A stretch of 64,000 bases of DNA from Cyanidioschyzon merolae (Eukaryota): NCBI GenBank assembly GCA_000091205.1, contig AP006491.2. One strand, written 5' to 3'. Of this stretch, positions 1-64,000 are shown piece by piece. Every line of letters starts with the position of its first letter. Within the stretch, counting starts at the first letter, position 1. The notes beneath the pieces are model-generated. The model did no database searches, was not told the origin of the DNA, and saw only the letters and a list, made by a program, of their open reading frames with translations. The position numbers and the translations under genes were made by a program.

Positions 1-587
1 CATCGACGGACCGCTGGGCGTGCATCCCCAGGAACCGGACGGGCGCATGCGAGCCAACGTGGACATCAGCCCGCGAGATAGATCGCGTGCGTCGACGAGC
101 GGAATAAAGCCTGCAAGTACACCAGCACACTTGTTCATGAAGAAGCGTATACGTGCGTATACGCGTGAGCGACGGCCTGTTGACGCGCACTGGTGCACAC
201 CCGTGGGCCCCATACTCGCTGACACGAGCGTACAGCGATACACCTCTGGTGTGTGTGTTTGTATGTGTGGCACTGGGTACACGTCTCTGTTGGCCTCGAC
301 GTCTCCTAGTGTCCGTTCCCGCACGTACAAGCACGATCGCAGCGTTTCGACTCGTGCACACACATATCGCTAGCACGACATGCTTGCCTAGAACACAGTT
401 CATAGCTGCCCATTCCCTGATCGTTGGCGTATGTTTGCAAAGCGGCGCATCGCATGACATTGCATCATAACGCACAGGGCGTTGCGCGATGATAATGACA
501 CGTCTCCGACCGAGACAACCCGGTACGCTGTACTGCGTCGCGCCTGCAAAGCGATGAATACTGAATCCTGAGTCATGAGTCATGAAC

Positions 588-750
588 GATGCGACGCCAC
601 CATCAGCGATCGATCGATTGATTTGACATAGTGTGGCGCTGCGTGCGCGCGATGCGACGCCATCATCACCGATCGATCGATTGATTTGACGTAGTGTGGC
701 GCTGCGTGCGCGCGATGCGACGCCATCATCAGCGATCGATCGATTGATCT
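588..750. repeat. 63-bp tandem repeat, about 2.6 copies (unit gatgcgacgccatcatcagcgatcgatcgattgatttgacrtagtgtggcgctgcgtgcgcgc)
   Basis: The same 63-nt unit starts at 588, 651 and 714. The motif gatcgatcgattg recurs at 608, 671 and 734, giving period 63. Few substitutions between units. Confidence 0.9.
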
Positions 751-1379
751 TTGATACTGAGCGCTGTCCTGCAGGTGCACACCGGCGCTGGTGATAGCCT
801 TCTACTTGTGGTCGGTGTAGGTCTTCTTGTCGCCCGTTCGGAACAGTGTTGAAACTCATAAAAGGTGCACTGTGTTGGTGAGGCAAGTTACTGGGCAGCG
901 CGACTCGGAAAGGTCCTTTGCGATGTGCCGTCTGCAGCTGCGGGGTGCCGGCTGACGAGAAGCGCTGCGCTCGCAGGATCGAGGCTGGCTACCTGGCCTT
1001 GTTTGCTGTTGACAGCTAGCCCTGCGGAACAGGCCTCTCGCGAGCGTGTGGGCGAGAGCTGTACCGGTGGTCGCGATACCGCGCTTGACAGTTCGAGGGC
1101 GCGTCTTGAGCGTGAGCGAGTGATCGAGTCAACGGGTCAATCAGGGTACACACCGCTATTGTCTGCTGCGCGGGACGCCTATTGAGTTGCAGGGGTAACC
1201 CGGAGTCGAACGGCATCAGACAGTCGTCAACCTTTCCCCAGCAGCAGCGGGCGTGCGAGCAGCACCGTGTCCCGGCACTCTGTCGGATTCCTCGCTCGGG
1301 AGGCGTTCGAATCGCACGCACCGCGCTTTGCCCCTGAGCGGCGTTTCCGCGCACATCCACAGACGCAGCGTGAAGCGCA

Positions 1380-2369
1380 ATGGACGAACGCGACGTTCTT
1401 TGGGTAGGCGTCTGCGCAATGCCGAAGAAAGTCGAGTCTGAGCCGATGCAGCGAATCCTCGCTGCGCTCACCTCGAGCCGCGTTGCGCACTTCGAGCCGA
1501 TGATCTTCGATGCGAAGACGCTGTTTGAGCGGCCGATCCACAAGTGGCCTGTGTGCGATGCGTTAATTGCGTTCCACTCGGAGGGCTTCCCGCTGGAGCG
1601 TGCCATAGCGTACGCGGAACTACGGCGCCCGTACTGCTTGAACGGCCTGCGCGAGCAGCGGATGCTGCTGGACCGGTCCAAGGTGTACGAGGTGCTGGCA
1701 CGTGAGCGAGTGCCAGTCCCGCGGCACATTGTTGTGCGCCACGACGGAGCCGATGTTGGCCGGACGGATACGCGATTTGTCGAGCACGACGACTACATTG
1801 AGTACTGCGGAGAGCGGCTGTTCAAGCCGTTTGTGGAGAAGCCGATTGACGCGGAGGACCACCGGGTATGCATCTACTACGCACGGCCCTTGTACGGGCG
1901 CCGGCGGCTATTTCGGAAGACGGCGAATCAGAGCTCTGTGTTTGAGCCCGGGTGGCGCCGTGTCCGTCGCGAGGGCGCCTTCATATACGAGGAGTTTATC
2001 CCGAGCGAGCACCAGAGCGACATCAAGGTTTACGCTGTTGGGCCGGAGTACGCGTACGCGGAGCGGCGAAAGTCACCCGTGGTGGACGGTATCGTTGAGC
2101 GGAACGCGCACGGCAAGGAGCTGCGATTCCCTGTTGAACTGAGCACCGCGGAGCGCTGCGTGGCGGCGACGATCACGGCGGCTTTCCGGCAGTTTGTGTG
2201 CGGCTTTGATCTCATTCGGCACGCCGACGGCAATGCTTTCTATGTGAACGACGTGAATGGCTTCAGCTTTGTGAAGGGATCCCAGTCCTACTATGAGTCT
2301 TGCGGGCGTATACTGGCGGAGCATCTAGCCCGCGAGTGTGCGCGAAGCGCTGCGGTGGATGGCGAGTGA
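1380..2369 (+). CDS. PPIP5K/Vip1-family diphosphoinositol-pentakisphosphate kinase, ATP-grasp kinase domain only; ORF stops right after the kinase domain
   Basis: 329-aa ORF. VGVCAMPKK, WPVCDALIAFHSEGFPLERAIAYAELRRP, FVEKPIDAEDHRVCIYY, RLFRK, KVYAVGPEYAYAERRKSPVVDG and NGFSFVKGSQSYYESCGRIL align nearly residue-for-residue with PPIP5K kinase domains as recalled. No RHGDRTP histidine acid phosphatase motif in any frame downstream. Confidence 0.8.
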   Translation: MDERDVLWVGVCAMPKKVESEPMQRILAALTSSRVAHFEPMIFDAKTLFERPIHKWPVCDALIAFHSEGFPLERAIAYAELRRPYCLNGLREQRMLLDRSKVYEVLARERVPVPRHIVVRHDGADVGRTDTRFVEHDDYIEYCGERLFKPFVEKPIDAEDHRVCIYYARPLYGRRRLFRKTANQSSVFEPGWRRVRREGAFIYEEFIPSEHQSDIKVYAVGPEYAYAERRKSPVVDGIVERNAHGKELRFPVELSTAERCVAATITAAFRQFVCGFDLIRHADGNAFYVNDVNGFSFVKGSQSYYESCGRILAEHLARECARSAAVDGE

Positions 2370-3304
2370 CCTCGCAGTGCCCAGCGCTGCAGCGCATCGG
2401 ACGGGAGCACGCCCTAACGCCGAGTCGGCTCGAAATGCTGCGTGGGATAGACGATTTCGTATAAAGTTCTCCCAAATCTACGGAAGCGACTCTAGCACGG
2501 ATTGAGGCTTCGAAGCGGCGCGACAGCCGCGGGGAAACGATATCCCGAATGTGTGTTGGGGGCCTCATGCGTTCGGCAAGCCCGTTTTTATGGTGAAAAG
2601 GCGATCATGCGAGACAGCATTCCAAAACAGCTTGTCCAGAATTACTCGGTGGACAGCGCACCATGGACCGGGCACCGCTCCATGAGACTCATCTGTCTTC
2701 TACACCGAGCAACGTCTCGAGCTTGGTGATCCATTCGACCGGCAGCATTGATCCTCTGCAATATGCGTGGTGTAAACCCTGGTCACGATCGTAGCTGCAC
2801 TACTTCGAAGCAGCAGCCGCGTGCACGTTTCGCGCCCGTCTGCAAACATCATCGACAAATCGTGATGTCTGCGCTTGATTGCCACCCATGGCTCCGTGCG
2901 AATGTTGCCTGCCTTGACAGCGCATTTCAATCTGAACGCAGCACATGTTGCGTGCTCGAATCAATTGCTGGTTGAGCACAACTTTGATCAGCCTGTGCGC
3001 CACTGTGAAGCGGACCAGCCGCTTAAAGCACTTCCATTGCCAACTGTCCGGAACTGCATCGACTCGCCACACGCTCACTGCAAGGTTCCAGCGCTTGAAC
3101 CGCGGTATGCGGAGCTTTTGCTCGTCCAGCGGCTTGTGTGGCAGCTTCGTGCTGCATCCTGTAGAGGATGATCGCGGTCGGAATGCTCGAGACGACCCTC
3201 GTGCTGAGGCACTGCGAGCATCACCCAGCGTCCGTTGAGGGCGTCCCTGTGCATTTGCATTGGCACACAGCTCAGACTCGCGAATGACTGTCCGTTTCCG
3301 TGTC

Positions 3305-4006
3305 TTAGAAAAGCAGCTTCTTGCTCTCCTTGCCAGCGGGCCGCTTGCCTTGCATCACATTTTTCACAACACCCATTTCAACAGCAGTTTTTGCCCAATC
3401 GACTGCTAAGTTGTCTGGGCCCATGGCGCGTGCACGTGCCTGTTCCTCACTAAGGCAGGTGAGCACTCCGAAAACAATAGGGACAGCGGTGGTCATCTGC
3501 AGCTGCATGATGGCAGCGCTCGCCTTGTCCGCGATAACGTCGAAGTGGGTTGTCTCTCCCTTGATCAGGCAGCCTAAACAAACGACAGCGTCAACGCGCT
3601 GCGTCTCAATCATGAGCCGCGCCCCAAGCGGTAGTTCAAAAGCACCGGGTACTTCCAACTCCACTATATTTTCCGGGGAGACTTTGCACTCCCGAAGCGT
3701 CCTTTTCGCGCCTTCCAGAAGCGAACCTGTGATCTCCTCGTTCCAGCGCGAGCGAACCAGACCGATGCGGAGGTCGGACCCGTCCAGCGTGTCAGAGAAA
3801 GTGACCCTTTTCGTGGCACTCTGAAGGCCTAGGGCATTGTTGTGCCTTATAGACTCGGTACGGTGAGTGGGTCCTGCTTGGAAGCGCTTGCTACACGCGC
3901 ATCGGTTGCTGTACGCGGTCACCCAGTCGAACTGCGACGTTCTTTGCGAGACCCTACTAGCAAGGTGAGCCCGCCGAGTGATAAACGAAGAACTGAACAC
4001 AAACAT
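3305..4006 (-). CDS. ribH: 6,7-dimethyl-8-ribityllumazine synthase (riboflavin synthase beta subunit) with N-terminal organellar presequence
   Basis: C-terminal 150 aa: LRIGLVRSRWNEEIT, ELEVPGAFELPL, VDAVVCLGCLIKGETTHFDVIADKASAAIMQLQMTTAVPIVFGVLT and EQARARAMG match lumazine synthase. Start placed at internal ATG (MFVFSSSFITRRAHLASR, Phe-rich transit-peptide-like); the ORF in the track extends to 4174. Confidence 0.85.
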   Translation of the reverse strand: MFVFSSSFITRRAHLASRVSQRTSQFDWVTAYSNRCACSKRFQAGPTHRTESIRHNNALGLQSATKRVTFSDTLDGSDLRIGLVRSRWNEEITGSLLEGAKRTLRECKVSPENIVELEVPGAFELPLGARLMIETQRVDAVVCLGCLIKGETTHFDVIADKASAAIMQLQMTTAVPIVFGVLTCLSEEQARARAMGPDNLAVDWAKTAVEMGVVKNVMQGKRPAGKESKKLLF

Positions 4007-5115
4007 TATCCAAGCTCGCCTCTTAACAGTTTCTGCGTAACTAGGGACGCTCTTTTCGGACCACCTCGCTTGTGGACGAGTGCGAGAGCGTTCGGCAGAC
4101 GTCCTCACTGGCGCCGGTGTCGGTCGCTCAGGTGCCAGCTGCGCTGAGCGCCCGATCCAATCAAGCAGGCGCACGGCACAGAAGAAAGGTGACGTTCAGC
4201 AATGCGTCGGCGATTCCAGCACCTCCTCAAACGTGAAAGCGAAGCGCTTGCGCACATAAAAGCATCGATGATGTGTTCCACGTATGCGATAGATGGGCCT
4301 TACGCATACCAAGCGGCGTCAAAGCAAGGATCGTTCGCGTTTACGACTAAACACAGTGGTAAAGTGTCGTAGCCATGAGGCGCAGCTGTCGCCTCCGTGC
4401 GCATTCGTTCCCGCAACGCAACGATGGCGACAGCACACCTACGATAGCAATGCAGGTCTCCATTATCACAGCGCATGGGCTTGTGCAAACTTCACGCCTG
4501 CCCCATGCCGACCTCAGATAGCGCCTGTCTCCTAAGCAGAGCGCTCCACCGAAGCAGCGCACGCTGAACAACACAACAAAGTAGCAGCAACCAGTTCGCG
4601 CCTCAGATACAGTGCCTACCCTACTTTGGCGATATCAACGCAAACGAAGATGCCTGCGCGCGCAAATGCACGGACACACGCACACGGATGCGCCGCAACG
4701 TGTGCCCTCACGCGTGCGCATTGCCGTGCAGCGATGGTGCGTGTCCGATGAGCGCGTGAACGCCGCACGATCCGCGATTCGAATCTACCGGAATGACGTG
4801 CACGCAGCGGTACGCACGCGTGCCGGCTCGATGCGCCTTATTTCTTGGTGATTCGCGAGCGCCCTCGTTCGAGCAGTCGGCACGATGCTCGCCCAGCTGC
4901 ACGCCGATCACTCAAACGAACAGTCAGTGGGGGTTCTGCGCGCGCGCTGCGGCTGCGGCCCCCGAGTGCCATCTCCGAGGCGCAAAGCGCGGCGATCGCT
5001 GCATGCCCGTCCGAGCACCGTGCCGTGTCACGCACATGCGGCGACTGCTGCGCCAACGACATTCAAGAAGCGACTGGAGCAACTGTTCCAGCAGCAGCAG
5101 TAGTTGCAATGCCTA

Positions 5116-5871
5116 TCACTTGTTGCACGCAAAGGTCATATCCGCCTCGACGGCAAGTTCGCCATCGACGTAGCCTCGCCCGCGGCACTTGGCGATGCCA
5201 AAGCGCTTGCGTAGCGCCATCACCTGGCACTCCATCACGAGCACGTCACCCGGACGCACCGGCCGCCGCCAGCGCAGGTTCTCCACCGAGGCAAACAGAA
5301 ACAGCCTCCCAGGCTCGCTGTCTGGACCGCTCAACAGCATAAGGCCGCAGCACTGCGCGAGCGCCTCGAGCTGCAGCACACCAGGCATAATCTTGGCAGA
5401 CGGGAAGTGGCCCTCGAAGAACTGCTCGTTGTACGTGACGTTCTTCACCGCCACGATCCGCTGCTCGGCCGCACACTCCAAAACCTTGTCCACCAGTAGA
5501 AACGGGTAGCGGTGCGGGAGCACGCGCTCAATGGCCTCGGCGTCCAGCACCGCTGCAGGCAGCGCAGAGCGCCGCGACAGCTCCGCTGCGTCCGTGGGCG
5601 TCGACGGCGCCGGCACTGCACTCGTCGCGCTGGGCGCTCCGCCGTTCGCAGCCACCTGCTCGGCGCTGGCGCGTGGCCCGCACCACCGCCGCTGGCGCGG
5701 CTGTGCGCGTACACCGCAGTCAGCCTGGGCAGCGCTCGTCCTCTGGTACGGTCGCAGTAGCAGCACCAGCGGCGGCTGCAGCCTCGCAGTGGCGCCGAGG
5801 CAGACCTCTCGGCAGTTGCGCCTACGAGCGAGCAAGACGCTGTCTGCTCGTCCAGTTGAACAGAGAAACAT
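5116..5871 (-). CDS. fabZ: 3-hydroxyacyl-ACP dehydratase FabZ (type II FAS, organellar) with about 110-aa presequence
   Basis: ERVLPHRYPFLLVDKVLE, VAVKNVTYNEQFFEGHFPSAKIMPGVLQLEALAQ and RPVRPGDVLVMECQV form a hotdog-fold FabZ signature. N-terminus MFLCSTGRADSVLLARRR is transit-peptide-like. Confidence 0.85.
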   Translation of the reverse strand: MFLCSTGRADSVLLARRRNCREVCLGATARLQPPLVLLLRPYQRTSAAQADCGVRAQPRQRRWCGPRASAEQVAANGGAPSATSAVPAPSTPTDAAELSRRSALPAAVLDAEAIERVLPHRYPFLLVDKVLECAAEQRIVAVKNVTYNEQFFEGHFPSAKIMPGVLQLEALAQCCGLMLLSGPDSEPGRLFLFASVENLRWRRPVRPGDVLVMECQVMALRKRFGIAKCRGRGYVDGELAVEADMTFACNK

Positions 5872-6023
5872 GTACGAGGCCTATGTTGGAGCAACACACT
5901 GTATAATCGAGGGTGTTGCGCACAAGCCTAGCGGTGCTCAAATACTGAATACGTGTGCATACCCAAAATCGCAGGCGATAAGTGTCGGTCGATGCGCGTC
6001 ACGCAATACGCGCCATGCGATCT

Positions 6024-6168
6024 GCGCAGTGCGATGTGCGTAGGTCGATACGCATAGTGCGATGTGCGCAGTGCAATGCGTGTAGGTCGATACGCGCAGT
6101 GCGATGCGTGTAGTGCGATGCGTGTAGGTCGATACGCGCAGTGCGATGCGTGTAGTGCGATGCGCTCA
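6024..6168. repeat. Degenerate compound tandem repeat built from cagtgcgatgcgtgt and aggtcgatacgcg motifs
   Basis: The motifs gtgcgatg(c/t)gcgtaggtcgatacgc recur at least 5 times by eye. The 325-aa ORF in the track overlapping it (5999..6976, minus) translates to an Arg/His/Cys-rich low-complexity product. Confidence 0.7.
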
Positions 6169-7098
6169 TGCAGCCTCGACAGCAGAGGCGCTGAACACTG
6201 TCAGCGGCGCTGATACTAGCCTTCGCAATCAACTGCATACCAATGCTGGTCATCAGGAACGATGCGCTGGCTGCTCGCAGCGTCAAGTGCTCCTGGCCGG
6301 CACCGAGCTGCTGGCGAGCATCCGTGCGCGCGCGCAGTCGACCGCCGCGACGCCACCGAGGCCTGCCAATGTCCAAGTTCCAGACGCGCCGCTCAGGAGA
6401 ACGCGGCCTCCAGCAACGTCCGAACCTCCCCTGGGGGCACAGATACGGGACCCCGCGGCACACGCGCCTCGCCGGAAGGCAGGTCCATGCGAGCGCCCAC
6501 CGCGCCACCTCTGGTGACGGATACCGCTCCAGGAACAGGAAGCGATGGGGTTGCGGCACGCGTAGCAGCGCAGCGGATCCATTTTTAGGCTCGTGCTTGT
6601 GAATGCGCTCCCGAGACGCCGACGAGTGCCTCTGAACTGCATGCAGTCGATGTGCTTGCGCGCTGCCAACCTGCTCCCGAGTCGACAGCAACGCCAATCC
6701 TCTGGCTGGAAAGCAGCGCACTCGGGGCGAGGTATTCCAGCGGCAGAAGCGTGTGCCTGCATAGCGCCGTTGCTGCAGGCGCGACACCGCTGCGCCGAAT
6801 CGCCCACTGTGCTGATGCCGGTCCCGCTGCAGTCCTGCGCTTCGAAAAATGCGCCCAGCCTCATCTTTGATGCCGTTCCTCATGAGCGAGTGCGACCAGA
6901 GATAGCACTGCACGTCACCGCAAGAAACATCACTGCATTGGCCTGCTGCACGAAAATCAGCCAAAATCGCGCACAATCCGCGTCGCTACACCATTTGCGG
7001 ACTCCACGCGTGCCTTGGGTTCTGGAAATGTGCATGCTACGCGCCGAGGCATCCAGGTCAGCGCTGGCAAAGGCCTGCGAACCAACCGACAGCCGGTG

Positions 7099-8940
7099 CT
7101 ACAAACGTGGGCGCAGGTCGCTCATGGGCATGCGCTCGCGTTCGTGACGCTTCTCATTCGGTGTCGCGCGCTGCTCGTCATCGCGCACACGTTCTCGCGT
7201 AACCGATGGAGGCGTGGATCGCAGCTCGCCATCACCGTAGTCGACAGCGAACAGCTCCCGCTCCACGAGTGTCGCTCGCCAGGGCATGGGCGCTATGGAC
7301 CACAGGCCAAGCACGCTGCGATCGGCGCGGAGGCCTCGCCCCTGAAGCTCCTCGTGCCGCACAGGCGTCGTGTAACGACCGATCGTAACCAGGAGACCAC
7401 TCCCGTCGGAGAGGCCGTAAACGCCCTGCACCATGGCCTTTCCGTACGTGTGGTCTGGCGCGAAACCCACACTTACGAGCGTAGCTCTGCAATAGTCTCG
7501 AAGAGCGCCCGCAAGGATCTCACTAGCACTCGCAGTTTCATGGTCTATGAGGACGACTAAAGGCAGCTGCTGGGCGACTGCCAGCGCTTGATTCGGTTCC
7601 CGACTCGAGATCGGTATGACGTCGCCATGACTACCTTCAAACAGTGCGACGGGTACGGAACCGCCGAGAAAGAGGCCAGCAAGATCCAGGGCCTCCTCCA
7701 GAGATCCGCCGTGATTCCTCCTCAGGTCCAGCACCAGGCGATCGATCGAATCGACGACGCTGCTCGCATGCGCTACTGATCCGGTCTGGCTAATCCCCAA
7801 AAGATGTGACAAGGCTGCCTCCATCTGAGGCAATGTCGATGCATTGAATTCGTGCACGCGGATGATACCCGTATCCCCGAGACGTTCGTAGTCTACGCTG
7901 TTCTCGAGAGACGATCTCGATGAAATGCGATACTCGCGAACAAGTTCGATCGGTCCGCGACCCCGGATCTGCAGCACGACTTTGCCACCATCAGCTCCCT
8001 GCATAAGCGCCGCGGCTTCAAAGGGTGCAACTCGCCCGCCACGTACATCGACACCGTTGATAGAATCGACGACATCGCCGATCGCGAGGTCGGCCTTGGC
8101 GGCTGGTGTGCCCGCAATCGGAGGGCTCGCAACATACAAGTCACCTTCCGCTACGGGCACTCTTGGGATGACGCCAAGTTCGAGCTGCTCCCGTGAGGCG
8201 CCGGAGTGCGTCGCCCTGCTCACATCGTTATCCGCTGCCCGCAGGAGAAGTCCCAGCCCCGTTGTATCGAAACGCATGAGTTGTGCGAACTTTTCCGGGC
8301 CTAGCATCCGCGTATAACGATCATGCAGCGGCCGAATGAAATACTCCTCGATTCTCTGATGCGCTGTCATGAAATCCGTTGGCGGGAGAGGCTTCAACGC
8401 TGAATCCAGCCAGCTCCGCTGCAAGCGATCACCCTGAATATGGTTCTCCCTAAGAATACCGTATGCTTCGTACACGACGCGCACCGGTGCCGAAACAACT
8501 TTCTCTGGTGGGAGCGCAGAGCTCTCAACAACTCGAGACCAAAACACGAGGGTAACGAAGAGCACACACGCGACGCCTCTCTGGAGATGTCGCCACAGAG
8601 CGAGGTCTGTTCGGCTTTGACTCCAGTTGACTGCGCTGCTCGCGGTCTGCACTGGAGATCGTGCCCCTACGCGACTTTCAGGAGGCGTCCTTCGCTCACA
8701 TAGGCCCAATTGGAAAGCCTTCGCCGTACTTGGGGCGCACTTTTTCCACGAAGCAAACTCCCGTCGCGTAACGCCGCCTAGTGACCGCGGACTCTGGCAA
8801 GGTTTGCTGTGCACGAACCAGCGCGTACTTGTCTTCGTTAGACGAGTGCGCGTGTTGTCTCTCTGCGAACGCAGTCTGACCTTTGTGGTTCCGTCGAGCG
8901 GCCAAACATCGGGAACCGCCGCAAACAGGCCCCCAATCAT
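7099..8940 (-). CDS. ctpA: C-terminal processing peptidase (S41 family; CtpA-like photosystem II D1 processing protease) with bipartite presequence
   Basis: PDZ region GDVVDSINGVDVRG. S41 catalytic region LVVLIDHETASASEILAGALRDY...GKAMVQGVYGLSDGSGLLVTIGRYTTP. N-terminus has a hydrophobic lumen-type signal VACVLFVTLVFWSRVVESSA after a basic presequence. Confidence 0.85.
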   Translation of the reverse strand: MIGGLFAAVPDVWPLDGTTKVRLRSQRDNTRTRLTKTSTRWFVHSKPCQSPRSLGGVTRREFASWKKCAPSTAKAFQLGLCERRTPPESRVGARSPVQTASSAVNWSQSRTDLALWRHLQRGVACVLFVTLVFWSRVVESSALPPEKVVSAPVRVVYEAYGILRENHIQGDRLQRSWLDSALKPLPPTDFMTAHQRIEEYFIRPLHDRYTRMLGPEKFAQLMRFDTTGLGLLLRAADNDVSRATHSGASREQLELGVIPRVPVAEGDLYVASPPIAGTPAAKADLAIGDVVDSINGVDVRGGRVAPFEAAALMQGADGGKVVLQIRGRGPIELVREYRISSRSSLENSVDYERLGDTGIIRVHEFNASTLPQMEAALSHLLGISQTGSVAHASSVVDSIDRLVLDLRRNHGGSLEEALDLAGLFLGGSVPVALFEGSHGDVIPISSREPNQALAVAQQLPLVVLIDHETASASEILAGALRDYCRATLVSVGFAPDHTYGKAMVQGVYGLSDGSGLLVTIGRYTTPVRHEELQGRGLRADRSVLGLWSIAPMPWRATLVERELFAVDYGDGELRSTPPSVTRERVRDDEQRATPNEKRHERERMPMSDLRPRL

Positions 8941-10626
8941 GACCCCAGAGGCTGCGGGACCCTAGCTGCTTCGTGCCCCAGGATGCACGGAGACTCACCC
9001 TGACGATCGAGCGCTGCAGCATCAGGCGCACTGAGCGCGCCTCGGGTCCGTTCCTGCTCCGAGGAACGCTGCGGCCAGATACATCGCTACAGCACACTAG
9101 ATATGTAAAAAACTGTATGTCAGAAGTTCCGCAACTGACTCTTATATTGAGACTCCTGAAGCGTGCGCTCAAGTACCAATGCATCAGAAGCCTCGATGCG
9201 GTTTGTTGCTGGATGAGAGATCCGGCTGAAGAATCGTTGATGGTGAAGGCAATCTCGGGCGCCTGCGCTGTAACAGGACTTGTGCAATTCTTCTTGAGGG
9301 GCAGAAGCGAACGAGCGCCAGCGGAACACGCCACGTGAGTTTCGCTGGACCCTCGGTGCATACCGCTGCGGCCGCTGTTAGGTCAAACTGAATGCGAACC
9401 CGTTGCACCGGCCACGCCCTGAACAGAACCATGGGACGGCACGGTGTTCGCCACTTCTCATTCCGTATGCATCGGACAACGCGCGCGCAGTTGCCAATGA
9501 TATCGATGTCGAGCGCACCTGTCGTGAGCATCCAGGTCCCAGTGCCAGCGTTTCACTCTCGTTTCCGAACCAGCGGAAGGAACCAGAATCGACTCGTCCC
9601 GCTGTTGTCTACGCTGGTGCTTGCTATGTTGGTCAGCTTCGATTGCCACAGCCGGAGGCTGTGCTTGGCTTGACACCGCGCCTCAGCGACAGCGCTGGAT
9701 CACGGATTGCTTCCAGTGCTGTGCTGAATCTTCGATCCAGCGAATCCGCAGCTTGCCGTACGGGCATCCCGTGCATTTGCGCGGGAGCATGGCCTGCACA
9801 CTGCGACCTAAGCTAGGCATTCGCGCAGCCCCGGGGCGCATCACTCGGCATAGAGCGCGTGGCAGCATGAGGCTCTGCGGGATGAAGAGCGCAGTGCGCC
9901 CGCTGTTGCAGTCAGAGATGCAAAAAATTTTCGCAAAACGATAAACGTTTCTCAACCATGGAGGGTAAGGATATCTACCCACGCGCAGACGTCTCCCAGC
10001 CTTTTTTTGGCCGGCCGACTCTTGTTGGCCTCAGTTTCCTTCCAGGCACACCTCGAGCCGGAGAGGCTGCCTCACGTAGTGAGATCGCGTCTGCCCCGCG
10101 CGTCTCGTATTCGGTACCACACATGGTTTGCTATCGATGACGGCGTTGAAGTGTCGGTCGACGAACTCCATGCGTACAGCGACGTTGGTGGAACTCAGCA
10201 TCGGAAGGATACCTAGAACTCGTGTCCTTTTTGTTATTTCAGTCTCGTCTATCTCGTCTATTGTTCTTCTTCGTTACTTGCTTTTCTTTGCCCGACGGTC
10301 GACGAGAACAGCATTTTCCGCTTTTATTTGCCTGGCACTCGGCGATGGCAGGCGCCAGGATCCCCAACGTTAATATCCATACCTTTCCCATAGATTTTTT
10401 TTCATTTTGAAACCATACGCACTGCGAACGCATCTACTGTGAACAGCGAAAGCGCATCGGATGATACGCACCTGGGCGCGGAACAGAACTGAGATGAAAT
10501 GCTTGAGCGAGACCTCCGCGCGCGCGACTCGTAGCTGACGTTTTGAATTCGATTGCCTCGTGGAACGAGATTCGCACGCTGCTCCCTACCATCAACCAGC
10601 ACTCACTACCGAGATAACAGTTAAGA

Positions 10627-11151
10627 ATGCTGCTTTATACCCAACGTGCCCACTTTCTGACGAACAAAGGGTTCCTTTGTGCTAGCACACAGCGCTTGTC
10701 TATGGGGCTGTTGGCGAATAAGAATCGGATTGGTTCAAACAACACCACAAAGACCCAGCTGCACGCACCCGGTCGGGAGAGTCTCCTTCGTAACCTTGGT
10801 TATGTGGCGACCTGGCAGTTTGTTTTGGTCGGGGCAAGTCTCCTGCTTGTGCCGCAACTCTACGCAAAGTGGGCTGGTGGGGCCGCTGCCGGGGAACTCG
10901 GGGCGACGAGGCTCGTCGCAGGAGCGAACTTGACTGCCGCGCTTGTTATGCACAAGCGCACCACTGCGAGCGAGGTTAGCAACGGGTTTGGGGTGCTCGC
11001 GCCTTTCCTCGTCCTGGACGCGTACCAGGTTGTCTCACTTGTTCTCGCACGGGCTACCTTATCTCCGCTGGGATACGTCTTAGGAGGTCTTAAAGTCGCG
11101 GAGGCTGGGGTCGGCATCGCGAACTGGGTTCAGCGTCTCAAGAAAAACTAG
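10627..11151 (+). CDS. Hypothetical Gly/Ala-rich membrane-associated protein, 174 aa
   Basis: ORF in a gene-sized gap preceded by a pyrimidine-rich tract (10221..10300). Hydrophobic stretches WQFVLVGASLLLVP and GFGVLAPFLVL. No family recognised. Confidence 0.25.
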   Translation: MLLYTQRAHFLTNKGFLCASTQRLSMGLLANKNRIGSNNTTKTQLHAPGRESLLRNLGYVATWQFVLVGASLLLVPQLYAKWAGGAAAGELGATRLVAGANLTAALVMHKRTTASEVSNGFGVLAPFLVLDAYQVVSLVLARATLSPLGYVLGGLKVAEAGVGIANWVQRLKKN

Positions 11152-12729
11152 TTGGACAGTATGCCAGTTCGTTTGCGTGCATGTCGCAGATTTCGAATGA
11201 TTTCACGTATTTCAAAGCTAATAGAATTCACTAGAGTAAATGCCGGGAATGCTAGCATTTTCTTCAGTGTTTATACCTGTTCGGTACCGGATCCATCACA
11301 CGGCATGTAGGTCGCTAGAGCCTCTGCCGTGTCAGCGCCACTGACTGGGACGCCTGCGAGGCTGATTTCCATTCGAGGTCGCGCGCCAGTTTTCGCGGAA
11401 ATGCCTTAGCGTTCCCCGGGTGTCTGACATTAGAGGCACTACATAAGGCCCCAGCGGCTTTCACCACTGCATCATCATTGTTTGCTCTGCTCAAGTCGTC
11501 CACCAGCGCGCGAACATGCTTTCATGTTCGTCCTCTGGGGCATGTGGTTTAAGTGCGCCCGCGGATTCAGCGGGATTCGTGCGCACCACAACCAGTGTGT
11601 GAGCGCCGAATCTTCTGGGGCGTTCACGGATGTCCGCGGCAGGCGTCTTTTTCAGGGTCGCCGCCCTATTTGCATGCACGGTACTGTCGTCACGCAGACA
11701 GCGCTCTGCAAAGCAAAGTCATGCTGCAGAGTACAGCGGCCGTCAGACAGTGGCGAACCCCGCGTCCAACAGAGTCAAACGACGAAAAGAACACGATACG
11801 ACGGGTTTCAATCGCGGGGCGCTTCGCTGACTTCCGACGGGTGCTCCACAAGCAACGCCCACAACAGCCAACTCGCGAACGACGCGAGGTCTCTGGGTCC
11901 GGGCACAAGATGCTCGAGATGCGCGGACGCTCTGCTCGGTGGATCGGCGCTCGTGACCATGGAATTTTCCAAACTTTCACTTGTTTCTATTCCAGCTGTG
12001 ATCGCGCTCGACAGAGCGTCCATCGGGAGCGAAAATGCGTGGTTGCATTCAGAGCATTCTGCTACGTTTCAAACAAGCACCTATTTGGACGCTCTCAAGC
12101 CTCCAGCGTCAAAGGAAACCGCGTATCCAGCCCTGATTCGAGTTCGTCCCGAGCACATCACAGTATCCCGTTTTAACATCGAACAACCTCGAGTAACACA
12201 ACCACAAATCCATAAACACCTGTTTCGTACAGACTTTTGGAACGTTTCGAGCACCACGTGTGCATGGACCGGCACAGGAGCACGACTTGCCGATGGCGGT
12301 TCGTACGGTTTTTTTTTTTCCGATGACGAAACGTTTACATTGACCATGTATCGCAGAATTTGGGATGGATAATGGCTTTGGGGAAAGCGTCCATGATGAA
12401 GGACCTACCTTCAAGTTCCATGACCCAGACTCGATTCGAACGATGCATCGGCAGCCTGCGTATGCGCATGGAGGCGGTTCGATCTGAGCGCGCTGCAAGT
12501 CCACCCCCATGGGTGTCCCATCCGAAAAATCTTCTTCGTGGAGACGCATCGTCGTTACGCTCTGCGACCTGACAGCTTACTTTTGGAGACACATTTCATA
12601 ACTTTAAGCTGCGGATCTTTAGAAAAACGTCACGGGCTTTCTTGACAGAACGTATCTTGTCCTGCAACGTGCGCTGGTCGTGCCGGCTAGAGAAGGTCGG
12701 CGCTACTGCACAGCATACGATCAGATCGG

Positions 12730-14169
12730 TTGTTCGCTTGCGCTCCGTTCCTTCGCGTGCACGCTATGGAAACTGGTCCAACACATATGGGCAGAGGCCG
12801 TGCTCGCTGTGCTCCGGGCAACGGCGGAGCGCATGCAGTTCTGTTCGTTCCGGCTAGACACCTGTTGCGCGAGGAAAGAAAAGCACCAACGTCACCAAGA
12901 GTGGCGTGCTCGCGGTACCGCGACAGGAAGCTGCTTCAAATACGCTCCCTGCGTATGGAACAATCAAGCCAGCGACTGCCGAAAGGAAGGCTAGAGAACT
13001 TCTTCGTGCTACTCGGGAAACAGTGCGTGCGGGAGATCCGTGGCACCGTCGAAGCCGTTGCAGCTGCCACGACGCGGCAGGCGAAGACTCCGTCCGCGTC
13101 GCAGGCGCGTCTAGCGGAGCTCGCGATCTCCGACGAGCTCATCGCCAAACGCGAGAGCCTCCGGGAAAGTGCAACGCATTACCTGAAAGCGGCACCATGG
13201 CTTTCGAGAATGACCTATACTCTTTTGTGCCGCTTGATCGAAATGCTCTTTCGCGACAGACCCATCGAACGTTTTTGGTTTCTGGAAATGGTTGCTCGCG
13301 TTCCCTACTTCTCTTTTCTATCAGTGTTGCATTTGTATGAATCGTTGGATCTTGCTCATCTCACGGAGCTTCGGCGCGCTCATTTCATAGAAGAGTGGAA
13401 CGAAATGCACCATTTACTGATTATGCAAGCGCTTGGTGGCGACGGCCGGTGGCTGGACCGCTTCCTCGCATATCACGTGTCTCTCGTGTACTACTGGGCA
13501 CTGGTTCTCCTCTACATGATCGCACCAGCGGTCGCGTACAACTTCAGTGAGCTCTTAGAAAAGCATGCCTACGACACGTACGCGGTGTTCATCGAGCAAA
13601 ATGAGACGCTGCTGCGCACGCTGCCGGCACCTTCGGTTGCCCGAGCGTACTACGAAAGCGGTGAGCGCTTCCGTTTCCGAGCGGACACCATCAATGCAGA
13701 GACGCACGCGTGCGAGGGCCCCCCGGTTGCGACGCTGTTCGACGCTTTCGTGAACATTCGCGATGATGAGGGCGAGCACATCAAAATGATGGAATTCTGC
13801 CAGACGGAAATCATCAGCACTGGACAAGCTTCGGCGACAGGAGACCAAGCCGATCTGTGTGGATCGAGAGCGGCGGAGGCACCAGCACTCGCGGGTCTCC
13901 TGGCGACTTTCTCGACATGCATTCGTTCATCGGAAGATCGCGATCGCTGGAATCGCTGGCAAGCAAGCGCTGAGGAATGGAAACGGAAGCACAGCAGAAC
14001 GCCAGTGCCATTTCTGAAACCATCTGGAGCCGCAAGTGCGCAGCTGACACGCAACTGGAAAGTGCACGCTAACGAGGGGTACGCCCCTATCCCCGAAGCG
14101 ACGGACCGAGGTGGACATGCTCTAGAGAACGGTCATGTGGGGCCAGGAGCGTCGTCTCCGACAGCGTAG
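12730..14169 (+). CDS. PTOX: Plastid terminal oxidase (PTOX/IMMUTANS, di-iron carboxylate quinol oxidase), paralog 1
   Basis: RFWFLEMVARVPYFSFLSVLHLYES, HFIEEWNEMHHLLIM, NFSELLEKHAYDTY and DDEGEHIKMM carry all six Fe-ligating E/H positions of the AOX/PTOX family. Matches PTOX rather than mitochondrial AOX (LET/EEAENERMHL pattern absent). Alternative start at 12955 (MEQSS). Confidence 0.85.
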   Translation: MFACAPFLRVHAMETGPTHMGRGRARCAPGNGGAHAVLFVPARHLLREERKAPTSPRVACSRYRDRKLLQIRSLRMEQSSQRLPKGRLENFFVLLGKQCVREIRGTVEAVAAATTRQAKTPSASQARLAELAISDELIAKRESLRESATHYLKAAPWLSRMTYTLLCRLIEMLFRDRPIERFWFLEMVARVPYFSFLSVLHLYESLDLAHLTELRRAHFIEEWNEMHHLLIMQALGGDGRWLDRFLAYHVSLVYYWALVLLYMIAPAVAYNFSELLEKHAYDTYAVFIEQNETLLRTLPAPSVARAYYESGERFRFRADTINAETHACEGPPVATLFDAFVNIRDDEGEHIKMMEFCQTEIISTGQASATGDQADLCGSRAAEAPALAGLLATFSTCIRSSEDRDRWNRWQASAEEWKRKHSRTPVPFLKPSGAASAQLTRNWKVHANEGYAPIPEATDRGGHALENGHVGPGASSPTA

Positions 14170-14871
14170 TCCAGCGCAGATGATCGTATGACGCCCCTCG
14201 GCACGCTCACCGCTCTGTAACTGCGGCGACCTGGCGTGTGGCGGTCTGTCAGGTTCGCGAGTGGCAGGCATGTGCCGCCTTGTATCAACGCATCTGCAGG
14301 TGCGGCTAGCGTTCGACCCTCGCAGCTGGCAGCATCCTCGCGTTCAGAAGATTCTGGTTGGATTCATCGATCACATGCCATGGAGAATCAATAGATCATT
14401 CAGTCGACATGTCGCTACTCTTTGTCATGCATGGTGCGTGAAACCCGGGACGTGAGAACCTTAAAAGTCGTAAATCGTGGCTGATCTCTTGTTGTGCGGA
14501 TACTTCTGGGGTGACGCTGGACCCGATTTTCACAATCAGCGATACGTACTGAGACTATTGCAGTTTGTGGTGGAAGAGCACCCACGAACGCCGAGCCCCG
14601 CACGGCGTTCGTTTGCTCCAAAGTGCGATCGCAAGTGACGGCCCTATGTGGCGGCGATATCCCGTTTGTCGCTCTTCTTGGAGCGCATCCTGCGTTACCG
14701 CTGGGTCTATTGAGGGACCGACGCATCACCGCAGCGCAGTGACGAGCACATTCGACGGGGCCTTCCTGTCGACGCTGCCGAGAGTCATCCTTCGCGAGCA
14801 CGTCGTTCCGTGCTAGCCGCACCCGTGTCAGATGAAGATGAAGACTGAACTGCTCGCTCTGTTCCTGCCTT

Positions 14872-15075
14872 TTGGTCTTTTTTCGGAAGTTCATCAGTAG
14901 CCGTACTGCCTCAGCATTCGATATGCTGCTTTTCGGGATTATGGTTTTATTAGTAGTTTTCGGATTCTCGGTGGCTTTTTTTGGAGTGGCGTCTGCGATG
15001 CCTCGCCGCTCGAGCCCTTTCAGTTACGAAAATCGAGAGCGTGCGCGACGCTCACGACAAAGGGTTCGTAAATGA
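14872..15075 (+). CDS. Possible small single-pass membrane protein, 67 aa, between the two PTOX genes
   Basis: MVFFRKFISSRTASAFDMLLFGIMVLLVVFGFSVAFFGVASA followed by Arg-rich tail. Short ORF in AT-richer spacer; may be chance. Confidence 0.15.
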   Translation: MVFFRKFISSRTASAFDMLLFGIMVLLVVFGFSVAFFGVASAMPRRSSPFSYENRERARRSRQRVRK

Positions 15076-16476
15076 AACATGATCTTTATCCAAAGCATAC
15101 GTACAAGTCTGTATTCTTCCCGATTCATGAAGAAGGCATGTTCAAATCATGCTTGCTTCAATTTTTTGGATCTTTCCGTTCCGGGACAACTCGCGGGCGC
15201 GGCAATTCGCAGCGCTGGATGAACGAGCAGAAAAACTCGACGTCCTCCAATGACGACTTGTTTGGAAGCTCTTGCCCAAACTTTCCTGAAGTTGTCAGGT
15301 TCTATTACTGACTCATCCCGGGAGACAAATTATCCCCCTTTTGTGGCTATCAATGACAGGAGACTCAACGGCAGCATTCTATCTCTCAAGGGATAGCCAT
15401 CCACACGTTACCATCTTTTCTATTTGACTAAAACGGGTTTTGGACAAGTATTTCAGTCGCCGCAGCAATCGCTTTTGGAAGCGAGTCCATCAACGCTTCG
15501 CTAGCAGGGAGCGGAAACGGAACCGAATTTCTCGACATAATCCCCGGTCCGAATTCTTCCTTCCGGCAAGTGTTTCATCATGGACATCATCGCGCATTAC
15601 TAATTCTTGATCGAACGAAAGCGAATACGCTTGCGTGTGCAGCGGACGGAGAACCCGACAATGTGATCGTCCACAGGAAGCCAGTGATCTTCGGTTTCGG
15701 CACTGGGCACGGAAACGCAAAAGCGCATTCGGGGGATCCTTCTGTACCCGCCAGTGGCATGCATTGACCGATAAAGCATCGCTCCGTGCGCTCCAAGGTG
15801 GCTGTCAACAGAGGAATTCTGGTGGTATTCTAGAACACCTGACCACAGCCGAGTGTCACCGCTGCAAGCGCTTACCCATATTGTGTAAATTGAAGATACA
15901 ACTGGCAAGCCACGCGTACATCGCAGCTTCCGTCTGCGCATCAATAGCATCGACAACAGCCGAAAACAGCAACATCGGGACTCGAACGATGCGATCAACA
16001 GCTCCGACTGCTGACCGAGGAGCGCTAGGGAACGAATAGACCGGCGTATCTATAGCTATAGATAACAGCGAGCAAGCGAGAGGGAGGGAACGGAAAAAGC
16101 TTCAGGAAAAGGACCCCAGTACAGGCGTTGATCACAACTGAAAGAGCGTCCTGCACGCTAGCGTGTACGCCCGTGCTGGAGGACTCGTTCCATTCGACTC
16201 TGAGATCGTTGTTTCGTGCCGCTCCGCACGTGATACACGCAGCACGAATGCCGCCACCACCGCTGATCGGGAAGCGCCACCACAGCCGCCACGCAAACAC
16301 GCATATGAACATCGCGAGGGGCGCTCCCGCGGGCTTCCCCGCGCAACGCTGCCGGACAGGCGGTGACGTGTGTGCGCGCGCAGCCTCGCCCCCGGAGTCG
16401 AGGATTGCCAGAAATCTCCGCGCCTTCCAGGATTTGTTGGGCGTTGTGGAACGTGAGCTTCGTTCGAGAACCGCTC

Positions 16477-17769
16477 ATGACTGGTTTCATTTCGACGCGT
16501 GCGGGTGTATCTTCGACTTGGAGAGAGCCTGGAAGATGGCAGACGATACGCAGTAGTCGTAGTGGCGGCAGGTGTTACTTCAGGTGCCGTCGTCAGTTCC
16601 ATCTCTGGGCGCGCCGCGACGCCAAGGCTCCCGGCAAGTCCGCAGCACGCGAGCCGGTGAGTAACAGTACGGGGGAAGCGAATGCGCTCAAGCCTCCTGT
16701 GCCCTATGGGTCAATGCTGGAGAGGGAACGAAAGGAGCGGCCTGGAAGTGCTGGTATTCTCGGTCTCCGGAACTTTGTGAGAGAGTCGCGAGCAATCGCA
16801 CTTGATTTGTACGATAAACTGCGGGGCATTGATGAGAGTCGACGGCTGCCGGGCGCTCTGGCGCTGACACTGGATGATGCGGCCGTCAATGAACGAGAAA
16901 AACGTCGAGATGAGCTTACCGGGTATCTCTCGAACGCGCCGTGGATCTCCCGCGTGCCCTACGAGATCGCGTGCCGTTTCCTGGACTGGGCCTTTACGGA
17001 TCGTCCTATCGCGCGTTTCTGGTTCCTCGAGACCGTCGCGCGAATGCCGTACTTCTCGTATCTGTCAGTTCTTCATCTTTACGAGACCTTCAACTGGTTG
17101 CACCTTGCGGAACTCCGACGAACGCACTTCGCCGAGGAGTGGAACGAACTGCACCATCTGCTCATTATGAGCGCACTCGGCGGCGATGCCAAGTGGTCGG
17201 ATCGTTTTCTCGCATACCATCTGTCGATCATCTATTATTGGCTACTCGTCGTTATGTACATCGTATCCCCGCGTCTGTCGTACAATTTTAGCGAGCTGCT
17301 GGAGAAGCATGCCGTGGACACATATGAGCAGTTTCTCACAGAAAATGAGCATCGTTTGAAAGCACTTCCAGCACCCGCGATTGCCGTTCGCTACTACGCG
17401 AATGAGGTGGCTTACACATTCCAGGCTTTTGGTGATGAGAATGGATCTGCAGTGGAGACCAGTCGGCCTCCTGTGCAGACGCTGTATGATGCGTTCCTGA
17501 ACATTCGTCTGGATGAGGAGGAACACGTTCGGACAATGGAAGCGTGCCAGAACTACGATCTGGTTGAACGTTTGACTTCATCGCCGTATCTACGTGAACA
17601 GAGCCCGGAAGATGGCGTTCCCGCACATGCGGACAAGCACGCAGAGGAGTCGTCAGCCGACCAGACGGGCAGCCGCGCCGCCTGGAACCGCTGGGCTGAC
17701 GCTGTCAACCAGGCCGGGCGTCGACCCGGACCTGACACGCGCTCTGAAGACGCAGACCAAAAGCCTTGA
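16477..17769 (+). CDS. PTOX: Plastid terminal oxidase (PTOX), paralog 2; tandem duplicate of 12730..14169
   Basis: RFWFLETVARMPYFSYLSVLHLYET, HFAEEWNELHHLLIM, NFSELLEKHAVDTY and LDEEEHVRTM; roughly 65% identical to paralog 1 over the catalytic core by eye. Start placed at MTGFISTRAG (Phe near N-terminus); the ORF in the track opens at 16363. Confidence 0.85.
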   Translation: MTGFISTRAGVSSTWREPGRWQTIRSSRSGGRCYFRCRRQFHLWARRDAKAPGKSAAREPVSNSTGEANALKPPVPYGSMLERERKERPGSAGILGLRNFVRESRAIALDLYDKLRGIDESRRLPGALALTLDDAAVNEREKRRDELTGYLSNAPWISRVPYEIACRFLDWAFTDRPIARFWFLETVARMPYFSYLSVLHLYETFNWLHLAELRRTHFAEEWNELHHLLIMSALGGDAKWSDRFLAYHLSIIYYWLLVVMYIVSPRLSYNFSELLEKHAVDTYEQFLTENEHRLKALPAPAIAVRYYANEVAYTFQAFGDENGSAVETSRPPVQTLYDAFLNIRLDEEEHVRTMEACQNYDLVERLTSSPYLREQSPEDGVPAHADKHAEESSADQTGSRAAWNRWADAVNQAGRRPGPDTRSEDADQKP

Positions 17770-17913
17770 GACCTCTGCTTGAAACAGGGTATGGGGAATA
17801 TTTGTCCAATTTTATGGGGAATCAACGTGGCACACAATCTATGGTGCGAAAATCAATGAAACAGGGTAACGGCAACGATGGAGCATCGAATGCACTGTAA
17901 ACGATACCGCGCT

Positions 17914-19065
17914 TCAATCGATGCAGCTTTTGAAGGTGCAGCGCTCTGGTGCGTGGCCCGCTCGTCCGCATTTCGCACAAAGCGGCTTTTTATAGCGCAG
18001 GCTCGGATAGACGACTTCGTAGAGCTCATTGCTCAGGCGCAGGAATTCATCCGCTCGAATCGCGAGTCTTGCCATGATCTCGTTCCATCCGAGACTTTGT
18101 TGCGTGTGGAGCGCTATCTCGGGCGCTCGACGTAGATCCCAGGAGACGGGGCCTTGGCTTGCCACCGGCGAGGTGTAAACAGCAAATGCCTTGAATAGAT
18201 GGACGTCGAACAGGCGCACAGCTTCCAGAACATTGTCTTCGAGTTTCTGGTCCAGCATGCGCTCAACGAAAGCCCTGCCGCTTTCGCTCATGGGAATGCG
18301 TTCATTCTTCACCGCCAGGCTCCACGCCTGGACGTGCGAAAACAGCAGCAGCACGACAACGAACTGCCGTTCAGTGAAAGACGGTAGATGGTCTAGTGCG
18401 TCCAGTATTCGCTCGAGAGGGCTTCGCGTGGATCGCGGTGCTTCGCCCGGCTGACTCGCGCCCAGCTTGTCGGCCTCGTCCGCGACCCAGCGGTCAACGG
18501 AGAGCGCGTGGTTCTCGATACCATCCAGCCAATGGTGGACGACTGACGCTAAGTACATGTTTCCCATCACCAAACTACTCCAACCAGTACGTGTCGTCGA
18601 CGAATCTTCGTGGGACCTCCTTGCCGAACACTCATCGCCAAGTAGCAGTTTCTGGAACTTGGTTCCGAGCGCAAGCAAGTGACGCTCGTGCTGAAGAATC
18701 TGCGCCTCTTGCAGTTTCCCTCTTTTAGCGTCTTCAAAAAAGCGGTGGCTCGTGATTCGCGTCCATAATAGAAAGTTTCTCTGCACTATCTGAAACGTTG
18801 CCGAGGGCACGTACACGAGCGCACCGAGCACGCTCATCGTCTCCCGGTACGTTTGCTCTGCAACCTCATCAGGCTCACTTTGACTTCGTTGGATCCAAGG
18901 CTGCCCCAAGTCCATACGAGAGCCGCGTTGAGGGAAGGCCCCAGGCCGCGCGTGTGTCCCGCACGTGCCGAACGTGTTGCGTTCAGCGCGGACAGCGTTG
19001 CCGGACGCCGCGTCGAGGACAGCACCGTTCGCGTTGCAGGCGAGGGTGAGGGCGGCACGAGGCAC
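17914..19065 (-). CDS. Hypothetical protein with C-terminal CCHC zinc knuckle
   Basis: 383-aa ORF convergent with PTOX2. Final 25 aa are KKPLCAKCGRAGHAPERCTF, an exact CX2CX4HX4C motif. Body not assignable to a family (weak, unconvincing resemblance to prenyl-synthase-like helices without DDxxD motifs). Confidence 0.45.
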   Translation of the reverse strand: MPRAALTLACNANGAVLDAASGNAVRAERNTFGTCGTHARPGAFPQRGSRMDLGQPWIQRSQSEPDEVAEQTYRETMSVLGALVYVPSATFQIVQRNFLLWTRITSHRFFEDAKRGKLQEAQILQHERHLLALGTKFQKLLLGDECSARRSHEDSSTTRTGWSSLVMGNMYLASVVHHWLDGIENHALSVDRWVADEADKLGASQPGEAPRSTRSPLERILDALDHLPSFTERQFVVVLLLFSHVQAWSLAVKNERIPMSESGRAFVERMLDQKLEDNVLEAVRLFDVHLFKAFAVYTSPVASQGPVSWDLRRAPEIALHTQQSLGWNEIMARLAIRADEFLRLSNELYEVVYPSLRYKKPLCAKCGRAGHAPERCTFKSCID

Positions 19066-20036
19066 GCCCGCGTGCTACTGCGGGCGCTTTTCGACGGTAT
19101 GTAGGTGCTGCGCACTCGCTGACACACGGAGTTGCGTGATGATGATTTGCGTTCGATGAATCTAAGCAAGTCGTTCCTGAGTGCTCAGGTGTTACCAGAG
19201 GCAAGCGAAAGAGACCTCAGTGTTGTCGGCTTCGCTTCTGCGTGCCATAAACGCCGGAGGTTTATTTTCTTGAATTTGTGGAAGCTACAGCACGCTGTCA
19301 ATTGGCTGATGCGTTCAGGTCGACGAATCTAACGAGGTTCCAATCGCATATTAAAGTGTTGCCAGAGGGAAAGTCGAATGGATCTAGATCCCGTTGTGTA
19401 CGCTACTGTGCAGCATAACAACCAGAGATTTATTTTCTTGATGAATAGAAGAAGGAGAGATGCAGCGGCGTGCTGCGTTTCGAGCGCATTCCAAACGCTC
19501 GCTGCGAGGTAAGCTGCACCTCTACAGCGGTTGCCGCACAGGGACGGAATGGCTCTGTGTGTACCTTGACGGGTTTCGGCTCGCAACGTGGGTCACCGGT
19601 CGACGAGTCGTTACTCGCCATCGTTCAGTCATTCGGGAGGCGTCAAGAGAGACCTGCTGGTGAATGCGGCGCAAAACAACACGCTGCCTGACCACAGCGA
19701 ACAGGGCGACGCCTAGACGCAGGCCGCCGCGTCCTAGCCCCAGAAAAAGCTGCGTTAAGGATGATTTGCGCAGGTCTCACTACAGCGCACCAGACCAGCG
19801 GGGTCGTCTGCCTCGCGGGGCTAACCGCCCAGAAGGTAAACGCTGGAATACACGGAAAACTATTCCATTTTCATATCTCGCCTTTGAGGGAAAAGAAACA
19901 GATAATTAGCTGCTAGTTCGTACTTTGCTTCTGCCTCTCTCGTATCCCGACATGATGCGTTCCGCGCTGGCGCGTCTCCCGCACAGCACGCCTGGGAACG
20001 CGTGCCGAGCGTCGCCGCAGCGGCGCTAGGCGTTCG

Positions 20037-20291
20037 TTGCTGCTCATGATGACGCCGTCACGAGACGGTAAACCGGAAGAAGCGCACCGTTCGGCTGAAA
20101 GCGCGAGTTCTGGGGAAGGGTTTCGTTCCTGGAGAGCCCTTACCCGAAGGAACTGGACAACTTTCGGTGGTATTTTGGCGCTAACCGCATCTGTCTACGT
20201 GTATACCCTATATCGAATGCGTTCCACGGCGCCTGGGGATCTTCGCAAAACGCTGCCGTTGCCGCCTTCCGATGAAAAAACGGACAAGTAG
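20037..20291 (+). CDS. Possible small membrane protein, 84 aa, one TM (COX16-like guess only)
   Basis: Basic segment then TM WTTFGGILALTASVYVYTLYRM. Short ORF, no strong family signal. Confidence 0.2.
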   Translation: MLLMMTPSRDGKPEEAHRSAESASSGEGFRSWRALTRRNWTTFGGILALTASVYVYTLYRMRSTAPGDLRKTLPLPPSDEKTDK

Positions 20292-21575
20292 CAACATGCT
20301 ATCGTTCATCTCTTTGAAGATCGTTTATTGTGACAGAACGAAGTCTCACGCACTGCACTGATGGTGGACGGCGCTCGCCACGCAGTGCAACGGCGAACGA
20401 CACGGACACGCCGTTCAAGAGTCGAGTTCCACACTGGCCCGACACTCGGTCAGGTTTTCGTGCAGCGTTCACGCGAACTTTGAAAAGCGATATCCGATAA
20501 CGTTGGTAGCGCTCTGAAGTCGCGTGTATTTTGAAGATCGGCGCGTTTGTACCTCGGTGCGCCAAAACGTCGCAGAAAAGCATGCGCTTCTTCGACGCCG
20601 CTGGCGCCTCAGCTGTGCACAACTCTGTCCACGCGTAAGGACGCGAATGAGCGGGCATAAAGAGTGCAGTACAAGCGATCGGGCCGTACTGTCGTAATAC
20701 ATTTGGCCTTGGTTTCGCATGCGTTTCGGGTACGAGAACGTGCCGGTGGTCAGCAACCACTGGATGATGTAGCGTACGCGATCATTGCTCTTTTCCAGGA
20801 TGATCGTGAAGCTTTACGAATATTGCTGGTAAGGATTCGACGCGTGCGCGTTGTTGCGACCATATCCCGGGTACTGGTATGTTGCGTGTGTCGCTCAGGG
20901 ACGGGTTCAGGTGCATGGAAACTTTGCGCATGGTGGAATGTCTTCGCGGATGGGTTGCTTCTAGAGCCAGCAGTGCGATGCGTCCAGTCCGTCCCGAACC
21001 ATACCCCCGTCATCCTTGGTAAAGAAACGTTCCATTTGGGGCGATGTCAGGTCTTTGGGCGCTAATGCGACTGACCGGCGTATGCGACCAGACGGTGGTT
21101 GGCGCTCATGCGTATCGCGCTGGAGCTCGTGTGCGGTACCCGCAGTCTCCAGTTCCCTGCGCTCCATATCGAGATGAAGTGCTTCGCAGCTTCGAGCATG
21201 GTGCAAGAGGTTCGTTTCTCCAATTCAGCCAGGGCCCGAGGTGCTCGTGCTTATTTTGCGCTGAGTTTTCGTCACCACAAGGGTTGCCCTCTGCCCGAGC
21301 TCGACACTGAAACGACACCGGCATGCCTGAGGCGGCTCGCGAGCGCTGCATGGATCAAGCGAGGCGCCGGCCCAGTGCCGTCAAGGTTTACTGCCCTGGC
21401 GGCCGGTGTATGCAGCGTACGCTTGCCGCATATTGCGTGTTGCACGAGTTGCGGTGAAGTCACCGGGAGCCGTCCTTATCGGGTGCGGCTGTGGGTGCTA
21501 CTCGAGCGCACCTGCCAGGGCAAAAACGCTGCCTGCGTGCCCACTTGACGGGAGGCACGGACGGCGACGCTGGCG

Positions 21576-21648
21576 TACGTCGAGCGAGGATCGAACTCGC
21601 GACCTCCTGCGTGTAAGGCAGGCGAAATCACCACTATTCCATCGACGC
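21576..21648 (-). tRNA. tRNA-Val (anticodon UAC), 73 nt, no encoded CCA
   Basis: Minus-strand read GCGTCGA-TG-GAAT-AGTGGTGA-TTTC-G-CCTGC-CTTACAC-GCAGG-AGGTC-GCGAG-TTCGATC-CTCGC-TCGACGT-A. 7-bp acceptor stem (one G-U), D-loop AGTGGTGA, 5-bp anticodon stem, anticodon TAC with U33/A37, T-loop TTCGATC. T-run (plus-strand AAAAA at 21522..21526) downstream on the coding strand. Confidence 0.75.
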
Positions 21649-21681
21649 GCGGCCGATGTTCGCTTGCGTTCAAAATTGACT

Positions 21682-21688
21682 TATAAAG
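21682..21688. promoter_or_regulatory. TATA-like element (TATAAAG) between tRNA-Val and psbU, followed by a G-run tract at 21713..21754
   Basis: TATAAAG lies about 35 bp upstream of the tRNA-Val 5' end (minus strand) and about 215 bp upstream of the psbU ATG (plus strand). The G-tract gggcgggaggg...gggggg.gggggg is G-quadruplex-capable. Confidence 0.3.
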
Positions 21689-21902
21689 CCCTTTGGCGAT
21701 CGCGCATCTCGCGGGCGGGAGGGTCAAGCGCGGTGCGAAGCGGGGGGCGGGGGGCACGCGAGCTCTCGCGCTGCGCCGGAGCTGCGGCGTGCGTGCGTGC
21801 ACGTCGTGCTGGTTGCATTGCTCGCACGCAAGCGCGTTGCATCACGTTTCAGCACGTCACCTGCTAGAGCGTTCCAGGAACTGACTGACTCAGGACCTCA
21901 GT

Positions 21903-22367
21903 ATGGCGTTCATCAGCACACCTTTTGCAAAGGTTTCTGCAAAGCGTGCAAGCGTTTCGGCTAACCGACGCGCACTGTGCATGCGGTCCGACGCGGACCC
22001 AGTGGTCTCGCGCCGAGCGCTGCTTTCGGGAGCGCTGGCTGTCGCCGTTGCGGCTGCGATGGCGAGGGCGCGCCCAGCGAACGCCCGCATCGACTATGAG
22101 GGCGTCGGTTATCTCGGCGGCAGCGATAAAGTTGATGTGAACAATGCGAACGTGCGGGCATACCGCAGGTTCCCCGGTCTCTATCCGACGGCGGCCAAGA
22201 AGATCGTCCAGGGCGGTCCGTACAACTCCCCCGAGGATATCCTGAAGAACCCAGAGCTCACGGAACGGGACAAGGAAGTGATCAAGCAGTACATGGACAG
22301 GTTTGTGGCACTGCCGCCAGCACCAGAATATTTCACAGACCGAGTGAATAACGGTATTTACAAGTAA
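21903..22367 (+). CDS. psbU: Photosystem II 12-kDa extrinsic protein PsbU precursor (nuclear-encoded, transit peptide plus twin-arginine lumenal signal)
   Basis: VDVNNANVRAYRRFPGLYPTAAKKIVQGGPYNSPEDILKNPELTERDKEVIKQYMDRF matches PsbU (helix-hairpin-helix-like) closely. N-terminus MAFISTPFAKVSAKRASVSANRRALCMRS, then SRRALLSGALAVAVAAAMARARPANA (RR motif, hydrophobic core, AxA). Confidence 0.9.
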   Translation: MAFISTPFAKVSAKRASVSANRRALCMRSDADPVVSRRALLSGALAVAVAAAMARARPANARIDYEGVGYLGGSDKVDVNNANVRAYRRFPGLYPTAAKKIVQGGPYNSPEDILKNPELTERDKEVIKQYMDRFVALPPAPEYFTDRVNNGIYK

Positions 22368-23646
22368 GGGATAAGGCGCGGTAGTGTGTTCGTCGGTTTC
22401 GTAGACCGGAGGTGCCAGGGCGATCCTTCGTCACACTTTGGTCTCGAAAGGGTATTGGATTCACACACCTAAAAAGTTTTCAAGTACTTTTATGTTTCCA
22501 GGTTCGTGCGAGGTACGCATGGCAAGTCGGAGGCCGTGCTTGGTCGTCGAGGTCGGTCGCGCGTTGCTCCAACCCAGCATGCGCCCGCAACGCCGCTCCC
22601 CAGACGCAAGGCGGTTCGTCGACGACGACATGTCGTTTTCGCATACCGCTCGATGCAGCACAGATTCCGATGCGTTGCCAGGGTCTGTACAGCGGGTCCT
22701 GTGCGCTACGGAAGAACGCCGAACTCGGTGTAGACGATTCCGTCGTTGCACCGCCGCAAGCGGTACTGATGTGAATGTCGAACGCTGCGCTTGGCGGCGG
22801 TATCGTCCGCACGACGCTCACTACTTGAACAACGCGTGCGTGACCTGTTCCGTTGCACGCGGACTGGAGTGACAGCCGAGGCTGGCAGTGCGCCCGTATC
22901 GAACCAGAACCGGATACGAGCGCATTTCAGCCCAAGTGGGGTCCTTGAAACGAGCTGTAGCCAGTCCCAGGCCAAATGTGCTCCTGCCAGGTGCGTCGTC
23001 GAGGGTATAACATATGGCTCGAGCTCCAACCTAATCAAATGGCATCGAGCGGCGTCAGCCACGCTCCTGTTGAACAATATGATGTGCTGCTGCATGCTCC
23101 TCAGCCGACGGAGAATGATACAGCCACAGTGCTGCGTGTGCGTCACCATTCGAATAGGGCCGTCCACTGGGCGCTCCAGCGTTGTCCCTGTCCGCCCAAG
23201 TGACGCCTCATTCTGGGAGGTGTCGGAGCACGGCAGCGTTGCCAGCGCACTCGTATCGCCATCCCGTGAACGTGTATCGCAGGCGCACCGTGTTGGTTAT
23301 GAAATGGCTTCTCGAGCGCCTGTCAGCAGCGTTGCACCGGGGCGATTCCCTTACAGATGCTTTCGTTTTGCATGATGAAAATATCACATGCCGTTGTGCA
23401 TCTGGCTCCATCGTCATACGCGGGTCGGCGTGTTCTTGCTCTGGGTGCAGCGCGACGGCATCTGTCAAGCAAATCCCGGAGTGGAAGGATTCAGAACACT
23501 CTTCGTTGTTTTTGTTCGAGCGGCCGCGGGCGGGGCTCGTTGGGAACGTGTATGCCGCAGAATGAACATGACCCAGAGGAGAGCGTCGCGGGGCCTGTCA
23601 CTAGCACATCATCGATGTGTCGTCTCGCCGACCCGCGGGCAATAAC

Positions 23647-24663
23647 TTATCCGTTGCGGGTCGTCGTAACGACAACAGGCACGACAATGGCAATGATGAG
23701 TATAATCAGGAGGATAATAATACACCACATGAGTTTGTGCGAACAGCGCTGCAGTCTTCGCGCGCGTTGCAGGTTCTTGACCCCTTGTTTGACCGACTTC
23801 CGTGTGCCTTGAACATTGGTCTCGATTTGATCGATAAGCTCCCCCTGAGACTCAACCAGGACGCTCAGATCTAAGAACATCTGATGGAGCTCTCGAATGC
23901 TCTCCTCAAGTGAGGCAATTTCACGATTGCGCATCTCCAGGTCGGCGATTTCGTCGCTGAGCGTTCCCCGCTCCAGATCGAGTTGCTCTTGCTGGAGCAT
24001 TGGACGCAAGGTTTCCGGCTTCTCGGCAAAATCGCGAACCTGCGCATCGTCGAGACCGGGGCGCATGTTCCGCAGCTTTTCAAACATGGCTCCCTGCATC
24101 TGTTCCTTCTGCTGAGCCTGGAGGCGCTCGTACTCCTCTGTCGCCCGCATGAACTGGCGAATGAGTCGCTGATGTTGGTTCACTCGTATTCGCGCTTCCC
24201 CACTTCTGTCTGGGTGTTGCTCGCAAAAGCGCCGGTTGTCGTCGGCCATGGCCTTGAGGTCGATCTTTACTTTTTGGGCAACCTCTTGTGCGCGTGTCTG
24301 GAGCGTGGTGATATCCGCCTGAATAAGAGCCACTTTCCGTTTGTCGGTCGTTCCTGCCCTTTCAGAGTAGAGCGGCGTGAGCTGCGCAAGGATATTGCGA
24401 TAGAACGCGATTTGGTTGCTCAGCTCATTGACCTGACCAAAAAAGTCGACCAGGAACGAGTCGGAGGCTCCCTCGGCCTCGGAGGCACCGTTGCCAGTGC
24501 CCGCCCCGGACTCCAGGTCTGCCCTATCCTTCGCGCTAGGTGCCTGTGGCTCCAGTGACTCCTGATCAGGAGCGTCATTTTGCTCACTAGAAGATGGAAC
24601 AGCGAGCTGGTTTGGCTGTTTTATTTCACCGAGTCTATTTTGCATCTGTCGTTCACGACACAC
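23647..24663 (-). CDS. Syntaxin (Qa-SNARE) with C-terminal transmembrane anchor
   Basis: SNARE motif EIASLEESIRELHQMFLDLSVLVESQGELIDQIETNVQGTRKSVKQGVKNLQRA with the central Q. C-terminal TM LMWCIIILLIILIIAIVVPVVV. N-terminal Habc-like helices. Start may be at the second Met (24645). Confidence 0.85.
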   Translation of the reverse strand: MCRERQMQNRLGEIKQPNQLAVPSSSEQNDAPDQESLEPQAPSAKDRADLESGAGTGNGASEAEGASDSFLVDFFGQVNELSNQIAFYRNILAQLTPLYSERAGTTDKRKVALIQADITTLQTRAQEVAQKVKIDLKAMADDNRRFCEQHPDRSGEARIRVNQHQRLIRQFMRATEEYERLQAQQKEQMQGAMFEKLRNMRPGLDDAQVRDFAEKPETLRPMLQQEQLDLERGTLSDEIADLEMRNREIASLEESIRELHQMFLDLSVLVESQGELIDQIETNVQGTRKSVKQGVKNLQRARRLQRCSHKLMWCIIILLIILIIAIVVPVVVTTTRNG

Positions 24664-25399
24664 ACAAACACACGAAAGCGCGTCGACTTGTTAGACGATC
24701 GTTTGCGCATCGCGAAACGGATGCCACATGGAACGTGGACAAAACTGTCAGGAACGGCGGCGTCGCCCAGAGCACTTTTCCGCCTCTGCTTCCGCCGCCT
24801 CCGCCTTCCTCTCCCTCTCCTTCTCCTTCTCCTTCGCTGCACCGGTGGTCGGCGTCAGAGGGCTATCGCGATCTGCTCTGCCACTGACCAGCAACCGGAG
24901 ACCAGGAACTACTCTTGGAAGCATCATCGTTCACGAATGCATTCACAGCCGTGGCATGCCTCGGATGAGCTACTGCATCAATGTCCTCTGGATTGTGTGC
25001 GTGACGATGAACCAGGTCCTATGCGGCTCGCATCTGTTCAAGCGACCTGGTCCGATTATGTCGCTCCATCGACTTGTGCAGGATGCTTTGGACGGCCCGG
25101 CGAGCGGTTTCCGCTCACACCCGCACATACCTCCCCTGCCAGAATTATGGATCTAGAACTTGCCCATGGGCATCGGCCTCGGCACGCTTGACGCGAAATC
25201 GTTCGATCCCGCCCTGTCCTCTTCAGTGAGATACATTGGGAATGAGGCGGTGAGCGGGACGGTACGATTCGAGCTGGCGGACTTGATGCTGCTCATCGTA
25301 TGGCAGGTGCCAGCCGTCTGTACACTCCACAAGTGCACTATTCTCTGCGAAATGCTTGCAACACTGTGCATCCCGCTTGAGCGCCGTGTGACCGAAAGG

Positions 25400-26155
25400 C
25401 TACGCCAATCGCAACAGTATAGTCAGGAGCGACAGCAAAGCCGCAGCCGTGGCCACTACAAGCACATCGCGGCGTTTCCTTCGACGAATATTCGCGACGA
25501 GACGCCCGACTTGCGGCAAGGAATCCGCCATCGCTGTCATCCGGTGGAACATCAACGCAAACGTCTGCCGCTGCCGCACGAGCTCATCCCGAAGAGCCAT
25601 ACTCTGCCCAAGACTAGCATCCACAGCCTGGTGTGCTCCATTAACATGCGTCGACTCGGACTCGAGGTTCCGGAGACCGCGTTCCAGGTCCGGCGCTGCT
25701 CCAGGCAGGCTACCAGCACCGCCACCAGCTTTTGTTTGTGAACGCTGCCGCTCTGGCGACGACACTCGTCGCGGACCCACCAGGTCGAAGTACTCTCTGA
25801 CTTGTCGAAGACTGGCTCGCAGACGGCGGTACTCGATCCGCGACTCTGCAAGCACCTCCTGGTGCCGCTGCAGAACCAGTAGCAAGGCAGGTTTTCCCTG
25901 CTCATCTTGTGTAAAGGTTGTCATCTGCCGGTTTACCTCTTCTAGTTGCCGCAAGCAACCCTGTAGGCGCGTCTCCAGCGCTTCCACCCGCTCAAGTTCG
26001 CGAGCGACCTGGTCGTTCCTTCGCGACGCATCGACCACGCCCAAGGCGGACCCAGAGAGCGCAGCGCATGCCTTGGCAAAGTCGCTGAGACTACGCTCCA
26101 CCTCACCCTCGAGGCGCCGAGCTTCCACTCGCAACTGCTCCCAGCTGACGCTCAT
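25400..26155 (-). CDS. Golgi SNAP receptor complex member 1 (GOS28/Gos1, Qb-SNARE)
   Basis: N-terminus SWEQLRVEARRLEGEVERSLSDFAKA and C-terminus RLVANIRRRKRRDVLVVATAAALLSLLTILL parallel GOS28 (YWEDLRKQARQLENELDLKLVSF ... INLRKRRDSLILGGVIGICTILLLL). Confidence 0.8.
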   Translation of the reverse strand: MSVSWEQLRVEARRLEGEVERSLSDFAKACAALSGSALGVVDASRRNDQVARELERVEALETRLQGCLRQLEEVNRQMTTFTQDEQGKPALLLVLQRHQEVLAESRIEYRRLRASLRQVREYFDLVGPRRVSSPERQRSQTKAGGGAGSLPGAAPDLERGLRNLESESTHVNGAHQAVDASLGQSMALRDELVRQRQTFALMFHRMTAMADSLPQVGRLVANIRRRKRRDVLVVATAAALLSLLTILLRLA

Positions 26156-26293
26156 CTCCCCGACAGCGTCGCCCTAGAAGCCGTATCGCTGGGCTCGGTG
26201 TCCTCTACTGTAACGGGCGTTGCGCAACCGCAACCGCCTCAGAGGCAGGAGTTCGCCGGTCTGTGGACTTGTCGGAAACGTTGCGACAGGCGA

Positions 26294-26330
26294 AGCACAC
26301 ACGCACACACCCGCACGCACACACACACAG
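26294..26330. repeat. Imperfect (CA)n / CACG microsatellite
   Basis: acacacgcacacacccgcacgcacacacacacag. Confidence 0.8.
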
Positions 26331-26766
26331 GTATGGTGTTCAACAGCTTCGGATGTGCACTTGTTGGTGCACCAGGCGCTGTTATGTATTGTGGATACGG
26401 TGGCCTTGCACACGTACCGTACGCACCCTTCGCGTCACCGCGTCTATGGAGCGTATCGTGCGCGCTACGACAGAAAACACTGTACATGCGTTCGTTTATC
26501 CCCCCAGGAGTATCGCAAACACCATCAGTACCACACGGTTCGGCGTGCTGGCATGATGATGTGCAAGGCTTTCTATACCAGTGAGTTCTTTTTAGAGCAA
26601 GCACATGGGCCCGGGGTTTCCCCTCTCTGCCCCGGGCTTCGTTTCGACACAGCGAGCGCGCTGCGTTTTGCCATACAAGCGCTTCCTTCCGCCCGCCCTG
26701 GGTACTACGCCAGACACGAGTAACGTGTTTGTGCAGAAGACTCGACACAGCGCTGTTGATTCGTAT

Positions 26767-29613
26767 CTAGATGGGGACGGGCTCCGCTTTGAGCACGGGT
26801 CGAATCACCAGCCGTTCGTTCTCGATATCGGCGACAACGGTTTGTCCATCCTTGATACTGCCGCTGAGAATGCCCTTGGCCAGCGGTGTCTCCAGCTCGC
26901 GCTGCACAGCACGACGCAGCGGGCGAGCGCCGTACACTGGGTCGTAGCCGACTTGGGCTAAAAAGTCCAGGGCGGCTTCGCTGGCCTCCAGGTGGATGCG
27001 GCGCTCACTGAGGCGCTTGTTCAGCTCCTCGACCTGCATGCGTACGATTTGGTGCAACTCGGTACGCATCAATGCATGGAAGATGATGATCTCATCGATT
27101 CGATTCAGAAACTCGGGACGGAACTGCGCCCGCACCGCATCCATCACCATCCGGCGCATGGATTCGTACATGGCGCCCGTTTCATCGGAGGTCATTGAGG
27201 AGAGGATGTGCTGAGAGCCCACGTTACTCGTCATGATGACGATACAGTTGCTGAAGTTCACCGTACGACCCTGGGAATCGGTTAAACGTCCATCATCGAG
27301 CACCTGAAGCAAAACGTTGAACACATCCGGGTGCGCTTTCTCAATCTCGTCCAGCAGTACGACCGAGTAGGGACGTCTGCGCACGGCCTCGGTCAACTGG
27401 CCTGCTTCCTCGTAACCGACATAACCAGGAGGCGCTCCGATCAGGCGCGACACAGAGAACTTTTCCATGTATTCGCTCATGTCGATGCGAATGAGGGCAT
27501 CCTCGCTATCGAAAAGTCGCTCCGCAAGCGATTTGGCCAGCTCAGTCTTACCGACGCCGGTAGGCCCCAGAAACATGAAGGATGCAATGGGTCGGCGCGG
27601 ATCCGCGAGACCGGCTCGGGAGCGTTGAATCGCCTCCGAAACCGCTCGAACAGCGTCGCGTTGACCGACTACGCGTTTCGACAAGTCACGCTCCAGGCTC
27701 ATGAGTTTTTCGCTCTCACTCTCCGTAAGCTTTTGTACGGGAATCTTGGTCCACGCGGCAACCGTCTGCGCAATATCGATTTCCGTGACCTGATCTCGGA
27801 GGAGCGGCATGTGACTCCCGTTGCCCGCCATCGGATCTAGAGACTCCTCGGCCTGTTTGAGCTCCTTCCGCAGTTTGGGCAGGCGATCGAACTTGAGCTC
27901 CGCAGCGCGATTCAAATCGTACACTTGTTCCGCACGGTCGATTTCGAACTCGACTTGCTCTATTTGACTTTTGAGATCCTGGATGCGCTCTAACATGCCC
28001 TTCTCCCGTTTCCATTGTTCTTCAAGTTGCCGCTGGCGCTCGCGCAATTCCTCGATCTGTTTGTCTAACTGAGCCCGACGTTCGACGGTCTTTGTATCCG
28101 TGTCCGATTTCAGGGAGACGCGCTCCATTTCCAGTTGCAAAATGCGACGATCAAGCTCATCTAAACTCTGCGGCTTGCTGGTGATCTCCATCTTCAGGCG
28201 CGCAGCCGACTCGTCCACCAGGTCTATAGCCTTATCGGGAAGGAAGCGGTCTGTGATGTAGCGATTGGAGAGAACTGCGGCCGCAACGAGCGCGCTGTCT
28301 GTAATACGAACACCGTGGTGGACTTCGTAGCGCTCCTTCAAACCACGCAGGATGCTTATGGTGTCCTCCACAGATGGCTGGTCTACGAGAACCTGTTGGA
28401 ATCGTCTCTCGAGAGCCGCGTCCTTTTCAATGTACTTGCGGTACTCATCCAACGTGGTTGCACCGATGCAGCGAAGTTCGCCGCGCGCAAGCATCGGTTT
28501 CAGCAGATTGCCCGCGTCCATTGCACCGTCGGTCTTGCCGGCGCCAACCACGGTATGGATTTCGTCGATGAAGAGAATCATCTTGCCCTGGGCCTCGGAG
28601 ACCTCCTTCAGGACTGCCTTGAGGCGCTCCTCGAACTCGCCCCGGTACTTGGCGCCAGCGATTAATGCGCCCATGTCCAGCGCGATGACCGTCCGATTTC
28701 GAAGCGACTCGGGCACATCGCCATTCACGATACGCTGAGCGAGACCCTCGACAATGGCGGTCTTCCCGACACCGGGTTCACCGATGAGCACTGGGTTGTT
28801 CTTCGTTCGACGCGAGAGGATCTGCATCGTGCGTCTGATTTCCTCGTCTCGACCGATGACTGGATCCAGTTTGCCCTCCCGCGCGGCCTTGGTAAGATCT
28901 CGTCCGTATTTTTCAAGCGCCTCATAAGTGTTTTCCGGGGTCTGTGTGGTGACGCGCTGACCACCACGGATCGACCGAATGGCCTCTTCCAGTTTTGCTT
29001 CGGGTACATTCAGCTCATTCAGAACGCCACGCTGGAGCCGCGAGTCCCTCCAGGCCGCTAGAAGCAAGTGCTCGATGGAGATAAAGTCGTCGCTGTACTC
29101 GCGCTGAATGCGTGCCGCAGACTCGAGCGTCTCCCGCAGCGAGCGTCCCATGACCTGCGAGCCAAGCTCGCCCTGTACCTTCGGCTGCCTGTTACAAAAG
29201 CTGCGCACGCGTTCACGAACTTGAGGCAAACGTGCCCCAGCTTTGTCTAGAATACGAGTGGCGAGTTCATCGTCGAGTAGCGAGAGCAGCAGGAACTCGG
29301 ACTCGATGACTTGCTGCTGGTAGTCACGTGCGAGCGTTGCAAGACGTGCAAGCGCTGCCCATGCCTTTTCCGTATACCGCTCAGCGTTGAGCAAGTTTCC
29401 ATCGGGCCCACCGCCACTACCTCCTGCAACCATGCGCGGCCAGCGTGCAACTTGCACCCGTTTGGGCGGCTTTGCAACTCTCCAGCTGCGCTGCACGAGG
29501 GCACGAGGCCTCCCGCTGTGTAGCGAACGGCCGGCCTCGAGCCACGACGAGGACGCAGCACCCAACGGACGCAACGTATGTAGTTGCTGTGAGGTTACCG
29601 ACCAAACAAACAT
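26767..29613 (-). CDS. CLPB: ClpB/Hsp104-family AAA+ disaggregase (organellar ClpB) with about 80-aa presequence
   Basis: 948 aa. NBD1 Walker [19 protein letters not shown], Walker [15 protein letters not shown], long coiled-coil M-domain, NBD2 [16 protein letters not shown] and [30 protein letters not shown]-terminus [18 protein letters not shown]. Confidence 0.95.
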
Positions 29614-31505
29614 TTTGTTTCCTTTCTCGTTGTTCTATGTACACTTTCAGCGAGCAGCAACACCAATGCCGATACTCCGGGAGATTGGCTATACTCGGCG
29701 AGGCTATGCGATCGATGCGCTTCACCATCGCGTAGGCGCGTCGATTCGGGAAGACTCGCGCAGCTGCGCGGCATTTCCAGGCGCCGAAAGCAGGAGCGGC
29801 ACGCTGCGCGGATTGCCGCCTGCGCGACACGCGTATCCAAATGAGCGTGCATGATACGGCTGTGCGCTTTGTAGACATTATTCTAGTTTTATTCTATTTC
29901 TTCTTTCCGACACGCACAGCCGCGCGGTGCCATGCGCAGGTTCCACGTGCTTACGAGTTCATACGTCGTTTTCGGATGCTCGATCGCGGTTTTGGTGTGG
30001 TTCTTTCGACGCTTTGCCGCTGGAATTCCTTATATCACAGAAAATATCATGAATCGTGGTGTCATCCAACAGGAGTTCGTAAAATAACTGATATCACACT
30101 CCAGAGCATTCATGTAAGCATCTAGTCTGCTTCGCGCCTTACGTGTGCGGCACGCTCGCACATCCTATATTCTTCAAAATTTCGCTCTTTCTGTTTCCAG
30201 GTAACTCATGGGCGATACAGTGCGCACCGCTGGATTAACGACGGAGAGGACTCGACGTTGTCCCCTGACGACTTGTTTATGAGCTCGTCTAGGAATTTCA
30301 CTGAACTTGTGAGGTCAAATATTCGATTGCCTTCAAAACAGAGATCCTCTTCTCCTTATGGCCATCACGAAAACGGATCCGACAGCATCATTATGATAAC
30401 TCACACGAGATACGCTCCGAGACGTTCCCGTCGCTCCCATTAGCATGGAAACAGGGCCCTGCTCTCGAATTGGAGTCATCCCAGGGATCGCTTCAAGTGT
30501 CGAGCGCGTCATCGTGTTGCACGAACAGAGCAGGGGCGGAACCAAAGTTCTCGACTTGTTCTCTATCCTGGATTTGCCTTCCGCGGCTGTTTCATCCTCA
30601 GGTACATCAGGTTCAGCAAATTTCCCATTGAATGAAGCAATCTGCTCTTGCGCATGCGGTGGCCAGGGTTCTCGCATGGGGCATCGCTCAGAACAAACCC
30701 GTGATCGTTGCGGACGGACCGGGTGCGGAAACAGAGCAGATCTTCGACGACAGCTTTCTGTACCCGTCAAGGGCATATACCCAGCGATGAAGTATGCATT
30801 CAGGCGTCACAGAACGCTGCCCGGAAAAAGGAGATAATAGGGACGTACGGGAAACTTTCGACGACACCGAGGTTTCAGCGCTGTGCAGGGCGCCCAGAAG
30901 CGGCGGACACTCAAGGTGGCATTGACAAACGAAGTGCAGATCACGACTTCTGATGGAGGTTGAATTACGCGGAAAGCAGCCGAAGCGTTTCCCTCTCGGG
31001 ACTTGAACCCTGCCGTCAACATATAACTCGACTGCTCGCAACGGACCCGGAGCGCACCGAGAGACCAGCGCATGGAAAGCCAGGCGATGGGAGTGAGACG
31101 AAGAGAAAGCCGTCGCATGAAAAGCCCACAAATACTTATATGAATAACAATTGGAAGAGACCCAGAAAATTAAGTGCACGCTCGAGCTAGACGGCCCGTT
31201 CTTCTCTCTTCGAAGCGGTCTGTACGAGGCCAGTCGACGCGAGCTGCTCCCGCGACGCTCCAGATCTAGAACAAATCTGTATAAACTACCACCGGCCCAT
31301 GGCATGCGCGCACTGCAGGCCTCCGCAGCCCAGTACCGGGTCGTAGGCAGTACCAGCGTTCTCGCAGACGTCGGCGTTACGTGGGCGTTCTTGTTGTTGT
31401 CGTTTCCACGGGTACCGACTCAAGCGGCTTTGCGCTCCACATTGTGCTTCCAAGACGACTTGTCTTGAAGGTGCGAAGGTTGAAGGACTCTGGTTTCTGC
31501 AAAAC

Positions 31506-34500
31506 ATGTGGGTAGGAGGTGCGTGGCCGACACCCCTCGATAGCGTAACGCGGGTGTTACCCGCGTGCTGGCGCCTGCACGCTGCCGCAAAGTGGAAACC
31601 TTCCTTTCACAGACAGGTGACGGTGCCATCGAGGGGTTACGCACCGCAAATCAGAGAGCTGAGTTCAAGTAGAACTGAGGCATTGCGGCGTAGCATACCA
31701 CTGCGAGCGCAGCTTGAGCCCGAGAGCAACGAGCGAGGCTCGAAGCCAACTGCAGCGAAACGAGCACCTCGCACGAGTCGTCGAAAGGTGACTGGGCTCA
31801 AGGCTGCACGTTCGAGCAAAACCGCAGTTGCGAAAGCGACCGCCCAGAGCGATGGAGTGCAGCACTCCACCGAGGCGGCTGAACGCTCGCCGTTGGACAA
31901 CGAGGCCGCAGTTGGAAACCGCAAGGCGCTAGTCATCGTGGAGTCTCCGGCAAAGGCGAGAACAATCCAAAAATTTCTACCGCCGAATTATATTGTCGAG
32001 TCATGTATGGGTCACGTACGAGATTTGCCTCAGACTGCACGCCAAGTACCTGCAGAGCTAAAGGAGCATGCATGGGCGCGCCTCGGCGTTGACGTAGAGG
32101 ACTCTTTCCGTCCGTTGTATGTCGTTCCGGAGAACCGCCGTGAAACCGTAGAGCGTTTGCGAGAACAGCTGACACAGGCGAATGAACTCGTGCTCGCAAC
32201 TGACGAGGACCGAGAGGGTGAGGCCATCTCGTGGCATCTGGTGGAGCTCCTACAACCTCAGGTGCCCGTTCGGCGCGCAGTTTTCCATGAAATTACCGAA
32301 GACGCTATTCAAGAAGCCTTTCAGAGCTTTCGTGACATTGACATGAACCTGGTACACGCGCAGGAAACCCGAAGAATTCTGGATCGCCTGGCCGGTTACA
32401 CCCTTTCACCACTGCTGTGGAAGAAGATCGCGCCGGGGTTGTCGGCTGGCCGGGTCCAGTCTGTCGCACTTGCCATGATTGTGGAGCGCGAACTCGAGCG
32501 ACTGCGCTTTCGCTCAGCCCAGTACTGGAGCATCCTGGCCCAGCTTCGTATCGAGCACGTGCAGGGCACCGAGTCACCGATCCTGGAAGCAGAGCTTGTT
32601 CGCATCGGGGAAGCACGCCTCGCTATCGGCAAAGATTTCGATGGACGTACGGGCAAACTCAGAGAGGACGTGCAATCTGAGAACACCAATGGCCGTGTGA
32701 AAGTGATCTGGCTCGATGAACCAACTGCGAATAGACTTGCGGCGGAGGCCCAGTCTGCACCGCCGGGCTCTTTTCGGATCGTCTCGATAGAGCGACGTCA
32801 GGTAACGCGTACACCGCCTCTGGCGTTCACGACTTCAACCCTGCAGCAGGAGGCCTCTCGACGCCTCCGCGTCACCACGCTTCAGGTGATGCGCGCTGCC
32901 CAGTCTCTCTACGAAGGTGGCTACATAACGTACATGCGAACAGACTCTCCGCAGTTGTCCATGCAGGCCACAGAGGCTGCCCGACGAGCAGCAGCAGAGC
33001 GCTTTGGCGCCGAGCAGGCAGTCCCCGCTCAAGCGGCGCCACGCAAAACGTCCAAGAAGCCGAAGGGTGCCCAGGAAGCGCACGAGGCCATTCGGCCGGC
33101 CGGGCGCGCCTTCACGCCCCCGGAAGCCCTGAGCCTGGAACCTCTCGAGAAGCGCCTCTACGAACTCATCTACTATCGTACGCTGGCTAGTGAGATGCAG
33201 CCAGCGAAACTCCGCCAAACAACATTGACCATCGAAGGTCCAAAGGAGATGCTGTTCCGGGCGAGCGGCACCGAAGTAGAATTTCCTGGTTGGCTCTTGG
33301 CCTACGAAGCACTTCGCCGCGTACACGAGCATGTCTCCGAATCTGGGAGCGCTGCTTCCGTTAACGAGGACTCTGCACTCGATGAGCAGGGATTACTTCC
33401 GAGAGACGTGCACCTTTCGGAGGGCGACAGCCTCACCGCGGTCGCTGTGGACCCCGTCCTGCACGAGACCAAAGCACCGGCACGCTACACCGAAGCGTCG
33501 CTGGTCAAGGAGTTGGAGACGAACGGCGTGGGGCGACCCAGCACCTACGTCAGCATTATCGAAACGCTCCTGGAGCGTTCGTATGTGATCCGGAAGGGTT
33601 CGTCCGGTTCGGCATCGAGTCTGGTGCCAACCTTAACCGCGTTTGTGGTCGTGCGCTTCCTCCAACATCATTTCCCCAACTTTGTAGACGTTCGTTTCAC
33701 CTCCGAAATGGAGGCTGCACTTGACCTCATCGCCAGAGGTGAAGCCGACCGCATCGCCTACCTGCAGCAGTACTACTGTGGCGAGTCGGGGCTAGCAGCT
33801 GCGGTGCGGGCGAAAAGCGACACAATCGATGTCAACGAGGCACGACGAGTCTACCTCCCTGCGCTCGAGGGCGACGCAGCGGCTCCAGAGGTCACGGGTG
33901 AAGCGAAGACCACCGCTGCCGATGGTGAACGAAAGGAGTGGCCGAAACCGCTGGTTTATGTGGGCCCGTATGGACCTTACGTTGTCTACGGCGAGAAGGT
34001 TTCGTTGCCGCGGGAGATATCGGCCGAGCAGGTCACCCTGGACACGCTGCGTCGTCTGGCGGAACAGCGCAAGTGCGCTGCAGAGCTGGGCGTGGATCCA
34101 CAGACCGGGATGCACGTCTACTTACGAACTGGACCCTATGGCCCATACGTTCAGCTGGGCGAGGACCCCGGCTCGATGGCAAGTCACACTTCCACGGAAA
34201 AATCAGCAGCACCCAGTACCGATGACGCAGCGCCTACCGACAAACAGCTCGATTCCGCGAGAGAAGCGTCGCCAGGTACCAGTGCCCGTTCGACGAGACG
34301 CGCTCGAGGAACGGGTACGAGTGCCCGAGCTCCCCATGAAAAGCCGAAGCGGGTTTCGTTGCCGTCGTGGCTGGACCCAGCACGAGTTGATCTCGAACTT
34401 GCGCTGCGCCTGCTCTCCTTGCCGCGGATTGTTGGCGAGCACCCGGCAACTGGCGAAATCATTCGCGCAGGCTACGGTCGTCTGGGTCCGTATCTTCTCT

Positions 34501-34778
34501 ATCAGGACAAGTTTACGAGCCTGAGCAAGTACGAACCTGGAGGCGCCTCTGACCCGCTGTTCATTGATCTGGAAACGGCAGTTCATATTCTGGACACTGC
34601 GAAAACGTCCAAGTCTAGATCCAGGTCGACGAAATCGAAAACCAGCGATGCCGCTGAAGAAGCGAATGGGGCTTCATCGGAGTCTGCGGACGCAGCACCT
34701 ACGGAAAACGACCAGCTCAAGGCACCGCCAAGACGCGGAACAGCGCCTCGAACTCGCTCCCGCAAAACTTCCGGTTAG
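31506..34778 (+). CDS. topA: DNA topoisomerase I, bacterial type IA (TopA), organellar; C-terminal GPYGPY-type repeats and Lys/Arg/Ser-rich tail
   Basis: Toprim region [55 protein letters not shown], type-IA active-site region [14 protein letters not shown]. C-terminal repeats [51 protein letters not shown] typical of cyanobacterial/actinobacterial TopA C-terminal domains lacking zinc ribbons. About 140-aa N-terminal presequence; true start uncertain. Confidence 0.9.
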   Translation: [1090 protein letters not shown]

Positions 34779-35491
34779 GCGCGTCGCAACCAAGTATGGA
34801 GACACGGGGGGGTCAAAACCCCCGCGGGCATAAAATAGAGCGTCCATAGGCAGGTTCATGAGGTATTCGTTCGATACGCGCTGTGGCCCGTAGACACGAC
34901 GCTGCGGTTCGCGTCTGCGTTGCTCTTCGTTGTTTGCAACGCGCTTTCATCCGTAAGCAAGCGAGTCCGACTTGATTCCGCGTGGATGTGTTCGATGCTG
35001 GCCGTAACGCCTGGTACCGCAGGTCCAACGCTGCAGGCAGACTGGGCGTCGCACTCGTGCTCGTCCCCAGTGAATGATGATCATTCAGGGAGGTATGGGT
35101 TGTGTTTCGACGTACTCGGAGTTCTGCTGCAGAAATGATACATGCTCGCCTAGATGCCGACAAACATCGCGCACGTGGAAGTTCCTGGTTGGACGCAGCG
35201 TTCTTATACCATTGAACAAGTGCGCGTTTGTGTGACAGTGCCGACGCATTCACCGGGAAACCTGCGCGTCTCCGAGACCGAAACGTATCCAGACGTCGCA
35301 TTTGGAACAAGACGTACCAGCGTTGGAAAAGCGCTCACCAGTCCAACAACATCCAAGTCGCCATGACGTGCACACCTCGAGCACCGCGCTCGCTCTGTTG
35401 TGGTATACTCGCCAGGTGCGAGACGGTACACGCTCCCGACGCTCACCGCAGCCGTTCTTTTGCGCCTATATCGAGCGCACAGCTGCTGTTT

Positions 35492-36088
35492 TCAGCGAGA
35501 TACCTTGGAATGCCGCGCTTTGGACAGAGCGACCGGCGAGTTTAGCTCGAGATAGAGCACGCTGGCCTGGTTGCCACTGCCGAGCGGGACCCGCGTGTAC
35601 CGCGGCAAGCGCACAAGCGAGCCGCCGCCGCCGCCTCCAGTTGCGCCGGCCTCCCGTGGCTGCCAGTACCGCCGCCATGCACTCGCCATGAGTGCTTCGT
35701 TTCGGGAACGCTTGGCGCTCCAGTAACTTGGCAGCCAGAACCTGCGCTGCCAGGCGCGAACGGTCGCAAGTGCGCGCCAGAAGAGGTGCACGTACGAGAG
35801 CATGTTGTGGCTCAGTTGCATGGACTGCCGACCCTGCCGCCTGGCCTCTGTAATAAGGTACCAAACACGATCGTAGAGTCTTGCTGCAAGGTCTAGTCCG
35901 ATAGAGAGTCCAGCGGTGCTCGCACTGAGCCAGTACGGTAGCTGGGCGAGCGTCTGCGCGAGCACGCCTGTGGCGGCTCCCAAAAAGACAACGAGCTCTA
36001 AACTCGTGATCAGTACTTGAATGTACAGCGGCACCGATACCACAGTGCGGAGTGTGTACCGCGTCCAAGTGACAGGACCACCGGTCAT
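35492..36088 (-). CDS. Hypothetical polytopic membrane protein, 198 aa
   Basis: Hydrophobic segments LYIQVLITSLELVVFLGAATGVLA and WLSASTAGLSIGLDL, followed by basic/Trp-rich region. An overlapping 200-aa ORF in another frame (35466..36068) makes the frame choice uncertain. Confidence 0.25.
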   Translation of the reverse strand: MTGGPVTWTRYTLRTVVSVPLYIQVLITSLELVVFLGAATGVLAQTLAQLPYWLSASTAGLSIGLDLAARLYDRVWYLITEARRQGRQSMQLSHNMLSYVHLFWRALATVRAWQRRFWLPSYWSAKRSRNEALMASAWRRYWQPREAGATGGGGGGSLVRLPRYTRVPLGSGNQASVLYLELNSPVALSKARHSKVSR

Positions 36089-37345
36089 CTCACCGCAGTT
36101 TCATGTGTTTGCATGGGCTTGTCTGACGCTCCAACACGCCGTTTCCGACGAGCGTCCGATAGTACGGGATGTGCGGCGGCGGGGGAGGCGCTCCAACGCA
36201 CATGGCAGCTTGATACCATTTACGCCATATATTTCTATTCATAAACAGTTCTTCAAAACTAGACTTTCCACTCCATTCTGTTCCACACTTGCTCCAGTGT
36301 GTACACCAGGAGCTCGACATCCCTGTGCGGTGTACCCTCTAGGTCGTAGACAAAATGCCTATAGAATATATATGCTTTACTGAAGTGTGCATGGAGAACT
36401 GTATTCCTCCTTGAGGTCAGTCATACTATTGTGCTCAGATGCTTGAGGAAAACTGAAAGAGGCGAGTAGATGTGCTCTGTGCCAAAAACTGGTATCCGCA
36501 AAGGCCGCTTGCGGTCGCTAGCAGCATATGATCCGTTCGTCACCTTGCGGAAACGAAAAAGCGACGATACGAACCGCCACGGGCGTCTCTGTTTCTCAAC
36601 CGCTTATCCGTGTGATCCGACAAACACTGGGATACAGTCGCAAGAAAAGTCCCAGTTCAGTCAGGGCCATCTTCCACCGCAATCGCAAATTCTACAGAGA
36701 TCCTCGAACGCCACGATCGTTATGCACCACAGGGACGTCTGCGTGTGTGTTGCTCCAGTCGATATCGGTATTTTGTAATCGAGAGCAGCTGCATGCGGAC
36801 ATCGATCTCGACCAGAAACATCCCAGGGATGTGCTGGACTCCACTCAGTTGTCGCTTTGTTGTCCTATGCACCATTTTCCCGTAAACGTGCACGCTTCCA
36901 GATATGTGACGCACTTCAACGCAACTTTAGCAAGGTTACGATGCGGCGTTGCGCTCGACTGGGGTATTGTGCAACCGTCGACTTCTGGCAAGCGCGTCGC
37001 AGTCCGATGCAGGCTCCAACGGAAGCCAGGGTACCGGGGAAGCTCCAGGCGTTGACGTATGTTGCGCATGTATCCATACGCACAAACATACCACGCACAA
37101 ATAGCACGCTATCGGTTGACATCAAGGCTTCCGCTACTGCAGCTTGGTGACGCTCAAGGCGCTCGCCACAAACCGCGCACCCAGCGTCCTCAACTCGGGC
37201 AACGCGTCCCCGGACTCTGTTCGGGCGTTGCTATCACCTGAGGCCTGTGCACGCCCCGGCTCTGGTGACACCACCGGCGCTATACCACGCGAAAGCGTAA
37301 CACCGTGAACCTGAAACACCACACCACAGAGCCCAGCGGTGCGTC

Positions 37346-37948
37346 TTGTGCGACACCACGGCACCAGGTCTGTTGTTTGGTATGGAAGCAACCACCAGGG
37401 CAGCGGACGTGCCGGAGCAAAGTGATGATCCCCTGCCAGCACCAACAGAGCTCCAGTATTGGAAAGCACACGAAGAGGGCCTTGCAGGTCTCTCAGAGCC
37501 TGTGAGCGGGACGTTGCGTGCACGGCGAGACCCCGACTGGGACGACGTGGCGCTGCCGCTGCCCCCGGAGGCCATGCACGCCGACTACGGCCGGTTGGAC
37601 TCGAGCCTACGTGCTCGCATGGACGAGTTAGAGGCGCTGGAGTCGAAGCTGGAAGCAGAACGCGTGGCGCTGCAGGCGAGAGGCCCCAGGGAACCACCAA
37701 ACTGGCGAGGTCTCTTTCGTCGAGCGAAGGCGTCGGATAACGATAATGATACTGACGTTCGTCAGCGTTTGCAGGAACTGCAGTTGCACGATAAACCGAG
37801 CACAAAGCCGAAACCGAGCGTCCCTAGAGTCGCTGCGGTAACGAGTGCAACGACGAAAGCCTCAGAGCCAGAGGCGGCTCCGCGGCCCCTGTCGAGGTTC
37901 AAGCAGCGGCAGCTCGCGAAGCGCGCCCAGGACACGCGCTCGCCATAA
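37346..37948 (+). CDS. Hypothetical acidic coiled-coil protein with basic C-terminus
   Basis: MDELEALESKLEAERVALQARG coiled-coil segment and SRFKQRQLAKRAQ tail. Convergent with the importin gene. The overlapping minus-strand ORF (37134..37805) is Pro/Arg/Ala-rich, typical of an antisense frame. Alternative start at 37382. Confidence 0.3.
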   Translation: MCDTTAPGLLFGMEATTRAADVPEQSDDPLPAPTELQYWKAHEEGLAGLSEPVSGTLRARRDPDWDDVALPLPPEAMHADYGRLDSSLRARMDELEALESKLEAERVALQARGPREPPNWRGLFRRAKASDNDNDTDVRQRLQELQLHDKPSTKPKPSVPRVAAVTSATTKASEPEAAPRPLSRFKQRQLAKRAQDTRSP

Positions 37949-38024
37949 GCGTAGACCCGCGTTCGGCTTGTGCCGAGTTTACAATCGAAGAAAACGTTGT
38001 GAGCTGCTGCCTCGATCACTCGAG

Positions 38025-41000
38025 CTAGGCACGGGCAGCCAGTATCAAACGATGGAACAATTCGTATTCTGCGGCGTCGATGGAGGCAAGGCGCTGCAGC
38101 ATTTGTTGAAGGGCAGCGGGAGGCATTCGCGCAAACACGTCTTTCACGAGGTCCAGAGTCGACGGCTTGAGCTTGCCCTCGACAACAGCAACCTGGCGCG
38201 CAATCAGCAGAGGTATCATGTCGTACAGGTCGCTTCTATTGGGCAAACCTGCATGCATCGGCAACTGAATCAGAGCGGTGATGGCTGCATCAGCCTCTCC
38301 GAGCTCCGCCTGCAACGGCAAATAGTCCAGCACCGCCTTCAGAGACGTTGGTGCAGTAATGCACTGTGGATGTCGTAGGGCGATTTGCAGCAGAGCCGAG
38401 GCGGCTTTATCTGCCGCCTTTTCAGCGTCCTCATCGTCGCGTGCGTTCGGATCGAGCACGAGTTGCTCCAGCGACTCTGTGATCTGGAAGTTTCGATTCA
38501 TCTCGGCGAAGAGTTGCTGCTCAGTGCACTCAGCACATATTCGAATGCCGTAGGCGGCAGCCGCCTGCACATGTGCCTCTGTATCCTTGAGGTACGCCGC
38601 AAACGCCTGAAATGCTTGCGGCAAAATGTGGACACCGAGTGGACCGCTGAATTCCAGCCATGCGGCCCAGACGTTGAGGGCCGCGCTCCGTTCACTCGGA
38701 GAATGCTCCTGGGATATCATGGATGCAAACAGGCGCCCGACTGTGTTGATCTCCGACATTCCCGTTGAATTCGTTTCCGAGGCCGTTGTGGGGTCCTCCG
38801 CGCGCCACCTCCGACCGCTGGTCCTGGCAGGAGCATCCTCATCGACGTCATCGTTATCGTCGTCATCATTCGTTGATGCTACCGAACGAATCGGCGTCTG
38901 AAAGGCCGCGAAGAATCCGTTCGGCCCGTTGTGCTTCAGGAGGGTGCGTATGAGGTTGCTGCAGCCGAACAGCACCTCATCGTCCAACTCGTCCTCCTCC
39001 TCGAGATTGTGGATCTCATCGTCGTCTAACTCATAGTCTTCTGCTTGGGTGAGGAGTCGCTCGCGCACCCGCTCTTGACGCTCCTTGAGGACACTGAAAA
39101 TGAAACAAGCAGCGTCCAGACATTGCTGTGTGGAGAGCACGCCATCGCCCGCCACCTCTAGCATGTTATCCAGTGCCTCAATCATGGACACCTGCACCTC
39201 CACCTCCGGTTCGTTTTGTGCTGCATGACACAGTTTGGGGAGGAAGAAACTCACAATCTCGCGGACGGCTTCTGCGGAACGTTGCACATCACCCTGGGAG
39301 GTAAAGTGATCCGCCGTGCACTCAACCAAGTCTGGAATAGCCTCCGCCGCAAACTGGCGACATTCATCATGATACCAGAACTCCAAGTTCTCTACAATAA
39401 TCTGCGTTATGTCCATCAGATAAGGAAACAGGGAACCTTTCAGCTCCGCGGCGAAAGATGCTAGAATCGACAATGCGATGGCGCGATCCTCCAGGTTAAA
39501 CGCTCGTATTCCCAGTTTCTTGTTGCCCAAGTCGAGCATCGTATAGCCGTCGTCTGAACGCTTTGCCTGGTCCCCGTTACCGTCCTCTGTGGTGGCGACT
39601 GCCGCTCCCGCTGCACCGGTATAGCCCTGAATAGCGCCGTCGCGGTAATCATTAGCATCCTGAGCTTCCTTCTCGTCCTGGCCAGGAAAGAACTTCATGT
39701 CCGGCTTCAACCGCGCCATTTCGCATATCGTTGGCAGCACGTAGGGCAAATATGGTTCAAACTGCTTGCCAAGGCTCTGACAAATGCGCGCATAAGCCTG
39801 CATCATGTATCCTAGCTGTGGATCATCGGCATGGATTTCCATGTTCATCTGACTGGACACCAAAATCTGCATGATTTCATCGGCGTCAGCACGGAAACGT
39901 TCAGCACCCACCGCGACACCAATCAGCGTCATGCATTCCATGGCCTTGCTCCGCAAGAGACGGTTCCACTTGTCATCAGCGCTCGTTTGGCGGAGAAGGT
40001 GTTTGAGTGGCGGCATGAAGTCGTCGTAGTACTTGTTGAAGGCAGTGCCAACACAGCCGGCAACAGCTGCTACCGCCGTCATGGCCTGCTCGATCGCCAG
40101 ACGCGAGTTGCTGTTCAGCAACGAAATAAGTTTGCCGACGACCGTGTCCAGGTAAGGAATCAAGTTGGCGGCGCTGGCCTCATCGCAGAAGTTGATGAGA
40201 GCCGCGGCTGCATGGCTTCGCACTCGGTTACATGCGTCATCCATAGCGTCAATGAGAGTCGGCACCACATGCCTGTGGAACTTGCGTTGCAGCGTCCCGC
40301 CAAAATCGGTACTCATCTGGCCAATACAGTTGATCGCCGCCCAGCGTACACGAGGATGCGGGTCCTTCGTCGCGCCCACCACGAGCTTGAGGACGTCTCC
40401 AAGTTGCCGCTCCATGTGCTTCTCGCATCCCTCCCCAATCTGATTGATCGTCATGATCGCTGCGTAGCGGAAGCGCCAGTCGTCGCTGCGTTGCAGAAAC
40501 TGATCAATATAGCGGAAGGCTTTCGGCACAACAATTTTGCCCCCCAGTGCAATTGCGATGCGATCAAGAGATCCCTGTGCGGCCTCTAAATTCGAATACC
40601 CTGAATCGTCTTCAGCAGCATCGCCCTCAGATGCTGAGAGTGAGTCTTTTTCATACCATTCCTTTTCGTCGTCGATTTCGGTCATCATATGCATGCATGC
40701 AGTTATAAGCTGTTCGACGATTTGCTGGTTTTTCCGGGTTGAGCTACGAAGATGCTCCGCACATACCGTCAGAAACTCCAGGGCTATTTGGCGGGTTTCG
40801 TCTTCCAGATCGGTATTTCCCATCAGAGCCAGCATGGACGATGCTAGCGATCCAAAGTGGTCGCGGAAGAGTCGCGGCTCGCATTGCAGCATCTCGATAA
40901 TCTCCTCGATGGTTTTCCTGGTGTCCTCCTCGTCGCCGGCAGACATGGCAGTCTCGATGGATGCGCCTAACAAAGGAATCATGTCTCGAAATTGCATACA

Positions 41001-41738
41001 GTCTTTGCTTTCCGCAGTCTCTAAAATCGCGCGCAACGCCTCAATGGCGTGTTCTCGCACCTCAGCGTCCGGGTCCATGAGCCCTGGTCGCAAGATCTCG
41101 TGTAGTTGTCGCAAGTGCGGGCGAAGCGCATCGTCATCAAGATAGTCAAGCAGGCAAGCCAGGAGGTTCAGACCCGAGGCTCGATGACGCGTCACCGTGC
41201 TCGTCGCTAGCGCGTACACAACGCTGAACAACTCCGGCCAGGGTGCCAGTTCCGTGTCTGTGTTTGAAGAATCCACACCACTATGTTCGGCGATGACAGC
41301 ACCGCCAAGCGCTGCGACCACAGCACAAATCTTGCGCAGCTCTGATGGTGTATAGGTCTCGGTACCGTCGGTCTGAAGTGCAAGCAGAAGGCGCTGCCGT
41401 GCCCTCGTAATAACACCCATAGCATTTGCCCCGAGAGACGCTTTCTCCAGCGTCGCTATCCGCTGGCGAAGTAGCACTGCAGCTGCGGATCGAATAACAG
41501 TGGCTGCTGACGGATCGGCTGTACCGAGCGCACCCGCCGGTGCTGTACAGAGAAAGCTCAGCACGTCATAGGTGGCCACCGGTTCCGTAGCTACGAGTTG
41601 GTCAAACTCCGCTTCAGCCTCATGAATTGTCGCTGTAACAGGTGACTGTAACCTGTAAAGCAAAGCAACAACATCCCCCACAAGCCTCGGTGCGACGAGT
41701 TCGGCACTCATCACTGCACTCACGAATAGCGTCGTCAC
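38025..41738 (-). CDS. Importin-beta family karyopherin, importin-5/Kap121 (RanBP5)-like, 1237 aa, with acidic insertion
   Basis: HEAT-repeat protein throughout. DPHPRVRWAAINCIGQMSTDFG parallels the IPO5 motif [20 protein letters not shown]. Internal acidic block TNDDDDNDDVDEDAPARTSGRRW. Confidence 0.85.
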   Translation of the reverse strand: MTTLFVSAVMSAELVAPRLVGDVVALLYRLQSPVTATIHEAEAEFDQLVATEPVATYDVLSFLCTAPAGALGTADPSAATVIRSAAAVLLRQRIATLEKASLGANAMGVITRARQRLLLALQTDGTETYTPSELRKICAVVAALGGAVIAEHSGVDSSNTDTELAPWPELFSVVYALATSTVTRHRASGLNLLACLLDYLDDDALRPHLRQLHEILRPGLMDPDAEVREHAIEALRAILETAESKDCMQFRDMIPLLGASIETAMSAGDEEDTRKTIEEIIEMLQCEPRLFRDHFGSLASSMLALMGNTDLEDETRQIALEFLTVCAEHLRSSTRKNQQIVEQLITACMHMMTEIDDEKEWYEKDSLSASEGDAAEDDSGYSNLEAAQGSLDRIAIALGGKIVVPKAFRYIDQFLQRSDDWRFRYAAIMTINQIGEGCEKHMERQLGDVLKLVVGATKDPHPRVRWAAINCIGQMSTDFGGTLQRKFHRHVVPTLIDAMDDACNRVRSHAAAALINFCDEASAANLIPYLDTVVGKLISLLNSNSRLAIEQAMTAVAAVAGCVGTAFNKYYDDFMPPLKHLLRQTSADDKWNRLLRSKAMECMTLIGVAVGAERFRADADEIMQILVSSQMNMEIHADDPQLGYMMQAYARICQSLGKQFEPYLPYVLPTICEMARLKPDMKFFPGQDEKEAQDANDYRDGAIQGYTGAAGAAVATTEDGNGDQAKRSDDGYTMLDLGNKKLGIRAFNLEDRAIALSILASFAAELKGSLFPYLMDITQIIVENLEFWYHDECRQFAAEAIPDLVECTADHFTSQGDVQRSAEAVREIVSFFLPKLCHAAQNEPEVEVQVSMIEALDNMLEVAGDGVLSTQQCLDAACFIFSVLKERQERVRERLLTQAEDYELDDDEIHNLEEEDELDDEVLFGCSNLIRTLLKHNGPNGFFAAFQTPIRSVASTNDDDDNDDVDEDAPARTSGRRWRAEDPTTASETNSTGMSEINTVGRLFASMISQEHSPSERSAALNVWAAWLEFSGPLGVHILPQAFQAFAAYLKDTEAHVQAAAAYGIRICAECTEQQLFAEMNRNFQITESLEQLVLDPNARDDEDAEKAADKAASALLQIALRHPQCITAPTSLKAVLDYLPLQAELGEADAAITALIQLPMHAGLPNRSDLYDMIPLLIARQVAVVEGKLKPSTLDLVKDVFARMPPAALQQMLQRLASIDAAEYELFHRLILAARA

Positions 41739-43132
41739 TTGAAAGCGGCACAGGGAAGCCGCACGGTTTCTAACGCGTCGACGCGCGGCGCGCGCTGTGA
41801 CATCCAGCCGCCGCCGTCACGCGGGCGCGTTCAACGTGTCCACCTCGAGTGCTGCGCCTCGAGCGGCGTTGGATACACGAGTCTTTGGAGCGGGTGATGC
41901 CTCCGGCGGGGTCCAGGGCAGTCATTCGTATCCTTTGATGGCGCCTGATTCATAGCGTGTGCTAGTACCGATCTGTGGGCAGTTTTAGAGGACGGGTGCC
42001 GGTCGATAGATCGTCCGGGGCTGACACGTCTTCGTTCTGCTAAGAGCAGCGGTGATAGGCTTCCATATGGATAGGTATTGTGTTGGCGCTTTCGAGCCGA
42101 ACAGATGCCTTTCGGATGATGCAGAATATCGACGTTGGTAAACTGGGAAGCCATTCGCTAACACAGAGAGCTTGGGAAACTCTTGTAGAGGATGAAATAT
42201 TCCTGAACACGGACCTGGCTGGACGACGATCTCTTCTCGCCTTGCGGAAATGTGGATGGGGTGCTCGGTGCGCGCTCCGCGGCGGGCGGTATCTCGGAAG
42301 CACCGTACGACCTTGTCGACGGTGATGCCGGCGCCTCGATGCTCCGACCTCTAGTTTTCAGTTGAATGCTGTGCGTTCGAAATGCCTCCTGGGGAGAAGA
42401 ATTCCTGCAGCCATTCGGGAAGTGGCATCTGCGCTTGGCGCTTGTGATGCTACGCTAGCGCGCCAGATGCACGCCTCCTCGATGACATGCGTCTTTGATG
42501 CCAGCGTGCTACTCGTTCTTTAACGGGCATGAGAAGAAAAAACCTCGTTCGTCGAGTTCCTCGAATGGACTCTAGGCGGTCAGCGTCGCTATTATAAATC
42601 ACTTTGCCGCTCGAACTGGTTGCACTGGAAATATCTAGTGGCTATCGGTATGCTGTAACAGAGGTAGAACCCGCAAAACCGAACAAGCATTCCAACGATG
42701 ACGCCGAACGTGCCCAGGGGCGCTGCTGTTCGCCTGCGCAGAGCGGCGCGTGCTAGGCCTGTCTGAACGCGGGACGCAAACACATCCACATACGCGTACG
42801 CATCCATCCAGTGCATCAGGTGGCCCGCATCACCTCGCTTCTACCGAAACTGAACGCGTCCGCAATGAAGATACTTAGATTTGAGGTGAACCAGACACGC
42901 AACATCGGTCATCCATCAAACGCTTGCTGAGCACCGAACCGCTCACATTTTCCTAAACAGACCCAGATGGAATTCCTTTTTATTTTGCATACAGATGCCC
43001 TTTCCATGGGCGGGATCGCGTCGCTTCAGCGTTGTCAACGCTGCAGGCATCGCCTTGACGCTTGAATGATTGGCGCGCGTCGAATCAATGGCAATTCTGG
43101 CGATCCTGCAGCCCCGGTGGCGGCTGCTGTCC

Positions 43133-43184
43133 GGTATGCGTGCGCGGTATGCGTGCGCGGTATGCGTGCGCGGTATGCGTGCGG
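43133..43184. repeat. 13-bp tandem repeat (ggtatgcgtgcgc) x4 in divergent intergenic region
   Basis: Four consecutive units; the last is a variant (ggtatgcgtgcgg). Confidence 0.9.
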
Positions 43185-43274
43185 TAATTGGCGCGAGCCC
43201 GCGAATAACCGCCCGTAGACGCAGGTAAACAGCGTTATTCCAGCCGTCGATAGTGGCAAGTACGTTGAACCGGT

Positions 43275-44270
43275 GTGCGGGTGCTCCCGGAGAACCAGGA
43301 TGTTTTCACAGGTTGCAGTGCGGTGAACGTGTATAGGGTATCAGAGCAAATGTCTGGTTACGCAGTCCGAGAGGACCGCAGTCGTCCTGCGTACGCTTGT
43401 CCAGCGTCCGCGGACTGTGTATACGCGCTGGATGCTGCCACACACTCGGCGAGGCGGAAGCTGCTGTCGTTTGCACAGTTTTGGGCGCATCAGCGTATGC
43501 ACCAGCACCAACCTAACGAAAAAGAAATCGAACAAAGTGTGAAAGGGGTGGAAGCGCGTCCGGCTTGGACCAGGAGCGCTGACGAGGAACGGTGCGCGCC
43601 CTGGGAGCAGCGACTGGACAGGGCTTTCCACTGGAACAACCACGGCCGCGCCGACCTTGACCGGAACGCGTACCTTTACGGGTTAGTTATGGGCGACGCG
43701 TTATATCGCGAGAAGGCGTGGCTATCCGTACGAGGGACAGAATGGGCTCGGACCGCCGACAACGACGAGGTCCGCGGCGTCTACCGAAACATACGTTGTG
43801 ACTGGGCGCCTTGCGGCGTGATGCTGCGTGACCTCACGGAACTAGCAGCACACTGTCTCACGCACCTAGATACCAAGTATCACGTTCCGCAAAGCGTTCG
43901 GACACAGTTTGGTCCAGGACAAGCTGTGGACATCCTCGACGGCGAGATGATCTGGTATCCGGCGCGCATCATAGATGCAAGTCCGGGTCGTTTTCTAATT
44001 CGTTACGACGACGAACAGTGGTCACAGGAAGAATTCGATGAGTGGGTTTGGCGAGACAGTCCCCGCATTGCCCCGCGCGGCTACTACACTGCAAGCAAAC
44101 GAAGTCTTCCGCAGGGCACATATTTGCCTCAGAACAACGCGAATCCTCCGCGAGACGAAGGCAAAACCGCTGCGATAGATGCTGTTTCACAAGGGCGTTA
44201 TCGAGTTAGACATTATACAGGACGAGCAAACCGCAAACGAGCGTTGAATGCTTCCTTTTATCGCCGTTGA
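43275..44270 (+). CDS. Putative chromatin-associated protein: N-terminal-type C2H2 zinc finger (CxWxxC...LxxHxxxH) plus Tudor-knot/chromo-barrel-like domain
   Basis: IRCDWAPCGVMLRDLTELAAHCLTHLD gives the finger pattern seen in JAZF1/AEBP2/ZIC-type first fingers. GQAVDILDGEMIWYPARIIDASPGRFLIRYDDEQWSQEEFDEWVWRDSPRI resembles MRG15/Eaf3-type barrels (VHYKGWKNTWDEWV..DRI). Confidence 0.55.
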   Translation: MRVLPENQDVFTGCSAVNVYRVSEQMSGYAVREDRSRPAYACPASADCVYALDAATHSARRKLLSFAQFWAHQRMHQHQPNEKEIEQSVKGVEARPAWTRSADEERCAPWEQRLDRAFHWNNHGRADLDRNAYLYGLVMGDALYREKAWLSVRGTEWARTADNDEVRGVYRNIRCDWAPCGVMLRDLTELAAHCLTHLDTKYHVPQSVRTQFGPGQAVDILDGEMIWYPARIIDASPGRFLIRYDDEQWSQEEFDEWVWRDSPRIAPRGYYTASKRSLPQGTYLPQNNANPPRDEGKTAAIDAVSQGRYRVRHYTGRANRKRALNASFYRR

Positions 44271-46280
44271 ATTTCGAGCACCCTGCCCTGCTGGCCATGA
44301 AAAGCACTTTTGAGCTGGGATATACCGGGGTTGCTGGCCTAGGAACGCGCAACTGTGGGCTGCTATTCCGCAATGCCACGGAAATGAAGCCGCTGCTCCG
44401 CTCGAAATGATGATTCTCGCAGCGGCACTTGCCACGGGCGAAGAAACAGTGTCGCAGTTTGCGGCATTATGCCGGAATCTCCGGCCGTCCATGAACCACC
44501 GTGGTAAGAAGCAATTATCGGCGCTTTGTTGCCGGTCTGAGCATGAAAGTTTTCATCCAAGGCGGCAGGACTTGCTGGCGTTTTATCACGCGGTTGCGAG
44601 TGAGCCGGCATTGTTCGGACCGCGCGGCGTTGCCGACCGCTGGCATTTCCGCCCCCGCGTCCAAGCTTGAATTTATAACAATTTTCTGCGCCCTGGTGCG
44701 CATCACATCACCACAGCGAGCACAGTCTGCTCAGCCTGAATACGGAAAGTATCCAATTGTCGTCGTGGCATGGTTTGTCGCAAACACACTCAGAGGCAAA
44801 TGCCGGAAATGGACGACAGCTCGAGCCCACGGCATTTGTACTCGACAAAAACGCTGCCGTAGATGTTTTCTCGGGAAGCATGCCTCGCGGGCAAAAACTG
44901 AAACGAAATACGTGACGTAGACGCTACGGAATCGTGAGACGTATGCGCGCTTCACGATGATTGCCTGGCGGTTGGTCATACCCGGACGGGCGACATTGGT
45001 GGCCTCGGGGGATGCACTGCACGTTCGAGCTCTTTCATGCGCGTGTGAGTCGCCTGGACAGTATGATCGGCCCGGTTGCGTCCTGAATACTGTGCAGGGC
45101 GTTACTTGGCAGCGCTTGAAACAATGGATGCCGCGTCTCGCAATGCCGCTGAGCCTACATGTTCTGGGACGAGTCGCTCCGAGGCGCATGGTCCTTGAGT
45201 CCAATACTTGAGGGCAATCGCCTTTCAGAAACGTCTTTACTGCGCTGGCTCCGCAGCTCGATTGCGAGCGAGGCGCTGTTCTGTGGAAAGCACTGAAAAG
45301 AGTGCATGAACTCCCGAAAATGCGAAACAAGCGGCCTGGTACCGCGATAACCCGCCAGGCAAGTACCGACGACAGCCGAGTTGGTGATTCGTACTCTCGC
45401 CCATAGTTTTGCTAACTTTGAGCCCAAATCAGCGGACCGCTCGAGTGCTGCTCGAGTGTCCCGATGCCATGCATTCATCCATCCATTCACGCATCCGACC
45501 GAGTCATCAGCTCTCGTGCCAAGAGCAACGCTGCGAGACGGAAAGTGATGCACCAAATCGCGTTCCACTTGCACCGTCAGGATCGCGAGACAAAGTGCGC
45601 ACGAAGGCTTTCCATAGAAGCTGCGATAACATCAAAGAAGAACTTTTCAGTGCGGACCCGAGAACGTTCAACTTTTTGTGACCGTAGCACATCTGTGCCA
45701 TCAAGGCATCGACTGCGCTCTCTCAGTGCACAGAACCTGAACGATATCTCGTATTCGCCCGCAGGATCAGCTACCTATTAGACCAGATGACATCTCGGCG
45801 GTGGCAGTAACTTATCAAACGCCAACATTTGGTTACATGGTGTGCAGTCGCATACCGCCATAGCAGCAAACGCCACGTGCCCGAGGGATTATCGCATCGA
45901 GCTCGGGGAGCATACGCCATTCGACAGGCAGCATGGATAAAGGAAGACAATCGATCGGCATACAGCCTCGCCTACGGGCACGGCATGTAGTGAACTTTTG
46001 TATCGCGTACCGAGGAGGCGTGCAAGGATCCTAGGGTTCTGGTTGCGCCTCGCGCACTGCACCTGGGGCCGCTTCACGCATCGCGATCAATCGTGTGCGT
46101 GTCGCGAGCGTCGCAGAGGGGGCGTCACGAACTGCTCGTTGCGGGCGTTCAGAGCGTTTTGCATGATGCATCGATTCGCGATACCTCAAGGCGCTGAGTA
46201 GACTCCGCCTCGGCATTGGTTCCCATACCTGGCCTTGCGCAGCAAGCGGATACTGCTATGTAATGCCGTCTACGCTGGCT

Positions 46281-47990
46281 CTACTGGTTCGCCTGAATGC
46301 GATTCTGTGCATCTCTGACTTCCAGAGGCCAATCCACCACGAATACAATGTAGCAAATGTAAAAGAGTGCTAGACATAATTCTCCCATAGCAAATCCTAA
46401 CCAAAATCCATTGACACCCTGACGAAAGACAAATGCAAAGAGCGCTGCTAGCGGAACACACCCCGTCCAGAAACCGAGGAAGCTCGCAAGAGCACCAGTC
46501 CGCTGCTTCCCGATCGATTTGAGAATCCCCACACTCGTGTACTGCAAGCAATCCTGAATTTCAAACAATGATACGAAGAGCGCGGCCTGTGCAGCTCGTT
46601 CGCCGATATAAGCATCATTTGTGAGCAGTCGTGGCCAGCGATCGCGCGTGCTCGTCAGTAGGATCGCAAGAAGTATGCCGGCAACCGCGGCTACCATTAA
46701 TCCCAGGCGAGCGGCGAGTCGTGCTGCCGCTGCACATCCCGCTCCGACCAGATTCCCGACCTGAACGGACACGCCAATATGGATCGAAAGCGGTAGCATA
46801 AAGCAGAAATAGACGGCATTCATAAGAACTGCCTGAGTCGCCACCGCATCTGCCACGGAACGATCTCCCGGATGCGGCGGTAAACGCGCGGCCATAAAGA
46901 GCGTGACTTCAAACGCGCCCCATTCCACGAGCACCCATGCGGTTCCGGGGAGTGCCAAAGCAAGAAAAGGTGTCCATTCTCGCCATAACTCGCGGAAGAG
47001 GGCACGCGGCGCTCCGTCATGAGCATCGTTCCCGGACGCCGGCACTGAAACGTACACCCCAGACGGCGACAATAACGAATGCCAACATTGCTCACCGAGG
47101 CGCCACTTGTACATCACGAGCGCAAGCGTTCCCAGGAGCGCCCACTGACTCAAGGCGAGTGACAGCGCTGCACCGCGGATACCCCAGTGCAGTCCCGGAA
47201 TGAGCACGGTGTGGAAAAGGACGTTGGCAACTGCCGCTACGAGGGTCACCTGAATGATGGGCCTTACGATTCCCTGAGCCTGAAGGAATCGTTTCAGGAC
47301 CTCGTACAGGATCATCGGAACGAGTCCGAGGGTGTACCATCGGCAGAGTGCTGTTGCCAAGGCTACAGTCTGATTACCTGCAGCAGCTGCAGCAGCAGTT
47401 GATAATGATGATGAGGCCGCCGCAGCCGTTTCCGGTGTGAGCAGAGCAGCAAGCACGTGTGGCGCCAGTCCGTTCCAGAGCAGCGCTATTAGTGGTGCAA
47501 CGACGACAAGCTGAATGACAGCACCACGCAGTGCAACCAGCGCCACAGTGCGATAGTCACCGGCTCCGTACGCATTTGCACAGAGCGTATCCAAAGCGGA
47601 GCAGAAGCCCGCAACCAGCGCGTTTCCTGTGATGTTGACCAGTGCCAGACCTAGACCTATCGCAGCGAGAGACTCCGGATCAGTCCAGTGACCAATGAAA
47701 GCGGTGCTGACAAGCGTCAACGACGCCTGGCCAACGTACGAGAGCAACACCGGCAAAGCGAGCTGCGTGATCGACTGGATGAGCTCCAGTGCAGTGCGTG
47801 TACCTCTCTCCGTGCCGGCTTCGTGATCAACCAGCCTCTTCTGGCGAGCGACGGTCGAACGGTCCCCAGTCACTGTAGAGTCCGCTTTGCCGGTGGGTTC
47901 CATTAACGTTGGTTCCAGAGGCCTTCCTTCGTCGACCAGCGGTGGTTCAATCATCAGGCGCTTCTTGGCACCGTGAACCGTGCCGTCCAA
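46281..47990 (-). CDS. MATE (multidrug and toxic compound extrusion) family transporter
   Basis: 12-TM architecture. N-terminal MATE motif LALPVLLSYVGQASLTLVSTAFIGHWTDPESLAAIGLGLALVNITGNALVAGFCSALDTLCANAYGAGDY. Second repeat with FMAARLP and AQAALFVS. Confidence 0.9.
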   Translation of the reverse strand: MDGTVHGAKKRLMIEPPLVDEGRPLEPTLMEPTGKADSTVTGDRSTVARQKRLVDHEAGTERGTRTALELIQSITQLALPVLLSYVGQASLTLVSTAFIGHWTDPESLAAIGLGLALVNITGNALVAGFCSALDTLCANAYGAGDYRTVALVALRGAVIQLVVVAPLIALLWNGLAPHVLAALLTPETAAAASSSLSTAAAAAAGNQTVALATALCRWYTLGLVPMILYEVLKRFLQAQGIVRPIIQVTLVAAVANVLFHTVLIPGLHWGIRGAALSLALSQWALLGTLALVMYKWRLGEQCWHSLLSPSGVYVSVPASGNDAHDGAPRALFRELWREWTPFLALALPGTAWVLVEWGAFEVTLFMAARLPPHPGDRSVADAVATQAVLMNAVYFCFMLPLSIHIGVSVQVGNLVGAGCAAAARLAARLGLMVAAVAGILLAILLTSTRDRWPRLLTNDAYIGERAAQAALFVSLFEIQDCLQYTSVGILKSIGKQRTGALASFLGFWTGCVPLAALFAFVFRQGVNGFWLGFAMGELCLALFYICYIVFVVDWPLEVRDAQNRIQANQ

Positions 47991-50246
47991 ACCCGACTAG
48001 GTCCAAAAGAGGCTTTGGGTGTTCGCGTCAACACCAGAGCTAGTCTCAGTTGAACTGAATGACCTCTATGAACGGCTGCAGTGGTTCGCGGAAACCACGA
48101 CAAGTACGTCGTGAGCGTCGCTGCGGATCGCAGGCAACAAACGACACCTCGATATCATGCAATGTTCGTGTCTCTATGCCGTGTCCAACGCCGCGAGTGA
48201 TACTTCGCTGAAGCTATCTATATCGAGCATTGCATTCCTGCGTACGTCGATGCATACGTAGTACGAGATGCTTGACGATTCATCGCAACATGATCCATGA
48301 ATCTCCGCAGGCCCCAGTGGATACACGAAAGCAGCTCGTAAACGAGGTATCGAGCGAGATTTTTCCCAGTGCAAACAACGTCGACCATATCATTCACTGC
48401 TTTGGATTTCCTGTTCCAACCGGACGAGACCTCGTTTTCCGTCATGGAAGCATCAGGAACAAACACTGAACAAATGCTGATGTCCGTCATTCCGGTACAA
48501 TCCGCCGTTTGCCAGGAAAAGCGCCTTGAGAACACAGCGATCGTACTGAAAAGGTTCGTAATAGAGGCGATGTTCAGGAAAACATCATGTTTTTCGCTGT
48601 AGAACGAATAATTCGATGCGTTGAAGCAGGTGAAATTGTGGAACTGCGATGTGCACCTTTGCAGTGTCCGTCATCACTCCAGGGGAACTAGTACTCGGAA
48701 GACTGCTCGCGGGTGTTCACGCTACAACTTACGAAAGCCTCGTTTCACCGAGCGCATCGGAGAATTGCTTCTGCTTGTTGGACGGGCAAATCCACGGCCT
48801 TCCAGGATTGCATTGCCGAAGTAACGCCGCGCAGAGACTTGCACGTCAACCGTGGTAACCATGACCACAGGCTGACGCTTCCAGTCCGGTATACGATGCT
48901 CGGGGTGAACGCCCGTGTCGCCTTAGCTCGGGGTACCTCGGACCCCGGTGCAACACAGCCAGATCATCCGAACTTTTGTGGAACATCGCAGTAAGTACTG
49001 CTTTTAGGGTAAAGTGCACGGCATCACAGATTTGATGAGGCCAAGTACGATACAAGTAATGCAGAGCGACCTGCGACACACTTCAGGTAGCTCTGTAATA
49101 TCAATGAATCATTTCCCGCCAGACAGCGGACATGCCTGGCGAAGCACGGCGCTCATGGGCGTCCAGTCTCATGACACAGCACAGAGCACAAGGCTTGTCT
49201 GCGAGGCAAGAGGCTCGCCTACTGGACCGATTGGCGCTGCGCCCCGGATAGACATGCGTTCGTATCCGTTGGAGCGAAGCTCCGTGTAGGCGGACACGTG
49301 CGATGGTCGCCTGCCTCGCTTCCGAAAGCAAGCCTGCTTCCGCGGGAATTTCTGCTTCGATTCACTGATCTTGCATATGAAACCAAAGCAATATGCTGCA
49401 TGCTTGAGGACGCACTCGGACTATGCGACATCACGCTGAAGCTTAACTTGTAGGCGGATGCTACATGCAGTGACCCTCATGATCTCACGGATTCGAGTTT
49501 GTATGCATCATGCACGTGGAACAGAACCGGTTCGTTTCTGCTTGCATTTCACAAAGGCATTCAACGGTACCGAGAGCAAGCGCATTTTCCACCCGGTTAC
49601 GCACCCGTGAAAACTGACAGAGCACCAGCGTGTCTGGCATCTCGTGCGTTCACTGGCGGGCGGTAACCACCGGTATACTGCTGCGGCGTTCGAAGGGCTT
49701 CATGGTGCACTAGTGTACGCGGTTTCCTCAAGAGACGTACATCCATGGATCACCGACTAGACGTGCAGAGAACGCGCATACGCTTTCTGGGACGATCAGT
49801 TTGCGATTCACGCCTCCGCCTGGATGGATGTAGCAAGGAGCCGCGCAGGGAGCGCACATCTGCGACCTCGGACGATCATTTTTGCAATACATACCTCCAA
49901 ACATCAAAGCTGCTCGTGTGTCCACCACTAATGAACCGGTTTTTGCCGCGCCCAAAGACCTTCCGATCCAGAAGACATTGCTCGTGCAGCCGCAATACCT
50001 TTACGCTCGTACGCACGATGTGTTCTGCACGAGTAGCAGATGCAACCTGGCTTCGACTTGACGCATCTGTTCTCGATATACGGCTGCGTGCAGGGCTTGG
50101 AAACCGCTACGATTTCATGCATGAGACGTCCTGCGACAGCAACCGAAACACCTTGGCTTCGGGTTGACGTCACTGGTCACCATGGCTGCATGAGCGTGTT
50201 CGCAGCATGTGTGCCCTGCTCTGCACAAGATTCGGAAGCAGGTCGC

Positions 50247-51056
50247 TCAACGTGCACGAGGCCATTCGTCTTCGCTTTGCGGCGCGCTCTTGGACTGAAG
50301 CCCCGTACCGGCGGAATCCGTGCCAACGGATACCACATCCGACTCGGGCGGTGTCGTGGTATCCGTCGTTCCATCAGTGGAGCGTTCGTTGAAAAAAGGG
50401 CCCTCATTGAGCCCTTTTTCGTAGCCAGCTCGAAAAGCTTGAATGCTTTCTCGTAACGCCCGGATGCGAGACTGAACGGCTTGCTCGAGAGACTGTGTTT
50501 CTCCGGGCGCCTCAGCTGGTGCCCCTGTTCTTGGTGCTCCAGCTGGTATCCAAGCTGCCACTTGTTTCCACTGCTCTTTCCAGAGCGGCGAAGCTGCTGC
50601 GCTTGCCGGGTCCCAGCTTCGCACACGTTCGTGCAGACTGCGAAAAGCTCCAGCCCAGTGCGCAGCGGTATCAGCCGGCGCGGCTGAATCAGCAGGAGCC
50701 GCAGTCGGCGCCGATCGAGCTCCGTAGCCCCAGGTACGAAAGTAGATCTGCACAAAGTGTCGCAAGAACTGCCAGCGGTTCTTATGAGTACTCTGTATCC
50801 AGTCCCTGAAAAGCGGTTCGTCGGCATCGAGGTGCTCCTGGGCCGCTAGAGCCCGTGTCTGGCCTCCGCTGGAGCCGTCCGTCGCCGTTCTCCGAACCGT
50901 GAGCGGCTCGTCTTCGTCAAGTGCTCGGTACTGGGCGCGCCATTCCAGGCGATGTAAGCGCCAACGTGCTCGAAGACGTCGACACTGACGTCTACAGAGA
51001 GCGTACGTCTGCAAGCAGCGCTGCTTGACTGCCCGCAGACGGACACGAACCCTCAT
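50247..51056 (-). CDS. Hypothetical protein, 269 aa, with Ala/Pro-rich low-complexity centre
   Basis: Longest ORF in the gap. A second long ORF on the same strand in another frame overlaps it (50177..50827), so a frameshift, intron or wrong-frame call is possible. No family recognised. Confidence 0.3.
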   Translation of the reverse strand: MRVRVRLRAVKQRCLQTYALCRRQCRRLRARWRLHRLEWRAQYRALDEDEPLTVRRTATDGSSGGQTRALAAQEHLDADEPLFRDWIQSTHKNRWQFLRHFVQIYFRTWGYGARSAPTAAPADSAAPADTAAHWAGAFRSLHERVRSWDPASAAASPLWKEQWKQVAAWIPAGAPRTGAPAEAPGETQSLEQAVQSRIRALRESIQAFRAGYEKGLNEGPFFNERSTDGTTDTTTPPESDVVSVGTDSAGTGLQSKSAPQSEDEWPRAR

Positions 51057-51240
51057 AAACTCGAGGGCGCCTCGGGTTCATGAGCGATACTCCAAGGACG
51101 CTCAACGCCAACACCGGCATCGCATCCGAATGGCGCTGCTGCTACTGTTGCTGCATAGGTGCGGAGGCGAATATCTTCTAGCTCCCCGAAATGTTCATCC
51201 AGAGCTGAGTAGCGGCCTCCTGCCGCGCACATGCGTCGTT

Positions 51241-51666
51241 ATGGTTGCGAGTGCTAGTGAAAGTGAAGCTGAAGTGGACCTGTTTGAGGAGAGCGCGAGT
51301 GATCAGGAGCAAGCGCTACCAGTGGCTGAAGCAGAAGCGACGGCGGCGGTACAGCGACTAGTTCCTCACGAGCACCGCCCAGAGGCCCCGCAGTGCTGTT
51401 ACGTTCTGGAGATCGCATTTCAGACACCAAAGCACGCTTCATGGGTGCTTCGCTCCCTCGAACTGGATCCAGAGCTTCGACCTAGACTCGTGGAGAGGCA
51501 CCTTGAGGTCACTGGCAATCAGTTGCGCGTCGCGTTTCGAGGCTGGGACCGCCGCGTTTGTCGCAAAGCCATCAACGCCTTTCTCGACTCGCTACATACT
51601 TCCGTTGACGTCCTCGAACGATTTCAATCAGGAGATAGACCTTGGGAATCCGGGGCTAGTGGTTAA
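51241..51666 (+). CDS. PCC1: KEOPS/EKC complex subunit Pcc1 (LAGE3/CTAG-family)
   Basis: LEIAFQTPKHASWVLRSLELDPELRPRLVERHLEVTGNQLRVAFRGWDRRVCRKAINAFLDSLHTSVDVLERF follows the Pcc1 fold pattern. Start placed at MVASASESEAEV; the ORF in the track begins at 51025. Confidence 0.7.
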   Translation: MVASASESEAEVDLFEESASDQEQALPVAEAEATAAVQRLVPHEHRPEAPQCCYVLEIAFQTPKHASWVLRSLELDPELRPRLVERHLEVTGNQLRVAFRGWDRRVCRKAINAFLDSLHTSVDVLERFQSGDRPWESGASG

Positions 51667-52107
51667 GGAGGCCTGCCAGATGAAGCTTGTCCGGCTTTCG
51701 CGAAACGACGGAGGGATTCGGCGTTTTCGTCGCAAGAGAAGCGATGACACGTAGCGCCAAAGTTTGCCGTCAAGTTGTCGACTGGGGCGCCCAGAAGCAA
51801 GTTTACTGGAGCATCGCGTGATGGATAGAATCCGCATGAATCGCGGAGGAGCCACGTCATAAAAACGGACCAAAATGAGTACCCGTTGGTGGCCCGTGCC
51901 GAGTACCTGCTCGGAGGAGTTTCTCGTATCCAGTGCTTCCGTCCGGCATCGAATGGTCGTGCATCTTCTCCGGCGTACCACATGTTATCTAGGAAGTGAG
52001 AAACAGTCTCTCCGGTTAAGCTTATCGACGTCGGAAACAGACAACGGAAACTGTCTGGTGAGTTCCGCGGCCGCAGCTCCGTATCCATCTTGCCAATCGG
52101 ATACATC

Positions 52108-52656
52108 GGAACCAGTAGCAATCCGTAGCGTTTCCGAGTACACAGGTTGCAATGTGTCATCACCAGTTGGAACCAGTAGCACTCCGTAGCGGTTCCGAGT
52201 ACACAGGTTGCAATGTGTCGTCACCAGTTGGAACCAGTAGCACTCCGTAGCGGTTCCGAGTACACAGGTTGCAATGTGTCGTCACCAGTTGGAACCAGTA
52301 GCAATCCGTAGCGTTTCCGAGTACACAGGTTGCAATGCGTCGTCACCAGTTGGAACCAGTAGCACTCCGTAGCGTTTCCGAGTACACAGGTTGCAATGCG
52401 TCGTCACCAGTTGGAACCAGTAGCACTCCGTAGCGTTTCCGAGTACACAGGTTGCAATGTGTCGTCACCAGTTGGAACCAGTAGCACTCCGTAGCGTTTC
52501 CGAGTACACAGGTTGCAATGCGTCGTCACCAGTTGGAACCAGTAGCACTCCGTAGCGTTTCCGAGTACACAGGTTGCAATGCGTCGTCACCAGTTGGAAC
52601 CAGTAGCACTCCGTAGCGTTTCCGAGTACACAGGTTGCAATGTGTCGTCACCAGTT
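52108..52656. repeat. 61-bp minisatellite, 9 copies (unit ggaaccagtagcactccgtagcgkttccgagtacacaggttgcaatgygtcgtcaccagtt)
   Basis: The repeat shifts by exactly 1 nt per 60-nt line over 9 lines, giving period 61. Units differ only at 3-4 positions (aatcc/actcc, gtttcc/ggttcc, tgtgtc/tgcgtc). Each unit contains the inverted pair GGAACC...GGTTCC. Confidence 0.95.
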
Positions 52657-53088
52657 AACAGTGATCGGCACCCGAGGGCGCTCCCAGGGAGACGTCACCG
52701 GAATGCGCAAACCTCGGAAGCCTCATGGGGTATCTTCAGTTCATGGTCAGAGTGCTACCTGAACTTATACTTCCTTCCGTCGCTGTGCAAAAGCTCGGCC
52801 TTGGCTACGATTTCGAATTAGATGACGCTTGAGCAGGAGCTCTTGTCCAACAACTGCTAGAGGCGCGCGTTGCCTCGACACCTGTCTTGTGTGCTGGTAC
52901 TGGCCCCGCACACGCATTGCCTGGCAACGATACTCGCTCGTGAACTGTGCGATCATGTGATCCAAAGAAAAGACGCAACTCTCTCTCAGTTTTTGCGACT
53001 CATTGCAAGCCTCCTCGTAAGGACTCAGATGATGTCAACCACGCTCTGGCTCGTTCGCTCGCTTGCAAGTACGGCAACGGGCTTTTGC

Positions 53089-53916
53089 TCACATCAGATG
53101 ACACTGATACGCGCTGTTCTCCGCGGCATTCGTGCGTTGTTGGTAGCTGCGGTTCAACTCGAGTTCCTTCGCCGTAAAGAGGCCATTCTGCAGCGCAAAA
53201 TTCTGAAAAAGGCGCTCCTGCTCTGAACGCCACTTTTCGTAGTGAGACCAGCTTACAACCCATTCTGGTATGATTCGTTTCTGCCGCCACTCGAGTACTT
53301 TTCGCAGACGCATTGCCTGCTGGGCCTCAGACACGTCTCCATCCGCAGTCAAAGCTTTCCGACCGGCAAGCGTCCGCCCCTGCTGATGAAGCCGTTCCTC
53401 GAACTGCCGCACATACTGAAGAATGTGGTGGCGGCTCTTCCACTGCGCAATGATTTCATTCAACTCCTGTTTTCCTCTGAAGATCAGAATATCAAGGACC
53501 TGTGGGTCGCGTATATCACTATTGCGCTCGAACTGGTCTCGAATCACCGCTTTAAGCGTGTTATAGTCCTCAGCGAGCGCAAAGTCAATACGCATCTGAG
53601 GAATTTGACGCAGAAATCCCCGGTATAACGCTCGCACTTTAGCCTGGGCCTCCTCCAGCGTAGCTGAGGCATCCACGGTCGCGTCGCGTCCACTGGCTCC
53701 GGTCTCGGTGTAGCTTGGCCGGTTCACACCCCGAGCTCCAACCACAAGCACGGGGTCGGAGCCGTCAGGAGTAACACTACTGGTTGCTGCAGCCCGGCAG
53801 AGGCTCGGGGAAGCAGCAGAGCGCAACCCCGCTGCAGCTCCCTTCTGCAACCTGTTCAAGCTTGGACGCACATGCGCCTGCATCCTGAGCACTACCTCGT
53901 GTTTGCAAAACGGCAC
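53089..53916 (-). CDS. NDUFA6: LYR-motif protein: complex I subunit NDUFA6 (B14) homolog with about 100-aa C-terminal extension
   Basis: AQAKVRALYRGFLRQIP...DPQVLDILIFRGKQELNEIIAQWKSRHHILQY parallels NDUFA6 LYRAWYRQIP...[30 protein letters not shown]. N-terminal presequence-like region. Confidence 0.7.
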   Translation of the reverse strand: MPFCKHEVVLRMQAHVRPSLNRLQKGAAAGLRSAASPSLCRAAATSSVTPDGSDPVLVVGARGVNRPSYTETGASGRDATVDASATLEEAQAKVRALYRGFLRQIPQMRIDFALAEDYNTLKAVIRDQFERNSDIRDPQVLDILIFRGKQELNEIIAQWKSRHHILQYVRQFEERLHQQGRTLAGRKALTADGDVSEAQQAMRLRKVLEWRQKRIIPEWVVSWSHYEKWRSEQERLFQNFALQNGLFTAKELELNRSYQQRTNAAENSAYQCHLM

Positions 53917-55822
53917 ACAGCAGATAAAACCAGACTACTGTGAAGCAGAGACGACTGCTAAAAAAGGCACACTAGCAACTGCGTTCTATACTTGCCAACG
54001 CGACCAGGCACTGGCGACTAAGAATCGTTGGTATCGATTTCAGTGCCTTCGCTGCGCTTTCGATGTGCAGTCGTATGATCAATCGATCGAGCTCTGGGTG
54101 TAAACAGTACGCTCGCCATTATCTGACCTGACCTGCTCTGCTCTGATCTGGACTTTGTGTAACGTGGAGGCTTCTCCAGGTGCCGGTGGTCTCTATTCTG
54201 GTTCCCAGGGCGTTCGCACTTCCGTGGGTCGCCATGCTGGACAGGTCGTTCTTACACGATAGGAAAGCAACGCGAGGAATACGAGCATCGGCGTCAGCGA
54301 GGAGCTGGCATCGGGCGAGCTTCAAAGGTTTCCCTTTGAATATGTCTCGGTCTTGCGCGGCTCGTGATGATTAGACTGCGTAAAGGCGCTCATGGAGTCG
54401 TGTTAGGCGCAGGTCGGGATGCGACCGGCGCGACAGATAGCTCGATACCGAGACTTTGCGTTGTAAGCGCTGCCCCAGATATTCTACGTCGTAAACGAAT
54501 CACCTGTTGACCGTCAAAGTCTCCACACAGTTTGAACTCGAGAGTCGCGGAACCCTGGGAAACGCCGGGTATTCCCGCGACCGGAACGCCTAGAGGTCTG
54601 ACGTGCTTGGCGCGCTCGGGCGCCCCATCTGGCAAGAACTCCCGATAGCCTGCACTCCTCGTGATAGAACGGGCTATTGCTTTGCGTGATACACGCACAA
54701 CCCGTCTAGAAAATGGAAGTTGGACCGGAATCCAGCGGTGTAATCTGCAGTGCGGGGGTCGTGCTTTCGGTAGCATGGCGTGTGGTGCATGCGCCGAGGC
54801 CGTGACGCTACGTTTCAGGAGATAACGAGTTGGCAGAATGCCGCTGGCGCTGTCGGAGATGGCTCGCTGTCAGCGACTCGCTCGCAGTGAAAACTTATTT
54901 TGGAAGCTCCTCACCGGTGGATAGCAGCCGCGTCGATGGCGTTCCGGCTGGCGCAAACGAAAGCTGTCCGCATTCGCATCCATAGAAGCGATATCAAGGG
55001 CAGCTTATTATTTCCGGACGACTCTGAATATATCGAGCTGAATGCATGGGCAGTGCGGCGTTCACGTACGCTTCAGACCTCGTGAACATGCCTCTAGAAT
55101 ACTGGGCTTTGCGATAGCATGCGTTCAGGAATCTCAGTACAGGTTGCGCTGAAATGCTGGGTACCTTTGGGCGTGTCTGCCTCTACGCATCATTCGTGCA
55201 TCGTGCTGGCGGCTCCAGAAGTCAAGAGCAAGGCCTCGTCTTTGTACCATGCGTTACGGAGGACACCGACCTTAACAAAACGGTGGGCATGTACACTGCG
55301 AATCAGCATGACCACTAAAATTGCGGATATGATAGGAAAGATGGGTCCGTCTTCCTCGTACCCGCTTTCGACACGTTTCATGTCATCAGCGTGCGCAATT
55401 ATGAGCCAGTGCTCTTCTCTACTTTTTGGGGGCAACATCCTCGCCCGTGTTTCATAAAGGCGATCGCCACTTTCGCGATGGTCACTCTTCTCATACTCGT
55501 CCCTGCTTTCGAGACTTTGCATGCCATCCGCGAGCGCCATCCTGGCAAGGTTTCGTCTCTAATTGCCGCAGCAACCTATTCGCCCGTGTTTCATGAATCT
55601 GAGCACCATTGCAGCGAAATTCATTCTGGGACGCTAACGCCGACTCATCTGGCTGCGACTCGCTCTGCTTCGTGTCCACAGAGTCCACGACATTTCCAGA
55701 TCAGTCAGGAGAGCTTCAGAGAAGCCATCTACCCTGCATCCGTATCGCCGAGAGACACCTCTGCGGAGCCGCTACCGGCCCTCAGCCGATGATTATCTCT
55801 CAAAAGCACGCCTTCAAGGCTT

Positions 55823-56836
55823 TTACTTATGAAGGGAAGGTGATGAAATCGGATTCGCAGAAGATCGTTCGCTGGTTACAGCACGTCCCCCGGTGCTGCG
55901 GCGACGAGTATGCGTTGCATCGTAACCCGTTAGGTAGCGCCAGAAAAGCTGCATGCCCTCCCAGATGCGCAAAAGACGGCTACCACGCCCGCCGTATCGT
56001 TGTTTGCCCCAGCTGAACGGGACATAACCATATAAACGCATGTGTTCAATCTGGCGCTTCATGGTAACCGAGAATAACACGAGGAAATACAGAACAAGCA
56101 CAGGCCAGTATACTGGCACATCAAAAATTGGGACCAGCGTAGCAACGAACGACATCGCGACACTTTTCAGACTTTGCCACCAAAACTGGAACTCGGGAAG
56201 ACGTCGCACAAAAGGACGATACTCAAGATTCGTCCCGTTCAAGGGATCAAGCTCTGCAAAGGCGCCAGTTGAACCACTCGTCCGACGTCGAATCGGGAGG
56301 GCGATGCGCTCATCCTCCTGAATTTCGTTCACGTCGCGTGGTTGCAAAAAGCCGAGCATCAGGTTAAGATTGTATATGGCAAGAGCGTAGGCAACAACGT
56401 AAAATCCTTGGGTCCAGTAGACACGCAAAGCAAAGAGCGCTCCAAGCGTCCAGAGTGCCAGCCAGCGAGCCGTGCGGTGCGGCACGGAAATGTCTAACCA
56501 GTGCTGGAGACGACGCCTCCAACGATACGAATACCGCAAACTGTAGGAACGCACAATACCCAGCAAGTTTGTGTTTTCGACAAAGTCTGCATCTGATGCT
56601 CGCATTGATGAAGAAGCAGGGCTACTCGAGGTCAAGTCAACGGGGGCCGCACTCGTTGCCATCGTCGAAACGCTCCGGCCGAACACCGGCCCCGCAGGCT
56701 GAGGTATTCCGGGGGCGGTGTGTTCTCCACTTTGAATATTTGTTCCAGGTCTGATGGTAGTCCAAGTGGTGCCACCACCATACGGCCGAAAAGCGTTGCC
56801 GGGTAAAGCACCTCGATCGGCAGGACCAGCGCTCAT
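55823..56836 (-). CDS. RER1: RER1 (retention in endoplasmic reticulum 1) family protein
   Basis: ARWLALWTLGALFALRVYWTQGFYVVAYALAIYNLNLMLGFLQP, PFVRRLPEFQFWWQ, FDVPVYWPVLVLYFLVLFSVTMKRQIEHMRLYGYVPFSWGKQRY are near-identical in pattern to RER1. Likely starts at an internal Met (56662 or 56605). Confidence 0.85.
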   Translation of the reverse strand: MSAGPADRGALPGNAFRPYGGGTTWTTIRPGTNIQSGEHTAPGIPQPAGPVFGRSVSTMATSAAPVDLTSSSPASSSMRASDADFVENTNLLGIVRSYSLRYSYRWRRRLQHWLDISVPHRTARWLALWTLGALFALRVYWTQGFYVVAYALAIYNLNLMLGFLQPRDVNEIQEDERIALPIRRRTSGSTGAFAELDPLNGTNLEYRPFVRRLPEFQFWWQSLKSVAMSFVATLVPIFDVPVYWPVLVLYFLVLFSVTMKRQIEHMRLYGYVPFSWGKQRYGGRGSRLLRIWEGMQLFWRYLTGYDATHTRRRSTGGRAVTSERSSANPISSPSLHK

Positions 56837-58641
56837 CGCAGATTCGCCAAAGGGTGTCCTCCGTGTTCCACGCCAAACTTGTGCAGCTTCTGCGCGGCTC
56901 TCTTTGTGCAGGAGACCGCTACAGTTGAGAACAGCTTCTCAGTTTCTTTACGAAGGGTCACGTGTCGTCTCTCGGTGCGGTAAAAACCGCTTCTGGTGAC
57001 CGCTCAAGCCAGGGTGACGCCTGTTACCCCTAGCCACGCACTGGGAGCGCTCCGCCGTACCAGGGTGCGCGGTTGGGTTTTCTCGCTCGCAGCAACGTTA
57101 TCGCCACTACCAGAAACGTCGAAACAAAGCGCCACTTGGCGAGCAAAGTAACGAGTGACACCTGTCGTCAGAGACGCTTTTTCGCGCCTCTGTTCACTCG
57201 TTGGGGACAATCGACAGCAACGGTACAGAGCAAGAAAGTTTCGCGTCGATGGAGGAATTTAATATCCACCCGCAGAAGCCTACCAGCGTTCTTTGCCCGG
57301 CCCGCTGTTATCGGTTTCAGCTTATCCTCATAAACTTTGAGCCTGAGGGGCAGCCCCACAAAAACTGACTCGCTTAAGCTCCGCGGGTGTCGTCTTCAGC
57401 ACCCCATATCGTCATATACTGATGACCGCGTTAAAGCCTCGGTTCACGAACTCCATGCGTTTGTTGCCTCTGATGGAACTCTTCAGCGGAGGGATTGCTA
57501 GAACTCGTCCCCTCTGTGTCAATACATGCTCGTCATTGTCCCGCCGTGCAAACACCTTTTCTCGTTTATCTCCCCTGTTCTTCCTCCTCTCCTTCTTGGT
57601 CACTTGCTGTTCTTCGCTCGATAGTCGGCGAGAAGAGGATTTTTCGTTTTTTTTCCAGCACCCGGCAGTGACAGCTCTCCAGGATCCCCGGCATCCATGT
57701 CCATACCATTCCCTTGGATTTTATATTTCTTCTAATGAATGTACTTGGAACGTGTCTGCTATACACCGCGAACACGCATTTGTTTACATGCACCTGGGCT
57801 TGGAACCCAGTCGAGGTGAAATACTAGAACCAGATCGTTTTCCGTAGGTACGGCTCTTGTGCGAGCGTTCCTGCGTCGTCAGCTATATATAAGCGGTTGA
57901 AGCCAAGACCGGCATCCTATTTTTAGGTCACGCGTCTGATCCAGTCATCGAACGCCCGGGACGAGCCTGGCCCCCCGGCTGAGACACCTTGCTTGCTCAC
58001 TGTGTCCGAAAATTCGATGCTGCTAGCTTCCCAACAACTCGGTGAGAAACGTCGACTGTAGCGGGCGCGCTGTGCTTCTACGCTACCGGCAATTGGGGTA
58101 CAACCTACGACCATGGTGTTCACGGTTGGCACTCCAGGTGGAGCGCCTTCCACCGTCAACCAGCAAATAGGTCTCTTCTAATCCGTCTTGGTGCCAGCGC
58201 TTTCCTACAAGGCAACTTGGTATATCCCGCACATGGATTTGCACACGGATCGCCGCCTTCCAACAGCAAGATGTGTATACGTCTGGTACCTTGAAGTCTC
58301 AGCCTGTTTGAGGAACTAACATGTGCCGCAAGCCGCAGCCGATTTGCATCGAGAAAGATCGTCGGCTCTAACCGAGGATCCGAAAGTACGCAATGGACAT
58401 CTGCACCAACTGCAGCATCGACCATACCGCATCATACATCCGAGTATCGCCATCAACCTTCAAAATCTTTCTCATCATAACCACCCCCAGCACCATTCAA
58501 ACTTGCCTTTGGGGATTCATGCCAGTCCGCCCGACAGCATCCGCTGGGCGCCGTCGACGTTGCCGGGGCACGCACGTCCTCGCACCGCTGGCTCGACGCA
58601 AGTTCCATCCAACCAAAACGGGCGTTCCTATTGGTCTGCGT

Positions 58642-60567
58642 ATGCCTTCGAAGAACAACTCGCGCAAGTTTCGGGTTAAGCAGGCCCAGAAAGAACAGAA
58701 CCAGGTAAACGCAGTCAATGGAGGACCAGCGAGCGAACACCTGGTCAACGGGATCAACGCCTTGACCGTCGGCACTGGACCACCTGGGGACCGGCGATCT
58801 CTGTTACCGCCACCGCCCTCGGAACCCGGTGAGGACGGGTACTTCGTCGAGAGAACAGGTCCTGACGCTGCTACCAGACGATCAGCTTCCTTGGACATCT
58901 CCATAGAAGGAATCAATCTCATGGTTGGGCGACGAGAGTTGCTCGCCTCAGCCACCCTGAAACTCACCTACGGACGCAAGTACGGTCTGGTGGGGCGCAA
59001 CGGCGAGGGTAAAACACAGCTGCTGTGTGCGCTGGCACATCGCCGACTCCCTGTGCCCTCACATATCCGCATCGCTCACGTCGAGCAAGAGGTTCAAGGC
59101 GACGACACAAAGGTGCTAGACGCAGTTTTGCAAAGCGATCGCGAGCGCGAGTACCTGCTTTACTGGGAGAAGCGGCTGCTACAAGACCAATCGGACTGGG
59201 CAGGCGAGGCCCTTATGGAAGTTTACGAGCGTCTAGATGAGCTGGATTCTGACGCAGCGGAGACTCGGGCATCCATGATCCTGCGGGGTCTCGGCTTCAC
59301 CGCTGAGGCGCAGCAGCGACCCACGCGGGAGTTTTCCGGCGGCTGGCGCATGCGCATTCGACTAGCGATGGCGCTCTTCCAACAACCGGATCTGCTGCTC
59401 CTCGACGAGGCCAATAACCATCTCGACTCGGTATCTTTGCTTTGGCTCGCCTACTTTCTCCGGGCGTGGCCCCGGACAGTGCTCATGGTGTCGCACGATC
59501 GGTGGTTGCTGAATGAAGTCGCCCAGGATACGATTCTGCTCCATCGAAAACGCCTTGTATACTATGGTGGCAACTACGATTCTTATTTGAAGACTCGTGC
59601 AGAGCAGCAACGACACGCGTTAGCGGTGGCGAGTTCCCAACAGCGCCGTGCAGCGGAGCTCAAGAACTTCATCGCACGATTCGGGCATGGCCATAAGAAG
59701 ATGGCCCGCCAGGCGCAGAGCCGCATGAAAATGCTACAGCGATTGGAATCCGAAATGATCGAGGTCGATGAGGACGACCCCTCGCTGCGGATTGAGTTCC
59801 CTGCGGCAGAGTATCTGCCGCCGCCGCCTTGCATCTCCGTCAACAACGTTGGTTTTCGATACAGTCCTGATGGTCCGATGCTCTATCGCGACCTCAATTT
59901 TGGGCTAGATTGCGACTCTCGGGTAGCGATTATCGGACCTAATGGGGCGGGAAAGTCGACGTTTCTGAAGCTTCTCGCTGGGGAAATTGTGCCGACCGAA
60001 GGCTGGATCTCGCGGCACCCGAAACTGCGTATCGCGACGTTTGCGCAGCACCACGTGGACTCCATGGAGGACCTCGAGCGCAGCGCGGTGGACCACATTC
60101 GGAGCTTGTGGCCAACCCTTGAGGTGGCCGAGTGCCGAGCGCTTCTCGGCCGTTTCGGTCTGAGTGGCTCGCTTGCCACCATGCCCATGAAGTTGCTTTC
60201 TGGGGGCCAGAAATCACGCGTGCAATTCGCGGTCATGGCGGCGATGCGCCCGTCTCTCATGCTGTTCGATGAGGTCACCAATCACTTGGACATGCAGACA
60301 ATCGACAGCCTAGCGATTGCTCTGAACGCATTCCCAGGCGGTGTCGTGTTGGTAACGCACGACACCCGTTTTCTGAGTTTGGTTGCAAATGAGATCTGGG
60401 TCGTCCGACCGGGGAAGTCTCCTCAAGAATCGGGCACCGTAGAGGTCTGGAACGGAGACTACGACGACTATAAGGCGGCCATTGAGCGAGAACTGGAGGA
60501 AGCAGGTCTTCTAGCTGCAGCGAAGCAGGAGGCTGCAGCGCTTGCGCTCCAGCGCCTATCTTCATAG
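58642..60567 (+). CDS. ABC-F family ATPase (ABCF/GCN20-like, two NBDs, no TMD) with Lys-rich N-terminus
   Basis: NBD1 Walker A GRNGEGKT, signature LSGGWRMRIRLAMAL, Walker B LLLLDEANNHLD. NBD2 GPNGAGKST, LSGGQKSRVQFA, LMLFDEVTNHLD. Start placed at MPSKNNSRKFRVKQAQKEQ; the ORF in the track opens at 58393. Confidence 0.9.
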   Translation: MPSKNNSRKFRVKQAQKEQNQVNAVNGGPASEHLVNGINALTVGTGPPGDRRSLLPPPPSEPGEDGYFVERTGPDAATRRSASLDISIEGINLMVGRRELLASATLKLTYGRKYGLVGRNGEGKTQLLCALAHRRLPVPSHIRIAHVEQEVQGDDTKVLDAVLQSDREREYLLYWEKRLLQDQSDWAGEALMEVYERLDELDSDAAETRASMILRGLGFTAEAQQRPTREFSGGWRMRIRLAMALFQQPDLLLLDEANNHLDSVSLLWLAYFLRAWPRTVLMVSHDRWLLNEVAQDTILLHRKRLVYYGGNYDSYLKTRAEQQRHALAVASSQQRRAAELKNFIARFGHGHKKMARQAQSRMKMLQRLESEMIEVDEDDPSLRIEFPAAEYLPPPPCISVNNVGFRYSPDGPMLYRDLNFGLDCDSRVAIIGPNGAGKSTFLKLLAGEIVPTEGWISRHPKLRIATFAQHHVDSMEDLERSAVDHIRSLWPTLEVAECRALLGRFGLSGSLATMPMKLLSGGQKSRVQFAVMAAMRPSLMLFDEVTNHLDMQTIDSLAIALNAFPGGVVLVTHDTRFLSLVANEIWVVRPGKSPQESGTVEVWNGDYDDYKAAIERELEEAGLLAAAKQEAAALALQRLSS

Positions 60568-60841
60568 ACAGTGCTTCGTGTGCAATGCCCGTTGCGTAGA
60601 GGGGTCAGGGATCCCAGATATCCGGATCCTGCAGAGTCCCGCGGTTGCGCGGTAACCGCTGGAACATTCTCCACAGAGATGCACTGTATCAGGGTATCCC
60701 GCGCACGCCGTCCATTGCGACATCCGAGTGCAATCGTGCACGCAGGCGCCTGGGGCTGGCGCCCTACGCCGCAGGTGCGTGCAGCAACTGCCGTCACGAT
60801 AGCATGCGAGCGCCGTCACATGCGTGTCGAGTTACGATGCG

Positions 60842-60953
60842 TGCTGCTGCTGCTGCTGCTGCTGCTGCTGCAGTGCTTTCGTTGTTGTTGTTGTTGTTGT
60901 TGTTGGTGGTGGTGGTGCTGCTGCAGTGCTTTCATTGTTGTTGTTGTTGTTGG
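60842..60953. repeat. Compound trinucleotide microsatellite (CTG)n-(GTT)n-(GGT)n with internal duplication
   Basis: tgctgctgctg...cagtgctttcgttgttgttg...ggtggtggtgctgctgcagtgctttcattgttgttg. Confidence 0.9.
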
Positions 60954-62690
60954 TATGATCGCCGTGGTGTCGCACGCCCTGTGTCGGAAAGCGTGCCGCT
61001 GATCATATCGCTACAATGTGCACCAGACGCATAGAGAGAAGCTTTAGGTGACGTGCTAGGGACTGGGGCTCGTGCTGCCCAGAGGCATCCGCTTCACAGC
61101 GTGTTGGTGATTTTGCACGACGGAAAGACGCTTTGATTCGTGAATACGCTGAAGAGACTCCTGTAAAGATATGTATCAACGGGAAATGCTTGCATGTTTT
61201 GGCCAAGATATTATAGCGTGTGGGCACTGTATCCTGAGCCTCATCGATTCGCGTTCCAGCGATGTCGCTCGCGCGATCGCCGCTGCGCCAGCGATATGAC
61301 GACGACAAGTGCGAAACCGGTCTCGGCGTTGGCGCAGCGCGGCGCCATGCATGCTGCTCGCTTGACTCGTCTTCACGAGCAGCGGGTTGCCCCCTTATTT
61401 TATCAACCATATAAAGGTCTATCACTTTTCCCGAATAAAGTCTCATCGAGTGAGACGGCCATCCGTCGCTCCTGAAATACGCGTTCATGGTCCAGTGCGA
61501 TATCCATCGTGTACTGTTCAGCGCGGAACGATTTTCCGTTGAAACGACCCTTGTTTTTTGTTCAGGCGGGCCTCTTCATCACCACTCGTATCAAGGGGAT
61601 GGCAGCCTCACATCCGGTGGCTTTTTGGATGGTATTTCACGGAGAACGTACGAAGTGGAATGGAATGACGAGTAGAGAATCGCGCATATATATTCTCAAG
61701 AGTTCTGATTTGGGTGCACGACGCCGAGAGCAAGTATTACGAGAAGCGTGATGCATCCGATAGCTGAACGTAGAATAACTCCCTTGTAGAATTAGACAGA
61801 TATTCCGCAAATTACCTACGACGACACCAAGTCCTCCAGCGACCCGTTTCCATTCAGCTGGATACATTCATTTTTTCAATTGCTGCGAGAAAAACAAACA
61901 AAAAAGGTAGGCGAGTACAGACCTTCCATAATGCACTGCTCTGAATGTAACGATGTGTGCAAGGCACCGCCCGATAATACGTTCTGCGGGTGCTCGCAGA
62001 GTCAGCGCATCGCGCCTTACACCGGCTGTGCACTGAGTCAGTACGTCCTGGGGGACCCAGGTGTGCAGCCACAACGGCATCACGCACCGAGAAAAACGCC
62101 TGGGTACACTGTCACGTGAATCATTCACGCAGGCCGCCATGCATTGACACACGTGTCACAGGAACGCCCCATGTTGCCAAAGCGGCACGCGAGTGCTTCG
62201 TTCCATGGAGCCTGCCAGCCATGTATGCACGCTGCAGCTCTTTGTTCGGATACCGCAAGTCACCTGAACACCCCCACAGACGTATGCACTGAGCACTGGG
62301 CGCAGCGCGTACGGCCCCAAATCCTGCTCCATATCGGCTGCACGGCACGCTGTTATGGTGCATACTGACCCCGCCGCCTCAAGCGCTGCAGCTGCGCGTC
62401 GTGTGCACCACACACCTACGAGCCGTGCGGTACCCGGTGCAAGGTACTGCACCCAGCACTCGATGCTGGACCTATGCATCCGGGTGCCGGCCAACGCCAG
62501 CGCCCGTGCGCGATGCGCCTCTGCCCTGAACAGGCGCCTCTCGGGAGACACACGCAGACACGCGGGATTCGACGCTCGCAGGAGGCGCGCCCGCGGGCCC
62601 TCTGAACCCGCCGCCCTGCATCGATCACGTCGCGATGCGCGCGTCGATTCAGCGTAATCGCATATGCCTCGACGTGACAGCGCTCGCGAG

Positions 62691-62691
<1 letters not shown>

Positions 62692-62725
<34 letters not shown>

Positions 62726-62754
62726 ATCTCGGGATGGCGGCGGCGGCGGCGGCA
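62692..62754. repeat. (CTG)11 followed by (GGC)6 microsatellite
   Basis: ctgctgctg... then ggcggcggcggcggcggc. Confidence 0.9.
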
Positions 62755-64000
62755 GCGCTGCACACGCACCCAGCGCGTGCATTCAAGATGGGCGCAAGCG
62801 CGGGCGCCGCCGCTGCGCATGGCCCAACGACGCCCTCACTCGATCGGATAGAACGGATGGTGGAGTGCGCTCTCAGCTCCAGAGGACCGGCACCACAGCT
62901 CAGTATTTGAAGAGTGACGATCGTTGCGTTCCGTTCGGACGATTGCTGTCGTCGCTGGAATATTTTGCAAGGAATCGTCCGTGAAGGCGTATTCGGTCGA
63001 GGAGGGGTTTATCGGTGCTCACGTGTAGCGACGCTGGAGAGTCGGCACGCCAACGGACAGCGCAACGGCTAGCGTGAGCGTGCAGCACCGAGGCGTCGAC
63101 GGTCTGCTGGGAGCAACTGATTGCTCTCAGCTTGGTTCGTACGTGAAGAGGTTTGATCGGTGATCGTGATTGTCGATTCCTATGCAGAGGGCACACTCTG
63201 TCCCTTCACAACTAACGCTTCTCTCTGTTCTACAGCGAGACGCAGCGGCAGCGGAAAACCTTCGTATTAGCAAGTCGACGCTTCTACATGTACAGAATCA
63301 ACAGCAACGGCAGCGCCAAGCACTTCAATCTGGGTATGGTGGCGCTTACCGGAACGGGAGCCAGGCACCACCACCGGCTGCGTCATCGACGCTGGTGGCT
63401 GCACTTGAGGAGGCGGCTAACGGCGGCGACGACGCTACCGCCAGTGGGCGATCGGCAGTTCCTGGGCGGCGCTCAAGAACGGAGCGAGGCCTGAGCGCTG
63501 AACGAAACACCAACAAGCCGGTTGGCGCCGACGGACGCACCAGCCGACAGGTTCCAGAGCGGGCCGCAGGTACGCATGAGCCGGAAAGGCGAGCGAACTC
63601 GGGGGCAGGTGGTCGGCGAACGTCGCCCGCGGGCACCTCCGACGTCGAAGTGCAACGACAGGAGCGCTCGACGTGATACGCGAGGCATCTCTTGATGAAG
63701 AGCTTGAAGAGCTTGATGACCTGACTTTGCGGGAATACTGGAAGCGTCTCGACGCATGGGGTATAACGAGCACGAACTCGAGCGCAAACTCCTCTCCGCG
63801 CTCCAGTCCAGCCATCTCACCGATCGAAATGCAACTGGAAGGTGGTACCAACGACATGAATGGTCTTCGACAGGCCGCATCGTCGGAGTATCTCCAACGT
63901 CGCAGTTTACCACGCAAGGATGCGATGGATGTGTTGGCTGAACAGCTGCATGCCGAGCAAGTTCGGCGAGAGCGCGACGCCGAGCGACAGCGTCTGCTGG

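Follow-up and report, generated by a model that had tools for sequence, protein, structure and literature searches.

A gene of the red alga Cyanidioschyzon merolae very probably encodes a functional stand-alone inositol pyrophosphate kinase without a built-in phosphatase. It is an uninterrupted open reading frame of 329 codons in the 64-kb stretch of DNA analysed here (the window), at 1380..2369 on the forward strand, with ATG at 1380, TGA at 2367-2369 and a product ending in ...CARSAAVDGE. Sequence and structural comparisons support the view that this gene codes for a full PPIP5K/Vip1-type ATP-grasp kinase domain alone. Its product is an exact match to the C. merolae 10D protein BAM80106.1 (XP_005536392.1, UniProt M1UR79), labelled 'hypothetical protein, conserved' in GenBank and 'ATP-grasp domain-containing protein' in UniProt; BAM80106.1 and M1UR79 should carry a PPIP5K-type kinase name. 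The topoisomerase protein of the window is likewise an exact match to a C. merolae 10D record, on the 810,151-bp chromosome of the kinase gene, and an ABCF open reading frame is placed on the same chromosome by a C. merolae model that is shorter and belongs to the same 90% cluster. The window is thus nuclear DNA of C. merolae.

The kinase-only arrangement is already known from Dictyostelium, and the red-algal case is the new element. Yeast vip1Δ is rescued by the 56-kDa Ppip5k of Dictyostelium discoideum, which has no phosphatase domain at all and, it has been remarked, may do away with the futile cycle (PMC8885430). The preliminary description of the C. merolae locus was correct in proposing a kinase-only PPIP5K gene, which is real, and the arrangement has a published precedent in the Dictyostelium protein (PMC8885430). 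In the literature searched, no paper describing a PPIP5K from C. merolae or another red alga was found. The C. merolae protein resembles Dictyostelium Ppip5k (DDB_G0284617) in that its PPIP5K kinase domain is complete and a histidine-phosphatase domain is lacking. The two differ in length, the D. discoideum homologue being 475 aa with a tail of ~160 aa and the C. merolae protein, at 329 aa, essentially a bare domain. They differ also in the evidence for them, which is sequence and a predicted model for the algal kinase and, for the Dictyostelium protein, function shown by vip1Δ rescue (PMC8885430).

Assignment to the PPIP5K family follows from both domain and structure searches. Pfam finds PPIP5K2_N (PF18086) in the 329-aa protein with an E-value of 1e-31 and 109 bits against a cut-off of 35, covering positions 3-90 of the 90 in the profile, and also matches a RimK-type ATP-grasp domain at aa 200-300. 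Among solved structures the top phmmer match is the kinase domain of human PPIP5K2 (3t7a, E 1.6e-92), in an alignment that spans the whole crystallised domain and pairs residues 4-321 of the C. merolae protein with 6-315 of the 330-residue chain. The corresponding domains of yeast Vip1 and S. pombe Asp1 come next. Identity to the human PPIP5K2 kinase domain is 48% in the pairwise alignment. An end-to-end match of the frame to the PPIP5K/Vip1 kinase domain, followed by a stop, had been claimed from the sequence, and the 3t7a and PF18086 matches bear this out. With the bifunctional PPIP5K/Vip1/Asp1/VIH enzymes (human PPIP5K1/2, yeast Vip1, S. pombe Asp1, plant VIH1/2) the C. merolae kinase shares its active-site residues, 45-50% identity over the kinase domain and the fold (TM 0.88-0.95). 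Unlike them, it has neither the disordered tail nor the C-terminal histidine-acid-phosphatase-like 1-pyrophosphatase domain (PF00328; RHGDRTPK), which is absent from the C. merolae polypeptide that carries the kinase. The coordinates of the features are collected in Table 1.

Table 1. Features of the kinase locus in the window and of the corresponding gene block in related loci.
Feature	Position	Strand	Evidence
Complete CDS, 329 aa, predicted stand-alone PPIP5K/Vip1-type inositol pyrophosphate kinase	1380..2369	+	BAM80106.1 identity; 3t7a match; model; dN/dS
N-terminal alpha/beta subdomain (PF18086), aa 9-98, with predicted substrate-contacting K16/K17 (human K53/K54)	1404..1673	+	Pfam E 1e-31; residue mapping
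Predicted ATP-grasp catalytic core, about aa 99-321	1674..2342	+	Human PPIP5K2 alignment; RimK ATP-grasp Pfam match aa 200-300
Stop codon TGA, polymorphic in nature	2367..2369	+	Alignment to 99%-identical environmental strain (CGA)
Intergenic region between convergent genes, without phosphatase-domain coding potential	2370..3304	.	Frame translations, motif search, tblastn
Conserved gene block	window 1380-8940; L001 (Cyanidium caldarium) 6001-12202; L002 6001-12457		Gene order comparison

An AlphaFold2 model of the 329-aa protein, built on 34 homologues, has a mean pLDDT of 93.5 and a pTM of 0.90. It matches the crystal structures of the PPIP5K2 kinase domain, 3t9b and 3t7a, with TM scores of 0.92 and 0.95 and an rmsd of 1.5 Å, and the Asp1 and Vip1 kinase domains with TM scores of 0.88-0.89. 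ITPK1 and RimK-type enzymes share the ATP-grasp fold (Foldseek E about 1e-13 to 1e-14, TM about 0.6), but are only 13-17% identical to the C. merolae kinase, lack the PPIP5K2_N domain and have a different substrate pocket. The C. merolae protein clearly belongs to neither type.

Human H194, R213, K248, D309 and D321, the catalytic residues binding the metal ions, the phosphates of ATP and the 1-phosphate, are all retained. In the core, K154, E159, H161, R179, K180, D214 and K216 are conserved as the equivalents of human K187, E192, H194, R213, K214, D246 and K248, and R230, R241, R249, D277, D291, N293 and K299 as those of R262, R273, R281, D309, D321, N323 and K329. Towards the N-terminus K16 and K17 correspond to human K53 and K54 in the pairwise alignment, both being kept. 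Human K53 and R262 we take to be phosphate-contacting residues, and K103 a surface capture site. The roles of human K54, K214, R273, R281 and K329 are those indicated by the contacts of Asp1 K43, K224, R285, R293 and K341 (PMC9239264). Five residues of the human enzyme, H194, R213, K248, D309 and D321, are essential by mutagenesis of Asp1 and PPIP5K2 (PMC9239264), and all are present, as H161, R179, K216, D277 and D291. Across the 34 homologues 45 columns are invariant, among them K17, K154, H161, R179, K180, D214 and K216, as well as R230, R241, R249, D277, D291, N293 and K299. Every active-site residue checked against human PPIP5K2 is kept save one: the basic phosphate-contacting residues (K53, K54, K214, R262, R273, R281, K329) are all present, and K103 of the capture site alone differs, being Glu (E68) in C. 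merolae, so that substrate delivery may differ in this enzyme.

The same K103 replacement could be read as a sign that the protein has kept its fold and changed its function, its target being a different substrate or position, such as another isomer of inositol phosphate. Identity to the characterised enzymes is only about 48%, and branch lengths, with a mean distance of 0.91, exceed those of full-length PPIP5Ks (0.77), both of which would fit such a change. It is nonetheless very unlikely, given that the similarly divergent short form of Dictyostelium complements vip1Δ (PMC8885430).

Downstream of the kinase domain, all searches for a phosphatase were negative. The frame ends 8 residues past the end of the kinase-domain match, and the motif RH[GASN][DE]R is absent from all forward frames of 2370-3305, all three of which are full of stops. 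In tblastn searches with 67 PPIP5K phosphatase-domain segments from homologues, the best E-value in 2300-3400 was 6.5 and only chance-level matches were obtained over the whole 64-kb window; 8 longer phosphatase domains were negative on the window and on four to five orthologous loci. These results uphold the earlier statement that no RHGDRTP-type phosphatase motif occurs in any frame of the following 1 kb. With all frames of 2370-3305, the motif search and the 67 and 8 tblastn queries empty, a downstream exon or frameshift was rejected. The next gene is convergent at 3305, as had been noted: the open reading frame 3305..4174 on the reverse strand encodes lumazine synthase (PF00885, E 2.7e-48), after which comes a FabZ-type dehydratase gene (5116..5871, reverse strand). 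Among the genes of the 64-kb window there is no other gene related to inositol phosphate metabolism.

The same gene is found in other Cyanidiophyceae. The orthologue of Cyanidiococcus yangmingshanensis is 331 aa long and 75% identical, that of an environmental relative is also 331 aa long, and that of Cyanidium caldarium (KAK4534138.1) has 374 aa and 60% identity. These proteins (331-374 aa) comprise the kinase domain and a short unconserved tail, with a conserved start and a stop at the equivalent place, and the phosphatase domain is missing from the Cyanidiococcus and Cyanidium orthologues and from the environmental relatives alike. In four further Cyanidiophyceae loci the kinase-only gene is followed by a convergent lumazine synthase gene, with FabZ after it wherever the locus reaches far enough. 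The kinase stop codon and the end of the convergent neighbour are separated by 140 bp in Cyanidium caldarium. As start and stop are conserved among the orthologues and the neighbour is convergent, there is no room for a second domain, and the C. merolae gene appears by these comparisons to be a full-length kinase-only gene of the Dictyostelium type. The order PPIP5K-kinase, lumazine synthase, FabZ, S41 peptidase is common to Cyanidioschyzon, Cyanidiococcus and Cyanidium, at protein identities down to 60%.

Since the stop codon varies in nature, the gene might be thought to be full-length and the stop at 2367 to result from misassembly, a sequencing frameshift or a missed intron. In a 99%-identical environmental contig (L003, JGI hot spring; region 2509-2514), TGA is replaced by CGA (Arg). 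The strain in question, however, reads only 16 more codons before a TAA, giving a protein of 345 aa, and its contig differs from the window CDS by 7 substitutions and no indels. An error of assembly or a frameshift at the stop had been named as a point to check, and none was found; because this independent assembly shows substitutions only in the CDS, misassembly was rejected. There is also no coding similarity downstream in any frame, the convergent neighbour in Cyanidium begins 140 bp past the stop, and the C. merolae genome as a whole contains only 27 introns (PMC4829280). The chance that the stop is an artefact is accordingly negligible, and the earlier view that no plausible intron bridges to a downstream exon is supported by the four Cyanidiophyceae loci, the Cyanidium spacer and the scarcity of introns. 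Both the 329-aa and the 345-aa forms occur in a 90% cluster of 38 near-identical proteins, and since near-identical strains carry either form, the C-terminal tail of the kinase is evidently unconstrained.

The loss of a domain, together with the 'hypothetical protein' label in GenBank, could also suggest a decaying remnant, a non-functional leftover of a full-length gene minus its 3' half. The pattern of substitution argues against this. In comparisons with the 75%-identical orthologues of Cyanidiococcus and the environmental relative, dN/dS of the kinase gene is 0.11-0.12, and against Cyanidium it is 0.20-0.26, values that are approximate because dS, above 0.9, is near saturation. A range of 0.11-0.26 points clearly to purifying selection. 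Moreover, no sampled lineage has a broken reading frame, none of the catalytic residues has been lost and the predicted model is confident and complete, which makes a remnant extremely improbable. Together, the conserved orthologues and gene order, the lack of indels, the dN/dS values and the 27 introns effectively rule out a decaying pseudogene as well as hidden exons, frameshifts and misassembly. The kinase-only state is fixed across the three Cyanidiophyceae genera sampled (Cyanidioschyzon, Cyanidiococcus and Cyanidium) and is no artefact of annotation or assembly.

A further alternative is that of a split gene, in which the phosphatase half is encoded elsewhere in C. merolae and the kinase/phosphatase pair consists of two polypeptides. 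This is considered unlikely. No phosphatase-like sequence was found in the 64-kb window or in stretches of 2-13 kb around four orthologous genes, nor was any paper found linking C. merolae with a histidine acid phosphatase, and Dictyostelium Ppip5k is described as completely lacking the phosphatase domain (PMC8885430). In a scan of metagenome contigs with a phosphatase profile, none of the best 80 of more than 600 stretches came from Cyanidiales-bearing samples, a result that is not evidence of absence.

Canonical PPIP5Ks tie InsP8 levels to cellular phosphate and ATP, partly via their own phosphatase domain. A kinase-only organism would have to set InsP8 otherwise, by the kinetics of the kinase and by hydrolases acting in trans. 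For C. merolae we infer the substrates, products, trans-acting phosphatases and effect on phosphate signalling as follows. By homology, ATP would be held in the ATP-grasp cleft and its gamma-phosphate transferred to the 1-phosphate of InsP6 or 5-InsP7, to yield 1-InsP7 or 1,5-InsP8. The preferred substrate would be 5-InsP7, as for the isolated kinase domain of Asp1, which is active on its own (PMC9239264). In vivo, pho1 is derepressed to a greater degree by the Asp1 kinase domain on its own than by the complete enzyme (PMC9239264). In the complete enzyme, inorganic phosphate raises the net synthesis of IP8 because it counteracts the breakdown of IP8 in the pyrophosphatase domain (PMC9239264). 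With that domain missing, the C. merolae enzyme would itself be unable to run a kinase/phosphatase futile cycle or to hydrolyse its own product, and the input of inorganic phosphate by the Asp1 route would be lost to it. Turnover of the 1-beta-phosphate would then have to rely on other enzymes, hydrolases in trans, of which a Nudix/DIPP type is one possibility. A PPK1-Nudix fusion protein involved in polyphosphate accumulation has been reported in C. merolae (PMC12526157). The organism has two SPX-domain proteins (PMC8717665), which would be the likely readers of the kinase product. C. merolae has a finished, nearly intron-free model genome, a pair of SPX proteins and a polyphosphate system of an unusual PPK1-Nudix kind, and would offer a clean natural 'phosphatase-dead' background in which to ask what the futile cycle adds to phosphate sensing.

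PPIP5Ks without a phosphatase domain, whether by loss or by original absence, are also found in glaucophytes, a heterolobosean and dictyostelids. When 1.84 billion representative proteins were searched exhaustively with HMMER for relatives of the C. merolae kinase, the closest ones outside Cyanidiales proved to be mostly full-length (900-2100 aa), at about 50% identity. The nearest full-length relatives that can be named come from animals, Capsaspora, oomycetes, a streptophyte alga and Platysulcus, and no full-length red-algal PPIP5K surfaced among the relatives found. In neighbour-joining (distance) trees of the kinase domain the Cyanidiales fall inside a group made up wholly of kinase-only proteins, 12 in one tree and then 16. 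Its other members are from the glaucophytes Cyanophora and Gloeochaete, Heterolobosea sp. BB2, several environmental sequences and the dictyostelids Cavenderia, Acytostelium, D. discoideum and D. citrinum. Fungal genome annotations also include short PPIP5K homologues that look kinase-only, in Rhizomucor pusillus (P0399, 352 aa) and Halenospora varia (P0383, 380 aa); these fall outside the short-form group of Cyanidiales, glaucophytes and dictyostelids and are candidate genes or truncated models.

One reading of these trees is that the kinase-only PPIP5Ks of Cyanidiophyceae, glaucophytes, the heterolobosean and dictyostelids represent a single ancient stand-alone lineage and not several independent truncations, a proposal that appears doubtful on the sequence comparisons made. 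Such a lineage could be either an early paralogue or the ancestral form, from before the kinase was fused with a phosphatase. In 81 of 100 bootstrap replicates the sister group next to the Cyanidiales contains kinase-only proteins exclusively. For the whole group, bootstrap values are 22% with 12 proteins and 19% with 16, and the signature columns that set it apart number three and are weak. A profile of seven short forms from outside the Cyanidiales scores four Cyanidiales proteins at 394-417 bits, whilst size-matched full-length profiles give means of 378-399 bits (sd 6-7), an advantage for the short forms of about 17 bits or roughly 3 sd. An 80-member full-length profile scores the Cyanidiales no worse than the short-form profile does, and in a search with the latter short and full-length hits are unseparated, full-length proteins lying level with the dictyostelid short forms. 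All short forms sit on longer branches than the full-length proteins (0.84-0.97 against 0.77), so that long-branch attraction is a live alternative and possibly lies behind their grouping. Were the kinase-only proteins a single ancient lineage, some eukaryotes would always have run inositol-pyrophosphate signalling without a built-in futile cycle, and C. merolae would be a minimal, genetically tractable system for it, with one kinase, two SPX proteins and a bacterial-type PPK1-Nudix polyphosphate system.

Several other features of the window were recorded. A 63-bp tandem repeat (587-748; 2.6 copies, 95% matches) precedes the start codon of the kinase gene by about 630 bp. A 42-bp tandem array with a 14-bp sub-period (6006-6165; 3.8 or 10.7 copies) lies inside a 325-aa open reading frame on the reverse strand (5999..6976), which matches no Pfam family and is unlikely to be a gene. 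In the lumazine synthase (3305-4174) and FabZ (5116-5871) frames, both on the reverse strand, the Pfam domain is preceded by some 115-135 additional residues, which could be organelle-targeting peptides; the mechanical GTG start of lumazine synthase may be too far upstream, other assemblies calling 230-236 aa. Two neighbouring open reading frames on the forward strand (12730-14169 and 16363-17769) share an alternative oxidase (AOX) domain and are suggestive of a tandem duplicate, and an AOX gene also follows the corresponding gene block in Cyanidium caldarium (L001, from 13033). The sole tRNA of the window is a tRNA-Val with anticodon TAC (21575-21648, reverse strand). Finally, the ABCF-type ATPase frame (58393-60567, forward strand) encodes 724 aa from its first ATG against 641 aa in GenBank BAM80128.1; environmental ABCF gene models are 682 or 724 aa long, and the annotated start of BAM80128.1 may thus sit too far downstream.

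Follow-up and report, generated by a model that had tools for sequence, protein, structure and literature searches.

Gene content and identity of the locus

The window, i.e. the entire stretch of 64,000 nucleotides that was analysed, carries between positions 3305 and 34778 a set of 12 intron-less protein genes and one tRNA gene. Eight of the proteins are of plastid type: ribH, fabZ, an S41 (CtpA-like) protease, two plastid terminal oxidases (PTOX), psbU, clpB and topA. Along the sequence the features are:

3305..4006, minus strand: ribH, 6,7-dimethyl-8-ribityllumazine synthase (CMI238C, BAM80107); Pfam DMRL_synthase 1.6e-48, TIGR00114 passed; exact match
5116..5871, minus strand: fabZ, 3-hydroxyacyl-ACP dehydratase precursor (CMI240C, BAM80108); Pfam FabA, NCBIfam FabZ cut-offs passed; exact match
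7099..8940, minus strand: S41 C-terminal processing protease with PDZ, CtpA-like (CMI241C, BAM80109); Pfam Peptidase_S41 and PDZ_6; exact match
10627..11151, plus strand: hypothetical protein CMI242C (BAM80110), not among the eight; exact match
12766..14169, plus strand: PTOX1, plastid terminal oxidase (CMI243C, BAM80111); Pfam AOX; exact match from the ATG at 12766
16477..17769, plus strand: PTOX2, plastid terminal oxidase (CMI244C, BAM80112); Pfam AOX; exact match
17914..18915, minus strand: hypothetical protein CMI245C (BAM80113), not plastid-type; exact match, no Pfam or NCBIfam family match
21575..21648, minus strand: tRNA-Val, anticodon tac (ARAGORN)
21903..22367, plus strand: psbU, photosystem II 12 kDa extrinsic protein (CMI248C, BAM80114); Pfam PsbU at residues 63-153; exact match
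23647..24645, minus strand: syntaxin CMI249C, non-plastid; Pfam Syntaxin and SNARE; exact match
25400..26155, minus strand: Golgi SNARE GS28-like CMI250C, non-plastid; Pfam V-SNARE_C; exact match
26767..29613, minus strand: clpB chaperone (CMI251C, BAM80117); Pfam ClpB, TIGR03346 passed over residues 80-937
31506..34778, plus strand: topA, type IA DNA topoisomerase (CMI252C, BAM80118); Pfam bacterial Topo IA, TIGR01051 passed

All 12 proteins translate exactly to Cyanidioschyzon merolae 10D entries with the consecutive accessions BAM80107-BAM80118 (locus tags CMI238C-CMI252C, taken from data set S1 of PMC6606799). Across the window 21 ORFs exactly match entries within BAM80106-BAM80127, all on the chromosome 9 record (810,151 bp) and in the same order; BAM80125 has no matching window ORF, and BAM80128 differs from its window ORF in being a shorter start variant. 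The region is a known, ordinary annotated part of C. merolae chromosome 9. A preliminary description, made from the letters of the DNA, had proposed a red-algal, Cyanidiales-like host, and the exact protein identity to this primary-plastid member of the Cyanidiales bears it out. The intron-poor structure that it noted is likewise evident, the annotated proteins being uninterrupted ORFs, while its count of eight among about 13 genes has to be corrected to 8 of 12 annotated protein genes. GC content, taken per 2 kb, is 53-62%. An additional ORF at 11524-12372 (plus strand), which starts with MFVLW, was judged spurious: it shows no Pfam match, does not occur in the protein collection and lacks a comparable gene call in L006. 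Pfam also returned no match for the leftmost ORFs of the window.

Families of the plastid-type proteins

The proteins ribH, fabZ, psbU, clpB and topA all score above the NCBIfam equivalog cut-offs; for psbU the scores are 101.8 against a cut-off of 24.5 (Pfam PF06514) and 95.9 against 85 (NF002708), and for clpB 1340 against 1232 (TIGR03346). The S41 protease falls under every cut-off of the NCBIfam CtpA/B/C models (e.g. NF045588, 142.7 against 625; TIGR00225, 148.1 against 218.6), and 'ctpA' is therefore a family-level call only. The eight plastid-type genes listed in the preliminary description are accordingly upheld in their family content by Pfam, with the name ctpA holding at the S41/PDZ level.

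The bacterial matches named among the top 120 for clpB are all cyanobacteria or their close kin at 66-68% identity, which is a ranking of matches and no phylogeny; the best non-red-algal matches are all cyanobacteria, with 67-68% identity across 91% of the query. Judged by these matches, the protein is a ClpB of the cyanobacterial (plastid) type. For topA (CMI252C) both a cyanobacterial origin and localisation of a GFP fusion to the plastid have been reported (PMC3914683), and plastid localisation of fabZ (CMI240C) was shown experimentally (PMC4928187). The top matches of fabZ are from red-lineage algae, and a paralog with 98% identity, BAM80082, lies on the same chromosome.

PTOX1 and PTOX2 are adjacent, co-oriented and 49% identical over 293 residues. 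In tblastn searches 101 cyanophage ptoX genes match PTOX at 42-44% identity, the Pfam AOX family match being partial; the source annotation of both proteins reads 'plastid terminal oxidase', and both AOX-family members are probably of the PTOX type. Both genes are reported to be induced in S/G2-M phase (PMC2646357). The neighbouring CMI242C yielded neither a Pfam nor an NCBIfam match.

N-terminal presequences

The family domains of the plastid-type proteins begin at residues 63-175 and are preceded by extensions, e.g. one of 78 residues in ribH (start MFVFSSSF, DMRL_synthase domain at residues 79-213), about 110 in fabZ (MFLCSTG), 79 in clpB (MFVW) and about 140 in topA (MWVGGAWP, with Trp at residue 2). 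PTOX2 begins with MTGFIS, psbU with MAFISTPF and the S41 protease with MIGGLFAAVP, where Phe stands at residue 6. A Phe at residues 2-4 is thus found in ribH, fabZ, PTOX2, psbU and clpB, i.e. in five of the eight plastid-type genes as against none of the window's 13 other annotated genes (Fisher one-sided p = 0.0028). The claim that Phe occurs within the first 2-4 residues throughout the set therefore holds for these five, and fails for the S41 protease, topA and the annotated PTOX1. The presequences are rich in hydroxylated residues and basic, with 7-12 K+R against 1-3 D+E among their first 50 positions. No signal-peptide-like core was found in their first 20 residues, the maximal Kyte-Doolittle value being at most 1.56 compared with 2.8 in diatom PsbU orthologs; these values agree with the earlier statement that a hydrophobic ER signal peptide is lacking.

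An aromatic N-terminal motif of rhodophytes and glaucophytes has reportedly been treated by Steiner in 2005, Wunder in 2007, Patron and Waller in 2007 and Knopp in 2020. Red-algal PsbU precursors share the start MAF(I/V), whereas in the diatom orthologs AFVAP comes after a signal peptide. In Cyanidiococcus, fabZ and clpB retain the N-terminal MF, and the remainder of the fabZ presequence has diverged. The presequence of psbU appears to be bipartite, with MAFISTPF followed by a putative twin-arginine lumen signal (SRRALL, a hydrophobic stretch and ANA). The view that these N-termini are F-type transit peptides, already offered in the preliminary description, agrees with this conserved PsbU start and with the N-terminal Phe motif described for red algae and glaucophytes (PMC7038456, PMC2222254), though dependence of import on this Phe had not been experimentally shown in red algae as of the cited 2007 paper. 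Plastid targeting is predicted for ribH, the S41 protease, both PTOX proteins and clpB.

PTOX1 departs from this pattern: its annotated start is METGPTH and its first Phe does not occur before residue 27. Of six N-termini quoted previously, MFVFSSSF, MFLCSTG, MTGFIS, MAFISTPF and MFVW are exact; the sixth, MFACAPF, was sought in all six frames and not found. An in-frame TTG at 12730, 36 bases upstream of the PTOX1 ATG, reads L-F-A-C-A-P-F, and the quoted form arose because this TTG was taken as a start under a bacterial ORF rule. PTOX1 of relatives begins with MFSPLID or MAFVAGC. Two metagenome contigs proved uninformative about the 5' region of PTOX1, since their overall identity is 99.4% and the segment itself does not differ; against a Cyanidiococcus-like contig the DNA alignment (62% identity) is unreliable, and a protein alignment of the extended ORFs is no more than suggestive.

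Gene order in relatives

The gene order is retained in Cyanidiococcus. In a divergent cyanidiophycean (ERZ1300892), whose PsbU and FabZ are merely 62-63% identical to those of C. merolae, one contig (NODE_37) reads PPIP5K-ribH-fabZ-S41-PTOX-PTOX-...-psbU-syntaxin-GS28, so that the six-gene part from ribH to psbU is still conserved, while importin-topA-clpB lies on a separate contig (NODE_287). The interspersed non-plastid genes (PPIP5K-like, syntaxin, GS28 and importin) hold their positions as well as the plastid genes do, and the conservation is therefore one of general synteny. Conservation of the six genes is compatible with selective maintenance and gives no evidence for it. Galdieria orthologs were absent among the matches listed.

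Expression and density of the plastid-type genes

Compared pairwise over a published light/dark time course, the eight genes correlate with a mean r of -0.002, against 0.089 ± 0.147 in random gene sets, 68% of which reach a mean at least as high; the comparison draws on one replicate of a single microarray series of 7 time points, with 58 chromosome-1 genes as background. The peak times are scattered over 0, 8, 12 and 16 h. Expression of psbU is highest in the day and that of PTOX1 at night (r = -0.73). The profiles of ribH, fabZ, topA and the S41 protease are almost flat, with changes of no more than 1.7-fold; the fabZ probe may also pick up transcripts of the paralog with 98% identity. Between the two PTOX genes the correlation is r = 0.67. 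CMI242C is strongly night-induced together with PTOX1, with an amplitude of 153-fold and r = 0.91 with CMI243C.

The nominal binomial probability of eight such genes among 12 is 3e-6 to 7e-5. When any 12-gene window with at least eight such genes is allowed genome-wide, simulation gives P of 0.009-0.15 at baselines of 10-15% and up to 0.65 at 20%; with the tandem PTOX pair counted once, the values rise to 0.06-0.48 and up to 0.97, respectively. These values hold for an assumed plastid-gene fraction of 10-25% and not for the real C. merolae fraction or gene order. The fraction was assumed because no usable figure for the size of the C. merolae plastid proteome could be drawn from the literature. 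At the lowest baseline (10%) the genome-wide P is about 0.01, so chance stays unproven.

Interpretation of the cluster

The most plausible account, which we hold to be very probably correct, is that of an ordinary annotated C. merolae segment in which plastid-type genes are clustered by chance and form no co-regulated unit. The eight bacterial-type proteins would be products of cytosolic translation that enter the primary plastid by means of their N-terminal transit peptides, most of which carry the aromatic (Phe) motif that, according to the literature, would be recognised by an outer-envelope pore of the Omp85/Toc75 type. A second signal directing the protein to the thylakoid lumen may follow the transit peptide in PsbU, and probably in the S41 protease too. 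The local density could have three sources: one tandem duplication that gave rise to PTOX1 and PTOX2, ordinary synteny blocks in which plastid and non-plastid genes are mixed, and a rearrangement that would have fused the ribH-to-GS28 block with the clpB-topA-importin block.

A plastid neighbourhood maintained by selection, as a chromatin domain or a shared regulatory region coordinating expression, appears very unlikely to us. It could draw on the nominal binomial probability, on the order from ribH to psbU kept in the divergent cyanidiophycean, on the night co-induction of CMI242C with PTOX1, on the correlation between the two PTOX genes and on their common S/G2-M induction (PMC2646357). Set against these are a mean correlation below random expectation, the opposed day and night peaks of psbU and PTOX1 next to four nearly flat genes, the location of the clpB-topA block on another contig in the divergent relative, and the equally good conservation of non-plastid neighbours; the functions, too, are unrelated, ranging over riboflavin, fatty acids, proteolysis, chlororespiration, photosystem II, a chaperone and DNA topology. 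The co-regulated neighbourhood hinted at in the preliminary description is hence not borne out by expression or by the two-block arrangement. The enrichment over the genome that it claimed is nominally strong, and ceases to be compelling after the genome-wide scan and the collapse of the PTOX pair; the chance cluster that it named as the alternative is preferred on expression, synteny and simulation. A combined version is equally doubtful, in which the ribH-to-psbU part was selected as a nuclear plastid-gene domain, CMI242C and PTOX1 form a true night-induced (S/M-phase) pair, and PTOX1 either lost its F-type N-terminus or uses a non-AUG (UUG) start.

Much less probable still is a relic of bulk transfer, whereby a single stretch of DNA from the endosymbiont, cyanobacterial or plastid, would have moved to the nucleus and donor neighbours would have stayed adjacent. 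The eight genes are all bacterial in type, clpB and topA (PMC3914683) show a specifically cyanobacterial affinity, and PsbU and PTOX are proteins of the cyanobacterial lineage; however, host genes (syntaxin, GS28 and two hypotheticals) lie in between, presequence and orientation differ from gene to gene, and the two blocks lie apart in a relative. For clpB this origin was rejected, as two cyanobacterial clpB loci hold no topA, psbU, ptox, fabZ, ribH or ctp within 10 kb. The least credible reading, in favour of which nothing was found and to which we assign a negligible likelihood, is that of a secondary-plastid alga whose N-termini are parts of bipartite signal-plus-transit peptides: every ORF tested is an exact C. 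merolae 10D protein, a hydrophobic core is lacking, and in the primary translation product Phe already stands at residues 2-4, whereas diatom PsbU orthologs, in contrast, show MKIAILAALLSAVSAFVAP. Species identity itself rules out this origin.

The genome, genes and annotation, two plastid localisations and the F-motif have already been published. Reading transit-peptide N-termini and gene content without tools can give the host lineage correctly; beyond quality control the finding has little significance. A co-regulated plastid neighbourhood, if true, would be an unusual instance of genes for organelle-targeted products being arranged like an operon in a eukaryote, to which neither expression nor synteny lends support.

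Comparison with known systems

Relative to the deposited C. merolae genes CMI238C-CMI252C the sequence is identical, and the sole discrepancy is that between the TTG-started MFACAPF of the preliminary description and METGPTH in PTOX1. The N-termini resemble the known F-type motif in the placement of Phe at residues 2-4 in five proteins and of Trp at residue 2 in topA, and in having a basic presequence without a signal peptide; they differ from it in the S41 protease, with its Phe at residue 6, and in the annotated PTOX1, with none before residue 27. Eukaryotic functional clusters, such as the metabolic ones of plants and operon-like neighbourhoods with joint expression, share with this locus a dense array of genes with a common cellular destination, but here a common pathway and co-expression are lacking, unrelated genes lie in between and the unit is not conserved. 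Within the Cyanidiaceae, a single breakpoint between GS28 and clpB separates C. merolae and Cyanidiococcus from the divergent relative, and the PTOX pair is in line with other tandem paralog pairs of this group, being present also in the Cyanidiococcus-like and more divergent relatives.

Gene content of the interval

Exact-sequence comparison showed the ORFs of the window to be C. merolae 10D proteins (21 annotated genes verified), with accessions running consecutively from BAM80106 to BAM80127 within a record of 810,151 bp and locus tags from CMI237C to CMI255C and beyond. The preliminary attribution to a primary-plastid red alga of Cyanidiales type is thus correct, and the locus is already fully annotated in a model organism. 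GC content is 53-62% across the window, which contains long uninterrupted ATG-to-stop ORFs; as these equal the deposited proteins, the genes of the interval 3305-34778 lack introns.

Features of the interval (family assignments from Pfam, except for the two hypothetical proteins and the tRNA)
3305-4006, minus: lumazine synthase (ribH)
5116-5871, minus: FabZ
7099-8940, minus: S41 protease with PDZ domain
10627-11151, plus: hypothetical protein CMI242C, 174 residues
12766-14169, plus: AOX family (PTOX1, CMI243C)
16477-17769, plus: AOX family (PTOX2)
17914-18915, minus: hypothetical protein (CMI245C)
21575-21648, minus: tRNA-Val (anticodon tac)
21903-22367, plus: PsbU
23647-24645, minus: syntaxin
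25400-26155, minus: Golgi SNARE (GS28)
26767-29613, minus: ClpB
31506-34778, plus: bacterial type IA topoisomerase (topA, CMI252C)

All eight plastid-type genes listed from the sequence are present by Pfam or NCBIfam, and ribH, fabZ, psbU, clpB and topA clear NCBIfam equivalog cut-offs. Only the name ctpA was too specific: the S41 protease CMI241C scores far under every curated NCBIfam Ctp model (CtpA, CtpB, CtpC), so that the name applies only at the family level. As annotated, this protein has 613 residues, with the PDZ domain from residue 274 onward; the gene calls in relatives have 430-531, and its substrate may be D1 or another protein. A PTOX2 query recovered 101 cyanophage genes annotated as ptoX at 42-44% identity, in agreement with the label 'plastid terminal oxidase' in the source annotation. 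The tRNA-Val gene, about 250 bp upstream of psbU, probably explains one skipped locus tag (CMI246 or CMI247). Between CMI242C and PTOX1 lies an unannotated ORF (11524-12372, plus strand, 282 codons, starting MFVLW), which has no Pfam match, is absent from the protein collection searched and probably arose by chance in GC-rich DNA.

The fabZ gene (CMI240C) has a paralog on the same chromosome, BAM80082, that is 98% identical, presequence included. In Cyanidiococcus, a fabZ copy is found next to a PPIP5K-like gene, with ribH missing there. These observations suggest that a segment comprising fabZ and the PPIP5K-like gene was duplicated and that the C. merolae copies recently underwent gene conversion. 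Smaller tandem repeats occur at 6006-6165 (42 bp x 3.8, directly upstream of fabZ), 587-748 (63 bp x 2.6) and 43132-43183 (13 bp x 4); a larger, near-perfect array at 52108-52656 (61-bp unit, 9.0 copies, 97% matches) is intergenic, upstream of the NDUFA6 gene.

Clustering of the plastid-type genes

The excess of plastid-type genes had been put at eight of about thirteen; the annotation gives eight of 12 protein genes. With the earlier 10-15% plastid-gene fraction as baseline, a fixed 12-gene window holding at least eight has a nominal P of 3e-6 to 7e-5. Across the approximately 4,775 genes of the C. merolae genome, the probability that some window reaches this count is 0.009-0.15, or 0.06-0.48 with the tandem PTOX pair treated as a single gene; larger baselines raise it further. 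In addition, the stretch was chosen after the fact out of a scan of many windows. The excess is thus not statistically compelling.

Of the two explanations originally offered, a co-regulated neighbourhood predicts shared expression, which was examined in a seven-point microarray course under 12:12 light/dark (data set S1, PMC6606799). Pairwise correlations among the eight genes average -0.002, versus 0.089 ± 0.147 for random eight-gene sets from 58 chromosome-1 genes. Expression of psbU is highest by day, that of PTOX1 at 16 h (r = -0.73) and that of clpB at 12 h, and variation does not exceed 1.7-fold for ribH, fabZ, the S41 protease gene and topA; the correlations of psbU with topA (r = 0.89) and of ribH with fabZ (r = 0.76) mean little because nearly flat genes are involved, and the probes may not tell fabZ from BAM80082. 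PTOX1 and PTOX2, both listed as S/G2-M-phase-induced (PMC2646357), correlate at r = 0.67, more weakly than CMI242C and PTOX1 (r = 0.91; night induction 153-fold and 77-fold, respectively, with CMI242C peaking at 16 h). CMI242C lies upstream of PTOX1 in the same orientation, has no family match, and possesses a basic N-terminus without acidic residues and with Tyr at residue 4; the equivalent place in the divergent relative has no gene call. A 1.9-kb intergenic region (29614-31505) separates clpB and topA, which are transcribed away from each other. This pair is kept in both relatives examined, yet the two light/dark profiles are uncorrelated (r = -0.03).

Gene order likewise speaks against co-regulation. 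In Cyanidiococcus yangmingshanensis the order importin, topA, clpB, GS28, syntaxin, psbU, CMI245-like, PTOX is retained. The more divergent cyanidiophycean of ENA assembly ERZ1300892 (identity to C. merolae: ClpB 80%, PsbU 63%, FabZ 62%) departs from it. There, PPIP5K, ribH, fabZ, one gene of unknown function, S41, PTOX, PTOX, several further unknowns, psbU, syntaxin and GS28 share a contig, and a second contig has importin, two unknowns, topA and clpB, with unrelated genes beyond them; the run therefore consists of two blocks, joined or split by one rearrangement. Non-plastid genes hold their positions as faithfully as plastid ones. Nor does the arrangement mirror a donor operon, since none of the other seven genes lies within 10 kb of clpB at two cyanobacterial loci. 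After the expression, synteny and statistical tests, the run is best described as a chance cluster with one tandem duplication, inside ordinary synteny blocks.

Plastid targeting and the N-terminal motif

Plastid location has been established experimentally for FabZ (PMC4928187) and for the topoisomerase CMI252C, which is of cyanobacterial origin (PMC3914683). The ClpB matches listed after red algae show 66-68% identity over the 91% of the protein that follows the presequence; among those with a named source, nearly all are cyanobacterial. Presequence and homology together predict that RibH, the S41 protease, ClpB and both PTOX proteins are plastid-targeted.

All eight proteins have basic N-terminal regions (K+R 7-12 and D+E 1-3 in the first 50 residues), and their family domains begin at residues 63-175, so that each has an N-terminal extension over bacterial homologs. 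The proposed absence of an ER signal peptide is borne out: none has a signal-peptide-like hydrophobic core (maximum 1.56, versus 2.8 in diatom PsbU orthologs). Behind its stromal part, the PsbU presequence contains SRRALL, a hydrophobic stretch and ANA, which may constitute a twin-arginine lumen signal.

Five of the six N-termini quoted earlier occur exactly: MFVFSSSF (ribH), MFLCSTG (fabZ), MTGFIS (PTOX2), MAFISTPF (psbU) and MFVW (clpB); the S41 protease begins MIGGLF and topA MWVGG. The sixth, MFACAPF, is not present and is an artefact. L-F-A-C-A-P-F is encoded in frame (TTG-TTC-GCT-TGC-GCT-CCG-TTC), beginning with a TTG at 12730; the ATG of annotated PTOX1 (METGPTH...) follows 12 codons later, and no in-frame ATG precedes the TTG. 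Annotated PTOX1 has no Phe before residue 27, and orthologous ORFs in relatives begin MFSPLID and MAFVAGC; the 5' end (12691-12800) might reflect loss of the F-type N-terminus or initiation at a non-AUG codon, or have no significance.

Among the 21 verified genes, Phe at residues 2-4 occurs in five of eight plastid-type versus none of 13 others (one-sided Fisher p = 0.0028), and any aromatic residue there in 6/8 versus 2/13 (p = 0.011). Cyanidiococcus FabZ and ClpB retain the N-terminal MF, the remaining FabZ presequence having diverged. Other red-algal PsbU precursors start MAFIS, MMAFIS, MVAFVI, MHAFVAS, MAFISGP, MAFIGSS or MAFVSGP, and in stramenopile orthologs (A/G)FV(A/T)P comes after a signal peptide. 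The targeting and taxonomic interpretation is right but textbook: these features match the F-based targeting motif published for rhodophytes and glaucophytes (PMC7038456; PMC2222254).
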